A stretch of DNA of 64,000 nucleotides from Amphiscolops sp. MND2022 (lineage: Eukaryota): the NCBI GenBank assembly GCA_964187785.1, contig OZ076416.1, positions 38,874,001 to 38,938,000 on the forward strand, given 5' to 3'. Both the position numbers and the translations under genes were made by a program. Under the pieces are notes generated by a model. The model was given only the letters and a program-made list of their open reading frames with translations. It searched no databases and was not told where the DNA came from. Within the stretch, counting starts at the first letter, position 1. Every line of letters starts with the position of its first letter. This document shows, in pieces, positions 1 through 64,000 of this stretch.

Positions 1-805
1 AACTTGCGGCAGTTCACAACACCGGTCACGTGACTTACCAATTAGCACCAACTGGCAATAGCCAATAAGAGTCGGCTGGTAAGAGATTTAGCGTCTTACC
101 AGCCTGAAAAGACACGTGAACTGCTGAATTTTGGACTGCCATTAGAGATTACACAGACCGAAATTGCGATTAGCTACCGTCCAGTTGGATGAATTACGAC
201 AGATTTGAACTAGAAAACATATCTTGTATTCATCATAAAAAACGCTACCTTCACAACTCTGAGTAATTTCTTGATTGATATCTGTTCGATGAAATTTGGA
301 TGAACTCTACTTGATCCTCGTTAACTATTTCTCAATTCCTTACTAGCATCCTTGTCTTACTGTAAAACTCATCGCATTTACATCTCAAGTTCAGAAATAG
401 TGAATTTGAGTTCGAATAACAGCATAAAACAGTAAAACACATCGAAAATCATCCAGAATCCAGTCTTCACTCATAATTCCTTTTCTCCCACCTCTATGAA
501 CCCAGATCTAGGCACTGAACTCAGAAGCGGAAGAATCATTAGTTCCTCATTAGATACACCCGTTCAAACGGATCCAGACATGGCTCAGTCTTCTGCCAAT
601 GATTCTGATAGCAACGAGGTTTCCGACATCTCGTCTCAGTTATCTGAAATAAAAGAGAGCTATGAGAGAAAGATAAACGAATTACAGAATGAGTTCAGTC
701 AACTGAAGGACTTAATGATGGCTGTCATAAGTAAGACAGACACCGAAAATCGACAGTCAACCTCGAAAGGTCCTTCAAAGCCGACCCACACGGTTGGGCT
801 CGACA
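1..805 (+). mobile_element. Probable right-hand part of an LTR (solo or 3' LTR) of another Gypsy-like family, containing a gag N-terminus-like ORF (496-813)
   Basis: Ends in ...CTCGACA (799-805), the same CGACA terminus as the large LTR element. The ORF has an LRSGR motif and a heptad coiled coil (SQLSEIKESYERKINELQNEFSQLKDLM), typical of Gypsy Gag N-termini, and stops 8 nt after the CGACA. The left end lies outside the window, so no TSD can be checked. Confidence 0.4.
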
Positions 806-2949
806 TCATCTGACTTAATCACCGCTTCTCAAATAGGACGCTGAAGATGACGCTAGTTTGCTGTTTACATTGTGAATGAAGTTAATTTGCAATGAAATGG
901 CGGCAAAATTGTTGAGGTCTCAGCTGCATTTAAAATTAGAACTGATGCATATTGAAACTTGCAGAATAAAAGTTGGTGACAACATGAAAAGATTAACGCA
1001 TCAAGGTTTCCGTAAGATCTTTAGATTATCGTAATAAAAGTTGCTGGCACCATTGAAGTACATGTAAAAAATTCAAGCATGTTCAAGAAGGGCTACTACT
1101 GACTTATGGTGCTTACTGCTGGCCTCGCTACGTTTTCTTGAAGCAAAACGGGAACGTCTAAAGATGGCGCTGTTTTTGAGGATCACAAAGCGCTAAGTTT
1201 TTGAAATACGCCCGGGACGTACTTATGAAAAGCTCAGAAAACAGTTTCGAGACGCCCAAAGAGGGCCTTTCATGCTTAGACTCAGAAACCACTTTTTCTC
1301 CAACTCAAATAAAACGTTTATTATTCTGAAAAAAAAAAATTTTTGTTCGCAAAATCTCGAATATGCCGAAATTTGTGGAAATGAGGGCCTTCTGGCAAAT
1401 ATTAACATACAATCTGTTGCAAAATATCAAATAAATTGAAAAAAGCAATACATTTTGGTTGAAGTCGAATAAGAAAAATTTCGAAAAAGGTCTCAGAGTG
1501 GCAAAAAAGAATTACAAAAACACCACGATAGCCAAAGTAGGGTCCTCAGTATGTTTCCGACGTTCTCGGGCCGATTTTGTTTTGAACGAGAATCTGACGT
1601 ATCCAGTATGTTTTGTACATGCGAAGTTTTGAGTTAAGCTAATGAACAGATGAGTAGACATTCCTGTGTGATGTCCGTGGTCTGCAGAAAAAAGAGTCAA
1701 TGTAAGTGTCGGGCAATTTGTGCTTCACAAAAACTCCGACTAAAAATCACCGCAAACGCCAGAAATTATCACTCAGCGCGATTATCAATCAGTAAGCGTA
1801 TCTGGTATAAGGTCGGCGAGCAACAAAAAGTCAGTGAGATGGACGGCTGCGTTCAATTCGCTACAAATAAGGCAAGTGTAACGTTCGGGCTGGAGTTGCA
1901 ATGGCTGTAGACGACACAAGATTGCTGACACTTACTGGGAATTCATGTTGAGACTTCCGCAGAGAGATATTGTTACGGTTCCGGACCCCATCTATGTAGA
2001 AGGTTTTTTAACCTCCGAATTCCATGTCCTCCCCCAACAATTCTAGTGAAGATATGAATGGCATTTCACCTCAAGTTCTGAAGGGCCTGAATGCCAAGTC
2101 GAAAGGCTTTTTTAAACGCTGGAAGGAAAGTAGTTGTAGTAATAGAGACTCAATTAAATTGGAGGGTATAATGATAATAAAACGTATATAGTTATTATGA
2201 TCTATAACATGTACATGGGCATTCCAGGTAGAAGCTGCAAAAGTAATCAATGTGGTAACATTTTGCAGTTTTCCTAAATAGAATTCAAACTAGACTTCAA
2301 AACGTTTAAAGGCATATCAAAAGTGGCCATTTGTGAGCTTATCAGTCCATTTGCTTAACGCGCCGCTCTAATAAAGAAATTGTTGTCTGCAGAATTTTTT
2401 TTTCATTTGGATCATAGAACAGACCAATTGACGAAGAGTGTGTGCATAGGTTACATTTCATGATATTGTTGTTAATGTCGACATACTTGTGACTCAGCTT
2501 TCATAACAAAATAACGTCGTTTTTAACAATTTGGTAGCTTTTTGGAATGATGTCAAGATGAACTAGTGCTGCAACAGTGAAAGACGTTTTACTGATCCAA
2601 GGTAATACTTTTTTTGCATTTTTTTAGGTTGATGAAGTTGTGTTTTAGTGGGAAATCATACAGGGCGGCCATACACTTAATAGGAAGAATAGGTTATGAA
2701 TAGAACAAGTTTTTCCTCCTGAAAGATGTAGAAGGTGGAAGCTTTCACTTGAGGAAAAAGAAAACTGTTTTTTCTTTCAAAAGTGTAAAAACAACGTGTT
2801 GTTTCCTTGATAAGCGGTTAGAGACAATAGAACCGAAGTCATGCGTTTGTCCAACAAACGGAAGCGGATTGCAATCACGCATCATCGTCGGGTTTTTTGC
2901 GACTAAAATTGATAAGTATACACTTTGTAGGGTGGAAGTCAAGTTGGTT

Positions 2950-4260
2950 CTTCATTTCACTCCAGTCGGAAAGACTGTTTATCTCGTCTTGAGCTGATTG
3001 TGCAGTGCAATTGTCAAAGACCTTACGGTCATCAGCAACGATTCGCAATTGGCTATCGTGTATTTTATCACAATTATCATTTTTGAAACAAAAGAAACAG
3101 TAATGGATCCAACACACAGCCCTGTTACTTCAGGTGTTGTTCACCCTTAATCACTTGATTTATAATAAATTGAAGAAAAATCTCTCAAGTACAAGCGACA
3201 GTATAGGCAGACTGCAAACTTGTCTGTACTTTGTAATGTTGGAGGACTTTTGCGAGGTAGTGACACGAGAAGTGTTTCACTTAGATCACAATGTACGGTT
3301 TTGTATATTCCAACTGAATAAATCAAAGGCAAAAGGGTCAAGGATATCAGAATAGCTATTACGAACAAATGGTGAAATATTGTCATCACCACATGCACTA
3401 GAATCAGGGCATATTCTCAACAGATACTCAACATCGGAACCGGACAGTCGAAAGTCATCTAGTTTAGTGGAAGTGTTATCGCAGGCCTCAGGGATTTCAT
3501 AATCGTTTTTCTCATTTAATACAGACGCAAATTCAACGTTCAACTCTGGATGTTTTCTGTGATCACAATTGATTGCTTTGGTAATGTGAAACATTTCTGA
3601 GGGCAGTGTTTTGCCGAATCACAGACTGCGTAACAACTTGAAACAATGACTAGACGACGAGAGATCAAACTGAATAACGAACAATTGTTTGTCTAGTTCA
3701 AAAGTATCAGAAATAGTTTTTGTGATTTCTTTGGGTTTGGTAGCCTGCAGGAAGAAAATGCACTTCGATAGTTTACGAAGAGTTGTATCACTGGTTTTTG
3801 ATATAGATGAACAGTGTGAGAAAAAGAGTATAACTGCAGTGAAAGTCAATTACCACGTTTAGTTCCAAGGATCTTGTGTAAAAATGGCGAAAGAATTAGA
3901 TACCACTCTTCAGGATATTGGCTGTCATCCAGTCAGAACTCTTATTAAGGCAGTCCAACACCAACACATGTCAGTGAATAAAATCTTCTGCAAGGTGAAA
4001 CGTCCTCAGCCCTTCCACTGCCTTCAGATGGCCGACCAAAAGTCAAAAAAGATGCTACCATATACCTTTGCGAGCACAAATTTGCATACCACAGGCTAGC
4101 ACAAGGCCTTAGTAGAGCATTATCGTGAAACATAAGACCAAACCATTCCAGCTGATCAATGTGGTGGAAATGTTTATGGTATCGGCATAGCTGTTTACGA
4201 TACCGGACATCTCATTGAATGTGTTAGTGCATTGTTAAGTGCATCCAGAAGGCAGGCCTG
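2950..4260 (-). pseudogene. Degraded non-LTR (LINE) retrotransposon ORF2 remnant
   Basis: Minus-strand fragments LLRICPDSSACGDDNISPF (pre-RT) and IVADDRKVF...QDEINSLSDWSEMKNQLDFHPTKCILINF (xADD motif and RT domain 7 pattern). Multiple stops and frameshifts; the central RT is missing. Confidence 0.65.
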
Positions 4261-4457
4261 AATCTAAAAATGTATAATTGTAATTTTGGAAATTGATTTT
4301 GAGGGACGAACCATCACTCGCGACGACGTGAAGCCGCCGAGACCACGGATCCAAAGTTTCCTGAAAAATGCAAAAATCCCAAAAATCAGAAAAACACTGC
4401 GATCGCAAGTCATGTTACACCTGGGTCGAAACATTTATGTTGAACAAAAGCAGTTAA

Positions 4458-5042
4458 CATTAAGTTGACCGGAAAAATTTGGATCCATCTAAAAATCGGG
4501 TGCTTAAACTTTAAATCGCAATATATCCTAAACCATTCAAGCCCGACAAAGAATTTATAGAGCTTTCGAAAGAGGAGCATCAAAGCTTTCAAGTCAATTT
4601 TTAAACCGCTGGGCTGGGGGCCCGCTAGCGCCGGTCCCTTGCGCGCAAAGTTTTTTGCGCGAAGTCCTCGGCTGGCGTGCGGCTTCGCCGCACTGGCTCC
4701 AGACTTCGCACCAAACCTTTGCACGCCCCGTGTCTCTCATTGGATTTCAGCATGTTTCAAAACTTGCTGTGGCCGCTTTGACCCAGTGTTGATACCAGAG
4801 GGATAAAAGGGCTACAAACCATAACTGGAAAAATGGAAAAACTGCACCCAGTTTTTTGATTTTTTTCGTTCATGTTCTGGATTTCGGAGACATCATGTCA
4901 ATATTTCGTGAAAAGGCACCGAATGCTAGGCAATATCGTCTGAAAATCCTTTTCAAGAGTTTTCTTTAGCCTACAATCAGCTGATGCGTTTAGAATTTGC
5001 AGAAACTAAATTGTCAAATTCGGCACAGTGGCCAAGTTAAGG
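4458..5042. mobile_element. piggyBac-like MITE (TTAA-flanked), same family as 56765-57190
   Basis: TTAA at 4454-4457 and 5043-5046. Imperfect TIRs CATTAAGTTGACC / GGCCAAGTTAAGG. The interior is clearly homologous to 56765-57190 (ggatccat..aaactttaaa.cgcaatat..., ttttttgattttt, gtttagaa.ttgcagaaactaa). Confidence 0.65.
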
Positions 5043-5647
5043 TTAACAACCATAACATGAAGTCACAATAAACAACGATTCGAACAAAAAAATAATCTTG
5101 CATGTGTTTGAACACACTGCGGAAGTGAAATCAAATTGTTTTGGACAATGATTAATTATTGAAACAAGGCTGAACTTTTACTATCACAGAATACAAGGTC
5201 AGGAAGGTTTTAAATTTTTGGGTGGCCTCATCAACCATCTGAACCAAGCCAAAAATAAAGTAAAGAAAACAACGTTCCATTGAACAAGTTTCCAGTCAAC
5301 GTTGGAAATGTTAAAAGCACTAAGAATGTACACCTTATGGGTACCAGTGTAATCGAATTGTGGTAGGATATCAAGGAGTTTTTTCATAAAAAGCTTCCAA
5401 ACACCAATGTAAGTCGGAAAGAACCAAAGAGTCTTTACAAGAGTAGTAGGGAGGATTGTACACCATTATAAAAAAAGAAAATTATCACTCAGAATTACAC
5501 GAGCAATGACAAAACAGAAATCCGAAAGGATAATATCAATTGCACGAATAGCATTGTTCAATAAAAGGCTATTAGTAAGCCACCATGTTCTCTGCAACTT
5601 CTGTCAGTGCACACAAAAGTACGATAAGAGGAACCAATGAAAAATTC

Positions 5648-8600
5648 TGAGTTAGACTTGCACAGATGGACTCAGTTCATACGTTTTTCGATTGGAGGCA
5701 ATGACTGACAGTTCACTAGCATACATCTCAGAGAATCTGGTCAAATGGCTTCAACTTCACCTTCCCTCTATTGGTAATAGAGTTTTAGAATTCGTGTACG
5801 ACAAACTTGACTTTAGTTTCTGGGTGGATTATATGATTCCTTCTGGATACAATGTTCCAATGTTCTCACGTAGCCAATCAGCCGGAAATGGAAATTTTTC
5901 GATATGGAAACGATAATCGAATGTTTGGAGAATGTGGCTGCGAGCAAAACTGATTCGTGAAAAGAGGATTTGTCGAAGTAAGAAGTTGAAGTTGAAGTTG
6001 TAAATGACGCTTTTTTAACACTCAAAGCGTTCAAAATGGGTATGTCTTTAATCGTGCTCATGGTAGTGAGTTCCCTAATTCGGCACCTGATACCCAGAAG
6101 CATCGTTTTCCATAGGTATTGTTGGTAATTCTGACAGTCCATTTCGTTCCCTGGAATTTCTCAGATCGTACTGATCAAGTTGCCGATACCTGAAAAACGG
6201 TACCGACAAGTGAATCGGTACAGGCAAGTCATTATAAAGACGGTATACGAAGCATAAGATTTTGTACTTAGTTCTTTGTTCAACAGGAAGCAAACGAAGT
6301 TCATTCAGAAGTAAGTTAACATTAGAATTTCCTTGATGAAGAAGGAGGCATGCTGCTCTATTCTGAACTCTTTGCAATTTTTTGATCATGTAGTCCGGAG
6401 CACCATTTAACAGTGAGTTAAAATAATCAAGTCTACTGATAACGAAAGTGAGACTCGATTACTTTGTGAGATCGCATGACAAATATTTTCGAATTGATGT
6501 TATCCTTCTGAGGTGATAGTAGGACTTCGCACAGGTGCTGTTGATGGAAGAAGAGAAACCTAACTTGTTATCCAAAGTAACTCCCTAAATTTTTGACACT
6601 ATCTTTGATCTCAATTCTGATCCCATCGATTGTGATTGTCTCGGGAAGGCTGATTCTTTGATTCGTAACGAACATACATTAAGTTTTTGAACTGTTTACT
6701 TTGAATTTCAAGGCGGCCAATAGTTTCAAAACACTGGCAATTATGTTTTTATGTTTCAAGAAATTGGCAAAGGTTGTCCCCAGGTCAAATTCCAAGGAAA
6801 TCGTTATGTCACCGGCATAGATGTGATAACTAGCAAAAAAATTCATTAAGTAGAGACCTCAAAGTGCGTAAGTATAGAATGAAGAGCACTGGCCCTAAGA
6901 TCGATCCTTGAGGAACAACTGTTTCGATAGATGTACCCTCAGAGTAGCTTCCATCAATGAGGACACATTGTATTCGACCATTCAGGTAGGATTTTATCAA
7001 GGAATGCGCCTGGCCAATAATCCCAATTTGAGATATAATCGACCGAAGTATTTCATGATCCACGGTGTCGAACGCTGCGGATAGATCTGAGGATATCACC
7101 AGAAATGTACTCTTGTTGTTCAGGCCCCATAGGAGATTTTAAGTTGGGTCTAATAACGCTGTCTCTGTTGAATGATATTTCCTATACGCAGATTGATGCT
7201 CGTCAAGTACTGCATGTTTATCCAAAAAGCGTTTGAGTTGCAGAGCAATGGCCTTTTCAATAACTTTGGAAGCGAAATGCAAATTCGTGTTTGGTCTGTA
7301 GTTTGTTAGTTCTTCGATGTCACCACTTTTAAAAATTGGTATGACTATCCCATGTTTGAAGGCAGTGGGGAAGACGGCATTAAGGAAAGACTCCTTGATA
7401 ATCTCAGATACCTGGTTATCGAAAAATGAAACTTCTTCAAAATTCTGAAAGGCACATTTTGACTAGGTTGACGTTTCGACGACACTTGATTGCTAACAAG
7501 CACTACATATAAGTTATCAACGTTTTCGAAGGTTTCCAGAAAGTCTCCAGAAGCCGGGATTTTCAAGTCTTCTAAACCCGGCGGAATGTTTCCAAGATTA
7601 TTCTGAATTTTGGATGAGAAAAAATCATTGAATTTGTTTGCTAATGGCACTCGGGGAAAGACCGAAGGTAGAGTTTGCTTCTTTTTAGATCCAAGGAGGG
7701 TTTTAATAGCCGCGAATTTCAGCTTCGACGTATCAGCATCACTAAGTTTCTTCTCCAAAAACCTAGAACGTTTTTAATGAAACAGCTTGAAGTAGTTTTC
7801 TGTCGCAATTTGCTTGTGTAGTCTATCGATGGTGGACGGCATTTTTCTGAATAAATTTTCCAATTGACGCTGTTTCCTCTCACATGCTCTCAGTTCATTA
7901 TCGTAAAAAGGGCAATCGTGTTTCGAGATAACTCTTTCCATTTCTGGAGCATGTTGGTCACTTATTGTTTGAGTTAGACTTGCACAGATGGACTCAGTTC
8001 ATACGTTTTTCGATTGGAGGCAATGACTGACAGTTCACTAGCATACATCTCAGAGAATCTGGTCAAATGGCTTCAACTTCACCTTCCCTCTATTGGTAAT
8101 AGAGTTTTAGAATTCGTGTACGACAAACTTGACTTTAGTTTCTGGGTGGATTATATGATTCCTTCTGGATACAATGTTCCAATGTTCTCACGTAGCCAAT
8201 CAGCCGGAAATGGAAATTTTTCGATATGGAAACGATAATCGAATGTTTGGAGAATGTGGCTGCGAGCAAAACTGATTCGTGAAAAGAGGATTTGTCGAAG
8301 TAAGAAGTTGAAGTTGAAGTTGTAAATGACGCTTTTTTAACACTCAAAGCGTTCAAAATGGGTATGTCTTTAATCGTGCTCATGGTAGTGAGTTCCCTAA
8401 TTCGGCACCTGATACCCAGAAGCATCGTTTTCCATAGGTATTGTTGGTAATTCTGACAGTCCATTTCGTTCCCTGGAATTTCTCAGATCGTACTGATCAA
8501 GTTGCCGATACCTGAAAAACGGTACCGACAAGTGAATCGGTACAGGCAAGTCATTATAAAGACGGTATACGAAGCATAAGATTTTGTACTTAGTTCTTTG

Positions 8601-9925
8601 TTCAACAGGAAGCAAACGAAGTTCATTCAGAAGTAAGTTAACATTAGAATTTCCTTGATGAAGAAGGAGGCATGCTGCTCTATTCTGAACTCTTTGCAAT
8701 TTTTTGATCATGTAGTCCGGAGCACCATTTAACAGTGAGTTAAAATAATCAAGTCTACTGATAACGAAAGTGAGACTCGATTACTTTGTGAGATCGCATG
8801 ACAAATATTTTCGAATTGATGTTATCCTTCTGAGGTGATAGTAGGACTTCGCACAGGTGCTGTTGATGGAAGAAGAGAAACCTAACTTGTTATCCAAAGT
8901 AACTCCCTAAATTTTTGACACTATCTTTGATCTCAATTCTGATCCCATCGATTGTGATTGTCTCGGGAAGGCTGATTCTTTGATTCGTAACGAACATACA
9001 TTAAGTTTTTGAACTGTTTACTTTGAATTTCAAGGCGGCCAATAGTTTCAAAACACTCTTGTACTCTTGTTGTTCAGGCCCCATAGGAGATTTTAAGTTG
9101 GGTCTAATAACGCTGTCTCTGTTGAATGATATTTCCTATACGCAGATTGATGCTCGTCAAGTACTGCATGTTTATCCAAAAAGCGTTTGAGTTGCAGAGC
9201 AATGGCCTTTTCAATAACTTTGGAAGCGAAATGCAAATTCGTGTTTGGTCTGTAGTTTGTTAGTTCTTCGATGTCACCACTTTTAAAAATTGGTATGACT
9301 ATCCCATGTTTGAAGGCAGTGGGGAAGACGGCATTAAGGAAAGACTCCTTGATAATCTCAGATACCTGGTTATCGAAAAATGAAACTTCTTCAAAATTCT
9401 GAAAGGCACATTTTGACTAGGTTGACGTTTCGACGACACTTGATTGCTAACAAGCACTACATATAAGTTATCAACGTTTTCGAAGGTTTCCAGAAAGTCT
9501 TCAGAAGCCGGGATTTTCAAGTCTTCTAAACCCGGCGGAATGTTTCCAAGATTATTCTGAATTTTGGATGAGAAAAAATCATTGAATTTGTTTGCTAATG
9601 GCACTCGGGGAAAGACCGAAGGTAGAGTTTGCTTCTTTTTAGATCCAAGGAGGGTTTTAATAGCCGCGAATTTCAGCTTCGACGTATCAGCATCACTAAG
9701 TTTCTTCTCCAAAAACCTAGAACGTTTTTAATGAAACAGCTTGAAGTAGTTTTCTGTCGCAATTTGCTTGTGTAGTCTATCGATGGTGGACGGCATTTTT
9801 CTGAATAAATTTTCCAATTGACGCTGTTTCCTCTCACATGCTCTCAGTTCATTATCGTAAAAAGGGCAATCGTGTTTCGAGATAACTCTTTCCATTTCTG
9901 GAGCATGTTGGTCACTTATTGTTTG
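5648..9925. repeat. 2,322-bp tandem duplication (5648-7969, copy 2 from 7970); copy 2 has a net 368-bp deletion
   Basis: Identical ORFs at offset 2322 (5692/8014, 6075/8397) and at offset 1954 after the deletion (7345/9299). TGA microhomology at the junction. Copy 2 lacks 6736-7105, which is replaced by 2 filler nt at 9058-9059. Confidence 0.95.
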
Positions 9926-10380
9926 AAGGGCTCCCAAGAAGCTGTCAATCAGAGGACACCCTACGATAGACCACAGGTGCTAAAAACAATCTTCATTGAA
10001 ATCTACTTGGTTATCATATTTCCAATTTTTGAAATTGACAACGGATCTTTCACGATTTTCGATAAGAAATTTTAAGCAGTCGAAATATAACAAATCGTGA
10101 TCCGATGTGGGGACACTAACAAGAAATAATTCAACCTTTTGTGGTACAATGACAAGATCAAGAGTGTTACCACATTTATGAGTATGTAGTTCAACTGACT
10201 GTACCAGTCCAAACTCATCGAGAATATTTTTAAAATCAGTCGAAGCTGGACATATTCGATTGACTTGAATATTGACATCGCCACAACAGAAGATGTATTC
10301 AAACGAAAATTTCACAAGTAAGCCATGAAACTCTTCAAGAAAGAGTTGCAAGTTTCCAAAAGGTCGACGATAGCAGCAGA
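5982..10380 (-). pseudogene. L2/CR1-type LINE ORF2 (AP endonuclease + RT), degraded and partly tandem-duplicated
   Basis: Endonuclease motifs GDVN, THKCGNTLDL and SDH (9980-10351). RT motifs DLSAAFDTVDH and VPQGSILGPVLFILY (6830-7099). L2-typical C-terminus IKKLQRVQNRAACLL (6075-6389). (GAAGTT)3 tail-like repeat at ~5982-6000. Confidence 0.85.
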
Positions 10381-10601
10381 GAAAAGAGTAACACGAATTT
10401 GACGATATCGCGAACTCGACCGTCCTCCTTTTTTTACGTTTCTGTGCACTAAATTTTTTTAGTCTGCGGATGGCATTTTCATTGCCTTCAAAAGGTGGGC
10501 GGAAGTAGGTCGAAGTAACGGGATCGAAAATCAGAGTTAGTCCTCAGGTCGACATACCAAATTTTTTGAATGGGATCGAAACAACTCGGATCGAAATTTA
10601 T

Positions 10602-10740
10602 ATAACGTAGTCAGATATGTTCACATACCCCTAGTGCCCTGAATACAGGAGCGAAGCGAAGCGGAGCGACGTGCCATATGGCCATGGCTCAATGTTGCTA
10701 CTTGGCGAAGGGAGCAAAGCGACCGAGCCATACAACAAAT
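10602..10740 (+). repeat. Dispersed non-coding repeat family starting ATAACGTAGTCAG (related copies begin at 23334 and 24726)
   Basis: Near-identical blocks ataacgtagtcag.tatgttcacata..cctagtgccct...gctacttggcgaagggagc.aagcgaccgagccatacaacaaata at 10602 and 24726. A variant starts at 23334; a related ccatttcctctagtgccct segment lies at ~11178. Confidence 0.75.
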
Positions 10741-10904
10741 ACGATAAAATTCGACCGCATTCCTTTCGATCCCTGCAATTCGATCAAAAGGTTCGACCTC
10801 TGTCCTTTCGACCAGAAAAATTCGACTATTTACAGCCACCCCCTTCAAGGCGTAAACCCATGTGCTGAAGGAAATCATCAACATTTTTAGAATATTGTTC
10901 AGCA

Positions 10905-11095
10905 TAGGAACAGAATAAGACCTAAATCGACAACGGGAATAAGACCAAAAGTAAAATTCATTTTCCAGGAGTAAGCCATAAAAATTTAGGTCTTATTCCT
11001 ACTTTTTGGAAAAAGACCTATTAGCGAAATAAAACCTGAAAACGACAAAAAGTGGGAATTAGACCTAAAAACGGGAATAAGACCTAAATGAGGAA
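10905..11095 (+). repeat. Array of GGAATAAGACCTAAA-like units (MITE subterminal repeats)
   Basis: Several aataagacc(t)aaa units and inverted taggtcttattcc units; related units at ~23865-23915. Confidence 0.55.
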
Positions 11096-11222
11096 TGACA
11101 CCCCTGGAAGAACAGGGGGGTCTTTAAAGGAATAATATGTGAAGTTTTTGAAGTATGAAACGTGCCTCTGATATTTTCCCATTTCCTCTAGTGCCCTGTG
11201 GCTCTTGGGGTCGCTTATGTTC

Positions 11223-11422
11223 NNNNNNNNNNNNNNNNNNNNNNNNNNNNNNNNNNNNNNNNNNNNNNNNNNNNNNNNNNNNNNNNNNNNNNNNNNNNNN
11301 NNNNNNNNNNNNNNNNNNNNNNNNNNNNNNNNNNNNNNNNNNNNNNNNNNNNNNNNNNNNNNNNNNNNNNNNNNNNNNNNNNNNNNNNNNNNNNNNNNNN
11401 NNNNNNNNNNNNNNNNNNNNNN
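11223..11422. other. Assembly gap (200 N)
   Basis: A run of exactly 200 N, a round placeholder length typical of scaffold joins. Confidence 0.99.
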
Positions 11423-11754
11423 GCCGCCCCCCCCTCCAAAGCGGCGAAGGCCCAAAACGCCTATAGATATAGTGGTTTTCAGCAAACACACCACAAAAGC
11501 ATGCAAAAGTGTACTCGAAACGGCCCCTTTTTGAACCCCTCAAACCAGGGCGATGACCAAAACAAAAAAAAGATAAACATCCAGAAACGACGAAAAGTGC
11601 ACCGCCAAAACGCCATTTTCAACATCAGGTAGAATGCTGAAACCACTGTAAACGTAGCCCGAATAACGCATGGTCGGAATTTTAACATCAAATTTGGCCA
11701 GGATTTTAACTTTGAAATCGGCCAAACTTGGCCAGGACTTTAACTCTACAAAAT

Positions 11755-11812
11755 GTATATATGTATGTATGTATGTCTGTATGCATGTCTGTATGTATGT
11801 CTGAATGTATGT
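11755..11812. repeat. (TATG)n-like microsatellite running into the second gap
   Basis: tatatatgtatgtatgtatgtctgtatgcatgtctgtatgtatgt directly before the Ns. Confidence 0.9.
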
Positions 11813-11943
11813 NNNNNNNNNNNNNNNNNNNNNNNNNNNNNNNNNNNNNNNNNNNNNNNNNNNNNNNNNNNNNNNNNNNNNNNNNNNNNNNNNNNNNNNN
11901 NNNNNNNNNNNNNNNNNNNNNNNNNNNNNNNNNNNNNNNNNNN
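11813..11943. other. Assembly gap (131 N)
   Basis: Run of 131 N. Confidence 0.99.
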
Positions 11944-12450
11944 CGCGTTGTATTCTTATAAAGACAGATGTGCAACAACTACCCTGCAAAATTGATATCC
12001 CTTGTTGTTCTTGCGATTCTCTTCTACTACTCTGAATTGCTGTCTCTATGAGCCCAAACGCCTTCTTTTAAAAGGGAACTCGCGGGGGAGAACTTCTGGG
12101 GAAATCCGACATGCCTGATAAGTTCCGAAGCGTCTGAAACAATATCGCCCCTTAGTTGTTGCCCTTTGGTTTTGTCTATCAGCTGTTCTCAAGTCGTTGT
12201 TGCGCTCTTGTTTTTTCTCGACAGATCAATTATAAGTTCTTGCATTCCATCATGAGGTGAAAAGGAAAATGATCGACATTTGTTTAAGTTTCCACGGCGC
12301 CTGCTCCCCTTAAGACGATGATATGAAAGGGGTGAGGTCTGGACTTGTAACGGGCAAATCGTTGGAGCCCAGAAAAAGGGAATGTCGACAAAATGTCCGA
12401 AAGATGTCGAGAAAAAATGTCCGAAAAATGTCCAAAAACTGTCCGGAGGG

Positions 12451-12727
12451 TTGCGAACCAGAGCGCCTGGGAGAGGGGTCGAAAATAGGAAAATCCCCGA
12501 GAGTGGTTAGGAGAGGGTGCAAAAGGTCTTCTGGACCCACAGCGCAAAGGTCTCCCAAGAGTCTCTTGCACCATGTGCAACCCTGTTTTGCACCGGCGCA
12601 AGCCCAGGTTGCACCGGTGCAAGAGGCTGTTTGCTCCCTCGGTTCAAAAGACCTTTTGCCCCCTCTCCTAACCTCTTTCGGGGATTGTCCTATTTTTGAT
12701 CCCTCTCCCAGGCACTCTGGTTTGCGA
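12451..12727. mobile_element. ~277-bp foldback element with ~90-bp arms, flanked by an 8-bp direct repeat
   Basis: Left arm ttgcgaaccagagcgcctgggagagggg...aaaaggtctt mirrors right arm aagaccttttg...ctctcccaggcactctggtttgcga. CCGGAGGG occurs at 12443-12450 and 12728-12735. Confidence 0.75.
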
Positions 12728-13315
12728 CCGGAGGGGCTGTTTGCCCGCAATTCTGGGGCCGGAAATGGCTGCGCCAATTTTATGGGCGCCTGGAAAAAAT
12801 GCATTCTTTCTGCAGGGAAGACCCATGCCCCAAAAATTCCTCGTTTCAGGGGGGGGGTATTTTGGGTGATGGGAGGGGGGGAAGTGCCGATTTTATTTTT
12901 ATGGGCGCGAGGATTTTTTCTGATTTCTTCGGACTTTCACATTGTGGGTGTAGAAGTTGGGGGTGGTAGTCAGGCAAGAAAAGGCACATGAACTTTTAAC
13001 GCAAAAGCCTTTTGAGAAGGCGGTTAACCCCTGGACAACCTGCCGGTTAACCAGAAGAAAGTGCTTATTCTGATTTTCGGACACTTTTTGGACAATTTTT
13101 TGCCTATTTGGTCAATACTTTTGTTTGGTGACCCTGTCCACTGCTCGCCCGTTACAAGTCTGGACCTTAAAGGCAAAAATCCTGACCTTTGAAAGAGCCC
13201 AAATCAGCAAGCGGCGCTTGAAGGTGTGCCCCTGTTCTTTAGAGGACGGCGGACGGCAAACGTGCAACAACTAACGTGCAAAATGGTTTGGTCTTTTTCT
13301 TTTTATTAGAACGGG

Positions 13316-13459
13316 AAGAACTTGGGCCATAGCGGGGCTCGTATAAATAAATCCCTCTTTCTTCTGAATTCGGGCCGTTTTTTCCCTAGAAAATAGGGAA
13401 ATTCAGTTCTGAACTTTGGTTCGCGTAAAACGGTCTAAATCGCTATGGCCCAAGTTCTT
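13316..13459. mobile_element. 144-bp MITE with perfect 19-bp TIR
   Basis: AAGAACTTGGGCCATAGCG (13316-13334) / CGCTATGGCCCAAGTTCTT (13441-13459). Confidence 0.8.
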
Positions 13460-13760
13460 TCCTCTCTAACTTTATTCTACAAAAAGAGCCTCAATTTTAA
13501 GAAAAGTCCTGAGGGAAAAATTCTGAAAAAGTGTGGAAAAGTGCAATTTTAAAAAGTGTGAAAAAGTGCCGAAACGATTTTGCTCTTTAGTTGTTGCCCT
13601 TTAGTTTTTCTCTGATGTTCTAGCACCGCATCGACGCAGAAGCCCATCCACAAGCTGGCATTTGCCAAGAGATTTGCTCACCCTACCCCCAATCCTCAGG
13701 CTGGGCAAAGGCGCTTGGCTTTGGCTGACGGGCACGTGCGCTCCCTCCAAATCTAGGGCG

Positions 13761-13977
13761 GAACTAAAAGGGACAAACTGAAATCTAAAATGGGACAAAC
13801 CGGTTTTCTGCGAAAATCTGCGGTTTTCTGCGAAAATCTGCTGTTTCCTGTGGTTTTCTGCGAAAATCTTCGCCTCCGAGATGCTATAATTCCAAGGAAG
13901 AGCGAAGATCTGCAAGAAACAGCGAAAAACTGCGAGTTCGGCTCGGTTTGTCCCATTTAGCTTGTCCCTTTTAATTC
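13761..13977. mobile_element. 217-bp MITE with bipartite TIR
   Basis: GAACTAAAAGGGACAA / TTGTCCCTTTTAATTC (15 of 16 match), plus inner AAATGGGACAAACCG / CGGTTTGTCCCATTT. Internal ggttttctgcgaaaatct repeats. Confidence 0.8.
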
Positions 13978-14086
13978 CCCTTGAAAATCAGCTCTTCACA
14001 GGTGCTGGGGCCTTCTGGGATTTCTGGCGTATCTGAGAGCCTAACCCGGAACAAGCAACCAGGGGAATTTGGCCTATGCTCAGGAC

Positions 14087-14299
14087 CGGAAAAAGGGGTC
14101 ATTACGAAAGGGGTCTTTTCACTGGAGAAGTCTCTGGAATCTCTAAAATCTCTAAAATCTCTAGAAAATGGTTGGACTCTCCTTTCTTTTCCAAAGTCTG
14201 GGGGTTCTCTAGAAACTCTAGTATCTCTAAATTCTCTAGAATCTCTTGAAAATGGACTTTTCTGAAAAGACCCCTTTTCCAAAAGACCCCTTTTTTCCG
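14087..14299. mobile_element. ~213-bp MITE with internal TCTCTA(G/A)AA repeats
   Basis: CGGAAAAAGGGGTC..AAAGGGGTCTTTTC / GAAAAGACCCCTTT..GACCCCTTTTTTCCG. Confidence 0.7.
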
Positions 14300-17286
14300 A
14301 ACCCGATGTGCGGGGGTTGGCAAAGTTTTGTTTGAGGGTGAGAGAACCTCGAAAAATATCGGAAAGCAGCGCAGACTTTGATCCGAGAAACTGCGCGACT
14401 TTGGCGCGGATTTTTGAGAGCCTTCTCTCCCTGCCCCATAAATCCACACCAGAGTCCCCAACTTTTTGTTGGCGATTTTCTGCTAGCTCGACCTTGGTTT
14501 GTGTCGCGCAAAGCAAGAACCAGCTATGTTTCCTTCGAGACAGTATCGCAGAGGGGGGGTATCGCACGTGCTTTGCCTTGTTTTCAAATGGTATCGCGCA
14601 AGCATCACTGAGATACCCCTCTGGGGGGGGGGAATCGCACCTCAAGCGCGCATGCTGGGGCGAGGGGTATTGCACCCGATTTGGCCATGTTGAGACAGTC
14701 AAAACTCCATAGCGCCCAATAGGGGGGTATCGCTGAGATAGTCTTGCGGTAGCGTGCAATACGGGGCCACTAAGATTGGCTGTAGGGAGAGGTATTGACT
14801 CTCATTCTTAGCACAACAAAATCGCGCAATTGCAATCATTAGCGACTTGGCATCACCATAGGCAGATCACAGGAGTCTCTGCAGAAAGCAGTACTTCTAG
14901 GCTTGGGCATCGCAGCTCAAAATCGACATCGTTAGCAGCTTTCCATCGTATCCTTCAATCGCAATGTGGTTTTGCATCAACTGTTGGGCTGCCAGAGGTG
15001 GCAGAGTCGCGTGGCGGATTTTTTTTGTTATTTTTGGGCCGTTTTCTCAAAACGAACGCTTTTGACTAAAACTGTTGTCTGGCAGGGTGCGCAGCAAACC
15101 TTGTCCATCCCACCAGCAGCAGCTGAGGGATTGCAGGTGCATTTCAGCATGGGAGCCTCGACCATGCCCAAGGCAGCCAAAGAGTGTCCCAGAATCCATG
15201 CTCTGAAGACACCTCCAAGAGCAATCCTTCTCAATCGAAAAAAACGCGGCGTGTACTTGGAGGTTTGACAGGCGGATTTGTTGGTAGGTTTTGCGGCGGA
15301 TTTTTGGGCCTGGCTGGCGGATTTCGGGGGGGTTGTGCGCCGGCGGATTTTTTGTTTTCGGCTGGCGGATTTTCCGGCGGATTTCTTCGGCGGATTTTTC
15401 TTTTGCATTTTGCGGCCAAAAAATCCGCCGCAAAAATCCACCGAAAAATCCAGCACTTCCATGGCAATCTTTTGGCAGATTTTCCACCGTAGGCTGAACC
15501 CCAGACCGGCCATGAGCAAATTCCAAGTTTGGCACTGGAACCCTCCCTGAAATTGGAACTAGGTTTGTCTGTCCATTCTTTTTTGCCACGTCTAAGGAAT
15601 TCCTGGAGCATTGGCAACCGCTCCACTGGAAAATCCCAAGACAGGCAGGTTTCAAGCCTCACAGGCTGGCAGGACAAGAGATTGCGCACTCGAAGGCCAG
15701 AAGGCGGCCAGAAATATACACATCAAAGACAAGGATGGCACCACCAAATTCATTGCAAGTTTGGAGGGCAGGCGATTAAAATTAAACAATCGAAAAATCC
15801 CCAGAAAATCGTCTCTGCTGAAATGGCAGCCTAATCAACTGTCTTGTGACAATCTCAGATGTCCTCACGCGATTCCTGGGCTCTGCGGTGGCCATCTCAA
15901 AAGAAAATCACGTGACTTGCGTACCATTGGGGACGAAAACATTACCTAATTAATTCGCAAACGATTTAGGTAAGGCAATTTTGTGGGTAATTCAAGACTA
16001 ATTCCCCTAGTACTTCTCTTTAGTAGACCAAGAAACCATGTAATTACCTAAAAGAATTCGTCTGGAATAAGAGTTAGGTAGGTAATAGTTTTGTCTCCAA
16101 TGGTATGCAAAGTTCTTATTATTGTCTACGCATCCTCTGTGAAGCACTTTCCAGGAATCCCTTCTTACAACCAGCCTCACAAGGCCAGCTTCTCTCGGGC
16201 ACGGATCTGAGCGTTTGCGCGAAGAAATCGTTTTCCAAATACTAAATGCTTTTAATACTTCCGACCTCGTCTCGCAACTTTTTTTGGAGTCCGGAGAAGG
16301 GGTGGATTTCGCAGGGGGTGTTGTTGCAATAGTTTTCTTCTGGCGCAATAGTTCGTGCATTAGTCATGCGATGCAATAGTTCGCGATGGTAGAAAAACTT
16401 TGGCATTCTTTCTGCTGTTTCGAGCGGGATAGTTCGTTTGCAATAAATTCGTGCCCCTTCTCCAAACGCCCGAGTTTTGCCAAAAGGTTTTTTTTTAGAC
16501 AGGGGCCGCGCATTTCGCGTCAGGGCGGTTTCCTGCGAAACGTGCAAATCTCTTTGCGCGAATCGGCCATCTGACGAACCAACTCTGCTTTCTGAAAGCC
16601 TTTGCAACAAGCCTCCTTCGAAGAGCACTCCTAGTAGTAAGAGAACTTGCAAGAAGCATTTCTAAGAACCGCTAGGTGTACAACTATGGAAGCCTTTTGT
16701 GTGTCTATTCAAAGGAAATAACGCAGAAATCAAAGGAAAGTGACGCCGATTAGCAGTAACAAGCTGAGAGCACCAAAAATCACAATCGCAAATCGCTGCG
16801 ATTTTCTGTCGCAAAGTCCCTGTCGCCGGCCACACCCCAGTGTGGATATTTTTTCGAACAATCGCGACAAGAATCGCAATCAAGGAAAAATCGCAAGGCT
16901 TTCTGCGGGGGAAAGACACTTTGGGGGCCCACAAATCGCCGCGATTTTTTTGCCTGCGTCAGAAAATCGCAATTGCAGAGATTAGGTGCGTCCAATTGGC
17001 AGGTTATTTTGGTACGACATTCCTGCGTTTTCCCAGGTTAGCTGCCCAAATTTGTGATATAGGGAACCGTCAAAACGTTAATGCCCGCTAGTGCCCGTTA
17101 ACACCCATTAATGCCCGTTAATGGCTGTGAACTCGCTGTTAGCCAAAATTACGTTACAAAAAAAAACTGACAATTGGATACACCTAACAGAAAGATCGCA
17201 ACACTTTGTGCACTCAGGTAACAAGCTGGGGACAAAAGAGGCTTCCATAAGGTTACATTCAGGATCGGTCTGAAAATAAGGAGGGG

Positions 17287-17543
17287 AAAAGTGCCATAAA
17301 TCTAAGTAATTTAGCCAAACTTTTTAACATAAATAAATGGCTTTTTGGCCCCGGGCCATTTATTTATGTTAGGCCGGTTGGCGGTCCCCGGCCATTTATT
17401 TATGTTCGGCCGGTTGGCAGTCCCGAAAACACTTCAATCATTGGGGAAAACTCCTAAATAATCTGACGTGACCCCCCGCGGGACCCTCACCCTAACAGCC
17501 CCCGCGGGGTTTTTTTGTCCAAAAACTATTTATGGCACATTTT
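17287..17543. mobile_element. ~257-bp MITE
   Basis: AAAAGTGCCATAAAT / ATTTATGGCACATTTT termini. Internal duplicated ggccattt(att)tatgtt.ggccggttggc block. Confidence 0.6.
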
Positions 17544-17958
17544 TGGCTCTGACACTTAGGTTGTCTCCTGATCTTATCTTTTCGTAGGCGAAGCCTCAAC
17601 CACCTTTGCCAGCCCTCTCAGCAGAGCGGCATCTGCAAGGGCAATCCTCCGCCTCAGTCACACAAAAGCTTGGGGCACCCCCCTCCCAGAATCTCGCGGT
17701 GAAAGAATTGTGTTTCGTCTCTCGTGGAAAATGTGGAGGATTTTTCGTGAAATTTCTTGCAGCCACTTTTCCAGGAAATTCAAGGGCGAAAATCTGCAAA
17801 ATTTTTCGCCAAATTTTCGCTGCGTTTTTCGCCCGCGTCCGCGAAAAATTTCGCACGAATTTCGCTCTCAGGAAATTCCTTCATAACAAAAGCTCGACAC
17901 GTCATCACCACGTAAATTTCGAACTTCCTTCCCAAAGGACCCTTCTGTACTTGTGAGT

Positions 17959-20900
17959 ACTGCAGGAGACATTAGATATTTGGCAAGACGAATTCTCCAT
18001 TACCGAACTAGAGAAAGCTTTGAAAACTGTCAAAAGCAGCTCGTTCGACAACGATCTCATCCATCCCAAATTGTTGCAAAAGTGGGGACATAATACCAAG
18101 TTGGCAGTTCTTGATTTATTCAATATGTGTTGGACAAAATCAATTCGGCCATGGGGAACTTCAAAGATCATTTTCATCACGAAAACTGGTAAGAGCGCTT
18201 ATGACATTGCATCAAGCTTTCGACCCCTATCAATAACAAGCCACATTGGGAAGTTGTTCGAAAGATTGATCGAGCGACGACTCCGTACCTTCCTTGAGGA
18301 AGAAAGTATCATCGAAGAAGAATAAGAAGGGTTTCAAAGAGGAAAGAACACGCTTAGATCCCTCTACAGACTCGATCTCGAATGTGAATGGGCAAGAACG
18401 CATGAGGAATCTGCTGCACTTCTAAACGTTGACATTGAAAAAGCATTCGACAGTGTGTGGCTTGATGGCTTGATCTACAAATTGAAGAACCTGAAAATCA
18501 ATGGGAAAATGATAAAAATGATCGACGTCTTCCTTCGTTCCAGAAAAGGACAGATTCGCCTAGATCCTTACACCTCACCCCTCTTCGGTATCCATATTGG
18601 ACTACCAGAAGGAAGCGTTCTCTCCCCTGTGCTATTTATTATTTTCATCTCTGATTTTTTATCCAACTCAATGAAATGCTTTAAATTTGCCGACGATTCT
18701 TCAGTACTTCTATCCGGACAGAAAATTACTGAATCGTTAAAGGACACCTGCTCAGATATAGAAATGTGGTGTAGACGCTGGAGAATGGCTGTAAACGGGT
18801 CAAAAACCGAAATTTTGCCTTTAACCAACTCACACGAAGATTTTACGCAGATCAAACTGAACGGAGAAAACGGCAAAATTAGCGAAACCACGAAATCACT
18901 TGGACATACTGAAGTCTCAGTTGCCAAAGTTACGCGAAACTGGCATATCCTCCGAAAACATTGCAGCTCAAAGTGGGGCTTCACCATTCCGACCCTAGTC
19001 TATCTTTACCGATCTGTCATACAACCCCAAGTTTTATATGGAGCACCAATATGGGCACAAAAGAACATCAAATCACTACAATTCTTCCAAAACAATATCC
19101 TGAGATCGATCTTCAAAAATTGTTTATCGCCACCTATTAGTACAGCTGAAGCTCTCATAGGGATCCCACCAATCGACCTCTTCTGCCAAAGTCTAGCAGT
19201 CAAATTTTTATTCAAAGCAAACCAAAAAACGACCTAATTCAAGCAATCCACAAGAAATTTGTGACCCAGTAAATTGGAATGATGACCCCGAGTGCTGCTG
19301 GAGATCACTTAAAGGCATAATGACGGAAGCTACGAATCTCTACATTCCGACAAAACGAACCAATAGAAACAGCAAGCCGTTCTGGAACGAGGAACTCAGC
19401 AAAGCCAGTAATGAATTAAGAGCCTTGAGGCGCATTTTCAAATACAACTCCAACTTCCGAAACGGTCAACATCTAGCACAAGCTAGAGATCATTTCAGAA
19501 AATTACTGTCAGAGAGCGCAACAACATGGATGAGTAAGATTTTAGCCGAAATGGGACATAAACACGGAAAACAGTTCTAGTCAATTTACAATAGGCCTTT
19601 CAAAAGAAAAACCTGCGAGATGGGCCCTATCAAAGACTCCAAAAGAAAATTGCTCTGTGAATATAAGAATATTGCCGAACATTTGAAACAGACTTTCTCT
19701 GAAGCCGTCCACTTAAAAAACCACAGATTCGACGAAGATCATCGTCAAAAAATAGAGAAGTATCTGCAAACGGAAGTCAGTATCTCACTGCAGGAGACAT
19801 TAGATATTTGGCAAGACGAATTCTCCATTACTGAACTGGAGAAAGCTTTGAAAACTGTCAAAAGCAGCTCGTTCGACAACGATCTCATCCATCCCAAATT
19901 GTTGCAAAAGTGGGGACATAATACCAAGTTGGCAGTTCTTGATTTATTCAATATGTGTTGGACTAAATCAATTTTGCCTTTAACCAACTCACACGAAGAT
20001 TTTACGCAGATCAAACTGAACGGAGAAAACGGCAAAATTAGCGAAACCACGAAATCACTTGGACATACTGAAGTCTCAGTTGCCAAAGTTACGCGAAACT
20101 GGCATATCCTCCGAAAACATTGCAGCTCAAAGTGGGACTTCACCATTCCGACCCTAGTCTATCTTTACCGATCTGTCATACAACCCCAAGTTTTATATGG
20201 AGCACCAATATGGGCACAAAAGAACATCAAATCACTACAATTCTTCCAAAACAATATCCTGAGATCGATCTTCAAAAATTGTTTATCGCCACCTATTAGT
20301 ACAGCTGAAGCTCTCACAGGGATCCCATCAATCGACCTCTTCTGCCAAAGTCTAGCAGTCAAATTTTTATTCAAAGCAAACCAAAAAACGACCTAATTCA
20401 AGCAATCCACAAGAAATTTGTGACCCAGTAAATTGGAATGATGACCCCGAGTGCTGCTGGAGATCACTTAAAGGCATAATGACGGAAGCTACGAATCTCT
20501 ACATTCCGACAAAACGAACCAATAGAAACAGCAAGACGTTCTGGAACGAGGAACTCAGCAAAGCCAGTAATGAATTAAGAGCCTTGAGGCGCATTTTCAA
20601 ATACAACTCCAACTTCCGAAACGGTCAACATCTAGCACAAGCTAGAGATCATTTCAGAAAATTACTGTCAGAGAGCGCATCAACATGGATGAGTAAGATT
20701 TTAGCCGAAATTGGACATAAACACGGAAAACAGTTCTGGTCAATTTACAATAGGCTTTTCAAAAGAAAAACCTGCGAGATGGGCCCTATCAAAAACTCCA
20801 AAGGAAAATTGCTCTGTGAATATAAGAATTTTGCCGAACATTTGAAACAGACTTTCTTTGAAGCCGTCCACTTAAAAAACCACAGATTCGACGCAGATCA

Positions 20901-22070
20901 TCGTCAAAAAATAGAGAAGTATCTGCAAACGGAAGTCAGTATCTCACTGCAGGAGACATTAGATATTTGGCAAGACGAATTCTCCATTACTGAACTGGAG
21001 AAAGCTTTGAAAACTGTCAAAAGCAGCTCGTTCGACAACGATCTCATCCATCCCAAATTGTTGCAAAAGTGGGGACATAATACCAAGTTGGCAGTTCTTG
21101 ATTTATTCAATATGTGTTGGACTAAATCAATTTTGCCTTTAACCAACTCACACGAAGATTTTACGCAGATCAAACTGAACGGAGAAAACAGCAAAATTAG
21201 CGAAACCACGAAATCACTTGGACATACTGAAGTCTCAGTTGCCAAAGCTACGCGAAACTGGCATATCCTCCGAAAACATTGCAGCTCAAAGTGGGGCTTC
21301 ACCATTCCGACCCTAGTCTATCTTTACCGATCTGTCATACAACCCCAAGTTTTATATGGAGCACCAATATGGGCACAAAAGAACATCAAATCACTACAAT
21401 TCTTCCAAAACAATATCCTGAGATCGATCTTCAAAAATTGTTTATCGCCACCTACTAGTACAGCTGAAGCTCTCACAGGGATCCCACCAATCGACCTCTT
21501 CTGCCAAAGTCTAGCAGTCAAATTTTTATTCAAAACAAAGCAAAAAACGACCTAAGTCAAGCAATCCACAACCAAGCATTAACCCAAAATCGCAGCAATA
21601 GTTGCGTCTTCAAAAGTTTCTGGAGAAGTCATTGCAAAGTGACCAATACAACCGAAATTGGTTACACCCCTGAGTCGATATCCGCATTTCTAAATACTTT
21701 ATGGCTAAACCGTTGGAAAAGTCCACTGACCGATGTCTTCCTAAAGAATTTCATTCACTCGAAACCCGCTGTTGGTAAACCCTGTCCAATTATTAGGGGA
21801 AATCCCTTTTATGCAAACTGCAACTGCAGCCTCCTGATGGCCAACACGACGATATTCATTGAATTCAAATGGAAGTTAAGCAAATGTGCCTCACCGAAAT
21901 GCTCATGCGGTGATGAAGACAACGCATACCACTATTTCCTTGTCTGCAGCAATTTCTCTGCTATCCGTCCAAACAAAATTGCCCTCCTTGACATCTTCGA
22001 CGATACCGACAGCAAAATATTGAAAGAATTCATCGATTCCAGCAAAATACTCGAAGAACCTTACCCGTGA
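17959..22070 (+). pseudogene. LINE (I/Jockey-like) ORF2 RT region, rearranged into a tandem array
   Basis: RT motifs FRPLSITSHIGKLFE, DIEKAFDSVW, GLPEGSVLSPVLF and FKFADD in the first unit (18020-19237). C-terminal CSCG..H..C knuckle (ASPKCSCGDEDNAYHYFLVC) ending at the 22070 stop. Confidence 0.85.
19254..21571 (+). repeat. Two 1,159-bp tandem units (19254-20412, 20413-21571) of an RT-core-deleted LINE segment
   Basis: ORFs recur at offset 1159 (19320/20479, 19745/20904, 20165/21324) with scattered SNPs. In these units MCWTKSI joins directly to LPLTNSHED through an AATT microhomology, removing the RT core. Confidence 0.92.
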
Positions 22071-22179
22071 CATTTTCACTTCAATCAAACTGTTGCTCAC
22101 CCAAACTGAATAACTAAACCCAACCTTACATCCTCCCGCAAAGAGGGGCCTAAAGAATTTATATATATAAATCAGCGAC

Positions 22180-22451
22180 CATTGCAAAAATGCTTTGGAC
22201 AAACACGTCAACGAGCAACAACCGATCTGCATGTGCCTGAATGAGACAAATAAACACCTCGACATTGACGCCTTCACAAACTATAACACCGAGAGCTCAA
22301 ATAAATACCGGGGCGTAGCAATACTAATGAGACAAAATCTTCGTTACACCAGATTGACCGAGATTGAATCCAGCGAAATTGATAGCATTTTTCTTGTCAC
22401 AATCATCCGCGGTCATAAAGTTCTGATTAGCACCTCTTACATACCCCCAAA
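22180..22451 (+). pseudogene. AP-endonuclease N-terminal fragment of a LINE, cut off by a MITE-like sequence at ~22452
   Basis: ICMCLNET, RGVAILMR and LISTSYIPP motifs, directly after the 3' tail (tatatataa) of the preceding LINE. Confidence 0.7.
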
Positions 22452-22698
22452 GGGGCGACGTATAACCAGGTCGAAAAAGTTTGGTCGAAAAAACTGAGGT
22501 CGAAACTGGTCGAAAAATAATTGGGTCGAAATTGAATATGTAGCATTTTTTGATCGAACGATTAAGGTCGAACTGCTTTTCAAGATAGAATTTAGTCGAA
22601 AAAATTAACCAACAATCTTATTTAATCTAATTTCAGGCTTGGTTATGGGTGACCGCGGTCGTGAACACATCAAATGGCAGAGACTTTTAGTTTATATA

Positions 22699-23564
22699 AT
22701 GTGGGGCATATGCGATGTATGCACGCTCGCCCTCACCGTCGCAAAGACCAGCTCCCACTACGATCGCTTCGCGATCTCCGTTCCCGCTAGGTCTTTGCTC
22801 CTGTTCGACCTCGCTTAGCAAGATGGGAATATAAGCGGCCCCAGGGGGCCGCGGGGCACTAGAGGAAATGGGGACATATCCGAGGCACGTTTTGTACTAA
22901 AAAAAACCGCGTTAAAGTTCGTCCATTCTGCAAAAAATCGCATTTCTGAACGTTTTGACATTTTTTGAGCAATTCTGACCACTTTCTAGTTGTTCGACGC
23001 TTTTCCTATTTTTCTATTCGGTATAGGTCCGTTTTTTGCAAACTTTCGACCATTTTCTTCGATCATTTTACTTCGATCAATTTCGTTCGATCACAGTTTC
23101 GCCCTTGCAATTCGACCGGATTATTTCGACCCGTTTCGTGTCACCCCCCCCAAAGGTAAATGGTCACTTGGCTTAATGCCATTTGGCTTAAAGTCATTCG
23201 GCTTATTACAATTGGTCACTTGGGTTAATGTTTTTAAGCTAAGTGTCTCGGGTATTTGTCACTTGGCTTGAAGTAAGTTGACTTAAAACCACTTAGTTGA
23301 AAACACGTGGCAGATTTTGTCGAATTTATCTTCATAACGTAGTCAGCGTATTATTATAACATGTCATATCAAATACCCCTCGGATATGTCCCCATTTCCT
23401 CTAGTACCCTGCGGCCCCTTGGGGCCGCTTATATTCCCCTCTTGCTAAGCGAGGTCGAACAGGAGCAAAGACCTAGCGGGAACGAAGATCGCGAAGCGAT
23501 CGTAGTGGGAGCTGGTCTTTGCGACGGTGAGGGCGAGCGTGCATACACCGCATATGCTCCACAT
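22699..23564. repeat. 187-bp near-perfect inverted repeat pair (22699-22885 / 23378-23564) around nested MITE fragments
   Basis: atgtggggcatatgcg...gggacatatccgagg is the reverse complement of cctcggatatgtccc...cgcatatgctccacat, with a few mismatches. Confidence 0.85.
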
Positions 23565-24047
23565 AATGCTATTTCCGGGAGTTGACATATTTATTCCTTG
23601 AGTTGGAATGGAGTTGGCTTAATTTTGTGGTCACATGGCTTAAAATTTTTAAGCCAAATGACTACGAAAAAATTAAGCCAAATGGTATTAAGCCAAGTGA
23701 CTGGTATACCCCCCCCCCAAATAGCCCCCAACAAATGCGAATCTGGTTAGAACAATACGATTCTGCTTTCGATCAGATCGTCCGAAACGACTTCAAAGGC
23801 ATGCTCTTTTTCGGAGACCGAAGAGATATATTTATATATATCTAAAAAAATTTTTAGGTCTCATTCCGCATTTTAGGCCTTAGTCCTGTTTTTTAGGTCT
23901 TATTACTTAGGTCTTACTGCCGGTCACATTCTTCAGCTTGTTCAAAGTCTTCTTTTTTTTCGGGAAACTCAGTATTGATAAACTGAGGTCCAGAGGAAGG
24001 TTTCTTGGCATTCGAAACAATATCTCGATGCGAAAGACGAGAACTGG

Positions 24048-24439
24048 TTACAGCTCCTTTGACGTTTTCATTATGTCAGGCAATTCATATTCAATCATAT
24101 CAGGTACAAATTCAGTTATGAAATTTTCATTTAGTGATTTGATATCGGATAAAATTGAATTCAATTCTTCAGTAAAGGACGAAGGGACGGCTTGGTTATT
24201 GGCAGTGGAAAGGCACTCGTCGCAGTTATATTGGATGTCGGGCTTGCCTAGGAACCATGAAACCAATTAAGCACGTCGGTATTTTTGCAGCATTCGCATT
24301 TGAATATTGATTTTGAACCACACCTTGGTCTGGTCTTTGGCGTCAATGCATTGAATTTCAAACCATTCAAGATGTTTGTCACAACAATTAGGCTTGTTGA
24401 AAAGTACCTGACGACCTTCGACCGTACTTCGGTGCTCAA
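24048..24439 (-). pseudogene. Degraded PHD-finger-like ORF, probably a LINE ORF1 remnant
   Basis: KCECCK...WFHG followed, after a frameshift, by KPDIQYNCDECL and a helical segment: the PHD pattern common in CR1/L2 ORF1. Confidence 0.45.
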
Positions 24440-25072
24440 ATGATTACACTGAAGTAACTAAAATAGTCAAGTATATATAATACCATAAATACCATGTCTA
24501 ATCAACGTGCAATTAATGAGGCTATCGTTGAATAAATGGGTAATTTCTTACAATTGGTGAGTTTGGGTACAAAAAAAATAATGTGCCTTTGATTCATGAA
24601 CTTTTTACAACTGATGATGACGGGGACTGTTCAATTCGTCGAACACGTATTAATTTAGCGAGCATGGTATGACGTAATGGAATGAATTGATTTTCGCCAA
24701 TCAAATTCGAGCATTCAAAATTACGATAACGTAGTCAGCTATGTTCACATACTCCTAGTGCCCTAAATGCAGGAGCGGAGCCTCAATATTGCTACTTGGC
24801 GAAGGGAGCGAAGCGACCGAGCCATACAACAAATATGCTAATCGCCACAAAATATAACCAGATGAACATAATCGCTGATATGGAATTCTTTCGACGCATT
24901 GAATAGCTTTTCATTTTTCGACGATTTGAATGTTCGACGAATTGAAGTTGCACCGATGATGACATTAATTTGCAAAAAGTTTTTTATTGACCATGTTGGT
25001 CCACCGCTCTGTTGACTGTTTGAGCTCCACGAATAATGGCCCTGTGAATTTTTCCCTTTTGTCTTTCAATAG

Positions 25073-25765
<693 letters not shown>

Positions 25766-26428
25766 GTCTTTGTTTTTGATTTTGATGCTCGTCATTTTTA
25801 TTATGTAATAAACCTTTTTGTTTCCCAGTAATCGAAATTGAGTATGTGAAGTTTTTGTTCAAAGTATTGTGTAGCTGGATGGCAAATGTGTCTCGCAGAA
25901 ATGATATTAGGCCTTTCGAAGTGTTGAAAATGTTTTCAGTTATAAAGTGAAACCTATAAAAATTGTCTACGACTGGGCCTTCTTCATAACAATCCGCTAG
26001 TCTATTATTTCTCTTAGTACTACACTTATTGTAAGCCGGCGATAACGTCGTTCGTTCGATACACTTATAACGTTAGATATTGTTCCGCCGTACTATACAA
26101 GGAAAGCATGAAATCATTGTTGTAACGTCTTCCTGATATAGAGTCATTCCGATCCGACTTAAGCCGTCGTTATATCCAGATTATACTCTAACGACGTGTC
26201 TTTTTCATTGAAGATTCTAGGGATATCGGCGAACCAGATACGATTACGTAATGTTTTTTCCGGTTCAGAATTTGTAAAGTTTTGCAAAAATCAATCAGTT
26301 TCGGCGCCGTGGGAATCCTCGCATTCATACAAAGAGAAAGAGAGAGTTAGATACAGTTCCTGGTTTTATATGCGTTATGTATTTGAAGCCACTTGCCTAT
26401 TTTCTATGAGGAACATTTTGTAGATTGT

Positions 26429-27370
26429 ATGTGGATGGCGAAATATGACGTTTTGCTGTTCTTCGTTGACATTGCCATTGTTCTGCATTCACTGGGGCGG
26501 TTTTTCATGTCATTAGTCTGCAAAGCCAGGGTTTACATCAGAGGCAGGATACGGAATCTTCAATCTACCAAACCAGTTTTAAGCTGCCCTGAAAAGCAGA
26601 AGCAAGACGCCAAACAAGACAATGTACTAATGCATTCGCAGCAAATGAACATTCTGGGATCTCTGGCAACCAATTCATACTTAAACTTTGCTTACAATGC
26701 ACTTCTTGCTTTCGCAGTTGCTTCTTACATCTGTTTTACAACGTTAGCCACGGAATTGCTAGTTCTAGTTACCAGTTTATGGATATTCATCAGACGATAC
26801 TTAGTTTTGTGGGGTATAATCGCCAAATGCACCAGTCTGACAGTATTACATGGGAAAGCTAAGCGACTCGTGGAGCTGTCTACGAAGAAACTACCTCAAA
26901 ACATAACTTTCATCATCCCCAATCTGGATGCTAGAAAACTCGAGGATGTTGATGAGTCTCTCGAAATGTCTCTGAAATTTTGCAAACTTCTGCAAGTCAA
27001 TTCAGTCACATTATACTTTCCATTTGCAGTTGATAATAAACTGGAACGAAGAATTGTGAACGTGACCGAAAAGTTTCCCACCGTATCTTGTGTTTTTTCA
27101 ATAGCCGAATCCGAAGCCATCTTCCTACAAGCGCTTAGCACAGTCAAACCTGAATCGTTTGAAACATCTGATGTTACGAAACGAATGCATGGGTATCATG
27201 CAGACATGGTAATGGTTTGTGGAGGTTTGCCATCATTGTACGGCTACATTCCATGGCACACAAAATTGAGCGAGATCTTCTTTATGCCCGATTTTGAGCT
27301 ACTTGCAGTTGAAGACCTGGAAAGAGCTTTCACTTCTTTTCTATCTATTGAGCAACGTTTTGGTAAATGA
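26429..27370 (+). CDS. NUS1: Nogo-B receptor / cis-prenyltransferase subunit NUS1, copy 1 (start codon uncertain; alternative ATG at 26630)
   Basis: N-terminal hydrophobic segments, a cis-prenyltransferase-like C-terminus LYGYIPWHTKLSEIF, and the terminal RxG motif EQRFGK diagnostic of NgBR/Nus1. Confidence 0.85.
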   Translation: MWMAKYDVLLFFVDIAIVLHSLGRFFMSLVCKARVYIRGRIRNLQSTKPVLSCPEKQKQDAKQDNVLMHSQQMNILGSLATNSYLNFAYNALLAFAVASYICFTTLATELLVLVTSLWIFIRRYLVLWGIIAKCTSLTVLHGKAKRLVELSTKKLPQNITFIIPNLDARKLEDVDESLEMSLKFCKLLQVNSVTLYFPFAVDNKLERRIVNVTEKFPTVSCVFSIAESEAIFLQALSTVKPESFETSDVTKRMHGYHADMVMVCGGLPSLYGYIPWHTKLSEIFFMPDFELLAVEDLERAFTSFLSIEQRFGK

Positions 27371-28686
27371 GATTCATTCTTGATAAACTGGTTTAAGTGT
27401 AACCTCATTTAGTATCATTTGAATGTACTGATATTATAATTTGGTTTCTATTTATTTTGCCGATATTTTCCTTCATTAAAAATATTTATTTTATTCACCT
27501 ATCAAAGTTACCCTTGAACGTACTGCATGATATTAGTTTTTCAGTTTGATAGATTTCTTCTTAGAAACTAGCTATGACTGATAACAATGACTGATAACAC
27601 GTTTTTGACTACTTTTGGAAAATTATTGAGAATTGTCGCGCTTATTTGAAATAATCTTTACCAATGATAACGTTAAATACTAAGCTTTGGCCCTGGTTTC
27701 CTGAAAACAATTCGTCGTACCGCGGAAGTGTTCCTGGCCGTCTGAATTTTCCTAATGATCAACCGTTCTCCCTGAGATTTTTGAGAAAATTTCGTGCTGA
27801 GATACTAGTGAAAAGCGGGATAATTCATCGTCCATAAATTAGTTGAGAACAAAATTCTCGGATTAATACCATACAGTTTTTTGAGCATGTAATCTAACTG
27901 GACTTTTCCTCTGGGAAAATGATCCTTCTTTTTATGATTCCTCTCCGTCAGCGAATCTATAACGGAATGAGAACGCTGTCTGTAATATCAATTTGTGCAA
28001 ATATTGGAAGCTAAGTAATTTTGGAAGCAACCTTGTTTAACTGCTTTATTGGGTCTGGAACTGCAGTGAGAACAATTTACATGCGTCAGTAGTTAATCTC
28101 GCAATTGATTCACAGTGTCACTTAGCCAGACATGCAATGCTGGGTGCTTAATGAAAAATGTTATTACTTGGATGATGCGTGCCCAAAAAAGGGAGAGTTA
28201 TAAAGTGAAACCTATAAAAATTGTCTACGACTGGGCCTTCTTCATAACAATCCGCTAGTCTATTATTTCTCTTAGTACTACACTTATTGTAAGCCGGCGA
28301 TAACGTCGTTCGTTCGATACACTTATAACGTTAGATATTGTTCCGCCGTACTATACAAGGAAAGCATGAAATCATTGTTGTAACGTCTTCCTGATATAGA
28401 GTCATTCCGATCCGACTTAAGCCGTCGTTATATCCAGATTATACTCTAACGACGTGTCTTTTTCATTGAAGATTCTAGGGATATCGGCGAACCAGATACG
28501 ATTACGTAATGTTTTTTCCGGTTCAGAATTTGTAAAGTTTTGCAAAAATCAATCAGTTTCGGCGCCGTGGGAATCCTCGCATTCATACAAAGAGAAAGAG
28601 AGAGTTAGATACAGTTCCTGGTTTTATATGCGTTATGTATTTGAAGCCACTTGCCTATTTTCTATGAGGAACATTTTGTAGATTGT

Positions 28687-29628
28687 ATGTGGATGGCGAA
28701 ATATGACGTTTTGCTGTTCTTCGTTGACATTGCCATTGTTCTGCATTCACTGGGGCGGTTTTTCATGTCATTAGTCTGCAAAGCCAGGGTTTACATCAGA
28801 GGCAGGATACGGAATCTTCAATCTACCAAACCAGTTTTAAGCTGCCCTGAAAAGCAGAAGCAAGACGCCAAACAAGACAATGTACTAATGCATTCGCAGC
28901 AAATGAACATTCTGGGATCTCTGGCAACCAATTCATACTTAAACTTTGCTTACAATGCACTTCTTGCTTTCGCAGTTGCTTCTTACATCTGTTTTACAAC
29001 GTTAGCCACGGAATTGCTAGTTCTAGTTACCAGTTTATGGATATTCATCAGACGATACTTAGTTTTGTGGGGTATAATCGCCAAATGCACCAGTCTGACA
29101 GTATTACATGGGAAAGCTAAGCGACTCGTGGAGCTGTCTACGAAGAAACTACCTCAAAACATAACTTTCATCATCCCCAATCTGGATGCTAGAAAACTCG
29201 AGGATGTTGATGAGTCTCTCGAAATGTCTCTGAAATTTTGCAAACTTCTGCAAGTCAATTCAGTCACATTATACTTTCCATTTGCAGTTGATAATAAACT
29301 GGAACGAAGAATTGTGAACGTGACCGAAAAGTTTCCCACCGTATCTTGTGTTTTTTCAATAGCCGAATCCGAAGCCATCTTCCTACAAGCGCTTAGCACA
29401 GTCAAACCTGAATCGTTTGAAACATCTGATGTTACGAAACGAATGCATGGGTATCATGCAGACATGGTAATGGTTTGTGGAGGTTTGCCATCATTGTACG
29501 GCTACATTCCATGGCACACAAAATTGAGCGAGATCTTCTTTATGCCCGATTTTGAGCTACTTGCAGTTGAAGACCTGGAAAGAGCTTTCACTTCTTTTCT
29601 ATCTATTGAGCAACGTTTTGGTAAATGA
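28687..29628 (+). CDS. NUS1: NUS1 copy 2 (translation identical to copy 1)
   Basis: Same ORF at offset 2258, with identical translation in the ORF track. Confidence 0.8.
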   Translation: MWMAKYDVLLFFVDIAIVLHSLGRFFMSLVCKARVYIRGRIRNLQSTKPVLSCPEKQKQDAKQDNVLMHSQQMNILGSLATNSYLNFAYNALLAFAVASYICFTTLATELLVLVTSLWIFIRRYLVLWGIIAKCTSLTVLHGKAKRLVELSTKKLPQNITFIIPNLDARKLEDVDESLEMSLKFCKLLQVNSVTLYFPFAVDNKLERRIVNVTEKFPTVSCVFSIAESEAIFLQALSTVKPESFETSDVTKRMHGYHADMVMVCGGLPSLYGYIPWHTKLSEIFFMPDFELLAVEDLERAFTSFLSIEQRFGK

Positions 29629-31065
29629 GATTCATTCTTGATAAACTGGTTTAAGTGTAACCTCATTTAGTATCATTTGAATGTACTGATATTATAATTT
29701 GGTTTCTATTTATTTTGCCGATATTTTCCTTCATTAAAAATATTTATTTTATTCACCTATCAAAGTTACCCTTGAACGTACTGCATGATATTAGTTTTTC
29801 AGTTTGATAGATTTCTTCTTAGAAACTAGCTATGACTGATAACAATGACTGATAACACGTTTTTGACTACTTTTGGAAAATTATTGAGAATTGTCGCGCT
29901 TATTTGAAATAATCTTTACCAATGATAACGTTAAATACTAAGCTTTGGCCCTGGTTTCCTGAAAACAATTCGTCGTACCGCGGAAGTGTTCCTGGCCGTC
30001 TGAATTTTCCTAATGATCAACCGTTCTCCCTGAGATTTTTGAGAAAATTTCGTGCTGAGATACTAGTGAAAAGCGGGATAATTCATCGTCCATAAATTAG
30101 TTGAGAACAAAATTCTCGGATTAATACCATACAGTTTTTTGAGCATGTAATCTAACTGGACTTTTCCTCTGGGAAAATGATCCTTCTTTTTATGATTCCT
30201 CTCCGTCAGCGAATCTATAACGGAATGAGAACGCTGTCTGTAATATCAATTTGTGCAAATATTGGAAGCTAAGTAATTTTGGAAGCAACCTTGTTTAACT
30301 GCTTTATTGGGTCTGGAACTGCAGTGAGAACAATTTACATGCGTCAGTAGTTAATCTCGCAATTGATTCACAGTGTCACTTAGCCAGACATGCAATGCTG
30401 GGTGCTTAATGAAAAATGTTATTACTTGGATGATGCGTGCCCAAAAAAGGGAGAGAAATGAACATTAAGCATGGAAAAAGGAGTTCACCCCATTTTCATC
30501 TTATTATCTCTGGTCGCGCCTCGTAGCCTTTCCTCCTCTCCCTGCGAAGCTCTCGCCCATAAATATGGCGGCCACACAAAGCCATTTATGGGCACGTGTT
30601 TGTTCAGCAATTGATTGCCTCATATGTTGATTGGTTTACAGCCGCATTTGCACTTGCAAGGTCGAGCAACGTTTGAACAGAAGCAACTTCCAAATCCATA
30701 AAAATGTCACTGTTATAACAAGCAGGTGCAAGCACTGCCTCATTCATGTCGACCAGTTTGCATTTCTGGCTATTCACAACTAGGGAGGCTTGATATTTTG
30801 CTGAGGTTTACGTTAGAAAATCCAAAAAGACAGTTGAACTATGCTTGTTTGGAAGCTGTCGGAAATTGAACTGTCTTAAGCTGTAAATGCATTTAAACGA
30901 TCACTTTTTTGTACGTTATATCTAGAAATTCCATTATTTTTTGATGAGAAAAATTGGATCTATGCAGAATTCGTACCCATGTCCTCCTGCTTCCTCGGCG
31001 AGCGTTCTAGCCACGAAGCCATCCGGTCTAACATCTAAAGCAATTCAGTATAACATAAGTATTCA

Positions 31066-31918
31066 TTACACTTGCGATAAGCAAGTGTTATGGGAAAGTG
31101 CGGGTGCTTTTTTTCCGCTCGACAACTCTCTCGTTTCAGAGCGCAAGTCGCATAGTCTGAATTTGTGGCCGTGCAAGTCGCAACTTCTGGCACTTGGCAT
31201 AGGGGTTAATTAGGATTTTTTGAGGTCTGCCAAGCAGAAGGACGTGGGTTCGAGTCTCGCCCTTGACCAAAATTTTTTGTGCATGTTATTTCTGCTTTGT
31301 GACTTTTTTTCGCAAATTCTTTCAATGTCCCCAAAGGGTCCCCCTTCATTTTTTTCTATTTTGCAAAAGAATGGATGTTAAAAAATCTCAAAGTGCCCCC
31401 CTTTTACAGTTTTCGGCAATGTGAGATTTTTCAAATCGAATAATTTTTGTCTTAAAATTAGGTTTTCTCAGGCCCAGCACGCTATATCCGATTTTTGTTT
31501 TTTTTTAAAGACCGCTGTTTTTTCTATGCGACTTTTTTTTCTAATTTGTTTTTATCGAAGCCCCCTCAATTTTTACTAGAAACGAAACGTTTTGCGAGTA
31601 TGAAGCACTGCTCAAGGTTTTCGGCACTATGCGACTTGCCGGAGACCTTCATCAAAAAAATTTTCGAATTTTTTTTCCCTCAATTTTCTGTTTTTTAAAG
31701 GTTTACGGTTGAGAAAGATGGGTTTTCTGTTGTTTCCAGTTGGAGAAGAATTGTTTTTGAGATTTATGGATATCCCTTCGGGATTTTTTAGCGTAATATT
31801 GATGAAATTTTAACAATAATGTCCTTTCAGCCTTGGCTCTCCGTATGATATTGCTTATTTGTGTTGCTTCAAAAGTTCGCAACTTTCTTCGCAAGTGTTT
31901 GCGAAGCACGGCTTCGCC
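31066..31918 (+). mobile_element. Non-autonomous repeat with subterminal inverted repeats/hairpins (Helentron/HINE-like) and a tRNA-Gly-like segment
   Basis: Starts ACACTTGC-gataa-GCAAGTGT (hairpin) and ends TTCGCAAGTGTTTGCGAA-gcacggcttcgc. Box-B-like GGTTCGAGTC at ~31247. Homologous copy at 62306-63220. Confidence 0.6.
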
Positions 31919-34900
31919 TCTGTGTAGAATGTGGTCACTAAAAAGAGCTGGAAAAAACATGCCACTGCAAGAATTTTGTACTTTTTTCAAACAAGCTGAC
32001 GAAAGTATTCTTCCGCTTATCCTTTTATCCTTTACATCACCTACTTCGAAAATTTTGGATAAAGCGCATTTTGTTATTTACGTTATGGCCCAAAAATTTA
32101 GTTAGTTTGGAAGCGAACAAAAGTTTGAAAACGAATAAATTTGAACTCCAATCAATATGACAAAATAAATCAATTATAAAGTCAGCAATTCGAACATGCT
32201 TTCTTCATCGTAGTAAACATTCGAAATAGGTTGTATCATTGCTCAAGTTAAAGAAGCTCGACACGGCTTTGTTGTTAACTCCCGCACTTGGGAAACTGAG
32301 GCGAGAAACAATATCAAAGTGCAAGGACGAAAAAATTTAAAAGGAAGCTTTCAGGGTGGAAAAAGACGTTCTTGACTGCTAACCTCAAAGGTACTCAAGT
32401 TTGTGACTTGGAAGATTCTTATTGGAGAAGTCGCACATTGCCGGAATTACCCCGAGATATGACCTTTTGGCCTCGAAAAGCGTTTTTTTAACAGAGAACA
32501 TTGAAAAAATTCATGAGGGAACCTCTAATGAAAATGAATTTGGTATAGTTGTAGTTCCAAAAAAGCCATAGGTCTTTCCCATATACTTAGAAACAAATAC
32601 TGCGGTCATCAGTCCCACAGATTCGAAAAGTAACCAAAGAGATGACCTCTATACACGAATGGTTTTTCCTTCACAGAAAACAGTTCAGTAACAGATGGTA
32701 CTCATCCGGAACACTGTAGGACACACATAGGTGACAAGTTTCAATCAAGGATTTCCGTATCACCATATAAACAGGACGCAAAGCAGCAGACGAACACCTA
32801 AAATTTGTTAGTTTTACCCTTTCAGGTCCTCTGATTATTTTCAAATAGCGTTCGAGTTCTAGTCGATGCTTATATAGGCGGTAATTTTCACAAAGTGGGT
32901 TCGCTTATTATGATTGAAAAGCTAAATCTTAACATTTTCTTTTAAAATTTTGAACTCGTTGTCAGAGACGAACATGCATTATTTTTTGCCATCGGTACCC
33001 CGCAATTTTTAGATTCCTGACTGTCATGGTGTGACAACTTTGCAGTTGTCTAATCAAAGGCGAATTACACACGATAAACGTATCATCTGATGCAATCAGT
33101 TTTTTTCCAAAAGTTGACCATTCGCTTTTAGAGAGTAATTATTTCATGCCTACCGAGTTTTCCATAACCCATAGCGTTGGACTAACTTTTCCTGGCCTTC
33201 AAAATGAGTCGTGGAAAATTCCTGTGGTAAACTTCAATTTGCTCCAATTTTTCGTAGCCCCATAGTTTGCATCCTTATAAAAGAATTGGGGACATTACGG
33301 AATCGAACAGCTGTGTAGACGTAATTCGATCGCATGATCAATTTTACCAAGCAAAATTTCCTTGTTTGAAGAGAGTTTTCTCATCCTCATCTGTGTTGTT
33401 TCATCGCAGCCTGGAAAGTATTGTTATACTTGAAGACTTAAAGTAACAGGGAGAAGTAACATTTTTCCTTCAAGAAAACGAAAGATGGTAAAGTATAACG
33501 TCATTGTAGAAATTCTTGTTTGTAGATTCTGTTGATCACTGAATGTCATTAATTCGCGAAACGTTTCTTTCTGAAATCCAGTATCATTATCCCACAGTGA
33601 AGCATTAACTTATCGTTGATAGTGATTTGACTACATAGATACAGATTTGAAGACAGTATATTTTTCAATGATGGAAACAAATTAGGTCAAGTTGATAATC
33701 ATCATTAGTGCCCAATCCTATTCTTGAAAGTTTTGTATCTATGTCAGGAATAAAGTAGTAGAATTTAATGGTGTTTTAGAAATTCTTTTGAGCGCCTTCA
33801 CAGCTGAATTTTTTAACTTCAAATTGTCGTGGGCAACTTCTGTTTTTCTAAATCTATGTCAAAATATCAACATGTGAAAAAATCTGAAAAGGAAACCATA
33901 ATATTGCATTATCAAGATCCTAATTACCTATTTTCTTTTCCGCTGAAACGGAAAAGCTTCGCCTCTGTGTAGAATGTGGTCACTAAGAAGAGCTGGAAAA
34001 AACATGCCACTGCAAGAATTTTGTACTTTTTTCAAACAAGCTGACGAAAGTATTCTTCCGCTTATCCTTTTATCCTTTACATCACCTACTTCGAAAATTT
34101 TGGATAAAGCGCATTTTGTTATTTACGTTATGGCCCAAAAATTTAGTTAGTTTGGAAGCGAACAAAAGTTTGAAAACGAATAATTTTGAACTCCAATCAA
34201 TATGACAAAATAAATCAATTATAAAGTCAGCAATTCGAACATAGTGCTTTCTTCATCGTAGTAAACATTCGAAATAGGTTGTATCATTGCTCAAGTTAAA
34301 GAAGCTCGACACGGCTTTGTTGTTAACTCCCGCACTTGGGAAACTGAGGCGAGAAACAATATCAAAGTGCAAGGACGAAAAAATTTAAAAGGAAGCTTTC
34401 AGGGTGGAAAAAGACGTTCTTGACTGCTAACCTCAAAGGTACTCAAGTTTGTGACTTGGAAGATTCTTATTGGAGAAGTCGCACATTGCCGAAATTACCC
34501 CGAGATATAACCTTTTGGCCTCGAAAAGCGTTTTTTTAACAGAACATTGAAAAAATTCATGAGGGAACCTCTAATGAAAATGAATTTGGTATAGTTGTAG
34601 TTCCAAAAAAGCCATAGGTCTTTCCCATATACTTAGAAACAAATACTGCGGTCATCAGTCCCACAGATTCGAAAAGTAACCAAAGAGATGACCTCTATAC
34701 ACGAATGGTTTTTCCTTCACAGAAAACAGTTCAGTAACAGATGGTACTCATCCGGAACACTGTAGGACACACATAGGTGACAAGTTTCAATCAAGGATTT
34801 CCGTATCACCATATAAACAGGACGCAAAGCAGCAGACGAACACCTAAAATTTGTTAGTTTTACCCTTTCAGGTCCTCTGATTATTTTCAAATAGCGTTCG

Positions 34901-35689
34901 AGTTCTAGTCGATGCTTATATAGGCGGTAATTTTCACAAAGTGGGTTCGCTTATTATGATTGAAAAGCTAAATCTTAACATTTTCTTTTAAAATTTTGAA
35001 CTCGTTGTCAGAGACGAACATGCATTATTTTTTGCCATCGGTACCCCGCAATTTTTAGATTCCTGACTGTCATGGTGTGACAACTTTGCAGTTGTCTAAC
35101 CAAAGGCGAATTACACACGATAAACGTATCATCTGATGCAATCAGTTTTTTTTCCAAAAGTTGACCATTCGCTTTTAGAGAGTAATTATTTCATGCCTAC
35201 CGAGTTTTCCATAACCCATAGCGTTGGACTAACTTTTTCTGGCCTTCAAAATGAGTCGTGGAAAATTCCTGTGGTAAACTTCAGTTTGCTCCAATTTTTC
35301 GTAGCCCCATAGTTTGCATCCTTATAAAAGAATTGGGGACATTACGGAATCGAACAGCTGTGTAGACGTAATTCGATCGCAAGATCAATTTTACCAAGCA
35401 AAATTTCCTTGTTTGAAGAGAGTTTTCTCATCCTCATCTGTGTTGTTTCATCGCAGCCTGGAAAGTATTGTTATACTTGAAGACTTAAAGTAACAGGGAG
35501 AAGTAACATTTTTCCTTCAAGAAAACGAAAGATGGTAAAGTATAACGTCATTGTAGAAATTCTTGTTTGTAGATTCTGTTGATCACTGAATGTCATTAAT
35601 TCGCGAAACGTTTCTTTCTGAAATCCAGTATCATTATCCCACAGTGAAGCATTAACTTATCGTTGATGGTGATTTGACTACATAGATAC
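31911..35689. repeat. ~2,045-bp tandem duplication (copy 1 31911-33950; copy 2 33956-35689, resuming at 55431-55738 after the LTR insertion)
   Basis: gcttcgcctctgtgtagaatg at 31911 and 33956; both copies end ttttccgctgaaacg (33950, 55738). Roughly 15 small differences seen by eye, and a 5-nt filler gaaaa at the junction. Confidence 0.93.
32400..33950 (-). pseudogene. Heavily degraded LINE ORF2 3' half inside the duplicated unit
   Basis: Minus-strand remnants KLTNFRCS...DEYHLLLNC (~32680-32830) resemble the C-terminal cysteine region of L1/Tx1/RTE-X-like ORF2. Many stops. Confidence 0.4.
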
Positions 35690-37215
35690 TGTCGCGTTAT
35701 GACTAACGCTTTAACAAACATAAGTAGGTGCTAAAGTGCAGTCTATATTTGACTAACAAATACAGAAACAAACATGAACTAGAACTAACGTTTGTTTATG
35801 GGGAAGAGAGTTGTAGATAAAGATGGCGGCCATAAGGCGGCGGCCATAACGTGGTAATAATGATGATGAAGTACTGTGACGAGAAAGGAATTGCACAAGT
35901 GAAGAATTCTATATTATACCGCGTATATTTGAAATACGAAAACAGCTATGATTGGTGGCATGTAAACCATGCCTGCTACGCAGCACACGATAAGAAATGC
36001 TTGGCTGTATATATATGGCCAACGCAGGCGAGGAGATTCATTCACTTATCGAAACGGACAGAGCTTAAACTTAATAGCTCTCGTTTCTCTTCACTTCTCT
36101 TCCACTTCTCTCCCCTCACCCCTGCTCTTCTTTCTTACTTTACCCCCTTTCCTCTCCCTTTACTATTATCTTCCCCTTCAGACTTAGAAGGTCTATTTCT
36201 CGCCTTCACTTTCAATTCCGATTGCTATCTAACTCAACAAAACTTCTTGCTTAATAACTCAGATCCAATAATTCTCTTTTAATCATACCCTTGCATCTTA
36301 AAATATTTCTCCACTCATCCTTGATTTAACTTCAACTTCCAGAACCAATCTTCCCTTAAAAGAAATTTCTAACTTAGAAATTTCTCTTCAATTTCGTCTC
36401 CGGTTTGGTGAGTCTGACTATTTAGACCTTTCAGTAGAGATTTCACTCTCTCTGAGACTTTAACTTAGACTATTTTCCGCTGATTTAAACTCGGCGGTTT
36501 CCAAAACCTTAACTTAGACTATTTTCCGCTGATTTCAATTCTGCGGTTGACCAAACTTTAGCTTAGACTATTCTTATTAGAACTAAAATTCTATGAGGTT
36601 GAAGTTACATAAACTCACATAAGAAAAGAGATGATTGAAGTTTTAAAGTGTCATATTATGAAAAAGTCTTATTGCTATTCAACTTTCTACTGAATAGAGA
36701 CATCTAAATCAAAACTCTTCCGTTTACAATAGTACGGATTTGTAAATTTTGTTTGAGAAAAAGATTTCCGAAGAAAAAGGGAAATTCTTATTATTTGTAA
36801 ATAGTTTCATTTTCTTAAATGATAAATTGTAAAAGTTATATTACTTCTTCTTGTAAAGTGAAGTTGTAATCTTTATTAATCTGAGATTTGTAACAATTGA
36901 AAGAAATATTGCTATGTCCAGAAATTGTTCACTTTCAATATTCTCAACTCATTCGTAATTAAACATATTTATTCACCATACATTTTCAGTAAACGGGAAG
37001 CTCATTTACAAACACCGCCTTGCGCGACTCACGCAATTTCTTTTGTTCGCACGTACACGCAAGGCACCCCTTTATCAGTAAGTTGCTAATTTATTTGTTG
37101 GGACTTATACTTGTTAAATCAATAACAGAACCGTCGCGAGATAGTACCTTGTAAAATGCAAACAAGGACTTGACAGATTAAAACTAATAAACAAATTTCA
37201 CCCATGCGTGCGACA
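35690..37215 (+). repeat. 5' LTR (1,526 bp)
   Basis: Direct repeat of 53901-55426 with about seven substitutions seen by eye. TG...CA ends, YY1-like AAGATGGCGG at 35820, AATAAA at 37186. Confidence 0.97.
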
Positions 37216-37218
37216 AAC

Positions 37219-37235
37219 TGGTGCGACCAGTGAGG
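37219..37235 (+). promoter_or_regulatory. Primer-binding site
   Basis: TGGTGCGACCAGTGAGG begins 3 nt after the 5' LTR. Its complement CCTCACTGGTCGCACCA ends in CCA like a tRNA 3' end; the tRNA identity is not determined. Confidence 0.75.
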
Positions 37236-38250
37236 CACCTTTTTCTCTTGTAATAGAGAAGTAAATGAGCTTTCTGTTAGAATCCCTACTCTCAGAAGTA
37301 AGGGTTAATTACTTATTTCTCTTAACATTACTTCTAATTTTCTTCTTTCTCCTACTGCCTCAATATGTGGCTTCTCTAATCTATATAAATCGTAAAACTA
37401 CTAGTAAATACTCTAACAGAATCTCTCCAGCCTAACAGCTTTCGGAAGAGTTTATGCACTACTTTTTCTTTCAATCCCCAAAACCATTTGTTAGAAATGA
37501 TTTACCTTTACGAAAATACTATGAGATTACAGTCAGTCCTAAACAAGAATGAAACTGACTCTATACGCTTTATTTAAAGGCACAGTTGGGAAATACACTC
37601 TAGTCCGGACGGACACAAATTAAGTAAAAGCCCGCCTAGGTCTCCTCGGAGGCTGTTTGAAGGCCGTGAGCCCAGTGGGTATCTTGGAACCTATGTAGCA
37701 TTCCGAGTGGGAAACCTAGTATTCTAGTGATAGTACCCAAGTGATTGCATGATAGTGATCTGGGCCCCACGCACTTAATCCTAAAGACGAGAGTAACTCC
37801 CTCTGTGAACTAGCCGTAGTTATTTTCCTAAAATTAAAGAAAGGCTCAACGAGCGGATGAAAGACCTAGTGGACTGACTGTACTCTTCATAGGTTTTCTT
37901 TGGGTTAACTCGGAGGATTAGTATACCCCGAACTACCCTTTTTACGATAATCTCAACACTAGTGGGATTTGTAAGTATCCCCTAAACTTTGGAATCAGAG
38001 TACGAAATACCGTAAATGAGCCTAACTTCGACTGAGAAGTGCTATTTTCATTTTTGCTAGCAGTGTATTAAGGATTTTATGATTTGTCAGACCTGTCTAA
38101 TAATTATCACTATTAGAATCATAGTACAAACAATTTTTACTTTAACTCTTTGCTGTTATTCTCAAAAGCCAAGAGTATCATACCTCACAGAGTCTTTGGC
38201 TTATTGTTCTTTGCTTCATCTTCTATCCTTTATAATCTCAATAGCTCACA

Positions 38251-39705
38251 ATGGCTGCGCAAAATTACTTGGCTTATCCAGACCTCGGCAGAGACCAATT
38301 CACAGGAACAGACCCAGATCAAGATCCTGAACAATTTATACAGCTAATTGAAAAGAAGTTCCGTTTCTCTCATGGTGATACCCCAGCAAACGGAGCAGCA
38401 CTTGACGACTACAACTTCAGGAGAAAATCCTACTTTGCTACACTACTAAGAGGACCAGCAGCGGAGTGGTTCGAGACAAGTATCACAGACGCTAACACCT
38501 GGCAAGAAATCAGAGAAAGGTTCATCACAAGATTCGCAGATGGCCGAAATAAATTCAGACACAGAATGGAAGCAGAACATGTCACCAGAAGAGATGGAGA
38601 AGAGATAAAGAATTTTCTACACAGAATCAAAATTGTTGTGGGGAAAGGCTGGCCAGATGATCTTGCCGGCGTCGCACAAAACGACAGAAACGCAGAAAGA
38701 GCAGCACAAGACCGACAAAGAAGACAAAGGTGCATCGACTACTCACTGAGAGGCCTAAGACCTCCAAAACTGAGAGAAAAGGCACACGAATATTTAATGG
38801 ATCACCCGAATGCAACCTGGGAACAATTCTCCCAAGCTGTAATAAACAAAGACCTCTCCTACACGGTAACTACCGCCCTAACTGGCGGAGAATCACATTC
38901 GGACCCACTCATACAAGAAATGCGAGACGACCTGAAGGGAATCAAACTACAAATCAAAGAACAGATGAATAACACAATCAACTCAGTAGAGAAAACTGTA
39001 GACCCTAATGCTACAGGTCGAAGAATGGCCACACGATTCTGTGGCTACTGCCGAACAAATGGGCACACACCTAACTGGTGCAGAAAGAAGATGAGAGATG
39101 AAGAAGTGAAGAAGGTTCAAAACGAAGCTAACCCAGAAAGAAGAATAACATTCACCAACGACTACAACAAAAGAACTGGACCTGAACATGGCTCTAGATT
39201 TCAACCAAGATTACCAGATTCAGAAATCAGAAAACTTATGGCTGTGGCACATCAACTAGCACTGGCTGGAGCTATGCAGTCAAATCCTGCCTGGAATCAA
39301 TACGATAGACCACAAAGAAAAAATTTCAACCCAGAACGCCGACCTACGAATACAAGACTCAATCCTGGTAACCGAAGATTTTCACAAGAAGGGAGAAGAC
39401 CCTTCCTAAACAATTCTAACAACTCCAGGAGTGTTTCCCCTGGACCCCAAAGAGCAAGATCTCCGTTCAACTTCAACAGAGACCAGTCTAGCTCCTTTAA
39501 TCGCAACATACAGCCTCTTCCACCAAGGAATAACTCAGTCTTTCACAGACCACTAAACAGAAACGAAAGACCAAACACCCCAACTCAAACTTACGATCAA
39601 AGGTTCCCTAAAACTAATGACATGGGAAGATCCAACACAGTACAGTTTCTCGAAACTGACTACTCGGTGAACTCTGTCTCCGATTTTCGCCCTTTAAACT
39701 ACTAA
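38251..39705 (+). CDS. gag: Gag (484 aa) with CCHC zinc knuckle
   Basis: Gypsy capsid-like N-terminus (FTGTDPDQDPEQFI...LRGPAAEWF), CGYCRTNGHTPNWC = C-X2-C-X4-H-X4-C, and an R/N/P-rich tail. Confidence 0.92.
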   Translation: MAAQNYLAYPDLGRDQFTGTDPDQDPEQFIQLIEKKFRFSHGDTPANGAALDDYNFRRKSYFATLLRGPAAEWFETSITDANTWQEIRERFITRFADGRNKFRHRMEAEHVTRRDGEEIKNFLHRIKIVVGKGWPDDLAGVAQNDRNAERAAQDRQRRQRCIDYSLRGLRPPKLREKAHEYLMDHPNATWEQFSQAVINKDLSYTVTTALTGGESHSDPLIQEMRDDLKGIKLQIKEQMNNTINSVEKTVDPNATGRRMATRFCGYCRTNGHTPNWCRKKMRDEEVKKVQNEANPERRITFTNDYNKRTGPEHGSRFQPRLPDSEIRKLMAVAHQLALAGAMQSNPAWNQYDRPQRKNFNPERRPTNTRLNPGNRRFSQEGRRPFLNNSNNSRSVSPGPQRARSPFNFNRDQSSSFNRNIQPLPPRNNSVFHRPLNRNERPNTPTQTYDQRFPKTNDMGRSNTVQFLETDYSVNSVSDFRPLNY

Positions 39706-39783
39706 GGTCTCCGAAAAATCGTAACAGCAGCACAGCCCCACTAAAATTTAGTCTTAATCTTTATTATTTTGCTGCCGGAGACC
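39693..39783 (+). promoter_or_regulatory. -1 programmed ribosomal frameshift signal (gag-pol)
   Basis: T TTA AAC heptamer in gag phase (39693-39699), a 6-nt spacer, then stem GGTCTCCG (39706-39713) / CGGAGACC (39776-39783) with inner GCAGCA/TGCTGC. The -1 frame is open into the protease. Confidence 0.85.
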
Positions 39784-42700
39784 CACAAAAAGATAGTGGC
39801 TTAGAAATCGAATTTCTACTAGACACTGGGGCAACATCTTCAATCATCACCTACAGGACCTTTAGAGAACTTTGCCAGTTTCAACAAGACCTAAAACTTA
39901 GTAGAAGCAATAACACAACACGGAACTACTCTGGGCAGATCATCCCTATGATGGGATACATCACCCTCAAACTCTACTACGATTCCGATGGACAACATAA
40001 CTTCCCATTAACAGTCTGGATAACAGAGATGAAAACCCAAAACCTCCTTGGAATGAATTTCTGCCAAGAACAAGTTAACAAAATACACTTTGATCTTCCT
40101 GGCATAGAACTCAAAAGACCTATAAATACTTTTTGCTATGGTAGCCTACAACTCAACAAATGTTACCCCTATCTATCACAAATTCTCTCAGTCCGAATTC
40201 CTCACTCAATGTATATCGAACCAAAGACGACAAGATGTTACAAATTCGCACCGGAAAACACTAATAACTCATTTCCTCCTGGATCTACGTTCCTACCGAA
40301 CAGGAAGGCAGTTTCTACTGGACTTAACTTCATTAATGTCCTCTGCACACGATTTGAGAAGACTTTACCAATCGTCATGGAAAACAACAAAAACCATACA
40401 ATCACTTTAGTAAAAGGAACTATCGGATACTCAATGCTTGACGTATTAGACCAAGAAATTCCGAAATACCAAATTAGAAACCCGACAGAACTCGCCTATG
40501 CTATCCTAAACGAAAACGAAGAATACAACGACTGTTTCCTATTACACTCTACCATCCCTTCACAAGATATGAACGATTGCCTCAGAATAGAAGGAGGAAA
40601 CTCGAAAACAATACTCAGCAGACCAGACCCTATCATCATCTTCGTCCCGGCCGACCTAAAACCAGCCAAAGGTTTCTCAAAAGGAATCCTAACGAAAATA
40701 CCTTCACTTAAGGATACATGCGCAAAACAGAAACCACAGAAAGGAGAAATCATACCCTACTGGGACGAAACTCTGAAACGATTTATATATGTTCTGATTA
40801 CGAAAGCAAAATCAAAAGACAAGATTGACCCACAATTGCTAGTTCAATCTCTCGAAACTCTAAAAGCACACGCCAAAATGAGCGGCATCAAGACTATATC
40901 CATGCTACGGGAAGCCTCAGAGCTAGAAGACTTCCAATGGCAAGACGTCACTCAACTCATTCAAGACGTATTTGCATACTCAGAAATACAACTCCGAATT
41001 TATACAAGAAACGAACTAGATGTCTATGCCATGACTACAAGAGGAGACCCCGAATACGTACTAGAAGATGAGATACAACAATTTTCCGAGCAATTTCATC
41101 TCAAACATAGAGAGCTGGAGACAGAGTTCACAAGCGACGCAAAGTCCTGTCAACCACCCTGCGATGAGCAATTTAAAATCTTCAGGCCAAAAGAAGACAA
41201 CGAACGACTGATCGAGTACTACCTTCAGTATCAAAATAAAGAAGCAGTGCGATACATTAAAGAATTCGACTTTCGCTACTCAGACCTCACAGACGAAGAA
41301 CTGGTTCTCCTAATAGACTTACTAATGGACGCAAGAGATGTATACTCCCAACACAAATTTGACGTAGGGAAAACCAGACAAAAATTTAACATTAAACTAG
41401 AACCTGGAGCAATTCTAAAGAGACAGAGACCCAGCAAAGTACCACTTCACCTACGAGAAAAGCTAGAGAAGCTACTCACACAACTCAAAGACGCTGATAT
41501 CATCAGAGAAATGGGCGACGATGAAGAAATGGGATCCTTATTTGTGAATCCTATTATACTACAACCAAAACATGACTATGTCAAGCTGATCATAGATGCG
41601 AGATATCTAAACTCGGTGACAGATCTAACAAATTATTCCTGGCCCTTAGAACCGATCCAAACCATAATGACACTAATAAATGGAAACATCTTCTCAGTAA
41701 GTGATCTCTCCTGTGCATTTCACCAAGTCCCATTAGACGAGCCCACGCAAAAACTCACCAGCTTCATCATTGGCGGAAAACAATACACCTTCACCAGGGG
41801 ATTCTATGGACTCAAGGGATTACCAAGCTTCTTTAGCAGAATGATGACTATCCACTTCGAACCCCTCATCAAAAGGAAACAGGCAATTACATACATCGAC
41901 GACACGTTGATGCAAGCCAAAAACAAACAAGAAATGTTCACGGTAATTCAAGAATACCATAACTTACTGCGGAAAGCCGGACTCAAGGCAGCACCAGATA
42001 AGACACTCTTCTTCTTAAGGAAAGTCAAGTTTTTGGGACACGTGATAGCAGCCGAAGGAATACAACCCGTAGCAAAACGAGTAAAAGACCTACACAATCT
42101 CAAATCACCAAAGACCAAAACCGAAGTGAAAAGCTTCTTAGGAGCTTTGGGCTTCTATAACTGCTACATCAAGAATCTTCACGTCGATAGTCGACCTTTT
42201 TACGAACTCACCAAGAAAGATACAAATTTTTGTTGGAACCAAGAACACGAAGACCTTTTCCAGGAAATAAAGAAAAGAATTACCGAAGACACAGTGCTCG
42301 CAATACCCTCGACAAAATACCCCTTTCACATACACGTCGACTCGTCAAACGTTGGGACAGGATGTATCCTCATCCAACAATTCCCAGAAGGGAAACGGAT
42401 CATTTCCTTCAACTCAAGAGTTTTCGCAAAGGAAGAACAAAAGATGTCCACACTACACAGAGAATTATGTGGCATAGTCTCAGCTCTTCAGACGTATGAA
42501 CACTACATCATCGGATCTCCCTTCCCCATCTACCTATACTGCGATCACAAGCCGATTCTTTATCTCTGGGGAAGAAAGGGACAAGTTTCACCCCGTTTTT
42601 TTCGGTACCAAGTAATTATATCTAAATTCCCGAATCTCAAGATAATTTGGACTCCAGGAAGCAACCTAGCCTTCCCTGATATACTCAGTCGAAACGTCTC

Positions 42701-45202
42701 CATCGAGGAACACAAGAAACATCAACTCAGTCACAAAGTCATCCCAACTGACATACACTTTTTCGACGAACATGGAACCCAAGTACACTACAAAATCAAA
42801 CACGAAGAAAATGAAGAGACATCCAAGAACGACTTTTACCCCATCTTGTACGAGAAGGGAAAAGAACGGAAAGTACTTCATCTCCAAAATGATGGGAATA
42901 ACTTCATAGTTAACTCTATCTACGAGGAACCTAACCTGCCGAAAGTAGAGTCAGCACAGAGTTGCCTCGACGCTGGAAGAGAACTTGGAAAATTCGAAGA
43001 ACTAAGAATCAGGTCTGGAACACGGGATAGCACATCGGATTTATCACAAAACACTTACAGCTCCATCAACAGTGATACGGATGACGAAGCCCTCACAGAC
43101 AATCAGAGTCATGAAATTAACGAGACCAACTACGAGCTCAACACAGAAGATCTCATCGCGCGTAACCCAGGTCTTCCCAAAAACGCAAAGGCAATAGAAC
43201 ACCTCGATCTACCTACAAATTCAACTGAAAAACAAAAGACACCAACACAGGAACTCGTCAGACAACTTGATAAACTATCCAAAGAAGTAGAACTAAACGT
43301 TACAACGATCTTACAAGAACAAATAAATGACCCGGTACTCAGCGTAGTCCGACAATGGGTAAGAACAGGAAACAAACCCGAACCAAAGTCACCAGAGTTA
43401 CAACACTCAAAAGGCCTCATGCGTTACTTTCAGGAATTCGACAGATTATCTATAGAAGGCCAAGGAAACCTCCTTTGTTATAACGAGCCAACTGATGACC
43501 CAACAGACGAGAATCTGAGAATCTGTCTACCCCTCTCTCTATTTTTAGCTTGCTTTCGTATGGGACATTACAACGACCTCGGCGGCCACATGGGAGCAGA
43601 AAAGACCTTCCTCAATGCTAAGAGATTTTACTACTGGCCAGGGATGCACAACTGGATCTGTGCCCTCACACAAGATTGTGTTAGCTGCCAATCTAACAAA
43701 TCCAAACAACGGAGAAACAACGAAGTCCCACTGGAAGACTGCGAAACCGAAACTCAAGTATTCAGAACCATCCACATTGATCACAAAGGACCACTCAATC
43801 CTCCCAGTCGTGGAAATTCACATTGCCTTCTGATCATCGACGCCTTCTCACGTTACCTGATGGCATACCCAGTCAGAGACACAGGAGCACAATCTACAAT
43901 CAACGCGATGGAAAAATGGATTATGCACTATGGCATCCCTCAATCTATCGTACATGATAGAGGAACAGCTTTCGTGAACACTGAATTCGTCAATTGGGCT
44001 AAAGAGTTTGGCATTACACTTCGACCAAGAACCGCACACTCACCCTGGACAAATGGCAAAGTGAAACTCAAAATCAACACATTGCAAGATACTGGAGAAA
44101 CTTCTTAAACGAATCAGGAAACAACTGGGCCCAACTAGCTGCCAAATTTGCATTCGCCCACAACACAAGCATCAACTACACAACTGGAAAGACCCCCTAC
44201 GAGATAGTGTTTTGCAACAAACCACAGATACCTATGAGTCTGAAGCTGGGACTCTACAGGAACAAAAACAAGAACTGCAAATCACAATTCTGTCAAGGAT
44301 TACCTCCTCATTGCCATAGCGAAAACCAAGTCAAAAACGAACTACTAAATGGACTATTACGACCACAACTATCACAAAGCTTATTGGAACGAGAAACAGC
44401 CTTCAAAAAGGTCTACTCATCCACATACGAAAAGTGCAGAAAACAAACAGCTCAATCACACGCCTACAGGAACAGATTTAAACTTGGAAACCACCTCAAC
44501 ATAGGACAAAAGGTTCTGCTAGAAAACCATAGAAAAGATCTCTCCAAAAGCGAAAAACTCCAACAACTGCGACTAGGACCCTTTACGGTTACCAAACGAA
44601 TTACAAATACAACCTACCAAATAATAGAAGATCAAAACCCCGAGAATCTCCGAACTGTACATAGGAATCATCTAATAGAATACTTTCCTAAAGAAGAAAC
44701 ACTCCCCCCTCTTATCGAAGAATACACTACTCCCCACCGTGGAGACACGGATTTTTATAACAATCTTGTCAAAGGAAGAATTGAACAACTTAATGTTTCA
44801 GAACCACAAAAACTCGGAGACCTCTGCATATTGCCAGTACGGAATCAACAAAACCAAATACTTGCCCGCAAAAGAACGCAAACCCCCCAGAGCACAGACT
44901 CTGGTATCATCTCTCCAGAAAATCAGTTGTTGTCAACTCCCAAGACCCCCGATCAGCCTTCTACATCACATCCTCAAAACGCAGCAACCCCTATCCTGAC
45001 ATTAACTCAACGTCAACCAACTCCAGCACCCCCAACTAACACCCCGGCATCTTCTACCAAGTCAACGACTCCCTTGCAAGAATTACGAAGAGCCGTTGCC
45101 CGCCAAATAGAGAGAAATCCGCGTTATCAGCGAGCACAACCCAATCAACCAGCGCTACAGTCCATACTTCGTGAAAGGACTAGAATTGGTTACAAAGAAT
45201 AG
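39693..45202 (+). CDS. pol: Pol polyprotein: protease, dUTPase-like remnant, macrodomain, RT, RNase H, integrase; 1-nt frameshift at ~44063
   Basis: LLDTGA (39822-39830); YIDD (41892-41903); RNase H HVDSS/RELCG/CDHKP; integrase HHCC (GGHMG...CVSC), IHIDH, HDRGTAF and NGKV(E). After the frameshift the reading continues ETQNQHIARYWRNFL...TPYEIVF...LGPF (GPY/F motif) to the stop at 45202. Confidence 0.93.
40600..41006 (+). other. TARG1/OARD1 (Poa1p-like) macrodomain embedded in Pol
   Basis: RFIYVLITK...SLETLKAH...ISM...QWQDVTQLIQDVF..SEIQLRIYT parallels human OARD1 RYIYYLITK...SLEAMKSH...LSM...QWENVSAMIEEVF..TDIKITVYT (recalled sequence). Confidence 0.8.
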
Positions 45203-45209
45203 CCTTACT

Positions 45210-45605
45210 ATGCCGTGCCATAAAGTCTATCTAAACTTACCTTGGCAAGTCCCGCGAGAACTCCAGTCCTTAGGAGTCCTACAGGTTACGATTACTAAAA
45301 TCTACTGGACCTACAAAAACAAAATAGTTAGAATTTGTTTCTACTCCAACGACCCAGATCCTAGCCCACATAAACAACCTACGCCTAGAAAATCTAACCT
45401 TCATATACACCCAGAGTCACCTACTTTCATATCAACACTTAGCCTATATCAAGACTTAGCCTATTATGCCGTCACCCACCATGACCCTATCCTAGAGGAA
45501 CTCCTATCCTACATGCCTACCCTGATACCTGACCTACAACCTTCATTACCTAACACCCAAAAAGACTTATTCTGCTGTTCTACTATCTCCTCGCCTAGCT
45601 CCTAG
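45210..45605 (+). CDS. Small accessory ORF A (131 aa), unknown function
   Basis: ATG 7 nt after the pol stop, with the same A/C-rich composition as gag-pol. Apparent similarity to ORF 49589-49933. Confidence 0.55.
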   Translation: MPCHKVYLNLPWQVPRELQSLGVLQVTITKIYWTYKNKIVRICFYSNDPDPSPHKQPTPRKSNLHIHPESPTFISTLSLYQDLAYYAVTHHDPILEELLSYMPTLIPDLQPSLPNTQKDLFCCSTISSPSS

Positions 45606-47615
45606 CCGGATATTACCGCTTATTTGAAAAATATTATCTTTATTATTATTATTATAACGATTAGACCATATATGTACATAGAAAACGCAAAAAAAGTGTG
45701 TCATAGGAAGTCCGAACTCCAAAATACGGGTGTACATAGAGAGTTTCTCAACTTGGGAAGTTATATTCACACTGCAGCAAAAACAAATATAAACCATCAA
45801 ATAGTGTCCAAATACAAGGCTGCATGCACAGAGTTGGAAATTTCCGCCGGCTGGTTGATGAGATAACCAACCACCACTCAGGACGCTCTATGACATCATT
45901 CGTTCACGCTGGAAACGCGTTTGCGCTGCCGTTCAGCGTACCACTCATCGAATTGCGTAATCAGTCTTGTTTGTCTTCATTCCGAGACATTAAACGGGCA
46001 CTTTTCAGTTTTATTATTTTTTGATATCTTTTCTTCTACGGTTTTTATTTTCACATTTCTACTAACGTTCCAAAAATTCAACGATTGAAATTATTAGACA
46101 ATTTTTGGCCCTTAAGTTACAAAGAAGCCTCAGATCGAAAAACCAGCGTTTTAAGAGGAATTTAAAATGGACGTGGGTTCATAAAACATCCTTGTTGCCC
46201 CGGACACTCCACTGATTCGATTTACAAGCCCTGGACTTGCGACAAAGGCACTAATTGACAACATTTTGAAGTCAAACCCTTGTTCACTGCCAGTGTTGGA
46301 TTTACTCGACTCCCGAATTGACGCAAATTTATCGTCAAAACTTGTTAATAATATTACTGGAGAGCATGTAATACAAACTCCACCACCAAGCGAAACTTCT
46401 GAGCCAACTCCCGAAGCTGAACAAGCTGAAAAGAAACAAAAAAAAGTAATGAAACCAAAACAGTGTTTTATCAAACAGCGTCAGTTTTGACCCTACATGC
46501 CGAGTTTCTTTGTCAGCACATCAAGACGACCAAAATCGCAGACTGTGTTGTGAAGGGGATTCGGGTCGTATTGAATTACATCTTCGGTATTACGGGTATG
46601 CTATGTTATAGCATCAAATTGTTTCTTTCTATTCTGAATGTTAATCATACAGCGTCTTACATGTTCAGCAAAAACTAGAAATTACACGGTATTACGGTTT
46701 AGGCGAAGGAACCTCTCAAGACTGTCCAGACAGAGAGTCGATCGAGGAACAAGATGAGATTCACTTTGATTCCCTTTATGTCTTTTCTTGGCGAAACTCG
46801 GGACTTACTCGACAGTTAATCGTAGAGTGATAATTATTAGAGTCGCCTTGACGTAATATGTCCTTTCAAAGGGCGTTTGGCTTGACGCCATTTCATATTT
46901 TTCCAAGAGTCAGCTGCCGTTTTGGCACGCTAACCTTTTTCGCAATTAGTCAGTTCAGAAAAACATAACCGGACACTTCATCGGAAGTTTTTCAAAAAAT
47001 CAGGAAACATTTACATTCGCATTTGCTACATGACACACAACCAAAAATTGGTAGAATACGAGAAAAATATGCTTAAAAACCTAAAAACAGAACATTACTT
47101 GCATAATACGATGCCTAAACATTGTTTTGTTGATGTTAGTAAGCATCATTGGCTTACAAGTGCAAATATAAAAGAGTTATATTATTAAATACCCTTGCCA
47201 CGTAAGGACTGAAAATTAGTGCTCAAAACATTTTAAGCCAAAACTTGAAAATGACACTCCCATTTTGGGCTCAAAAGATATATTTCGTTGGGATTTCACC
47301 CAATGTAAACATTGGTATAAGTTTTAATACTCTATTTTAAACCGTTAAAAAGAAACAGAGTCAGGAAAAGAGCATTCGCAAAAAAATGGGGGCTTTTGTA
47401 TTCATTAATTGTCCTATAATATTAGTTTTTGAGTCATATATTGTCTGATAATCGAGAACCAAAATCATCTAGTCTAATAGAGAGTCTAATAGTTAAAAGG
47501 TTGAGACCGTCACCAGGCCATAAGTGTAGCATAAGAATTGAATAGAAACAGTGTAGAATGCTGTTAGAATTGCTGTCTAGTATGCGGAATGAAATGAACA
47601 ACGAATGAGAAGCTG

Positions 47616-47668
47616 TGACGTCAGAATTAGATTAGGTCACGTGACCTCCGATAATCCCCGCTGGGCGG
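47616..47668. promoter_or_regulatory. Internal promoter-like motif cluster
   Basis: CRE TGACGTCA (47616-47623), palindromic E-box GGTCACGTGACC (47635-47646) and GC box GGGCGG (47663-47668), in an AT-rich non-coding stretch. Confidence 0.45.
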
Positions 47669-48061
47669 ACATAAAGAATCTAATAATATCAAATAACAAG
47701 TAATAAATGTTTTCGGCCTTGAAAAGAATGTTAATCAAGACTTAGACCTTTGGAAAATATTGCAATTGTAATCTTATCACACCCAACTATGTTGGCATAT
47801 ATTTTTTGAGAAACGAAACTCTTGCTATTTTTAAACATTTGCGAGTTAATTTTTTCCGCTAGGACATAGAGAGTCTGGCATGTCACAGAGAGTCTGAATA
47901 ATATTAAAAATTTGTACATAGAGAGTCTAATAAAAGTTATTATTATTATTAGACTTTTTATCTATACAATTTGTGCAACCCCGAGAAGGAACTTACGAAA
48001 AGCAGCAAACACAAAAGCGTAGAAAAATAAAGTATTTCCTGGAGATGAGAGGCAATAATGC

Positions 48062-48703
48062 CTACTCAATCTCCAGGAAACCGCCCCTCTCGGCAAGCTT
48101 CCGCAGCTGAGCCGCCCGCTCTTGCATAGACCATACAGAATAGAGACGCATCCACTGTCCCCGCTCAAAACCAGTGAGTTGAGCATAGCCACGGATATAT
48201 GCTCGTAATTGGAAAATGACCATCTCCCCTATGGGTGACAGCAGAGTTCCCTCCCACCTGGCTCCCCAGTTTGCCCGGAGGAAACTAATCAAAGGGTTAG
48301 GAATGGGCGCTACAGGAACAGCGAATCCCGGTGTTCCCCGAAGAGAACTCGCTATATTCGCCCAATTTTCCAGCCTGTCTATATCTCTCATAGTAAAGAG
48401 ATTCAAGAAGTGTTGGAGGCTGGAGTCCTCCAAACTCCCCTGAGCCATGGTGACAGACCCAGCCTGCGGGGCTACAGTACCCACAAGCGACCCAGAAGAC
48501 GCAGGTGCAGCGCGGGCTCCAGATGATGAAGTAGTAGACGAGCCCCCACGAGCTCCAGCGGACGACGACTGCCCAGCCACGGAAGGCCTCACAGAAGACG
48601 AAGACGTCCCACTAGCCGACACTACACCAGTAGAGGAGGACCCCGCAGATGTAGTGGACGCGGAAGTTGAAGGGCCACCTCCTTGCTCCTCATCCGTTGT
48701 TGC
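48062..48703 (-). CDS. Antisense accessory ORF (Ser/Gly/Thr-rich N-terminus, ~120-aa Trp-containing domain); start uncertain (first ATG at 48448)
   Basis: 214 stop-free codons in a GC-richer block with sharp AT-rich borders. Globular-looking C-terminus LQHFLNLF...RANWGARWEG...GQWMRLYSVW. Confidence 0.55.
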   Translation of the reverse strand, partial: ATTDEEQGGGPSTSASTTSAGSSSTGVVSASGTSSSSVRPSVAGQSSSAGARGGSSTTSSSGARAAPASSGSLVGTVAPQAGSVTMAQGSLEDSSLQHFLNLFTMRDIDRLENWANIASSLRGTPGFAVPVAPIPNPLISFLRANWGARWEGTLLSPIGEMVIFQLRAYIRGYAQLTGFERGQWMRLYSVWSMQERAAQLRKLAERGGFLEIE

Positions 48704-48982
48704 TCATCCCTAAATACAAATACGATTTATTTAAAGTCATGCAAAATATTTATAATTATCGATTGAAGCAAACCATATATATATCACTATTCAACCTAGT
48801 CATCAGATATAAAATATAATATCCTACCCGGACATTTGTCTAGTTTACTACGACGACTCATGAAGTCGTAATCCTCTCTCCTCTACAAATACCCCAAAAA
48901 AACGCAATGAAATAACTGATGATTCCATTCTCAGATTTGCTATGTTTGATGAACACACACCAAAAGGCATAACAGCTCACTG

Positions 48983-49204
48983 ATGATCATAATATTCAAA
49001 ATCGACAACCGACTTTCCCAGATCACTGACATTCAGAAGGAACCCTCAACACAGAACATAATCATACAAGCCTATGCAATCGCAGAGGAAGTGAGTGAAA
49101 CCTACACGTGTGTGCCAGCATCACCTATCTACCCACTACTGGAGAGTCTACTATATAATAACACTACTACCGAAGTCTTCACAAGAGCCAAGTCAGTCCT
49201 TTAA
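48983..49204 (+). CDS. Small accessory ORF (73 aa; upstream part possibly degraded)
   Basis: Its TAA overlaps the next ATG (TAATG at 49202-49206). Confidence 0.45.
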   Translation: MIIIFKIDNRLSQITDIQKEPSTQNIIIQAYAIAEEVSETYTCVPASPIYPLLESLLYNNTTTEVFTRAKSVL

Positions 49205-49599
49205 TGTCCTCTCCCGCAGTTGCCGTATTTCGAGGAAATAAGTACTACTTCCACACTCAATTTCAACCTCCGGTTCCTTGGAAACCTATACAACTCACGG
49301 GTGAATACGAAATACAGTCAATCTTTTACGAGATCACTACCTCGGCGATACAAGTCCGTATACTCACACCAGAAGACAAAGAAGCACTAGTCCTCTTCCC
49401 TATTCACTTCGGGTCCAAGGAATACGCCTACCTATTCCTATCGTTCCAACAATACATACTCCAACACCCCGCTGTCCTTAAAGACAAGGCTTTCGACGGC
49501 TTGGTTTATTTTATGGATATCACCCTAGTAACTAACCCCTTTGAAGAAGAGGTTAGAATCAAATATCTTCACACCCTAGTTGAGACCTATGATGTTTAA
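49204..49599 (+). CDS. Small accessory ORF B (131 aa), unknown function
   Basis: ATG-initiated, protein-like composition, overlapping both neighbouring ORFs. Confidence 0.65.
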   Translation: MSSPAVAVFRGNKYYFHTQFQPPVPWKPIQLTGEYEIQSIFYEITTSAIQVRILTPEDKEALVLFPIHFGSKEYAYLFLSFQQYILQHPAVLKDKAFDGLVYFMDITLVTNPFEEEVRIKYLHTLVETYDV

Positions 49600-49933
49600 A
49601 ATACAACTCAAATTCCTCTGGCGTCACCCGGAAACAAACACACTTCTTGAGATCCTCTCTATAGCCTGGAAAGAGAGCGCCCTCGCACTTCAGATTGAAC
49701 TCCACAGCCTCCGACCACATCAAACGGGACATTGGCTCATCCCTGTCGCCACAGACTCGACAGAAGCAGCAGATCTTGCGAAGGCGCTAACCGAATACAG
49801 GCAGATCGCTTACTTAGATCACGTTCACCCTCTGACCCTTCATCTCCTCAGCAAGTTAATCGATTTTCTCGACGCTCAGGGACGTAACAAACACTCTCCC
49901 AGTCTAAAATCAATCAGTGATAACTACAGCTGA
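49589..49933 (+). CDS. Small accessory ORF C (114 aa), unknown function
   Basis: ATGATG overlaps the last 11 nt of ORF B; similar motif pattern to ORF A. Confidence 0.65.
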   Translation: MMFKIQLKFLWRHPETNTLLEILSIAWKESALALQIELHSLRPHQTGHWLIPVATDSTEAADLAKALTEYRQIAYLDHVHPLTLHLLSKLIDFLDAQGRNKHSPSLKSISDNYS

Positions 49934-50158
49934 ACCTTCATAAATGGTTGAAGTTAGTTTCTTTTACTATTTTTCTTCGGGCACTCTTCCAATAGTAGTG
50001 AGGTTACTACTATAAAATTTTAACCTCCGCTTAGTGTCGTGCCAGCTAAGCTGCCGGTTTGATATTACGGCTTGCCTTTTTACGGCCTTACCGAGGATCC
50101 ACATATCTATAAAAAACATTTTTCCTGATTGATTGTCAAAGACTGAAGAATTTCAAAA

Positions 50159-52306
50159 ATGAAATTATTTTACTTACTCTTTTTATGCGCCCATTACGCG
50201 CCCGTTGTGATATTACAACGTCCAACGCCAAACCTCGCTAGCGTTGCTAAAAAACTGCGAGTAACTCATTTCGACTGCGGCGAAATGACCCAAAATAAAC
50301 TCTACGCATTGAATCAAGTTGAACAATGCAATGTGGCACCTGAAAACTTAGAGGTAAGTCGTGCGAGCGTAACGTTATACACTAAACATTTCCGCCGCAC
50401 TATCAACGCCACTATGTGCCGTGTGAAACATCAGAGTGAAGAATGGCATTGTGGTTATCACGACCACTCCAGTATGTCAATCCTACACGACAGAATCACC
50501 AGCGATCTTTCCCTGTCACCCGAAACCTGCAAGGCAATGGGTGAAGGCAAAGAAGTCATAATCCATGGACAACCCCTCAAATTTAAGAAAGGAGTGAAAC
50601 AAGTACAGACGAGAAACGCCAAATACGGAAAGAGTTGGGACGGTGTACGCGACCCAGATACCCGAAATGAATGCAAGACAGGTGGCTGGATCAAAAGAGA
50701 AACATTCGAATCTCACATCCAAGATGCTGAATTATCAGTAAAAACTCGAGATGGAAAAGTCCTGACTCCTTTTCAGATGGTCCTTCCCTGCCCCTTAGAA
50801 CAACTAGGTTGCGAAACGACGTCACTGGACCCATACGCCTACACATGGGCGGAGCCCGATAATTGCGTGCTTGCAGTACATAGGAAAGAAATCGTGAACA
50901 TGATCAAACACGGATCTAACTATTATATTGTAAGCGGCAACGACTCCACTACCAAATTTTTATTCGAAGTCTACAACAGACCACAAAAGTATTGCAACAA
51001 ACCAGACGATGTATACCCGACCAACTGCGAATCCCTGTACGTTTCAATCCAACTTGGTGGCTTCGACATGACGTCCGGCAGACGACTCGGCATCTCCATG
51101 GGAGAGACATCTAAACTACAATACTATTCACCCGAAGATGGTTCTGGTAATGGCCGACTCCACCTCTTTTGAGGCCCGAGCGACCCCAACCCTAATACAC
51201 CTCATTACCTCAACATGGATTACGAGTTACACCAAGGGACAAAGCTTGATTATCTCTTCTTTGAGAGCACTCGTCTCCTCGAAGCCTCAGAAATCCAACT
51301 CCTCAAAGCTCAATGTGAACAAGAACGAACTCAAATCCTCACTATCTTGATGTTATCAATGGAAAATCCTCGCCTCGCCGGATACATGCTCACGGGAAAT
51401 CGCTCTATGTTCCTGAACACAGATGGCAGCCTCGCTTGGCTCTACCACTGTCCGGAATCCCACTCACCTCTTCACACGATGAACCGATGCTACGACCGCA
51501 TACCCATCTTCTACAAAGGAGTGGTTGCCTTCGTGGACCCAATCACCCGACAGACCTATCCTAACGCGAACGCCCAAAATTGCAGCGATCGCATTAAGAA
51601 CCTCTTTCAATTGGATATGGAAGACAAAGACTCCTGGTTTACCCTCACTCCTTCACCCGAACATCGCGACCGACCTGCTATCTTCGGACCCAAAGACATA
51701 CAACCAATGATTACTAGATCCTTCCCTGGTTCACAAGACGCGGGAATGTACACGCCTAAACAACTCTCAGAATTTTGGGACAACATCCTCATCAGCGCAG
51801 CGTCTCGCAACGCCCTCCAGAAGTTCTCACGAGAGCTCATCACACCCTCAATGGCCCATAGTGGACCTGAATCATTCGCGTATTATGCACCCCGTACCGA
51901 TTTTTATGTTGACGGCATGATATCACCCGGTTACTTCAAAAATCAGTTCCTTGAAACATTCGGAAGTATATCTTACGTACTAGAACTTTGCGGCGCGTAT
52001 TTTGGCGCCTTTCTTTTCATTAAGTTCGTAATAGATATCACGGTACTCGTCTTCCGATACTTTGAACTTCGTCACCTTACAGGTAATACACTGAGCTTCA
52101 CTAAAACATTGCTCAGTGCTTCGTACAATCTTTTCTTTACCTCAGTTTTAACTTCTGTATTCACCCCGCGGGCCCCTTACGAGGATAGCGTTGAAGATAA
52201 AAACGCGAAAATTGAAGATAATGGAAAAGAAGTAGAACTCCAAGCACTGAAGAAAAAGGAAGAATCACTTTATCCCTCAGTACAGAGCTTCGTAGCTCCA
52301 ATATAA
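50159..52306 (+). CDS. env: Envelope-like glycoprotein resembling chuvirus/Monjiviricetes class III fusion proteins; one in-frame TGA at 51170-51172
   Basis: Signal peptide; cysteine pattern HFDC..LNQVEQC..ATMCRVK..WHCGYHDH..PETCKAM; N-glycosylation sequons NAT, NDS, NCS; C-terminal TM segment (~51975-52055). The two ORF-track segments are in the same frame, separated by one stop. Confidence 0.82.
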
Positions 52307-52352
52307 AGCCAAAAACATTTTCAAGTTCATTCATTTATTAGTTTACTTTTAG

Positions 52353-52934
52353 AATCTAGAACCACTATTCGACCTACCAAGCCTGGATGACGATACCCTG
52401 GATCCTATCCCAGAAAGTGACCTAGAAATCGAACCACTATCTCCTTCAGACTTTTTGACACCAGACTCGTCTACAACAATTACCTTTCTTCCAGACCCTC
52501 CTGACTCAACGGTCCCATCATCACCCTCAAAATCTCCAACTCCAACTTTCACACCTACGCCATCCGACCAACTCCCCTTTCCTTTGTCATTCACAGGAGA
52601 CATACCACCAATCCCGTCCGCACAACATCCTCCTAGATTTGGTGGAAAGGACATCAGAAGAAACACACCACAAAAACACTATTATGAATGGAACAACAAG
52701 ATAGCCGATGAAGCACCCTTACAGAAGCAACATAAAAGGGAATACTTCACTAGAAGAGCCAGATACGTTAAAAAACCTAGATTTAACGCGAACCTAAAGT
52801 ATTCTCTACTCCCACAGTTTTCAACCTGGAAAATCGTCTTTTGGGACAACAAAAGACAAGAATACACTATTGAGAACCCTGCACTGAAGGGACAGCGGCT
52901 GACAGTTCCCTTAAGATCCATATCTGCACAATGA
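52353..52934 (+). CDS. ATG-less ORF (193 codons; acidic and Pro/Ser/Thr-rich, then basic), probably a spliced exon
   Basis: The frame opens exactly after a polypyrimidine tract and TAG (tttacttttag, 52342-52352). No in-frame ATG; its TGA overlaps the next ATG (ATGA at 52931-52934). Confidence 0.55.
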   Translation, partial: NLEPLFDLPSLDDDTLDPIPESDLEIEPLSPSDFLTPDSSTTITFLPDPPDSTVPSSPSKSPTPTFTPTPSDQLPFPLSFTGDIPPIPSAQHPPRFGGKDIRRNTPQKHYYEWNNKIADEAPLQKQHKREYFTRRARYVKKPRFNANLKYSLLPQFSTWKIVFWDNKRQEYTIENPALKGQRLTVPLRSISAQ

Positions 52935-53863
52935 GCCAAAAATTAAACCCAAATGCCACCCCCTTCATCCCAAAACACAACCCCTACCTACCGAACCCTA
53001 ACCCCGACTGGCCACCCATGCCTGAAGAAAACGATCAAGAAGAACATGCAAACCTCGAAGGAGTGGAAAGACTAAATATGTGGATTAGTGAATGGGAGAA
53101 ATCAACTAGTACCTATAACCAGGGAACAAAAAGCACACCGCTTCGAAAGTCCTTCCCTTTAACGGACATTAATCAACCCCAAAAGAAGTTAGAAAACCGA
53201 ATCAAACTGCTATGTACCTCAATCGAAGAGGCACGAGATAAACGTCAACAATTGGAAGTCACTATCTTCGATTTGCTTGCGACAATCAAACACCAAAGCT
53301 CCCTCCTCAGCAGCCAGATTGAAGCGAACGGTAAAGATTTTATCACTTGGCAAGTTTCCGCCTTCTCCACACTTTACCGAAAAGCAAGGACCTCTCCAGA
53401 CGATCCGTTTCACAACATCAAAAACAGCTTCGCGAGCCCTATTTACCCAACATACCTATCAGGCTGCAAAATTTCCTTCAGAATATTCCCTTACGGGATA
53501 AACATCTTCCGTGGGACCCACTCTTCTATTAGCTGTGAACTTCATTATAGCGACTTCACTCACCCACAAACATGGCCCTTTGATAAAACAGTAGAAGTCG
53601 AAATCCTTGATCAGAAGGACGAAGGCAACAAGTGGTCCGCACTTTTCCCAATCAACCCCCACAACCACGAAGATACCCTTCACAATCTCTACACGCACCT
53701 GAACCTCCTCAAAGAAGACTTCATCCCTCATACGAAGTTACTTGTCAACTTCAGAGAAGCATTCCTAAACAATGACTCTATAATATTTAGAATCAAATTT
53801 AAAGAACCTTCCCCTAAGTCACTCGCGCTACATAACTCCCCCTCCTTTCAGTCTGACCCATAA
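52931..53863 (+). CDS. PAM2-motif + coiled-coil + TRAF-C/MATH domain protein (310 aa)
   Basis: N-terminal SQKLNPNATPFIP (PAM2-like) and heptads at ~53175-53325. TRAF-domain landmarks FITWQV, SFASP..SGCK, GTHSS, WPFDKTVEVEILDQ and NDSIIFRI at ~53330-53810. No RING or Zn fingers. Confidence 0.85.
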   Translation: MSQKLNPNATPFIPKHNPYLPNPNPDWPPMPEENDQEEHANLEGVERLNMWISEWEKSTSTYNQGTKSTPLRKSFPLTDINQPQKKLENRIKLLCTSIEEARDKRQQLEVTIFDLLATIKHQSSLLSSQIEANGKDFITWQVSAFSTLYRKARTSPDDPFHNIKNSFASPIYPTYLSGCKISFRIFPYGINIFRGTHSSISCELHYSDFTHPQTWPFDKTVEVEILDQKDEGNKWSALFPINPHNHEDTLHNLYTHLNLLKEDFIPHTKLLVNFREAFLNNDSIIFRIKFKEPSPKSLALHNSPSFQSDP

Positions 53864-53888
53864 CTCATTTATTTTCTTTCATCCTGCC

Positions 53889-53900
53889 AGGGGGGTGAGC
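53889..53900 (+). promoter_or_regulatory. Polypurine tract
   Basis: AGGGGGGTGAGC immediately before the 3' LTR. Confidence 0.75.
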
Positions 53901-55426
53901 TGTCGCGTTATGACTAACGCTTTAACAAACATAATTAGGTGCTAAAGTGCAGTCTATATTTAACTAACAAATACAGAAACAAACATGAACTAGAACTAAC
54001 GTTTGTTTATGGGGGAGAGAGTTGTAGATAAAGATGGCGGCCATAAGGCGGCGGCCATAACGTGGTAATAATGATGATGAAGTACTGTGACGAGAAAGGA
54101 ATTGCACAAGTGAAGAATTCTATATTATACCGCGTATATTTGAAATACGAAAACAGCTATGATTGGTGGCATGTAAACCATGCCTGCTACGCAGCACACG
54201 ATAAGAAATGCTTGGCTGTATATATATGGCCAACGCAGGCGAGGAGATTCATTCACTTATCGAAACGGACAGAGCTTAAACTTAATAGCTCTCGTTTCTC
54301 TTCACTTCTCTTCCACTTCTCTCCCCTCACCCCTGCTCTTCTATCTTACTTTACCCCCTTTCCTCTCCCTTTACTATTATCTTCCCCTTCAGACTTAGAA
54401 GGTCTATTTCTCGCCTTCACTTTCAATTCCGATTGCTATCTAACTCAACAAAACTTCTTGCTTAATAACTCAGATCCAATAATTCTCTTTTAATCATACC
54501 CTTGCATCTTAAAATATTTCTCCACTCATCCTTGATTTAACTTCAACTTCCAGAACCAATCTTCCCCTAAAAGAAATTTCTAACTTAGAAATTTCTCTTC
54601 AATTTCGTCTCCGGTTTGGTGAGTCTGACTATTTAGACCTTTCAGTAGAGATTTCACTCTCTCTGAGACTTTAACTTAGACTATTTTCCGCTGATTTAAA
54701 CTCGGCGGTTTCCAAAACCTTAACTTAGACTATTTTCCGCTGATTTCAATTCTGCGGTTGACCAAACTTTAGCTTAGACTATTCTTATTAGAACTAAAAT
54801 TCTATGAGGTTGAAGTTACATAAACTCACATAAGAAAAGAGATGATTGAAGTTTTAAAGTGTCATATTATGAAAAAGTCTTAATGCTATTCAACTTTCTA
54901 CTGAATAGAGACATCTAAATCAAAACTCTTCCGTTTAAAATAGTACGGATTTGTAAATTTTGTTTGAGAAAAAGATTTCCGAAGAAAAAGGGAAATTCTT
55001 ATTATTTGTAAATAGTTTCATTTTCTTAAATGATAAATTGTAAAAGTTATATTACTTCTTCTTGTAAAGTGAAGTTGTAATCTTTATTAATCTGAGATTT
55101 GTAACAATTGAAAGAAATATTGCTATGTCCAGAAATTGTTCACTTTCAATATTCTCAACTCATTCGTAATTAAACATATTTATTCACCATACATTTTCAG
55201 TAAACGGGAAGCTCATTTACAAACACCGCCTTGCGCGACTCACGCAATTTCTTTTGTTCGCACGTACACGCAAGGCACCCCTTTATCAGTAAGTTGCTAA
55301 TTTATTTGTTGGGACTTATACTTGTTAAATCAATAACAGAACCGTCGCGAGATAGTACCTTGTAAAATGCAAACAAGGACTTGACAGATTAAAACTAATA
55401 AACAAATTTCACCCATGCGTGCGACA
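53901..55426 (+). repeat. 3' LTR (1,526 bp)
   Basis: Same length and termini as the 5' LTR, followed by the ATAC TSD. Confidence 0.97.
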
Positions 55427-56330
55427 ATACAGATTTGAAGACAGTGTATTTTTCAATGATGGAAACAAATTAGGTCAAGTTGATAATCATCATTAGTGCC
55501 CAATCCTATTCTTGAAAGTTTTGTATCTATGTCAGGAATAAAGTAGTAGAATTTGATGGTGTTTCAGAAATTCTTTTGAGCGCCTTCACAGCTGAATTTT
55601 TTAACTTCAAATTGTCGTGGGCAACTTCTGTTTTTCTAAATCTATGTCAAAATATCAACATGTGAAAAAATCTGAAAAGGAAACCATAATATTGCATTAT
55701 CAAGATCCTAATTACCTATTTTCTTTTCCGCTGAAACGTAACACTGCAAGACTTACGTTTTTAGTCGGCGCTTTTAAAATAAAAGAGCCCGACTATTACA
55801 TTCGTTTTTTTGTTTTGCTTTAAGACAGTCTCGAATGCGACCAAATTTTCGTTCAACTAAACGAATACCCATGAAACGCATCTAAATTAGTGCAAAGCCT
55901 CCCACCTTTCATTTTTCACTTTTTAAACGTAACATACAAAACCAGACGAGACTGAAGGCCCCCTTCCAGTTTTTTTTGGCATTGCGACTTTTCGATTTTT
56001 TTTGTCTCCAAAGGGTCCCCTCGTAATGTCCGGAGTAAAGTGCTATATCCGAACTTATGACGTTATATCCGAACTATATTGCGTTTTATTAAGGACAAGC
56101 CTGAGGTTCGAAAACAGGAGTTTTTCACGAAAACGTCCTACGCATCTTTTGAAGACGGCGCTTTTGGAGCATTAGATTTAGCGCCGACTTGAGACGTTCC
56201 CGTCTTGTTAGATTGCGTGATATGACTTCTTTGATCATGCCCACTAATCACCGCTGAATTAGCAGCACAAGTGTAACAATGTTTTGAATGGGACTATCAA
56301 TGGGCCATCAATGTCTTTCTTCTAGATGTG

Positions 56331-56668
56331 ATGAAATGTGAATCTGATGGCGAAGACATTGTTATATACAGACAAATTGACGGGTTTATTGTCTGTGACA
56401 AATCCAGTTACACTCAATTGCGAGCGAAGCACAGAATAGTGCCCAAACTCGTGGGTCTACCGGATGTTGGGTCCCACAATGTGCAGGCAAACTCTACGGA
56501 GGCCGAGAACTTGCCTGCAATTCTCATGTCCGAACAGGCCAGGTATGTCTGTGAGAGAGGCATTGCGCAATGTTACGTAATGCCCGATGCTCTTGAGATG
56601 AAGTCACTTCTGGAACATTTGCCGAAGGACGAGGAAGCCGGCAGTGAAGCTGGAACGTCCGACACCAG
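56331..56668 (+). CDS. TSEN34: tRNA-splicing endonuclease subunit Sen34, coding exon 1
   Basis: LRAKHRIVPKLVG...LPAILMSEQARYVCERG matches the Sen34 N-terminal pattern. Donor AG|GTTAG, phase 2. An acceptor at 56325 suggests an upstream exon. Confidence 0.75.
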
Positions 56669-56764
56669 GTTAGAATTTTCGAGTTAGTTAGGTCGAGTTT
56701 TATTTCGACGAGGGTGGAATGAGTTGCGTCGAAGTATGATCGAATGCATTTGGGATTTATTTAA

Positions 56765-57190
56765 CCCTAAATGGACAAGGAGATTTCCGGATCCATCCAA
56801 ATATCTGCTGCTGAAACTTTAAACCGCAATATCTCCCTAAACTATGCAAGTCCGACAAACGAGTCATAGCGAAACAGGGCTCCTGACATCGAGCCGAAAC
56901 TTTGCACGCCTCGTGTCTCTGATTGCGTTTCAGCATGTTGCCAAACATGCTAGGGCCTCTTTGACCCAATCTTGAAACCAGTGGGATAAAGTGGCAACAA
57001 ACGGAAACAAAATCTGTGTTGATTTTTTGATTTTTGGGCCCTTTTTCTTAATTTCGGAGACATGTCAATATTCCGTGAAAAAGCGTGCAATGCTAAGTAA
57101 TGTCTGAAAATCCTATTCAAGAGTTTTTTCACCATACGGTCAGCTGGTGCGTTTAGAAGTTTGCAGAAACTAACCATGGTCCATTTAGGG
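56765..57190. mobile_element. piggyBac-like MITE (426 bp) in TSEN34 intron 1
   Basis: TTAA|CCCTAAATGGAC...GTCCATTTAGGG|TTAA: perfect 12-bp TIR starting CCC, with TTAA TSD (56761-56764, 57191-57194). Confidence 0.88.
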
Positions 57191-57216
57191 TTAATATGCC
57201 GTTTGTTTCAGTGTAG

Positions 57217-57521
57217 AAAAGCGCCATCTGGGAGTAAAAAACGAAAAAATGACATGAGCCAAATGACCCTGGAAGAAGTGGTTGCAAAATTGAAACGAGA
57301 TCATGATCGGAAGCGTCAGAGAATTCAGTCATCTTCTAAAACTACTGATTACTCGAAGAAGCGAAACGATAGTATTTCGAACATGAGTCACGAGCATTTT
57401 GTACAGATAGCTGAGAAAATCTTGGAAGAGCAGCGGAAGTATGTACCACCTCCAGAAATATATATTCGCACTGGGCCCAGGAAAGATTTGGCTAGGAAAA
57501 TGAGAAGCTACCAATTCGAAG
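57217..57521 (+). CDS. TSEN34: TSEN34 exon 2 (basic linker)
   Basis: The acceptor ttcagtgtag keeps phase 2 (RKAPSG...YQFE); the G|GTCAGT donor is phase 1 and matches exon 3. Confidence 0.65.
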
Positions 57522-58046
57522 GTCAGTTTGATTTCTAAAAAAGTATACAATATCAAACATCATCCGTATTGTCAGAAACAGAGGCTGCATCTTTAGGGAT
57601 GGGATGTGCGGAGTGACTTCCTATCAAGTGACTTCCTATGTATGGACTTTCAATTTTTTCCGCACTGAAGTTTAGGTGGTACCTTTTGCTCAATTTTTAG
57701 TCATGCAAAGTTATTGAATCATGTAAAGTTATCGAATATATAAATATTTGAAAATTTTAAATCACAAAGTTTGTGATCTAGTTTTTTCTTCAATTTTTCA
57801 TAAATTGCCAGGATAGAAAGAGCGATATCAATCGTTATACAAACGCGATCTGTGAAAATAACCGATAGCGATTTTCAAAATGAAGAAGACGCTAGCGAGT
57901 ACTGCTACGAACAGCAGGTTGAAGATATCTAAAAGTTTTTTTGGGAAATTCCCTAACAATTTTTTCTCTCTGAGGTTGTTAAAACTATTCAAACAAGCCG
58001 GGGACGGCTTAAGTCGGTGTCTCATCTAATGTTCAAAAAGCGTAAA

Positions 58047-58368
58047 GCGACAATTCGTCCCATATTCTAATAAGCGACAATTCGTCCCAAGCATCAATTC
58101 GTCCCATTTTGAAAACGCGACCATTCGTCCCCTTTTAACTAATAGGGTCTTTTTGGCAAACTGGATAATCTTTCAAATTCTTCAATTTTTCAAAACTAGT
58201 ACATTGAAAGGTTATTGATTAGCTGATCAATTAAAGAATTTAGGACCAATGGTCGCTTTTCACAATTGGGACGAATTGTCGCCTTTTCAAAATGGGACGA
58301 GCTGCCGCTTGGGACAATTTGTCGCCTTTTGGTATTTGGGACAAATTGTGGCTTGGGACGAATTGTCG
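58047..58368. mobile_element. Foldback element built from inverted 17-bp GCGACAATTCGTCCCAA units
   Basis: Forward units at 58047-58130 and inverted TTGGGACGAATTGTCGC units at 58266-58368. The core is related to 63391-63939. Confidence 0.7.
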
Positions 58369-59943
58369 TCCAACCTTCAAAAAGCGCTAATGACTCAGGA
58401 AAAGTCTTTTAAGGAAAAGCCTCATTTTGAGCCAGCAACCTTTTGGTACTATACAAATACTTTTGGATAGCAGTCAATTGTCAAGAAAACCGTTACATTG
58501 GTCTTCTTTCTTCTTCTTCATGTGCAAAAGCATTTTGCTTATAGTTTCAGTCATGCTCTCTGTTTTCGACTTTCATATGGAAAAGTGTAGTTCCGTCGGG
58601 ATGATTTAGTCTTTTGTGTTGATATCTTTTTACAGATCATTCAACTCATTTTGATTTCCATCTCTCCGTCTTCTGCCAAAAGTTGGAATGATTGTTGAAT
58701 AACTGAGCAGTCTGTAATTAGAAAAAATGTTTTTTTACTCGATGGCATTTCTTTTTCAAATTTGGTCCCCGGCCTGTGAATTGATAAATAGGATAGATTT
58801 TTGTCAATTCCGCCCAGTAATTAGCTGTCCTGTTTTAATTGCCTCATGTCAAACCAAGGCGCTTCAATTATTCAACTTATCCCAATCGAATCAACTTGTC
58901 AAGGTCACATTTGCACAAAAGTTCACAGTCTGGAAAGCTATTACTGTTGCTGAAATTGTATTTACTTTTAAGTTTTTTTCCAGAGTTTCCTCAAAATAGT
59001 ACAGTCAGTGGACGGCTGTAATTGAGTGACTGTTCGTTTTCCAGGGTCTAATTTCCTTCTCCAATGCGTGTACCAGGGAAAATACCTTTCAGTTTAGGTC
59101 ACATGCCTAAATATCACAGGTCATTTTGTAGTAATATCTTGTTTTTTTATATTTGGCTCGATGAAATTTAGACGAGGTTGTAATTGGTAGGCTAGTTGAG
59201 ACTGCTTTTTAAAATTTGGTCCTTTGTATTTTAAAGAATCTATCCGCTTTTTTAGAGCCCTGGTTTTTCCAGGTTTCAACTCCCAACGTTTATATCTAGA
59301 CGATTTAGACCCGTGATCAGTTAACCGATTAACCGGTTAATAAACATTTAATAAGTTGAAAGGAGTTTATCAGTTAGCGGGAATAACTGTGGAAAGTCGA
59401 AATTTAACCCCGCTGATTATTATGGATGCTCTCATCGCTTGAGAATAGGCCACGGAATTTTTGTTTTTTTTTTGTAAATTATATCAACTCGGACCTCTTT
59501 CAAAATGAATTTTCTACAGCATTGAGATCAGGGTTGGCAAAAAAGAAAAAGTGTGTTTTTTCTACAAAAAAAAACGTTTAAATCAGTGTTTTTTCTCCAT
59601 GAAAACAACATGAATACATGAATGAAAAATCCATTTTCATGAAATGAACATTAAATTATTTTTATTATTCAATCATTCAGGCAAAAGGCAAGTTTTGTAA
59701 CTTTTTCAGCCAAAAATCTTCCTCAGATCAGAATGCACAAAACTATGCAAATTGTGCAATTCTATCGAAGTCGGACCTTACAGGGTCGAGTTCTCTCCCC
59801 GTGTTTAAAACTGGGCCTTTTCAAAACATCTCAACTGAGATATCTTATCGGTTAACCGATTAAGGGTCTATTTTAACGAGTATTCGCCTAAGCGAAAATC
59901 TTAACCGGTCCAGGCACTAACTCGAACTCTTTTAATGCTTCAG

Positions 59944-60140
59944 ATCTCACTGACGAAATTTTACTCTGTCGCTACCACACCTTTTGTGACTTGCACGAAA
60001 GAGGGTTTTATCTGACGCCTGCTTGCAAGTTCGGGGGCGATTTTCTCGTCTATCACGGAGACCCTCTGCAGTACCATGCCTCGTTTGTTGCTGTTGCCAC
60101 CCCCGACGAAACAGTTAATCTCAATATTCTGCTTGCCCAG
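59944..60140 (+). CDS. TSEN34: TSEN34 exon 3 (catalytic domain)
   Basis: RYHTFCDLHERGFYLTPACKFGGDFLVYHGDPLQYHASF: Sen34-type KFGGDFLVY.GDP..H with the catalytic Tyr and His. Canonical AG/GT sites, phases consistent. Confidence 0.9.
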
Positions 60141-61274
60141 GTAAAAATTGTGCACATTTTCAACATGAGATTCTGAATGTTACTTGCAAAATATTTTGGC
60201 CCTCACAAGCCTGACAATTCAATTCTGTTGTTGAAAACAGTACACAGGTACGTAAACTAGGTTCAGTGTGGCACAGGTGCTGGTCGATTGGTTGTTTTTC
60301 ATGAAAAAACTGTTCTTAATGTTTTTTGTTTATATATATTTTTTATTTTTTGAGTTTTTAAGGTTGAACGCGTTAGCTTCTTGTCCGCGGGATTTGAGCC
60401 CTAGGCGGTCATGACTTGAGCGGTTCCCAGATTGGTTTCGCGAGACATAGTATTCAACATCGGAGTATGTCATTTCAAATGTGCCATTTTGGCAACTAAG
60501 TCTTTCCTACTGTTGAAATATTTCTGCCATGTTGTTTGAAACACGTACACATATTTTTCAACATGTACTCCAGTATGCTTGTTCATGAGGCGCCAAGATT
60601 TTGATTCTTCTCAGTAATTATATTTTGATTTCTTCGATAATTGCGCTGATATGGGCAATATTTGATATATTACGTGAATCAGCCGTTTGACAGTTTGCGT
60701 AACTCATTTATTGCTACCGTTAATAATCAAAAGCAGTAACCAGCTCTAGCTGAATATCAAATCGAACAGCTAAATTTCCCATTTAATTTTCTCGCCTGAA
60801 AATTTTTCTGAAGGTCTGCAAAAAAAGTAAATTGAGCAATTCCGCTTCGCTTGTGGTGTCTAGAGATCCAAGAAAAATTCGCTACAGGAGCGTTTTGAAA
60901 ACTTATTGGATTCAGAAATTTAGAAAAGCAATTTTAAAGAACAGCGGTATCCAGCGGTAGCGATATTTTCAAAAAGATGTAGCTAGCAGTACCGTTAAAC
61001 TTTAGTAGCGGTCAAATCACTGATGTGAACTCTCTGATTATCATGGAAGCATGATTGTGTCAAAAATTGTAGAACAAATGCTGTTGTAATTTTGTCGAAT
61101 ATACATTCCTCTGCATAGTATCAATTTTTTGTATGTTCTGTTTTCCCTTTTTGTGCTTGTGTATCGCTTGTAATGAGGTCAATTGGGGGTGCATTACGCA
61201 CAAATAATGGAAGTTCACACTTGTCAATTGTGTTGAATGTGACCACTTTTGTTGTTATCAATGTCCCTTTTTAG

Positions 61275-61520
61275 ATTCGCGTGTCACACAATGTGCACAA
61301 ACATCTGCTGCTGTGTCAGTTAATGAAAGACCAACACAATGAACGACTTCATCAATACAGTAAAAACGATGCGCGAAATGAAAAAACGACGAGCGTGGAG
61401 AAGTGTCCCTCTTTGTCATCATTGACAGAGATCAAAAACGACGATGAAAGGGAATTGAACAAAAACGAGTATTCCATTAAATACACTCTACTGGACTATA
61501 TCAAGGCCGCCAAACCGTGA
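61275..61520 (+). CDS. TSEN34: TSEN34 exon 4 (terminal)
   Basis: ccctttttag|IRVSHNVHKHLLLC (catalytic Lys region) ... YSIKYTLLDYIKAAKP*. Confidence 0.75.
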   Translation: MRVSHNVHKHLLLCQLMKDQHNERLHQYSKNDARNEKTTSVEKCPSLSSLTEIKNDDERELNKNEYSIKYTLLDYIKAAKP

Positions 61521-62305
61521 AATAGGTCATGCTGCACTGCCTTCCAATTTTTCCATAAATGGAGGGTATCCTCACTTGATGCCAAGATGTCCTTGGGGTT
61601 CGAGATTGGACGAATCAAAGAGGGCGTTCTGTTTGTTGTTGCGCCGCAGTTCAAACACAAGAGCGGAAATGCGTTGCGGGTTCAAGATTCTTTGAGATAA
61701 AAAGAAGAGAAACTCAGAATATTTTATCTGCATATTTTATTCATCATAGAAATTTTTCATTTTGTCATATGATTGGTTTTTTTGCTTTCCTTCTATCAAC
61801 ATGATCGATGAATTGGAAATAAGTTCACTGCTGAGCAATGAATATGTAATTATCCTCAGTTTTGTTTTTGAAAGGGGAAACAGTTTCGGTGTTGACGTCG
61901 TCAATCCATCCAGGAAATGAACTGTGCACGGGCTTATTGTTGAGTCTTGCATTTACGACCATTTTGAAAAAATTCCCTGGAAAGTAAAAATGTACAATGG
62001 TATGGGCATATATATATATCTGTTTTGCTCATCGAAAAGGTCGTTTTGAAAAGACTTCGTTATGAAGCCAATTTTCCCTAAATTGGTTCGTACTTTGATC
62101 GATTGTAAAAACACAACCGCAAATTTTGAATTTGTCAATGAAAGAAATTTGAAATGTCAATCAGTTAAGCATAAAAAACGGACAGTTTGTAATCTAATTG
62201 AAGTGAAGTTTATTTGTTGATGCTTTTTTCTGCTCGGTGAAAAACCGCGAAAAATCAATCGTTGCCATAGAAATTTTGTCTGTATAAACTCAGATCGGTT
62301 GCTAA

Positions 62306-63220
62306 TTACACTTGCGATAAGCAAGTGTTATGGGAAAGTGCGGGTGCTTTTTTTTTCCGCGCGACAACTCGTTTCAGCCCGCAACTCACACAGTTCAGGC
62401 GTTCGTGGTCTAGTGGTAAGATGTTTCCTTTCCAACCCAGGGGGTGTGTGTGCGCTAATTTTTTAACAAGCATTCCGAAGCAGAAGTTTTCACTTTTTTC
62501 AGCACTATGAGACTTCCCCTCTTTTAGGCTTTGTGAGACTTTTTTTCGAAAATTCTTGTCCTCAAAGGGTCCTCCTTGCAATTTTTTAAATATTTTGCAA
62601 CAGAACGAATGTTAAAAAATCCCAAAGGGCCCTTTCAGATTTTTCGTCACCATGAGACTGTTCGAAATTTTTTTTTTCAAAATTTTTGTAAAGTCTCCAA
62701 AGGGTCCCCCTTCAATTTTTTGATATTTTGCAACAGAATGGATGTTATAAAATCTCAAAGAGTCCCCGTTTTACAATTTTCGGCATTGTGAGATTTTTCA
62801 AAATGAATAATTTTCGTCTTAAATTACGTTTTCTCAAGCCCAGCACGCTATATCCGATTTTGTTTTTTTTTCAAAGACCGGCGTTTTCATCGAAGCCCCC
62901 CTCAAATTTTAGTAGAAGCGAAACGTTTTGCGAGCATAAAGGACTCCATAGGGTTTTCGGGACTTACCCGAGACCTTCATCAAAAAAAATTCGAAAAATT
63001 TCGAAAGAAAAGTTTTTTTTGAAAGGTTTTCGGTTGATATGGGTTTCCAGTTGAGGAAAAATGGTTTTCGAGTCTTATGCGTATCCCTTCGGGTATTTTT
63101 GGCACTGTGAAATTGATGAAATTTTAACAATATCATCCTCTTACCCTTGGTTCTTCGTATGATACTACTTTTTGGTTTTCTTTTCAAAAGTTCGCAAGTG
63201 TTTGCGAAGCACGGCTTCGC
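62306..63220 (+). mobile_element. Second copy of the HINE-like element, with a tRNA-Gly-like 5' half
   Basis: Same termini as 31066-31918; gcgttcgtggtctagtggtaagatgtttcctttccaac at ~62399-62436 resembles the 5' half of tRNA-Gly(TCC). Confidence 0.6.
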
Positions 63221-63390
63221 ATCTGGTGTTTCTTCCTGCCTATTTGTTTTTTTTGCGTCAAATGCAATATCATTGAAACACTAGGAATATATTTTATTCT
63301 ACCGAAAGTCTGGATCAGTTCGTTGGGCGCATTTTTGAGTGATCGTCTGTAGTTTACCGCAATAACCTCCTTGTCGGGTATTCTCGTAAA

Positions 63391-63939
63391 GCGACAATTC
63401 GTCCCAAGCGATGATTCGTCCCAAGCGATGATTCGTCCCAAGCGACAATTCGTCCCAAACTCCAAAAAGCGACAATTCGTCCCAAGCGACAATTCGTCCC
63501 AAGCGACAATTCGTCCCATTTTGAAAAAGCGACAATTCGTCCCAATTATTAAAAGCTGCAATTTGTCCCCAATTTAATTGCCAATAAAGACCTTTGTAAT
63601 AATGAATCCGGAAAGATTACAATTAGAGGCAGGTGCCAATAATTAATTTTAACATTCCACGACTAGTACGTTAAAATGCAACATTTTCTAATTATTGTCA
63701 CGTGGTTGAATGAATTCATTTGTAGTTGGTTTGATTATTTCTTTCGTTTCAACCTTCAAAAAGTTGGTAATTAGCCGATCAATTCAACAATTTGGGACGA
63801 ATTGTCGCTTTTTACAAATGGGACGAATTGTCGCCTTTTTAAAAATGGGACGAATTGACGCTTGGGACGAATTGTCGCTTTTTGGAATTTGGGACGAATT
63901 GTCGCTTGGGACGAATTGTCGCTTGGGACGAATTGTCGC
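63391..63939. mobile_element. Foldback element: about eight forward and seven inverted 17-bp units around a ~245-bp core
   Basis: GCGACAATTCGTCCCAA array at 63391-63545; TTGGGACGAATTGTCGC array at 63791-63939. Confidence 0.8.
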
Positions 63940-64000
63940 CCAACCGGGTATTCTGGATAATATTTATTGCCTTAAAAGGAGCATGTATTGACTTGGGACA

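What the first reader, a model, noticed from the sequence alone, without database searches (positions are those of the whole stretch)
11944..17958. Alien 6-kb island with dinoflagellate-like exon/intron grammar, joined without a gap to host-type DNA
Seen: higher GC, a repeat vocabulary absent elsewhere in the window, and 30-70-nt exon-like pieces bounded by AG|G acceptors and AG|GT or AG|GC donors. Four to five of these chain in frame: AEPQ...KLEL-GIPGALATAPLENPKT-GQKAARNIHIKDKDGTTKFIASLE-DVLTRFLGSAVAISK. The left side abuts N gaps, while the right side joins a LINE at ~17959 with no gap. Known: dinoflagellate genes use GC/GA donors and G-starting exons. Inference: symbiont or prey DNA chimerically assembled at a contig end, or a true horizontal insertion.
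Basis: partly seen in the sequence, partly recalled or inferred. Interest (0 to 1): 0.72.

Follow-up and report, generated by a model that had tools for sequence, protein, structure and literature searches.

The report
Symbiont DNA stuck on host contig end
A 6.5-kb stretch of non-coding, repeat-rich DNA of dinoflagellate-symbiont type forms the very end of an assembled contig in an animal chromosome scaffold, so it is most likely an assembly chimera and not a gene transfer; its "exons" are no more than chance.

Summary
The island is real as a foreign-looking block. GC is 47% against about 39% in the flanks. Its 5-mer composition switches sharply at about 11.2-11.4 kb and at 17,959. Its repeat families are absent from the rest of the window.

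In the 1.07-Gb assembly these families lie almost only on 15-47-kb unplaced contigs of GC 45-52%. Those contigs form one repeat-sharing network with contigs that carry peridinin-chlorophyll-protein genes and the dinoflagellate spliced leader. The LINE to the right of 17,959 sits on chromosome scaffolds C1-C13.

Public runs of two other organisms cover the whole island part at 90% likeness or more. They have zero depth on the LINE. The DNA is therefore dinoflagellate-symbiont type.

The exon grammar fails. The chain lies in a repeat whose copies are no better conserved in "exons" than in "introns" and carry frame-breaking indels. Shuffled sequence gives equal or longer chains.

The island extends left to 11,423, directly against an exactly 200-N scaffold gap. 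It is the terminal 6.5 kb of a contig, joined bluntly inside a LINE. My best reading (about 0.75) is a chimeric read or contig end. A true insertion (about 0.15) is not excluded, because no raw reads of the source sample were available. The scan had already noted dinoflagellate-type elements on other pieces of this assembly.

The parts
11223..11422 (.). Scaffold gap of exactly 200 N; marks the left end of the contig that carries the island
   Evidence: length 200; the k-mer score changes sign across it
11423..11812 (.). First 390 bases of the contig: alien-type DNA ending in a (TGTA/TGTC)n microsatellite
   Evidence: the non-microsatellite part hits only small contigs (C720 at 84%, C1811, C1585, C1193, C1140, C1029); LLR +8.9 for 11201-11600
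11813..11943 (.). 131-N masked stretch inside the contig, not an assembly gap; letters not read
   Evidence: one search listed microsatellite matches at C8:38885827-38885928, which lies inside this run
11944..17958 (.). Main body of the alien block: non-coding, made largely of MITE-like and other repeats of families found on dinoflagellate-type contigs
   Evidence: (no Pfam hit in 9 ORFs)
12436..12742 (.). Hairpin (MITE-like) element with 113-nt inverted arms; a 92% copy lies on unplaced contig C223
   Evidence: (I1)
14080..14306 (.). Family F1, a MITE-like element with terminal inverted repeats at 14090-14121 and 14263-14294
   Evidence: its conserved 22-mer occurs 35 times in 1.07 Gb, 34 of them on small contigs and 1 here
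14983..15834 (+). Repeat family that contains the 'exon chain'; copies on C1282 (82%), C1010 (76%), C673 (78%) and in an ENA metagenome contig (88%)
15493..15903 (+).
   Evidence: the C1282 copy has gaps of 11, 1 and 1 columns in pieces 1-3. Identity is 74-86% in pieces 1-3, 71-88% in the first two spacers and 86% upstream
17277..17552 (.). Family F2 with a 36-nt tandem duplication (17347-17418)
   Evidence: its 23-mer gives 66 matches, 62 on small contigs, 2 here and 2 at one other chromosomal site (C11)
17958..17959 (.). Blunt junction between alien DNA and the interior of a host LINE ORF; no microhomology
   Evidence: the two other LINE copies in the window continue 5' with LINE sequence; a contig of run X6 continues left of 17959 with that LINE sequence
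17959..21571 (+). Host LINE and a tandem array of its internally deleted derivative
   Evidence: 81-94% copies on C1-C13

Best explanation
Window 11423-17958 is non-coding, repeat-rich nuclear DNA of the dinoflagellate symbiont (Symbiodiniaceae-like) that was co-sequenced with the animal host. It is probably not part of host chromosome scaffold C8.

It forms the last 6.5 kb of an assembled contig whose remainder is host DNA. The most likely cause is one chimeric long-read molecule, symbiont fragment joined blunt to host fragment. That read became the terminal read of a contig which broke in a repeat-rich host region, with tandem duplications on the left and a LINE-derivative array on the right. 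Hi-C scaffolding then placed the contig behind a 200-N gap.

Shown: foreign composition; repeat families shared with the dinoflagellate-type contigs; absence of host repeats in the island; contig-end position; blunt junction inside a LINE.

Inferred: that the join was made in the library or the assembler, and not in the animal.

The 'exons' are chance open pieces inside a repeat element.
For: Origin:
- Among the scored matches, the island's repeats hit only unplaced contigs; none is on a chromosome scaffold apart from the island itself. The contigs whose length was read are 15-47 kb, and the unplaced-contig stretches fetched have GC 0.445-0.52.
- Exhaustive word counts give 34 of 35 and 62 of 66 matches on small contigs.
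- The same assembly holds tandem PCP genes (PF02429, 236 bits, no match in the 14 control genomes) on C579. It holds an exact 21-nt dinoflagellate spliced leader on C1301.
- The island, C579, C1301 and all 19 unplaced contigs sampled form one repeat-sharing component. The window's host parts form a separate one.
- Runs X1 and X5 (organism A, two studies) and X9 (organism C) cover all 24 island bins and have depth 0 on all 6 LINE bins. Low-depth X1 contigs match less repetitive island parts at about 96-98%.
- Published Symbiodiniaceae genome GC is 43.5-50.5% (PMC5177918).

Artefact:
- The block abuts an exactly 200-N gap.
- The left contig ends in host-type DNA.
- There is no host repeat inside the block and no alien DNA beyond the LINE.
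- The junction is blunt and lies inside a LINE ORF.
- The alien contigs sampled are about the length of single long reads, which suggests very low symbiont coverage.
Against: - No raw reads of the source sample could be laid, so nobody has counted the reads that cross 17959.
- All runs available were Logan contigs. None held more than 29% of the island's words.
- The one host-like run laid (X6) has under 1 Gb of letters, so it cannot show single-copy junctions.
- A second chromosomal occurrence of family F2 exists at C11:38341886-38341942. Its context could not be read. If it lies inside a contig at full coverage, real integrations become more plausible.
- The organisms of the runs are coded, so 'dinoflagellate' rests on PCP and spliced-leader linkage, not on a named hit to the island itself.
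Confidence: 0.75

Rival explanations
1. Genuine integration of symbiont nuclear DNA into host chromosome 8, germline or somatic. A fragment of 6.5 kb or more was joined by end-joining into, or next to, a LINE array. The left junction is lost in the assembly gap.
For: The join at 17959 lies within a contig and has no gap. Blunt joins without microhomology also arise by non-homologous end joining. A second chromosomal site with an alien family exists on C11. Large numbers of non-coding endosymbiont inserts have been reported in other animals (cockroaches, PMC13291636).
Against: A single-copy insert at host coverage, made of repeats that are very rare in the read set, should assemble through both junctions. 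Instead the contig ends exactly where the alien DNA ends. The left contig shows no alien DNA at its end. No host transposon or decay marks residence in the host. No bridging contig was listed in any run.
Confidence: 0.15
2. Native host DNA: a GC-rich host repeat cluster whose relatives happen to be unplaced because they are hard to assemble.
For: Unplaced contigs of any assembly are enriched in host repeats. Some unplaced contigs do carry the host LINE (C1662, C1310, C142).
Against: The families are linked to contigs carrying PCP genes and the dinoflagellate spliced leader. They are abundant in runs of organisms A and C that have no trace of the host LINE. Among chromosome-scale scaffolds they occur once or twice only.
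Confidence: 0.03
3. The island carries a real, spliced dinoflagellate gene.
For: Three pieces have AG|G acceptors, and two of them have GT or GC donors as used by Symbiodiniaceae (PMC5177918). An ORF over pieces 2-3 finds five predicted proteins in ENA metagenome contigs.
Against: Those five proteins are single ORF calls, none with a Pfam hit. The two whose contigs were read come from low-coverage contigs of one metagenome assembly that carry the same repeat. Paralogues are as conserved in the spacers as in the pieces, and have 11-, 1- and 1-column gaps in the pieces. Shuffles give equal or longer chains. No Pfam hit and no RNA run held the stretch.
Confidence: 0.05

Closest known systems
Cobiont (symbiont) contamination and chimeric contig ends in long-read assemblies of symbiotic animals
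   Same: Foreign DNA of the co-sequenced symbiont sits among unplaced read-length contigs. One piece is fused to a host contig end beside a scaffold gap, with a blunt junction and no host features inside.
   Different: Contaminant screens usually act on whole contigs. Here the foreign part is only 6.5 kb inside a chromosome-scale scaffold and has no protein-coding signal, so protein- or taxon-based screens would miss it.
Symbiodiniaceae nuclear repeat landscape (MITE-like elements, GC 43.5-50.5%)
   Same: GC of 47%, dense short inverted-repeat elements, and families shared with contigs that bear PCP genes and the spliced leader (PMC5177918).
   Different: No named Symbiodiniaceae sequence could be matched directly to the island. 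The best public run holds only 29% of its words, so the exact species or strain is not identified.
Endosymbiont-to-host non-coding DNA transfers (e.g. Blattabacterium inserts in cockroaches, PMC13291636; organelle-derived NUMT/NUPT inserts, from my own knowledge)
   Same: This would be non-coding symbiont DNA inside a host chromosome.
   Different: Those inserts lie within contigs, have both junctions and are shared between individuals. This one has a single junction and ends at a contig end.

Membership tests
Dinoflagellate (Symbiodiniaceae-type) nuclear DNA | Physical or repeat linkage to dinoflagellate-specific markers (peridinin-chlorophyll a-binding protein genes, 22-nt spliced leader) | tested here: met
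   PF02429 tandem genes on C579. Exact DinoSL 21-mer on C1301. C1301 shares two families directly with the island. All lie in one repeat-sharing component.
Dinoflagellate (Symbiodiniaceae-type) nuclear DNA | Composition like published Symbiodiniaceae genomes and unlike the host | tested here: met
   Island GC 47.3% and alien contigs 44.5-52%, against host about 39%. Published range 43.5-50.5%. 5-mer LLR.
Dinoflagellate (Symbiodiniaceae-type) nuclear DNA | Present in samples that lack the host genome | tested here: met
   Runs X1, X5 and X9 cover the island bins and have depth 0 on the host LINE. The organisms are coded, so they are not named.
Dinoflagellate (Symbiodiniaceae-type) nuclear DNA | Direct near-identical match of the island to a named dinoflagellate genome | not testable with these tools
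   No named dinoflagellate genome collection was available. Two metagenome pattern scans were blank.
Dinoflagellate protein-coding gene with GT/GC/GA donors and G after the acceptor | Exon chain longer than expected by chance | tested here: not met
   Strict chain of 3 on the + strand and 5 on the - strand. Shuffles give a median of 4 and a maximum of 9.
Dinoflagellate protein-coding gene with GT/GC/GA donors and G after the acceptor | Exons better conserved than introns among paralogues, with the frame kept | tested here: not met
   Identity to the C1282 copy: pieces 74%, 79%, 86%; spacers 71%, 88%; upstream 86%. Gaps of 11, 1 and 1 columns in the pieces.
Horizontal DNA transfer into the host chromosome | Both junctions with host DNA present within contigs | tested here: not met
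   Only the right junction exists. The left side is a 200-N scaffold gap.
Horizontal DNA transfer into the host chromosome | Junction supported by many independent reads or in other individuals | not testable with these tools
   Only Logan contigs of low-share runs were available, and no bridging contig was listed.
Chimeric contig end (assembly artefact) | Foreign segment terminal in its contig, shorter than a read, junction unrelated to biology of either side | tested here: met
   6.5 kb between the gap and 17959. The sibling alien contigs sampled are mostly 15-21 kb. The break is blunt and inside a LINE ORF.
Chimeric contig end (assembly artefact) | Read depth of one across the junction | not testable with these tools

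The most novel reading that the evidence does not exclude
The junction is real. A fragment of 6.5 kb or more of non-coding nuclear DNA from the dinoflagellate symbiont has been integrated into an animal host chromosome at a LINE array, with possibly a second site on C11. That would be a direct trace of ongoing symbiont-to-host nuclear DNA transfer in a photosymbiosis.
Probability: 0.12. Interest if true: 0.7.

Novelty: not a real feature. Interest (0 to 1): 0.12.

Why it matters
As read here, it matters for data quality. A chromosome-scale scaffold of a symbiotic animal contains a short stretch of symbiont DNA that has no protein-coding signal. Gene-based contaminant screens would miss it, and it could later be mistaken for horizontal transfer. 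The same assembly also holds many read-length symbiont contigs. If the junction proved real, it would be rare direct evidence of eukaryotic symbiont DNA entering an animal genome. The read-count test is cheap and worth running before the region is used or cited.

Tried and rejected
- Pfam scan of nine island ORFs of 112-262 aa: no family at E up to 0.1.
- Rfam scan of 11000-18500: only sub-threshold miRNA-like hits on the hairpin at 15361-15454, 29-33 bits against gathering scores of 70-95. Rejected as hairpin noise.
- Two metagenome-contig scans with the conserved words of families F1 and F2: no match.
- Protein search with ORF 15611-15949: five unnamed ENA ORFs without Pfam hits. The two whose contigs were read lie on 2x-4x contigs of one metagenome assembly (ERZ25074608) that carry the same repeats. 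This gives no taxon and no evidence of a gene.
The host model therefore uses the window itself, with the tested block left out.
- For the same reason the C11 site was not read. I did not try another route to those letters.
- Earlier-findings look-ups by words and by sequence added nothing on this stretch.
- LINE-mediated capture by template switching was considered. There is no poly(A) or RNA-like 3' end at 17958, and the content is a mosaic of genomic repeats rather than one transcript, so I rated it unlikely.
Full report
**What is there**

The window is G000:C8:38874001-38938000 of a 1.07-Gb assembly in 1929 contigs. GC rises from about 0.39 to 0.45-0.49 between 12 and 18 kb; the island itself is 47.3%.

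I trained a 5-mer model on about 170 kb of small unplaced contigs and compared it with a model of the rest of the window, leaving out the tested block. The log-likelihood ratio averages +11.4 in the island and -9.8 (SD 7.9) elsewhere. The sign changes lie at about 11.2-11.4 kb and 17.8-18.0 kb.

The block therefore begins at 11423, not 11944. The 390 bases at 11423-11812 hit only small contigs outside their microsatellite.

Two N-runs lie on the left. The run 11223-11422 is exactly 200 N, which I read as a scaffolding gap. From my own knowledge, 200 N is the default gap of a widely used Hi-C scaffolder. The run 11813-11943 is 131 N and is a mask, not a gap: one search returned microsatellite matches at assembly coordinates inside it. 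I did not read those letters.

**Whose DNA it is**

- Searching the island against its own assembly gave 69 matches among the 40 scored candidates. Apart from self-matches, every one lies on an unplaced contig. Those whose length was read measure 15-47 kb, and the fetched stretches have GC 0.445-0.52.
- The LINE to the right of 17959 has 81-94% copies on chromosome scaffolds C1-C13.
- Pattern counts are exhaustive. The conserved 22-mer of family F1 (window 14080-14306) occurs 35 times in the genome, 34 on small contigs and once in the island.
- The 23-mer of family F2 (17277-17552) occurs 66 times: 62 on small contigs, 2 in the island and 2 at one other chromosomal place on C11.
- The assembly contains dinoflagellate DNA. 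Tandem peridinin-chlorophyll a-binding protein genes lie on C579 (PF02429, up to 236.6 bits, none in 14 control genomes). An exact 21-nt dinoflagellate spliced leader lies on C1301.
- C1301 shares two repeat families directly with the island.
- In an all-against-all comparison the island and all 19 sampled unplaced contigs, including C579, C1301, C131 and C1910, form one connected component. The host left and right parts of the window link only to each other.
- Independent public data agree. Contigs of runs X1 and X5 (organism A, two studies) and X9 (organism C) cover all 24 island bins at 90% likeness or more. They have depth 0 in all six LINE bins. Run X6 (organism B) has both.
- Low-depth X1 contigs match the less repetitive island parts with few differences, for example 531 nt on 16286-16810 with 13 changes and 6 gaps. 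A close relative of the source genome therefore exists free of this host's LINE.
- Published Symbiodiniaceae genomes have GC 43.5-50.5% (PMC5177918).

I conclude that the block is dinoflagellate-symbiont nuclear DNA. No named match to the island itself was possible.

**The exon grammar**

Three findings count against them.

- Piece 3 has a GG donor. Piece 4 needs a CA|G acceptor and has no donor.
The + strand gives a chain of 3 and the - strand a chain of 5. In 100 dinucleotide shuffles the longest chain has a median of 4 and reaches 9.
- The pieces lie in a repeat family spanning 14983-15834, with copies on C1282, C1010 and C673. Against the C1282 copy the pieces are 74%, 79% and 86% identical, the spacers 71% and 88%, and the upstream non-coding part 86%. 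The pieces carry gaps of 11, 1 and 1 columns. Piece 4 lies outside the repeat.

No ORF has a Pfam hit. A protein search with ORF 15611-15949 found five unnamed ORFs without Pfam hits. The two whose contigs were read lie on low-coverage contigs of one ENA metagenome assembly, and those contigs carry the same repeats at GC 45-46%. No RNA run held the stretch. I treat the exon chain as chance.

**Is the join real?**

The junction is sharp. LINE homology begins at 17959. The other two LINE copies in the window continue 5' with LINE sequence, and there is no microhomology. One X6 contig continues left of 17959 with exactly that LINE sequence (table 7).

The alien block is the terminal 6.5 kb of its contig. 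The neighbouring contig ends at 11222 in host-type DNA. The surroundings are hard to assemble: a tandem duplication at 100% and 99.9% identity on the left, and an array of an internally deleted LINE derivative at 98.4-98.7% on the right.

A real single-copy insert made of repeats that are rare in the read set should assemble through both junctions. A contig that stops exactly where the alien DNA stops is what a chimeric terminal read predicts. Most of the alien contigs I sampled are 15-21 kb, about the length of one long read. Symbiont coverage therefore seems very low, and a separately assembled copy of the island is not expected; none was found.

No host transposon lies inside the block, and no alien DNA follows the LINE.

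I could not count reads across the junction. Only Logan contigs of runs holding 29% or less of the island's words were available. A true insertion therefore stays open at about 0.15. The C11 site should be inspected. Pervasive non-coding endosymbiont inserts are known in other animals (PMC13291636).

**Verdict**

- The compositional and repeat observations are confirmed.
- The exon grammar is rejected.
- Dinoflagellate-symbiont origin is supported, at about 0.93.
- An artefactual join is the best reading, at about 0.8 given that origin.

Earlier notes of this scan on other pieces of the same assembly (s1-151814, s1-151811) had already proposed dinoflagellate-type elements. I confirmed independently, through PCP genes and the spliced leader, that the assembly holds dinoflagellate contigs.

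Noticed in passing
G000:C11:38341886-38341942 (outside the window): Second chromosomal occurrence of alien repeat family F2, with two exact 23-mers 34 nt apart as in the symbiont contigs. It may be another fused symbiont piece or a real insert.
   Followed up: no
window 11813-11943: This 131-N run is a mask, not an assembly gap. A search of the assembly returned microsatellite matches at coordinates inside it.
   Followed up: partly
window 5678-9926: Host tandem duplication of about 2.3 kb: 8000-9057 equals 5678-6735 at 100%, and 9060-9926 equals 7106-7972 at 99.9%. It is either a recent duplication or an assembly stutter just before the contig end.
   Followed up: no
window 17959-21571: Tandem array of a LINE derivative. 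Units at 19787 and 20946 (spacing 1159 bp, 98.4-98.7% identical) lack a 665-bp part of the reverse-transcriptase core that the first copy keeps at 18146-18810.
   Followed up: partly
G000:C579:1-15179 (L018, L019): A 15-kb unplaced contig holds seven PCP-domain matches: three two-domain open frames of 401-439 aa plus a domain at the contig start. This is a dinoflagellate tandem gene array inside an animal assembly.
   Followed up: partly
window 48201-48600: The only host-part window with a strongly alien-like 5-mer score (+19.3). It lies in the GC-rich interior of the Gypsy element noted by others and shares no repeat with the alien contigs. It is probably a compositional false positive.
   Followed up: partly
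L038, L039 (ENA assembly ERZ25074608, contigs ctg136384 and ctg93162): Low-coverage metagenome contigs of GC 45-46% carry the same repeat families as the island, up to 88-93% identical over 178-598 bp. This independent data set contains the same or a related symbiont.
   Followed up: partly
window 15361-15454: An 88%-complementary hairpin built from GGCGGATTTTT-type repeats gives sub-threshold miRNA-family hits (29-33 bits against gathering scores of 70-95).
   Followed up: no

Follow-up and report, generated by a model that had tools for sequence, protein, structure and literature searches.

A young Ty3/Gypsy family with a predicted class III envelope gene and eight conserved accessory genes in Amphiscolops sp.

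Accessory-gene complexity is usually seen as a hallmark of vertebrate retroviruses, and Gypsy elements typically have one or two extra genes. The window analysed here, a 64,000-nucleotide stretch of Amphiscolops sp. MND2022 DNA, contains an element that an earlier note had described as an intact, 19.7-kb Gypsy retrotransposon organised like a complex retrovirus.

Structure of the element

The element, a Ty3/Gypsy LTR retrotransposon copy at positions 35,690–55,426, has the order LTR, primer-binding site (PBS), membrane ORF, gag, pol, ORF3, antisense gene, a trio of small ORFs, RNA motif, env, X, TRAF and LTR. It is inserted in a 2,047-bp tandem array. Its features are as follows.

35,686–35,689, plus strand: 4-bp target-site duplication, left-hand copy (its partner lies at 55,427–55,430)
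35,690–37,215, plus strand: 5′ LTR, 1,526 bp, TG...CA ends, 7 substitutions relative to the 3′ LTR
37,219–37,235, plus strand: PBS, complementary to the 3′ end of host tRNA-Met(CAT)
37,265–37,435, plus strand: 56-aa ORF after the PBS, one strongly hydrophobic segment
38,251–39,705, plus strand: gag, 484 aa (Retrotrans_gag)
39,660–45,202, plus strand: pol, −1 frame; protease, macrodomain, reverse transcriptase (RT), RNase H, and integrase with an SH3-like C-terminal part
40,620–41,040, plus strand: TARG1/OARD1-like macrodomain between protease and RT (E 3e-24 and E 8e-12)
45,210–45,605, plus strand: ORF3, 131 aa (128 in most relatives), probable small-domain paralogue, dN/dS 0.06–0.11
45,655–47,939, no strand assigned: nested non-coding repeat, 2,285 bp, with short inverted ends that match imperfectly; the insertion site is a (TTA)n tract
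48,062–48,707, minus strand: antisense gene (196–235 aa in relatives), start out of frame in the window
48,983–49,204, plus strand: 73-aa ORF with a conserved splice-acceptor-like site upstream, dN/dS 0.02–0.06
49,204–49,599, plus strand: 131-aa ORF, stop–start overlap with the 73-aa ORF, dN/dS 0.06–0.08
49,589–49,933, plus strand: 114-aa ORF, overlap with the last part of the 131-aa ORF, dN/dS 0.06–0.08
49,994–50,086, plus strand: conserved predicted RNA motif before env, a hairpin with loop pseudoknot plus three stems
50,159–52,306, plus strand: env, 715 codons, predicted chuvirus/gB-type class III glycoprotein (PF24664)
52,353–52,934, plus strand: gene X, open for 193 codons, the first directly at a conserved acceptor (52,352/52,353)
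52,931–53,863, plus strand: TRAF protein, 310 aa, with PAM2-like motif, central region and TRAF-C (MATH) domain; start overlaps the X stop
53,886–53,900, plus strand: polypurine tract
53,901–55,426, plus strand: 3′ LTR, 1,526 bp

Much of the earlier description was recovered. The LTRs are near-identical (7 of 1,526 bp differ) with TG...CA ends, and the 4-bp target-site duplication, PBS and polypurine tract are present; domain matches support gag, protease, RT and RNase H as well as integrase, and PF24664 supports the envelope-like gene. The coupled 73-, 131- and 114-aa ORFs, the antisense ORF, the ATG-less ORF behind a splice acceptor and the MATH/TRAF ORF are likewise in place. Four features are additions to that list: the 56-aa transmembrane ORF, the TARG1-like macrodomain, the PAM2-like motif and the structured RNA before env. 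The description of the copy as intact had to be abandoned. A frame change interrupts pol in the integrase core (between 44,003 and 44,108), a stop codon at 51,170–51,172 lies in frame within env, and the antisense gene has its start out of frame through a short deletion close to its 5′ end. The Ty3/Gypsy family to which this disabled copy belongs has multiplied recently.

The lengths first given, 19.7 kb for the element and 8.7 kb for the cargo downstream of pol, both include the nested 2,285-bp repeat. This repeat is missing in all 20 other copies and also occurs by itself as a dispersed sequence, 1,900 or more of 2,271 bases being covered in 42 of 49 matches; it is foreign to the retrotransposon family, and the remaining cargo is a family trait. 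The nested repeat rules out 19.7 kb as the family length, close relatives measuring 17.6–18.2 kb; sister families F and G still reach 19.2–19.5 kb owing to 2-kb LTRs.

The order protease, RT, RNase H, integrase in pol is that of Ty3/Gypsy elements (Metaviridae). A TTTAAAC heptamer at 39,693–39,699 lies in −1 frameshift register with gag. Against the PDB, the RT matched Ty3 best (E 1e-31), followed by caulimovirus-type and foamy virus enzymes (1e-22) and MLV (1e-18), which places it by sequence nearer to the Ty3/Gypsy enzymes than to those of retroviruses or caulimoviruses. Identity to named Gypsy-type proteins is only 25–31%. The tRNA-Met(CAT) that matches the PBS is of the elongator type, as judged by its G1–C72 pair and T loop, and families A–H have a PBS identical to that of the window element. 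The macrodomain is near-canonical in family H, where a Lys and an Asp that we take to be the catalytic pair of TARG1 are both kept; in the window's subfamily the glycine loop is lost and this Asp is changed, so that the domain looks degenerate there.

Relatives of the element and selection on its genes

The family is young and abundant. LTR pairs are 99.3–100% identical in most of the copies measured from families A, B, D, F, G and H, and 17 of 20 copies have a 4-bp target-site duplication. All sampled relatives carry the cargo, apart from the nested repeat. Each of seven accessory frames is open in 17–20 of 20 sampled copies, with dN/dS mostly 0.02–0.16, in a sample that was chosen by env or cargo similarity, is thereby biased towards open frames and amounts to only three or four independent comparisons. 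The expectation that the accessory ORFs would be conserved across copies with dN/dS below 1 is thus borne out in these frames, on which purifying selection mostly equals that on gag and env. The 56-aa membrane ORF is also under purifying selection (pS 0.25–0.37 versus pN 0.06–0.07) and raises the count of conserved accessory genes to eight; its length is 56 aa in 18 of 20 copies of families A–D and in both family E copies, and it had no Pfam match.

These data bear on the reading that the cargo is host and foreign DNA captured in a single event or neutrally. This holds for the nested repeat, for the sense 88-aa ORF at 48,447–48,713 and for a 140-aa LTR ORF; neither ORF is conserved, and we dropped both as genes. 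For the other eight frames, which are shared and under strong purifying selection, this reading is refuted, and we consider it exceedingly improbable as an account of the cargo. One distant relative carries only gag-pol-env-X-X, so most accessory genes are not essential to the wider clade.

Envelope gene, RNA motif and accessory genes

Env is open in 19 of 20 sampled relatives, with dN/dS of 0.04–0.07. It has hydrophobic segments at the N terminus (signal-like) and at the C terminus (membrane), and 14 cysteines recur in 89% or more of the aligned rows. Its Atlas score was 0.97. Sequence comparison with the PDB returned nothing significant; the best named Foldseek matches of the predicted structure were chuvirus-like glycoproteins (E 1e-20) and HSV-1 gB (E 1e-8), for a weak model with pLDDT 57.8 and TM-scores of 0.11–0.27. 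Together, profile and model assign the predicted protein to a recognisable viral fusogen type, the chuvirus/gB class III. An intracellular, non-infectious giant Gypsy like Burro is the unlikely alternative, in which env and the other genes would serve inside the germ-line cell and no particle would leave; the work done there, equally unlikely in our estimate, would be membrane targeting, survival, and the damping of stress or death signals. Burro, a planarian element, combines TRAF-C with env homology, and infectivity goes unreported in the available portion of its description (PMC6431247). In favour of this alternative, env lacks a furin-type site, none of 38 pattern matches in IMG/VR was a relative on a viral contig, and the relatives encountered were all high-copy genomic families or contigs. 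To our knowledge, however, class III fusogens need no furin cleavage, and the full-length env with its two terminal segments, conserved cysteines and low dN/dS speaks against a purely intracellular role, as does the conservation of a second, small membrane protein.

The predicted RNA motif before env is present as a single copy in the window and as 1–5 tandem copies in relatives. Seven of its pairs have changes on both sides, a count that none of 500 shuffles attained, and Rfam searches of the element and of four relatives yielded no hit close to the gathering score. The linker of the motif contains the word TATAAAA in families A–E and TATAAATA in family H. Given this TATA-like word, the motif could be a promoter. 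The cargo would then rely for its expression on internal promoters and not on regulated splicing and export, X being a transcription activator or something else; the acidic N terminus of X and the internal promoter that Tor env can use (PMC4402516) agree with this reading. Against it, the pseudoknot and stems show compensatory changes, a sign of selection on RNA structure, and conserved acceptors precede both X and the trio. We regard expression from internal promoters as rather unlikely.

Gene X, with an acidic N terminus, a basic patch and a conserved 75-aa C-terminal domain, follows env in all families; among distant loci it does so in three of five, and the other two end inside env. The acceptor before X is kept in families A–E amid diverged spacer. 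Neither a splice donor nor a start codon was found for X in these families, and the family E gene likewise lacks an ATG. A donor-like site early in env, the candidate source of a start codon, is kept in A–D and lost in E, and a search with one pattern for spliced retrocopies at the X acceptor gave no match. X had no Pfam hit in the 32 homologues tested out of 98, and no Atlas or PDB hit. In the TRAF protein, four family representatives showed no RING or zinc-finger Pfam hit, the mark of E3-ligase-type TRAFs, and no cysteine-rich N terminus.

ORF3 and the 131- and 114-aa ORFs are likely paralogues of one small domain, by profile comparisons in which shallow pairs were mostly not significant. 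The domain had no Pfam or Atlas match and no BFVD match at E 0.001 or better; its best PDB score was Z 4.7, with none of 48,161 chains at 5 or above (Tudor-, KOW- and PH-like folds were considered). Profiles gave no link to the small domain or to MATH for the 73-aa ORF, X or the 176-aa extra ORF of family E, nor between the 73-aa ORF and the 71–72-aa ORFs of F–H, which are alike in size and position.

The antisense gene is the most variable gene of the element and its product had no Pfam, PDB or Atlas match. Its frame has no stops (pS 0.81, pN 0.21), and the other five frames, used as a control, have 5–19 stop positions. The gene is intronless in families A–E. In families F–H, 17 of 18 loci have it split by a GT-AG intron on the minus strand, always in phase 0 and 119–219 nt long. 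Intron length varies by non-multiples of three within F and G, exon lengths are constant, and exon 2 starts at a point that aligns with W65 of the window's antisense core. The spliced antisense gene and the conserved splice acceptors fit an expression plan like that of complex retroviruses.

Proposed working of the family and its precedents

The reading that we favour, and hold to be moderately probable, is that the family is a complex endogenous virus with a chuvirus/gB env and eight accessory genes, which passes between cells and manages its own RNA and host defences. Spread between cells and the countering of host defences are likely because a virus-type env and eight conserved accessory genes occur together. 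In the proposed scheme, full-length RNA would be translated into Gag and, by −1 frameshifting, into Gag-Pol, with tRNA-Met priming reverse transcription. Spliced sense RNAs would use the acceptors before the trio and before X; the stop–start overlaps would hand ribosomes on along the trio (73-, 131-, then 114-aa ORF) and likewise from X on to TRAF. A separate spliced minus-strand mRNA would encode the antisense protein. Env would fuse membranes and so carry particles from cell to cell, most plausibly from soma to germ line. X, the oldest accessory gene, is a tentative candidate, with somewhat less than even chances, for a Rev/CERV-like regulator of RNA export with the RNA motif as its target; splicing of X's own message would remove the region that holds this motif. 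The RING-less TRAF protein may be a decoy in TRAF signalling and the macrodomain may act against ADP-ribosylation, each about evenly balanced between right and wrong. Roles for X, the antisense protein and the small domain are drawn by analogy only, because none has a Pfam, PDB or Atlas match.

Complex retroviruses are exemplified by HBZ of HTLV, by Rev/RRE of HIV and by Vpu. The present family resembles them in its spliced antisense gene, small accessory genes, structured RNA near env and small membrane protein, and has the several conserved accessory genes, one of them antisense and spliced, that characterise such an organisation. By contrast with Retroviridae, which are marked by a retroviral RT, a separate C-terminal RNase H and a class I Env, the RT is Gypsy-type and the predicted env is class III; the element is not a member, and the resemblance is one of convergent organisation.

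Among known elements, Burro/GYPSM1 is similarly a large invertebrate Gypsy with MATH/TRAF-C, accessory ORFs and an env that resembles mononegavirus glycoproteins (PMC6431247). Burro, however, exceeds 30 kb, and a single polyprotein running from gag to pol holds most of its domains, with env and TRAF-C between gag and protease and with BIR, BCL2 and ankyrin motifs (PMC6431247). In the window element, env and TRAF are separate ORFs after pol, an antisense gene, a paralogue array and a macrodomain are added, and the scanned ORFs gave no Pfam hits to BIR, BCL2 or ankyrin. The gB-type env is widespread in Ty3/Gypsy as the 'ancient errantiviruses' of Chary and Hayashi, which share near-identical copies and a gag-pol with a separate downstream chuvirus/herpes gB env (PMC13524379). 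Here, unlike in those elements, at least 2.8 kb and four genes lie between pol and env, and two genes follow env. For non-insects, the prefilter of that survey accepted a pol–env distance of no more than 1,000 nt, and its main text, as available, leaves TRAF and macrodomains unmentioned (PMC13524379).

For X, the model by analogy is CERV of the C. elegans Gypsy element Cer1, encoded by a spliced accessory gene on which the export of unspliced RNA depends and which is the one such gene described for Cer1 (PMC10309623). Plant Retand/Tat elements likewise have a long region from pol to the 3′ LTR with antisense ORFs and tandem repeats, but are a plant lineage with a TRP28 domain (PMC11963269), whereas here the antisense gene lies amid sense accessory genes and env. 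The sORF2 of the Drosophila MDG1 group is a small transmembrane accessory protein that replaces env (PMC11952523); the 56-aa membrane ORF coexists with env and lacks an N-terminal myristoylation motif. Oikopleura Tor is another env-carrying invertebrate Gypsy, with three ORFs described and an env that is spliced or driven by an internal promoter (PMC4402516). As for the novelty suggested for the combination, literature searches found no element with all parts, but the parts are known singly, in gB-type errantiviruses, Burro (TRAF and env), Cer1 (CERV) and Retand (antisense ORFs).

A bolder reading, doubtful in its entirety, is that of an undescribed, deep-branching, infectious invertebrate Metaviridae lineage with an independently evolved complex-retrovirus toolkit. 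X and the new pseudoknotted RNA would form a Rev/RRE-like pair, accompanied by an HBZ-like spliced antisense gene in rapid turnover, a small membrane protein, an enlarged set of effectors of unmatched fold, and TRAF and TARG1 captured against innate defence.

The spacing of genes in this family suggests that env surveys demanding adjacent pol and env miss such lineages. A candidate RNA export system, a candidate family of structured RNAs and a candidate small protein fold are new contributions of this family, as are candidate antagonists of TRAF and of ADP-ribose signalling. Its accessory genes would have been gained stepwise on a gag-pol-env-X core, and natural variants are available for testing how. 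As a young, high-copy Gypsy clade with env and eight selected accessory genes, it shows that such complexity can arise in Metaviridae.

Architecture, size and placement of the element

The element in the window has the following features:
35,690–55,426: LTR element, delimited by its LTR pair and flanking duplication
40,620–41,040 (+): macrodomain in pol
45,210–45,605 (+): ORF3
45,655–47,939: nested repeat (2.3 kb; non-coding, dispersed, short imperfect inverted ends)
48,062–48,707 (−): antisense gene
48,983–49,933 (+): trio of coupled 73-, 131- and 114-aa ORFs
49,994–50,086 (+): RNA motif, before env
52,353–52,934 (+): X, after env
52,931–53,863 (+): TRAF gene

The near-identical LTRs, target site duplication and primer site described in the earlier note are borne out: the 1,526-bp LTRs have TG...CA termini and differ at 7 positions, a 4-bp duplication flanks both ends, and the same genome has a tRNA-Met(CAT) gene whose 3′ end the primer site matches. 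Pol (domain order PR–RT–RNase H–IN) is in the −1 frame relative to gag, with a TTTAAAC heptamer in register upstream of the gag stop. Gag and these pol domains are present, but gag-pol is not intact as claimed, a frame change inside the integrase core breaking pol in this copy. Its env carries one in-frame stop, and the start codon of its antisense gene is no longer in frame. The insertion is hosted by a tandem array of ~2,047-bp units (31,911–35,689 and 55,427–55,741). Elsewhere in the window are tandem RT-like fragments of non-LTR type (18,326–22,067), an ORF that we take to be NUDT21/CPSF5-like (25,073–25,762), a duplicated 327-codon frame (26,387–29,625) and inverted arrays of 17-bp subterminal repeats (58,045–58,368 and 63,371–63,939), suggestive of DNA transposon ends.

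A search with env of the 1.07-Gb genome of the host, a eukaryote and, judging by the TRAF matches, probably an animal, scored 112 places at 68 to 100% identity, from which we sampled near subfamilies A–D (about 80–99% DNA identity) and sister families E–H (env C-half 68–80%). The family is young and large: the two LTRs of most A, B, D and F–H copies share 99.3–100% identity (E is at about 99%, C lower), 17 of the 20 A–D copies have a 4-bp duplication, and the primer site is identical across all sampled groups A–H. For a related env cluster with 850 members, nothing in this genome exceeds 59%, which points to similar expansions in other genomes. Among solved structures, the RT is best matched by Ty3. 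In a quick RT tree without labelled errantivirus, Burro or Tor sequences, relatives at 40–97% form a long-branch group (30 of 68 rows, SH-aLRT 100), outside which the named Gypsy-type proteins (25–31% identity) fall.

The 19.7 kb first taken as the size of the element is inflated by the nested repeat, which is missing from all 20 other copies. With 40 of 165 candidates scored, 42 of 49 repeat matches span at least 1,900 of 2,271 bases; all seven other repeat copies inspected sit within (TTA)n tracts, and no copy of the LTR element contains the nearest one (99.8%). The repeat is probably a microsatellite-targeting non-autonomous DNA transposon. Near relatives with complete LTR pairs measure 17.6–18.2 kb, and in families F and G, which are more distant, LTRs of ~2 kb bring the length to 19.2–19.5 kb. 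Within the gag leader, a segment of ~500 nt (37,560–38,050) has 84% mean column identity among A–D, has no Rfam match and is missing from E–G, where leaders are short; it is possibly a packaging or translation element.

Selection on the accessory genes and their products

Eight accessory genes accompany gag, pol and env. Pairwise comparisons of the window copy with subfamilies C and D (protein-guided alignments, three or four independent comparisons) gave dN/dS values of 0.05–0.11 for gag, 0.04–0.07 for env, 0.06–0.11 for ORF3, 0.02–0.06, 0.06–0.08 and 0.06–0.08 for the 73-, 131- and 114-aa ORFs, about 0.07 for X and 0.11–0.16 for TRAF; the antisense core gave 0.12–0.38 (versus B–E, only where dS was unsaturated). 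Among the 20 A–D copies, selected through env similarity, frames are open in 18 for ORF3, the antisense gene and TRAF, in 20, 17 and 20 for the trio, and in 19 for env and X. These values, well below 1, and the open frames in 17–20 of 20 copies indicate a cargo under selection and speak against a one-off or neutral capture. Of the ~8.7-kb cargo described earlier, 45,655–47,939 is foreign, but ORF3, the antisense gene, the trio, env, X and TRAF are retained as selected genes. Two other candidates, a sense 88-aa ORF and an LTR ORF, fail the selection test. A 56-aa hydrophobic ORF directly 3′ of the primer site is kept in 18 of 20 A–D and both E copies, and its pS clearly exceeds its pN; family H has an unlike hydrophobic ORF of 40–46 aa at this position, and F and G have none. 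Family E has one more ORF, of 176 aa, which lies between its antisense gene and its trio (locus L021, 2,323–2,853) and has no Pfam match.

ORF3 and the 131- and 114-aa ORFs probably share a small domain. Families F, G and H each have two or three clearly related copies of this roughly 107-aa domain, and a profile built from these copies alone scored the window 114-aa ORF at 23 bits (0 of 200 shuffles), ORF3 at 8.7 bits (0 of 200) and the 131-aa ORF at 5.2 bits (1 of 200); profile–profile scores were 19–29 against shuffled maxima of 16–17. The model of a family H member (pLDDT 85.7) has four strands and two helices, with no clear structural match in BFVD or the PDB. The last gene encodes, as proposed, a TRAF protein: its TRAF-C domain is nearest to TRAF5 and TRAF4 structures, no RING is present, and 19 of 20 A–D copies retain a PAM2-like motif that scores below the Pfam cut-off. 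The TARG1-like macrodomain in pol was found in 18 of 120 pol proteins retrieved and is degenerate in the subfamily of the window copy.

The envelope assignment is upheld. Both env halves match PF24664, the Atlas neighbours are Monjiviricetes glycoproteins (score 0.97), and 14 cysteines are nearly invariant in a 45-row alignment. Structure searches with a model of low confidence (pLDDT 57.8) give hits to chuvirus-like glycoproteins (E 1e-20) and to herpesvirus gB (E 1e-8), both with low TM-scores. This env belongs to the known gB-type class, described in Ty3/Gypsy in the available text of PMC13524379.

The antisense gene, X and the RNA motif

The antisense ORF stands as a gene: only the minus frame is both stop-free and marked by selection. 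In 17 of 18 F–H loci it is split by a minus-strand GT–AG intron, always in phase 0 and 119–219 nt long, with exon lengths constant within F and G. From residue 65 onward, the window protein can be aligned with exon 2 of F, G and H1 (0 of 300 shuffles match the score); alignments of exon 1 and the H2 exons with that protein were not significant. A minus-strand intron would survive reverse transcription of the sense RNA, from which we infer a separate spliced antisense transcript. This is also the most variable gene in the element. Family H loci L036–L039 have env 97.7–100% identical and antisense exons only 54–58% identical (DNA); between A and B, the antisense protein is 72% identical with dS 1.7, against an env dS of 0.01–0.08. 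Divergence so far beyond that of its neighbours suggests module exchange or diversifying selection.

The start of X coincides with a TTTAG acceptor that A–E conserve; in F–H the gene has an ATG of its own and a site resembling an acceptor. A search of 1.84 billion representatives with the C-terminal domain of X gave 98 relatives, and none of the 32 tested has a Pfam family. X follows env in three of five distant loci (env 40–43% identical). One of these, the 13-kb L108 from a metagenome collection, carries only gag-pol-env plus two genes with the X domain; macrodomain, trio and TRAF are all missing. X is thus the oldest accessory gene found.

The RNA motif upstream of env occurs in one to five tandem copies. 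Among 11 related sequences, seven pairs are changed on both sides in the pseudoknot and stems that we propose, and none of the 500 shuffles or slid controls reaches this covariation score; Rfam holds no match. The motif lies in a region predicted to be absent from an X message after splicing. The RRE, Rev's element, likewise sits in a spliced-out region, and the motif and X may resemble RRE and Rev in this placement. A live alternative is that the motif is a promoter, as it contains a TATA-like word and the available text of PMC4402516 offers a precedent in Tor env. Families F, G and H have a different tandem stem-loop unit (L026, 2,714–3,210; L039, 3,434–4,170), located before a 72-aa ORF or before env; it is 51–61 nt long and in many copies in F and G, and longer in H, with apparent compensatory changes.

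Precedents and the combination

Each part has a precedent singly. The available texts describe TRAF-C together with env in Burro giant elements (PMC6431247), a spliced factor for RNA export in Cer1 (PMC10309623), Retand elements with ORFs in antisense orientation (PMC11963269) and MDG1 elements with a small ORF for a membrane protein (PMC11952523); varied single ORF3s are known from rotifers (PMC5408684). The available text of PMC6338049 has no TRAF or macrodomain content. Our searches of the open literature turned up neither a Gypsy pol with a TARG1-like domain nor an element with the full combination; related elements may be recorded in Repbase, Dfam, subscription journals or the supplements of PMC13524379. 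The novelty suggested in the earlier note applies to the combination within the open literature searched, but not to its single parts. The anatomy and selection seen across these copies show that this env-bearing Gypsy clade is real, under selection and unusually complex; its expression, infectivity and accessory-protein roles we infer.

Follow-up and report, generated by a model that had tools for sequence, protein, structure and literature searches.

We think it probable that the gene at 50159..52306 on the forward strand of the window (the 64,000-nucleotide stretch of DNA analysed here) is the envelope (env) gene, interrupted by a stop codon, of a recently active Ty3/Gypsy retrotransposon, and that its product is a likely fusogen long associated with the pol lineage of that element. 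This is the best explanation of the anatomy of the element, its multi-copy state, the selection acting on env, the co-divergence of env and pol, and the family and fold matches of the encoded protein. The pairing of env with Gypsy has already been published, so that the family described here adds a data point rather than a concept; it is useful in being young and abundant, with env and pol co-diverging inside a single genome.

The element and its copies

The element carrying env is a Ty3/Gypsy LTR retrotransposon that measures 19.7 kb from LTR to LTR and has the following features.

35686..35689, forward: 5′ target-site duplication, ATAC
35690..37215, forward: 5′ LTR, 1526 bp, TG...CA
37219..37236, forward: 18-nt primer-binding site that pairs with the 3′ end of a host tRNA-Met(CAT)
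38251..39705, forward: gag, 484 aa, Pfam Retrotrans_gag E 1.3e-05
39693..39699, forward: TTTAAAC heptamer directly before the gag stop; pol overlaps gag in the -1 frame
39660..45202, forward: pol, with protease, macrodomain, RT, RNase H and integrase with a C-terminal SH3-like part
45210..45605, forward: 131-aa small ORF without a family match; dN/dS 0.09–0.19 in four comparisons
45656..47936, no strand assigned: nested non-coding repeat of ~2.3 kb, inserted into a run of TTA and foreign to the family
48062..48703, reverse: antisense ORF, Ser/Gly-rich N-terminal part, no family match; dN/dS 0.10–0.46, dS near saturation
48983..49204, forward: small ORF, 73 aa, no Pfam match; its stop codon and the following start overlap (TAATG)
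49204..49599, forward: small ORF, 131 aa; dN/dS 0.095 and 0.28 (two informative of four comparisons)
49589..49933, forward: small ORF, 114 aa, overlapping the preceding 131-aa ORF
50159..52306, forward: env, 715 codons, for a class III (chuvirus/gB-type) fusion glycoprotein; the window copy has an in-frame stop at codon 338
52353..52934, forward: Pro/Ser-rich frame of 193 codons that lacks an ATG and whose stop overlaps the start of the TRAF-like gene (ATGA); dN/dS 0.10–0.25
52931..53863, forward: TRAF-like gene, 310 aa, with a PAM2-type motif, a likely helical middle and a MATH/TRAF-C domain
53889..53900, forward: polypurine tract, immediately before the 3′ LTR
53901..55426, forward: 3′ LTR
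55427..55430, forward: 3′ target-site duplication, ATAC

The sequence-only reading had taken the gene for the env of a Gypsy element, and this is borne out by the LTRs, the primer site and a Ty3-nearest RT that surround it. The two LTRs are 99.54% identical (7 mismatches in 1528 aligned columns). A 16-mer from the primer site occurs exactly 326 times in the genome, against 0 for the control; 11 tRNA-like T-loop matches were found in the genome, and ARAGORN called a tRNA-Met in one of the three loci scanned. The pol domain order is protease–RT–RNase H–integrase, and RT is closer to Ty3 than to retroviral enzymes: the closest solved relative of the RT–RNase H part is Ty3 RT (E 1.5e-30), followed by the chain Pr125Pol (8e-23), and the frames of the element matched no Pao-specific Pfam family. 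The heptamer before the gag stop is a likely ribosomal frameshift site; the 11-mer around it was present in 7 of 71 loci, all of them close copies.

The window copy is broken in three ways, by the stop in env, by a frameshift in the integrase that splits pol into the frames 39660-44108 and 44003-45202, and by the nested 2.3-kb repeat, which together with the other ORFs places env 4.96 kb behind pol. The repeat is absent from all six sister copies compared at the DNA level, and sister copies are 17.8–18.0 kb long (five measured; ~17.9 kb), with env ~3 kb behind pol. Uninterrupted ORFs are a property of the family and not of this copy: a 719-codon env frame is open in 21 of the 25 copies at ≥98% identity, in a genome search that scored 119 of 5420 candidates. 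All 12 elements compared, the window's included, are flanked by a repeat pair of 97.9–100% identity, some of these pairs covering only part of the LTR. The family is young, recently active and present in many copies.

Selection on env is purifying. The Nei-Gojobori dN/dS was 0.043–0.084 between the window and four close elements and 0.025–0.085 in three other pairs; among eight deeper comparisons one gave 0.12 and seven gave no ratio, because dS is saturated beyond ~85% RT identity. For the two 131-aa ORFs, the 114-aa ORF, the antisense ORF and the frames behind env, dN/dS was 0.06–0.3 in most comparisons. The 114-aa ORF gave 0.06–0.18 against three diverged elements and 0.49 against a near-identical copy, the latter on eight changes.

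Several other features of the window were noted. The element sits in the second unit of a ~2.05-kb tandem duplication (31911-35689, 55427-55741), 99% identical, the first unit of which shows the empty site; further near-identical tandem duplications, with periods of ~1.2–2.3 kb, lie at 18811-21428, 5648-9359 and 25938-28495. Each LTR contains a 148-codon open frame (35836-36282, 54047-54493) with no Pfam match. The nested repeat at 45656-47936 has imperfect inverted ends and 41 matches elsewhere in the genome, one of them 99.8% identical at an unrelated site, and its TTA target presumably recalls DNA transposons of the PIF/Harbinger type. The region of the antisense ORF (47937-48696) is ~81% identical to sister copies and unalignable over its last 300 bp, its flanks being 97–98% identical, and is likely a mosaic produced by recombination between subfamilies. 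At 58045-58368 and 63371-63939 lie two foldback elements, related to each other and made up of 17-bp subrepeats, and a 94-codon frame at 59892-60176 has a possible resemblance to an exon of a tRNA-splicing endonuclease subunit.

The env gene and the fold of its product

The env ORF runs in a single frame from the ATG at 50159 to the TAA ending at 52306, interrupted by an in-frame TGA at 51170-51172. The product of the window copy would be 337 residues long, without the central helix and the membrane anchor of the modelled protein, so that this copy could not yield a working fusogen. A second copy (L068, G000:C4:47.6 Mb), ~2% diverged and free of the nested insertion, has TGA at the same env codon, through either shared descent or recurrent mutation.

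When the stop codon is read through as X, the protein has the layout of a type I membrane glycoprotein, with an N-terminal hydrophobic segment, an ectodomain and a C-terminal anchor, as judged from hydropathy and model helices. The anchor and the sequons noticed in the sequence-only reading were both found: there are four sequons (N83, N261, N414, N474), and a hydrophobic stretch at about 601–637 (maximum 2.09), followed by a polar tail, coincides with model helices at 603–641. The signal peptide of that reading is predicted from hydropathy, the N-terminus being hydrophobic (Kyte-Doolittle 19-mer value 1.8 at residue 1). Its cysteine motifs FDC, V..C, C.V and C..M are all present, and a fifth, 'CG..H', was unmatched, the protein having CGYH. 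Of 17 cysteines, 13 are conserved in all 12 env proteins compared from other elements of the same genome, which were chosen for their long open frames; C172 is conserved in 10 of these 12 and C290 is private to the window copy, whilst C10 and C611 sit within the hydrophobic ends. The protein sequence contains no furin-type R-x-x-R site.

The claim that env encodes a chuvirus-like class III fusion glycoprotein stood up to both profile and structure comparison. A single Pfam family matched, Monjiviricetes_fusion (PF24664, E 6.6e-32), and its score of 110.7 bits against a cut-off of 27 makes a chance match implausible; 55 of 56 aligned relatives match it as well. An AlphaFold model based on this 56-sequence alignment (mean pLDDT 73.6, pTM 0.45) has long beta hairpins, a 48-residue helix at 355–402, a beta-rich part and membrane helices. 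In a Foldseek search of the PDB all 40 matches listed for this model are herpesvirus gB, the best at E 2.6e-13. Among predicted viral structures the top matches (E 9.8e-32, 17% identity) are the glycoproteins of Tacheng tick virus 4 and dermapteran chu-related virus 142; those of xinmo-, qin-, chu- and rhabdo-like viruses come next.

Since whole-chain TM-scores of the env model were only ~0.2, residues 58–312, corresponding to domains I and II, were folded alone, giving a model with a pLDDT of 91.5. Against the best 14 viral matches listed, this model had TM-scores of 0.45–0.56 at 11–16% identity, with a xinmovirus at the top. VIA-align, which does not depend on Foldseek, placed HSV gB first (Z 8.7, rmsd 9.7, 216 aligned), a Z-score barely above the level that VIA-align calls common; CMV gB, rabies G and Chandipura G came next, and Thogoto GP and GP64 scored Z 4.7–4.8, among PH domains. 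The full-length fold match thus rests on local structure together with the domain I-II model. In that model a PH-like domain holds an inserted fusion domain, elongated and of beta structure, and a long central helix (355–402) is combined with conserved cysteines, the disulfide pattern being judged from cysteine conservation. As for the candidate fusion loops, which in class III proteins are hydrophobic and sit at the tip of domain I, the loop after C98 is conserved and polar, and the second is rather polar and differs between families.

The models and the profile match together place the env protein in the chuvirus/gB type of class III fusion glycoproteins; it is neither baculovirus-F-like nor a host protein. 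The term 'chuvirus-like' applies in a wide sense only: the protein matches the Monjiviricetes fusion family and chu-like G proteins are the nearest predicted viral folds of the full-length model, as expected of a descendant of a Jingchuvirales glycoprotein, and the family is wider than the chuviruses. At the level of sequence, the PDB gave no match to the env protein or to the 56-sequence profile, env matched nothing in phage records or viral contigs, and the matches to env or to a distant relative included no named virus sequence; a search started from that relative reached two proteins only. One relative, 60% identical, lies on a 2.5-kb metagenome contig and others, at 27–43% identity, lie on other public contigs, and none of the 20 clusters looked up has an annotated name. 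No nucleoprotein or RNA polymerase family was matched by 28 frames from the window and related elements.

The known class III fusogens (herpesvirus gB, rhabdovirus G, Thogoto GP, baculovirus GP64 and the G proteins of chuviruses, xinmoviruses and qinviruses) share with env the modelled domain I-II fold, and the long central helix and type I membrane topology recur in the env model, although identity is only 9–17%.

Role and origin of env

Intact members of the family would probably use env as follows. The protein would be made from a subgenomic RNA, enter the secretory path by way of its predicted signal peptide and become glycosylated; it would then trimerise and coat budding virus-like particles, which would fuse with new target cells. 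These might be cells of the germline, by analogy with the soma-to-germline entry of Drosophila errantiviruses.

A true class III glycoprotein could also be kept for something other than cell-free infection, such as cell-to-cell transfer, the fusion of adjacent cells with one another or a block to entry by related elements. The purifying selection on env would fit any membrane function, the candidate fusion loops look polar, the second copy is stopped at the same env codon, and the entry mechanism of gB-type elements is itself stated to be unknown in the survey of Chary and Hayashi (2026; PMC13524379). We nevertheless regard a non-infectious role as unlikely, given that an open env is kept by 21 of the 25 young copies and by all the families examined, in each case within complete elements, and that ectodomain, anchor and tail are all conserved.

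How env came to be joined to this pol was addressed with elements fetched around env matches of decreasing identity, the C-terminal half of env being compared with RT. Among close elements the RT/env identities (in per cent) were 98–100/98–99, 95–98/94–95 and 85/78, and among distant ones 77–79/69–71, 75/66–67, 64/46 and 44–45/39. Over 11 elements, then, env and RT diverge in step down to 45% RT identity. Trees of the two proteins, built solely from elements of this genome, both contain (window,E,F), (H,I), (J,K), (H,I,J,K) and (N,O) as groups, with no conflicts; the RT tree is weakly resolved, with two of eight branches starred and G and M unplaced. A phylogeny had been proposed as a check on the earlier reading, and within this scope its congruence speaks against a fresh capture. 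These comparisons suggest that the association of env with pol is likely old, and Chary and Hayashi (2026) likewise argue that env diverged along with pol from an ancient origin.

Another reading is an exchange between retroelements, in which env was acquired by an old recombination from a BEL/Pao element or another Gypsy clade of the same host lineage, and not from a virus. Glycoproteins of this type are indeed carried by BEL/Pao elements as well as by several clades of Gypsy, and their exchange among elements of one host order has been proposed (PMC13524379). Against this, every PF24664 element examined that showed pol had a Gypsy-type pol matching that of the window, and Pao-linked copies were not seen among the top candidates scored; such a swap therefore seems quite improbable to us. 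That this Gypsy lineage captured a chuvirus (Jingchuvirales) glycoprotein separately and fairly recently is very unlikely, because the co-divergence of env and RT would not result from such a capture, and because env is only 11–17% identical to virus proteins, matches xinmo-, qin- and rhabdo-like proteins about as well as chu-like ones, has relatives at 27–43% identity on other public contigs, and is common to elements whose RTs are only 45% identical, with an env tree that tracks RT.

The proposal of an independent capture is thus not supported, and the novelty of the pairing must be given up, as gB-type env genes in Gypsy elements are on record. Env-carrying Gypsy elements, with env of the F type or the HSV/gB type, have been reported across animals (Chary and Hayashi, 2026; PMC13524379); in the table of that study 221 of 1512 elements are of the gB type, and the Chuviridae-like glycoprotein of mosquito BEL/Pao was also found to adjoin gypsy pol, those baits recovering 114 elements. 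A gB-type env on a multi-copy Gypsy gag-pol is an example of this published type and not a new one.

Accessory genes and comparison with known elements

The cargo is the less ordinary side of the element. A TARG1/OARD1-like macrodomain lies in Pol before RT, at about 40590-41030 (E 6e-12 against human OARD1); a dUTPase-like part between the protease and the macrodomain has no Pfam support. Four small sense ORFs and one antisense ORF separate pol from env, the antisense frame measuring 213 codons from stop to stop and, in one sister copy, 231 aa when counted from Met. Neither the small ORFs nor those that follow env in the two most distant families matched a Pfam family. The two stop–start junctions, TAATG and ATGA, are kept in close elements; the TAATG overlap is found in the window and three other close elements, and also in two distant ones with other small ORFs. 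Relatives of the ATG-less 193-codon frame start with Met in more distant families. A pyrimidine run ending in AG at 52335-52360, just before that frame, may be a splice acceptor. The TRAF-like gene matches MATH_2 (E 6.3e-09) and TRAF-mep_MATH (E 2.4e-08), with PAM2 (E 0.009) below the cut-off; its nearest PDB entries are TRAF5/4/2 (best E 2.3e-06), Pfam matched no RING domain in the protein, and the genome holds at least 150 copies of the TRAF domain. The PAM2-type motif (52931-52970) is present in the window and four close elements and absent from four more distant ones.

The macrodomain, the TRAF-like gene and the frame preceding it occur in all families examined at RT identity ≥75% and not in the families at 64% and 45%. 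The two most distant env families (L046:7641-9200 and L052:7999-9486) have a 519-aa or 495-aa ORF behind env and no macrodomain or TRAF-like gene. A tentative reading, which we hold as possible but somewhat short of probable, is that this is a lineage of 'complex' invertebrate retroviruses, in which a class III env is joined by a stable, host-directed accessory kit, the kit having been added step by step to a simpler gag-pol-env ancestor that the genome still contains. The kit would comprise a TARG1-like ADP-ribose eraser in Pol, a TRAF decoy devoid of RING, an antisense gene and small ORFs linked through stop–start overlaps; the decoy would have gained its PABP-binding motif in the youngest branch, and the genome would hold a series from simple to complex. 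Should host defence be the target of the TRAF-like gene and the macrodomain, they would be a pointer to the pathways that this animal uses against retroelements.

A literature search found no gypsy retrotransposon with an ADP-ribose 'macro domain' (in the two-word spelling) and no published description of the layout in which a macrodomain and small ORFs are joined to a TRAF-like gene behind env; for TRAF cargo in retroelements, Burro was the only precedent found. The words 'macro' and 'TRAF' are absent from the main text of PMC13524379, and a 12-mer of the window's primer site does not appear in its table. Short peptides gave nothing in its supplements, in which no full sequences are visible, and the family may thus already belong to that catalogue.

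The closest published counterparts are the 'ancient errantiviruses' with an HSV/gB-type ENV (PMC13524379), which likewise have an LTR gag-pol-env structure, a tRNA primer site and many near-identical copies. Their ENV resembles ours in its signal peptide, anchor, conserved cysteines, lack of an obligatory furin site and divergence with pol. The family described here has, in addition to what is reported for those elements, the macrodomain, five small ORFs and the TRAF-like gene. The first filter of the published screen allowed gaps of 1 kb and a length of 10 kb, whereas the window family is ~17.9 kb long with env ~3 kb behind pol; cargo-rich elements may therefore be undercounted, since so long a layout would likely be missed by such length filters.

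The mosquito Pao element Anakin (Dezordi et al., 2020; PMC7642597) is likewise an LTR retrotransposon with a glycoprotein of chuvirus type between similar LTRs. It is, however, a BEL/Pao element of insects, for which capture from Chuviridae was inferred by phylogeny, whereas the window element belongs to Gypsy. Gypsy fragments beside such glycoproteins were later described with no clear capture (Dezordi et al., 2023; PMC10084718).

The cargo parts, finally, have precedent in the giant planarian Gypsy elements Burro and GYPSM1 (Arkhipova and Yushenova, 2019; PMC6431247), because Burro combines MATH_TRAF cargo with a mononegavirus-like env. Like the window element, it is a large Gypsy with a MATH_TRAF_C domain, in one species as a separate accessory ORF, and with an env region that matches mononegavirus fusion glycoproteins. 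The arrangement differs: in Burro the env part is placed between gag and protease, in frame, within a polyprotein of ~5000 aa, whereas the window element has its env as an ORF of its own behind pol, and the cargo reported for Burro includes BIR, BCL2 and ankyrin, where the window element has its TRAF-like gene behind env.

Follow-up and report, generated by a model that had tools for sequence, protein, structure and literature searches.

Can an invertebrate retrovirus-like element carry a gene that faces the signalling machinery of its host? Retroelements outside vertebrates are usually seen as gag-pol(-env) machines, but a first-pass annotation of a 64,000-nucleotide stretch of DNA from Amphiscolops sp. 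MND2022 (assembly GCA_964187785.1, contig OZ076416.1, forward-strand positions 38,874,001 to 38,938,000; hereafter the window) described, just upstream of the polypurine tract of a retroelement, an ORF with a PAM2 motif, a coiled coil and a TRAF-C/MATH domain but no RING, and proposed that it is a captured host TRAF repurposed as an immune-signalling decoy with a handle for poly(A)-binding protein. To determine whether this ORF is a genuine gene of the element, and what it might do, we examined its coding capacity, predicted fold, conservation and genomic context. We confirmed what had been seen in the sequence; the interpretation placed on it was only partly supported.

A TRAF-like ORF in an env-carrying Ty3/gypsy-type element

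We first sought to establish the boundaries of the element. This young element spans 19.7 kb, with LTRs of identical length that differ at 7 mismatches, a 4-bp target-site duplication, a primer-binding-site-like sequence and a polypurine tract, and it encodes gag followed by pol in the order RT, RNase H, integrase, and an env-like fusion glycoprotein downstream of pol (Table 1). Its gene order is gag, pol, an antisense ORF, orf131, orf114, env, ORFx and then the TRAF-like ORF, whose stop codon lies 25 nt before the purine tract that abuts the 3' LTR, so that its placement just upstream of the polypurine tract is correct. The host, as inferred from a flanking CPSF5-like ORF, is probably a convolutid acoel. 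Scans of the window for tRNAs and Rfam families found nothing, and no tRNA matching the primer-binding-site-like sequence was identified. Membership in the Troyka superfamily was rejected, because Troyka elements have CG..CG termini and a 3-bp target-site duplication (PMC12440569), whereas the termini here are TG..CA and the duplication is 4 bp.

Table 1. Features of the element and of the TRAF-like ORF, in window coordinates. L001 to L009 denote loci carrying copies of the element or related elements; P numbers denote protein relatives.
Position	Strand	Feature	Basis
35686..35689	.	Target-site duplication ATAC, left copy (right copy at 55427-55430)	Sequence read directly
35690..37215	+	5' LTR, 1526 bp, TGTCGC...GCGACA inverted termini	blastn against the 3' LTR, 99.5% identity
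37219..37235	+	Primer-binding-site-like sequence starting with TGG, 3 nt after the 5' LTR	Sequence read directly
38251..39705	+	gag (484 aa)	Pfam Retrotrans_gag 25.8 bits, cut-off 24.1
39948..45202	+	pol (RT, RNase H, integrase with C-terminal SH3-like part), broken in this copy by one frameshift relative to the uninterrupted pol of L003	Pfam RVT_1, RT_RNaseH, Integrase_H2C2, rve, SH3_Tf2-1
45656..47936	.	Block of about 2.3 kb with low GC (0.357) and no counterpart in the 98%-identical sister copy L002; probably a nested insertion or a variable region	blastn of the element against L002 and L001; composition
48062..48622	-	Antisense ORF between pol and orf131 (186 aa here, 211-233 aa in sister copies)	Called in L002, L003, L005 and L006; dN/dS 0.18-0.40; no Pfam hit
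49204..49599	+	orf131, small conserved accessory ORF	Intact in 5 of 5 copies; dN/dS 0.02-0.07 among the closer lineages; no Pfam hit
49589..49933	+	orf114, small conserved accessory ORF overlapping the end of orf131	Intact in 4 of 4 copies; dN/dS 0.07-0.14; no Pfam hit
50159..52306	+	env-like fusion glycoprotein, broken in this copy by one in-frame stop; 714-716 aa and intact in L002, L003, L005 and L006	Pfam Monjiviricetes_fusion (PF24664) on the pieces searched apart, and 107.9 bits on the intact L003 env
52353..52934	+	ORFx, 193 codons with no Met codon; its TGA stop overlaps the TRAF ATG (ATGA)	Open in 7 of 7 copies (192-227 codons); dN/dS 0.06-0.19; no Pfam hit
52931..53863	+	TRAF-like ORF (310 aa)	See text
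52943..52972	+	PAM2-like motif LNPNATPFIP (aa 5-14)	See text
53033..53116	+	Predicted helix aa 35-62 with a conserved block (aa 42-56)	pLDDT about 87-91; invariant E, R, L, W, I, E columns
53144..53164	+	Short conserved motif RKSFPLT (aa 72-78)	Shared as ..FPL.. with distant relatives P0036, P0046, P0049 and P0051
53171..53320	+	Predicted coiled-coil stalk (TRAF-N-like), aa 81-130	See text
53339..53803	+	Predicted TRAF-C/MATH beta-sandwich, aa 137-291, including a divergent segment at aa 236-262 (53636-53716)	See text
53889..53899	+	Polypurine tract AGGGGGGTGAG	Sequence read directly
53901..55426	+	3' LTR	blastn against the 5' LTR; sequence read directly

The TRAF-like ORF runs uninterrupted from ATG to stop, and residues 2-14 of its product read SQKLNPNATPFIP, as first described. 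Absence of a MATH fold had been named in advance as grounds for rejecting the annotation, but profile searches against Pfam returned MATH_2 at 36.8 bits (cut-off 32) and TRAF-mep_MATH at 35.0 bits (cut-off 27.4) over about aa 139-289. An initial AlphaFold model built on a 10-sequence alignment was too poor to use (pLDDT 51), while a model built on a 65-sequence alignment (pLDDT 77.5) predicted a helix at aa 81-130 (pLDDT 88-97) directly before a beta-sandwich. The helix has a heptad pattern, with 10 of 14 a/d positions hydrophobic as compared to 7 of 36 elsewhere, consistent with a coiled-coil stalk, and PDB alignments to TRAF1 and TRAF2 run into it. A Foldseek search of the PDB with this model placed TRAF domains in all of the top 44 positions (E from 8e-11, target TM-score 0.60-0.76), with TRAF4/5/2/3/1 ranking well ahead of TRAF6 and SPOP, and sequence and profile searches of the PDB returned TRAFs apart from two coiled-coil chimeras that match the stalk. 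By contrast, we found no RING and no TRAF-type zinc finger: neither domain was hit in Pfam, whereas the canonical hits P0053, P0095 and P0120 have zf-TRAF, and aa 1-136 contain only 1 Cys and 3 His. A RING is likewise absent from TRAF1.

Conservation of the ORF, its PAM2-like motif and the upstream ORFx

To test whether the ORF is more than a chance reading frame, we compared copies of the element. The ORF is intact in 7 of 7 copies examined, with dN/dS 0.11-0.30, although dS is saturated in many comparisons, and the MATH domain is its most constrained part (dN/dS 0.09-0.18). It occupies the same position after env in L001-L003, L005 and L006, and a homologous last ORF is found in L007 and L009, related elements of a second assembly; moreover, an internally deleted derivative (L004) still keeps it intact. 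Despite this purifying selection, it is the fastest-diverging gene of the element: for the pair L002-L003, amino acid identity is 58% for the TRAF-like protein as compared to 96% for env and 89% for pol, as expected for a protein that faces host factors. The possibility that the gene is a captured fragment without function, merely copied along with the element, would be compatible with the broken pol and env of this particular copy, but we consider it very unlikely given the selection on the ORF, its retention in the second group of elements and its persistence in the deletion derivative.

We next examined the N-terminus, which the model leaves without secondary structure (pLDDT 50-56). Its PAM2-like motif scores 16.1 bits against the Pfam PAM2 model (PF07145), below the cut-off of 20, and is likewise below the gathering score in every family member (best E 0.0027); nevertheless, 13 of 15 members hit PAM2 at E<=1, making it the Pfam family hit by most members. 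Within 15 aligned sequences L, N, P, A and P are invariant and F and P are conserved at >=90%. The motif is also at the N-terminus of P0016 and P0036, and its core and spacing persist across lineages of 57%, 35% and about 21% identity, next to a linker that tolerates a 39-residue indel. A motif pattern that we wrote ourselves matched, among the 174 proteins then fetched, only members of this family. A PDB search with the 40-aa N-terminus found nothing, and the motif is absent from P0029 and P0032, which keep the TRAF domain.

An unexpected feature emerged immediately upstream, where ORFx, a conserved coding frame, ends in a stop codon that overlaps the TRAF start codon as ATGA in all 7 copies and in L009. 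The ORF might not be a separate protein but be expressed only as a fusion with ORFx, through a -1 ribosomal frameshift or splicing, which would make the PAM2-like motif internal; ORFx has no Met codon and abuts the ORF, and the TRAF frame is open for 5-50 codons upstream of the ATG, but the overlap is only 5-7 codons in L006 and L009, we saw no slippery heptamer, and the Met and the motif right after it are conserved in all lineages, so that we judge a fusion improbable. An AUG-free leader between env and the TRAF ATG was rejected, as 2-6 ATGs occur there in other frames, which is not significantly few. Translation of the ORF may be coupled to ORFx by termination-reinitiation. No conserved RNA structure upstream of the ATGA supports reinitiation (z = -0.94; negligible covariation, -0.12 kcal/mol), and because ORFx has no AUG of its own, a splice would also be needed.

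Origin and possible role of the TRAF-like protein

The proposal that the gene was captured from the host as a full TRAF that then lost its RING is not shown by these data. The gene is old within this element lineage, and in a distance tree it falls in a clade of RING-less coiled-coil+MATH proteins (bootstrap 73) that also includes ORFs on a contig resembling a large DNA virus. Multi-MATH repeat proteins appeared to be the closest relatives by summed score but dropped out when relatives were ranked by best single domain. No annotated host TRAF was recovered as a close relative, and a final profile search for named host TRAF relatives returned only a distant rotifer protein.

Our analysis thus establishes a real accessory gene of a complex, env-carrying Ty3/gypsy-type endogenous retrovirus-like element, encoding a TRAF-domain adaptor without enzymatic parts that is held under purifying selection while diverging rapidly; everything concerning expression, oligomerization, binding and signalling is inferred from sequence and from a monomer prediction. 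In the explanation that we favor, with moderate confidence, the protein most likely forms a trimer through its stalk, as TRAFs do, and, lacking a RING and zinc fingers, would act as a non-signalling adaptor or decoy. Its TRAF domain or stalk would engage a host partner, either a peptide ligand or host TRAF oligomers, while its three N-terminal PAM2 motifs would dock on the MLLE domain of poly(A)-binding protein, linking or sequestering those partners to the benefit of the element; the likely benefits would be dampened host signalling or cell death, and favored polyadenylated element RNAs. In this view, its translation is probably coupled to ORFx through the stop-start overlap, or it comes from a spliced mRNA of its own. 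The dominant-negative role in NF-kB signalling put forward in the first-pass annotation is pure inference. The MATH core keeps 12 of 16 columns strongly conserved in other TRAF-like proteins, whereas the segment at aa 236-262, which aligns to the TRAF5 loop with three consecutive serines, taken here as the conserved receptor-peptide contact segment of TRAF1/2/3/5, keeps 0 of 3, in a loop that is modelled with low confidence and whose alignment is uncertain; as it stands, this weakens a simple receptor-tail decoy model.

These observations leave room for a more RNA-centered role, in which the protein is mainly a PABP-docking factor for the polyadenylated RNAs of the element, acting on translation, stability or routing to assembly, and its TRAF domain serves as a trimerization and cargo-binding module for the element's own proteins (Gag, ORFx) rather than for host immune signalling. 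The PAM2-like motif is the most deeply conserved N-terminal feature, the serine-loop segment is divergent in the uncertain alignment above, and the gene is tightly coupled to the conserved ORFx. However, the sub-threshold PAM2 score, its absence from P0029 and P0032, and the retained MATH core argue against this reading, and the fast divergence fits a host-facing protein better than a purely internal one; we regard it as possible but doubtful.

A bolder possibility, which we offer only tentatively, is that an LTR retroelement encodes an antagonist or re-router of innate-immune or cell-death signalling: a trimeric, RING-less TRAF decoy locked in an arms race with its host and tethered by PAM2 motifs to poly(A)-binding protein, in a retrovirus-like genome with at least eight genes, including an antisense gene and a stop-start-coupled gene pair. 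If so, accessory-gene complexity of the kind known from vertebrate complex retroviruses arose independently in an early-branching bilaterian. More generally, a conserved, fast-evolving TRAF-domain gene with a PABP-docking motif would show that an invertebrate retrovirus-like element carries host-interface accessory genes, and would add a retroelement case to the short list of virus-encoded TRAF homologues. The peptide motif, the TRAF domain and the ATGA gene pair provide concrete handles for studying how such elements deal with host signalling and mRNA metabolism in acoels, a lineage with almost no virology.

Comparison with known TRAF proteins, motifs and retroelements

By fold and sequence the protein is nearest to the TRAF domains of cellular TRAF4 and TRAF1/2/3/5, with which it shares a coiled-coil stalk followed by a predicted TRAF-C/MATH beta-sandwich. 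Its identity to solved TRAFs is only about 16-22%, it lacks the RING and zinc fingers, it adds a PAM2-like motif, its aa 236-262 segment is divergent, and it is encoded inside a retroelement. The motif resembles those of PAM2 proteins in having Leu, Ala, Phe and Pro at relative positions 0, +4, +7 and +9 in a disordered region, albeit below the curated cut-off; pairing of PAM2 with a TRAF domain is not known.

Virus-encoded TRAF homologues provide a precedent for a host-type TRAF domain in a virus-like genome. Megalocytivirus proteins of the ISKNV ORF111L type (OSGIV Q4KS49, SKIV A0A8F9RTS3) and giant-virus TRAF-like proteins were the best matches in the viral structure library (E 2e-9 to 2e-8), the closest being the megalocytivirus homologues, but these are genes of large dsDNA viruses, identity is only 15-18%, and no PAM2 is reported for them. 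No retroviral or retrotransposon example appeared in the library, and our literature searches found no earlier report of a TRAF or MATH gene in a retroelement. ORF111L binds TRADD and induces caspase-8-dependent apoptosis (PMC3352826), raising the possibility that the present protein is instead a signalling activator that engages a death-domain adaptor and triggers a response such as apoptosis that helps the element spread. We consider this unlikely: ORF111L has an N-terminal RING, which this protein lacks, the similarity is one of fold only, and a germline-inherited element would presumably gain little from killing its cell.

The ATGA overlap after a long upstream ORF recalls the termination-reinitiation cassettes of caliciviruses, influenza B and the SART1 retrotransposon (PMC10275272), without a detectable upstream structured element. 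The element itself shares with env-carrying Ty3/gypsy elements (errantivirus-like), and with LTR retrotransposons that captured extra ORFs, such as those with bdelloid rotifer ORF3s or the mosquito elements with chuvirus-like glycoproteins, the LTR-gag-pol-env layout, TG..CA ends, a 4-bp target-site duplication and an env taken from negative-strand RNA viruses, and capture of extra ORFs has precedent there (PMC13524379, PMC5408684, PMC7642597). None of those reports mentions a TRAF or MATH gene (0 occurrences), and acoels were not in the metazoan survey. The family described here, which appears to be undescribed, combines a Monjiviricetes-type env, an antisense ORF and a Met-free ORFx, and the element has at least five further conserved ORFs, including the antisense one.

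The TRAF-like ORF is the last gene of an LTR retroelement

To examine the first-pass annotation, which had described an ORF upstream of a polypurine tract encoding a RING-less TRAF protein with a PAM2 motif, we first analyzed the reading frame itself. It is an intact ATG-to-stop ORF of 310 aa, and its residues 2-14 read as first reported. Pfam places a MATH/TRAF-C domain at about aa 139-289 (MATH_2, 36.8 bits against a cut-off of 32; TRAF-mep_MATH, 35.0 against 27.4), while a PAM2 match at aa 2-14 scores 16.1 bits, below its cut-off of 20. Sequence searches of PDB with the protein, and with a profile of its family, returned TRAF5, TRAF4, TRAF2, TRAF1 and TRAF3, and several of these alignments run into the coiled-coil stalk; the only non-TRAF hits were two coiled-coil chimeras that match the stalk region. 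The observation that prompted this analysis is thus confirmed.

We next asked in what kind of element the ORF resides. It is flanked by two 1526-bp LTRs that differ at 7 positions (99.5% identity), with ends TGTCGC...GCGACA and an ATAC target-site duplication; a TGG-initiated PBS-like sequence lies 3 nt after the 5' LTR, and a purine tract lies between the stop codon of the ORF and the 3' LTR. Inside are gag, pol in the order RT, RNase H, integrase, and an env-like protein matching Pfam Monjiviricetes_fusion. These features make it a Ty3/gypsy-type element with an env, and exclude Troyka, which has CG..CG ends and 3-bp duplications (PMC12440569). Judged against intact sister copies, pol carries one frameshift and env one in-frame stop in this copy. 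An extra block of about 2.3 kb with low GC (0.357) is absent from the 98%-identical sister copy L002, and is probably a nested insertion or a variable region. Each LTR contains two overlapping copies of a 67-nt unit, 49 nt apart and 87% identical.

The element carries further conserved frames between pol and env. Two small overlapping sense ORFs of 131 and 114 aa (orf131 and orf114) are intact in all copies checked and under strong purifying selection (dN/dS 0.02-0.14), and an antisense ORF of 186-233 aa, conserved between pol and orf131 in all copies, evolves fast (dN/dS 0.18-0.40) and is a candidate antisense gene of the element. None of the three has a Pfam hit.

Elsewhere in the window, a flanking single-exon CPSF5/NUDT21-like ORF (Pfam NUDIX_2, 254 bits) is 88% identical to a protein of the acoel Convolutriloba macropyga, at most 76% identical to proteins of other named animals and about 75% identical to the human protein; the host is therefore probably a convolutid acoel. 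This ORF may be an intronless paralogue. The window also holds a second, unrelated reverse-transcriptase-bearing element, in which an ORF with RVT_1 is followed by ORFs of 258 and 358 aa with no Pfam hit; two ORFs of identical length (325 aa) that lie 2258 bp apart, have no Pfam hit and are probably a tandem duplication or repeat; a GC-rich stretch (0.46-0.49 against about 0.38 in the flanks) with several ORFs of 150-260 aa and no Pfam hit; and two runs of N.

Positions of the features described in the text, in the window and in other loci
Feature	Sequence	Position	Strand
Run of N	window	11223-11422	
Run of N	window	11813-11943	
GC-rich stretch	window	12001-18000	
Second reverse-transcriptase-bearing element	window	18455-21555	+
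ORF with RVT_1 in that element	window	18455-19237	
CPSF5/NUDT21-like ORF	window	25109-25765	+
325-aa ORF	window	26393-27370	+
325-aa ORF	window	28651-29628	+
5' LTR	window	35690-37215	
Overlapping 67-nt units in the 5' LTR	window	36457-36572	
Low-GC block	window	45656-47936	
Antisense ORF	window	48062-48622	-
Antisense ORF	L002	4793-5488	-
Antisense ORF	L003	4742-5443	-
Antisense ORF	L005	4814-5488	-
Antisense ORF	L006	4270-4905	-
orf131	window	49204-49599	+
orf114	window	49589-49933	+
ORFx	window	52353-52934	+
TRAF-like ORF	window	52931-53863	+
Purine tract	window	53889-53899	
3' LTR	window	53901-55426	
Overlapping 67-nt units in the 3' LTR	window	54668-54783	
Internally deleted derivative	L004	4699-12785	
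P0049 ORF	L012	10001-11119	
Contig with P0076	L013 (JGI contig Ga0224499_10000023)	1-17785	

Conservation and predicted structure

To determine whether the ORF is maintained, we compared it with its relatives. All close relatives of the element come from one unannotated ENA assembly, ERZ25074608. Relatives of the ORF at 97%, 56-57% and 35% identity exist, and each sits as the last ORF after env in an element of the same layout (loci L001, L002, L003, L005 and L006). Locus L004 is an internally deleted derivative (LTR, partial env, TRAF ORF, LTR; LTRs 97-98% identical) that still has an intact 311-aa TRAF ORF, and its LTRs hold several more copies of the 49-nt-spaced repeat. In a second assembly (ERZ26859043), more distant homologues are also part of related elements: the proteins P0032 and P0036 are each encoded by the last ORF after a Monjiviricetes-type env, P0055 lies beside degraded pol and env remnants, and P0040 lies between two 2.3-kb direct repeats.

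The ORF is intact in 7 of 7 copies compared, with Nei-Gojobori dN/dS of 0.11-0.30; the least saturated pairs give 0.23 and 0.30. It is also the fastest-diverging gene of the element: for the pair L002-L003, the TRAF ORF has 58% aa identity (dN 0.30, dS 2.0), as compared to 96% for env (dN 0.03, dS 0.75) and 89% for pol (dN 0.07, dS 1.34). The higher dS of the TRAF ORF suggests that recombination between lineages adds to its faster protein evolution. Synonymous divergence in this pair is 0.55 for orf131 and 2.0 for orf114, and these strong differences between genes of the same two elements point to a mosaic history through recombination between element lineages. Within the protein, the MATH domain is the most constrained part (dN/dS 0.09-0.18), while the N-terminus and stalk are less so (about 0.2-0.4).

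We then modeled the protein with AlphaFold using a 65-sequence alignment (pLDDT 77.5). The model has four parts: an unstructured N-terminus, a helix at aa 35-62, a long helix at aa 81-130 with pLDDT 88-97 that shows a heptad pattern, and a beta-sandwich at aa 137-291. In a Foldseek search of PDB, the top 44 matches are TRAF domains of TRAF4, 5, 2, 3 and 1 (E from 8e-11, target TM-scores 0.60-0.76), followed by TRAF6 and SPOP at E of about 1e-6 to 1e-5. The first 136 residues hold 1 Cys and 3 His, so no RING or TRAF zinc finger is hidden there. Against the other 55 TRAF-like proteins in the alignment, the protein keeps 12 of 16 strongly conserved columns in the MATH core, but none of the 2-3 conserved columns in aa 236-262, where model confidence also drops. 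This segment aligns, with some uncertainty in the loop, to the TRAF5 loop with three consecutive serines, a loop that contacts receptor peptides; the canonical binding site may therefore be remodelled.

The PAM2-like core, LNPxAxPFxP, lies at the extreme N-terminus. In 15 sequences that include the branch at 35% identity, L, N, P, A and P are invariant and F and P are at least 90% conserved, while the linker directly after the motif carries a 39-residue indel. P0036, an element-borne relative at about 21% identity in the second assembly, also begins with such a motif. PAM2 is the Pfam family hit by most members (13 of 15), but never above its cut-off, and P0029, another relative, and P0032 lack the motif. 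A second short motif, RKSFPLT at aa 72-78, is shared as ..FPL.. with P0036 and with the relatives P0046, P0049 and P0051.

Origin and possible mode of expression

To trace the origin of the protein, we built a neighbour-joining tree of the stalk plus MATH region (59 sequences, 204 columns, 100 bootstraps). All 25 RING-less short proteins form one clade with support 73, apart from the canonical TRAFs that carry zinc fingers, and the window's group plus the relative P0016 has support 100. The clade also contains proteins outside any retroelement. P0049, a 372-aa RING-less coiled-coil+MATH ORF in the second assembly, stands alone in its locus (L012), with no pol or env remnants and no LTR-type repeats within 10 kb, and is a candidate cellular or domesticated relative. 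P0076 lies on a gene-dense JGI contig (L013) with intron-free HSP70, a BIR+RING IAP, a kinase, a MAM-domain ORF and three RING-less MATH/TRAF-like ORFs including P0076 itself, but no pol, env or LTR; that gene content points to a large DNA virus, and the contig is probably one that carries relatives of the window's protein. No annotated proteome supplied a close relative. Capture is the only sensible origin, from an as yet unestablished cellular or viral donor that may or may not already have lacked a RING.

The region upstream of the ORF provided a lead on its expression. The 150 nt before the ATG are 82% identical across copies and belong to ORFx, a frame that is open in 7 of 7 copies, including the L001-L006 equivalents, for 192-227 codons, with dN/dS of 0.06-0.19, no Met codon in any copy and no Pfam hit. 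Its TGA overlaps the TRAF ATG (ATGA) in every copy and in L009, an element locus of the second assembly. ORFx must therefore be reached by splicing or by a non-AUG start. The TRAF ORF may be translated by termination-reinitiation, as described for AUGA and UAAUG overlaps in caliciviruses, influenza B and the SART1 retrotransposon (PMC10275272), although we found no supporting RNA structure and this remains inference.

Interpretation and comparison with known TRAF homologues

Together, these data indicate with high confidence that the ORF is a real, selected accessory gene encoding a RING-less TRAF-domain protein. Its place in the element, its TRAF-domain architecture, its intactness and its purifying selection are shown; PABP binding, a signalling role and coupled translation are inferred. 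Binding to PABP through the N-terminal motif is somewhat more likely than not, whereas a role as an immune-signalling or cell-death decoy is possible but less likely than not. The first-pass interpretation, a captured host TRAF repurposed as an immune-signalling decoy with a PABP-binding handle, is partly supported.

Finally, we compared the protein with known systems. Literature searches for a retroelement TRAF found nothing, and a recent metazoan survey of env-carrying Ty3/gypsy elements mentions neither TRAF or MATH genes nor acoels (PMC13524379), although extra ORFs captured by LTR elements are known (PMC5408684). A search of the viral structure library returned megalocytivirus and giant-virus TRAF homologues as the only strong matches, and no retroviral protein; the studied one, ISKNV ORF111L, has a RING, binds TRADD and induces apoptosis (PMC3352826). 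We classify the protein as a TRAF-domain protein (stalk plus TRAF-C) that fails the RING and zinc-finger features of canonical TRAFs. Virus-encoded TRAF homologues and accessory-gene capture by retroelements are both already known; here the two come together, in a TRAF-domain gene carried by a retroelement.
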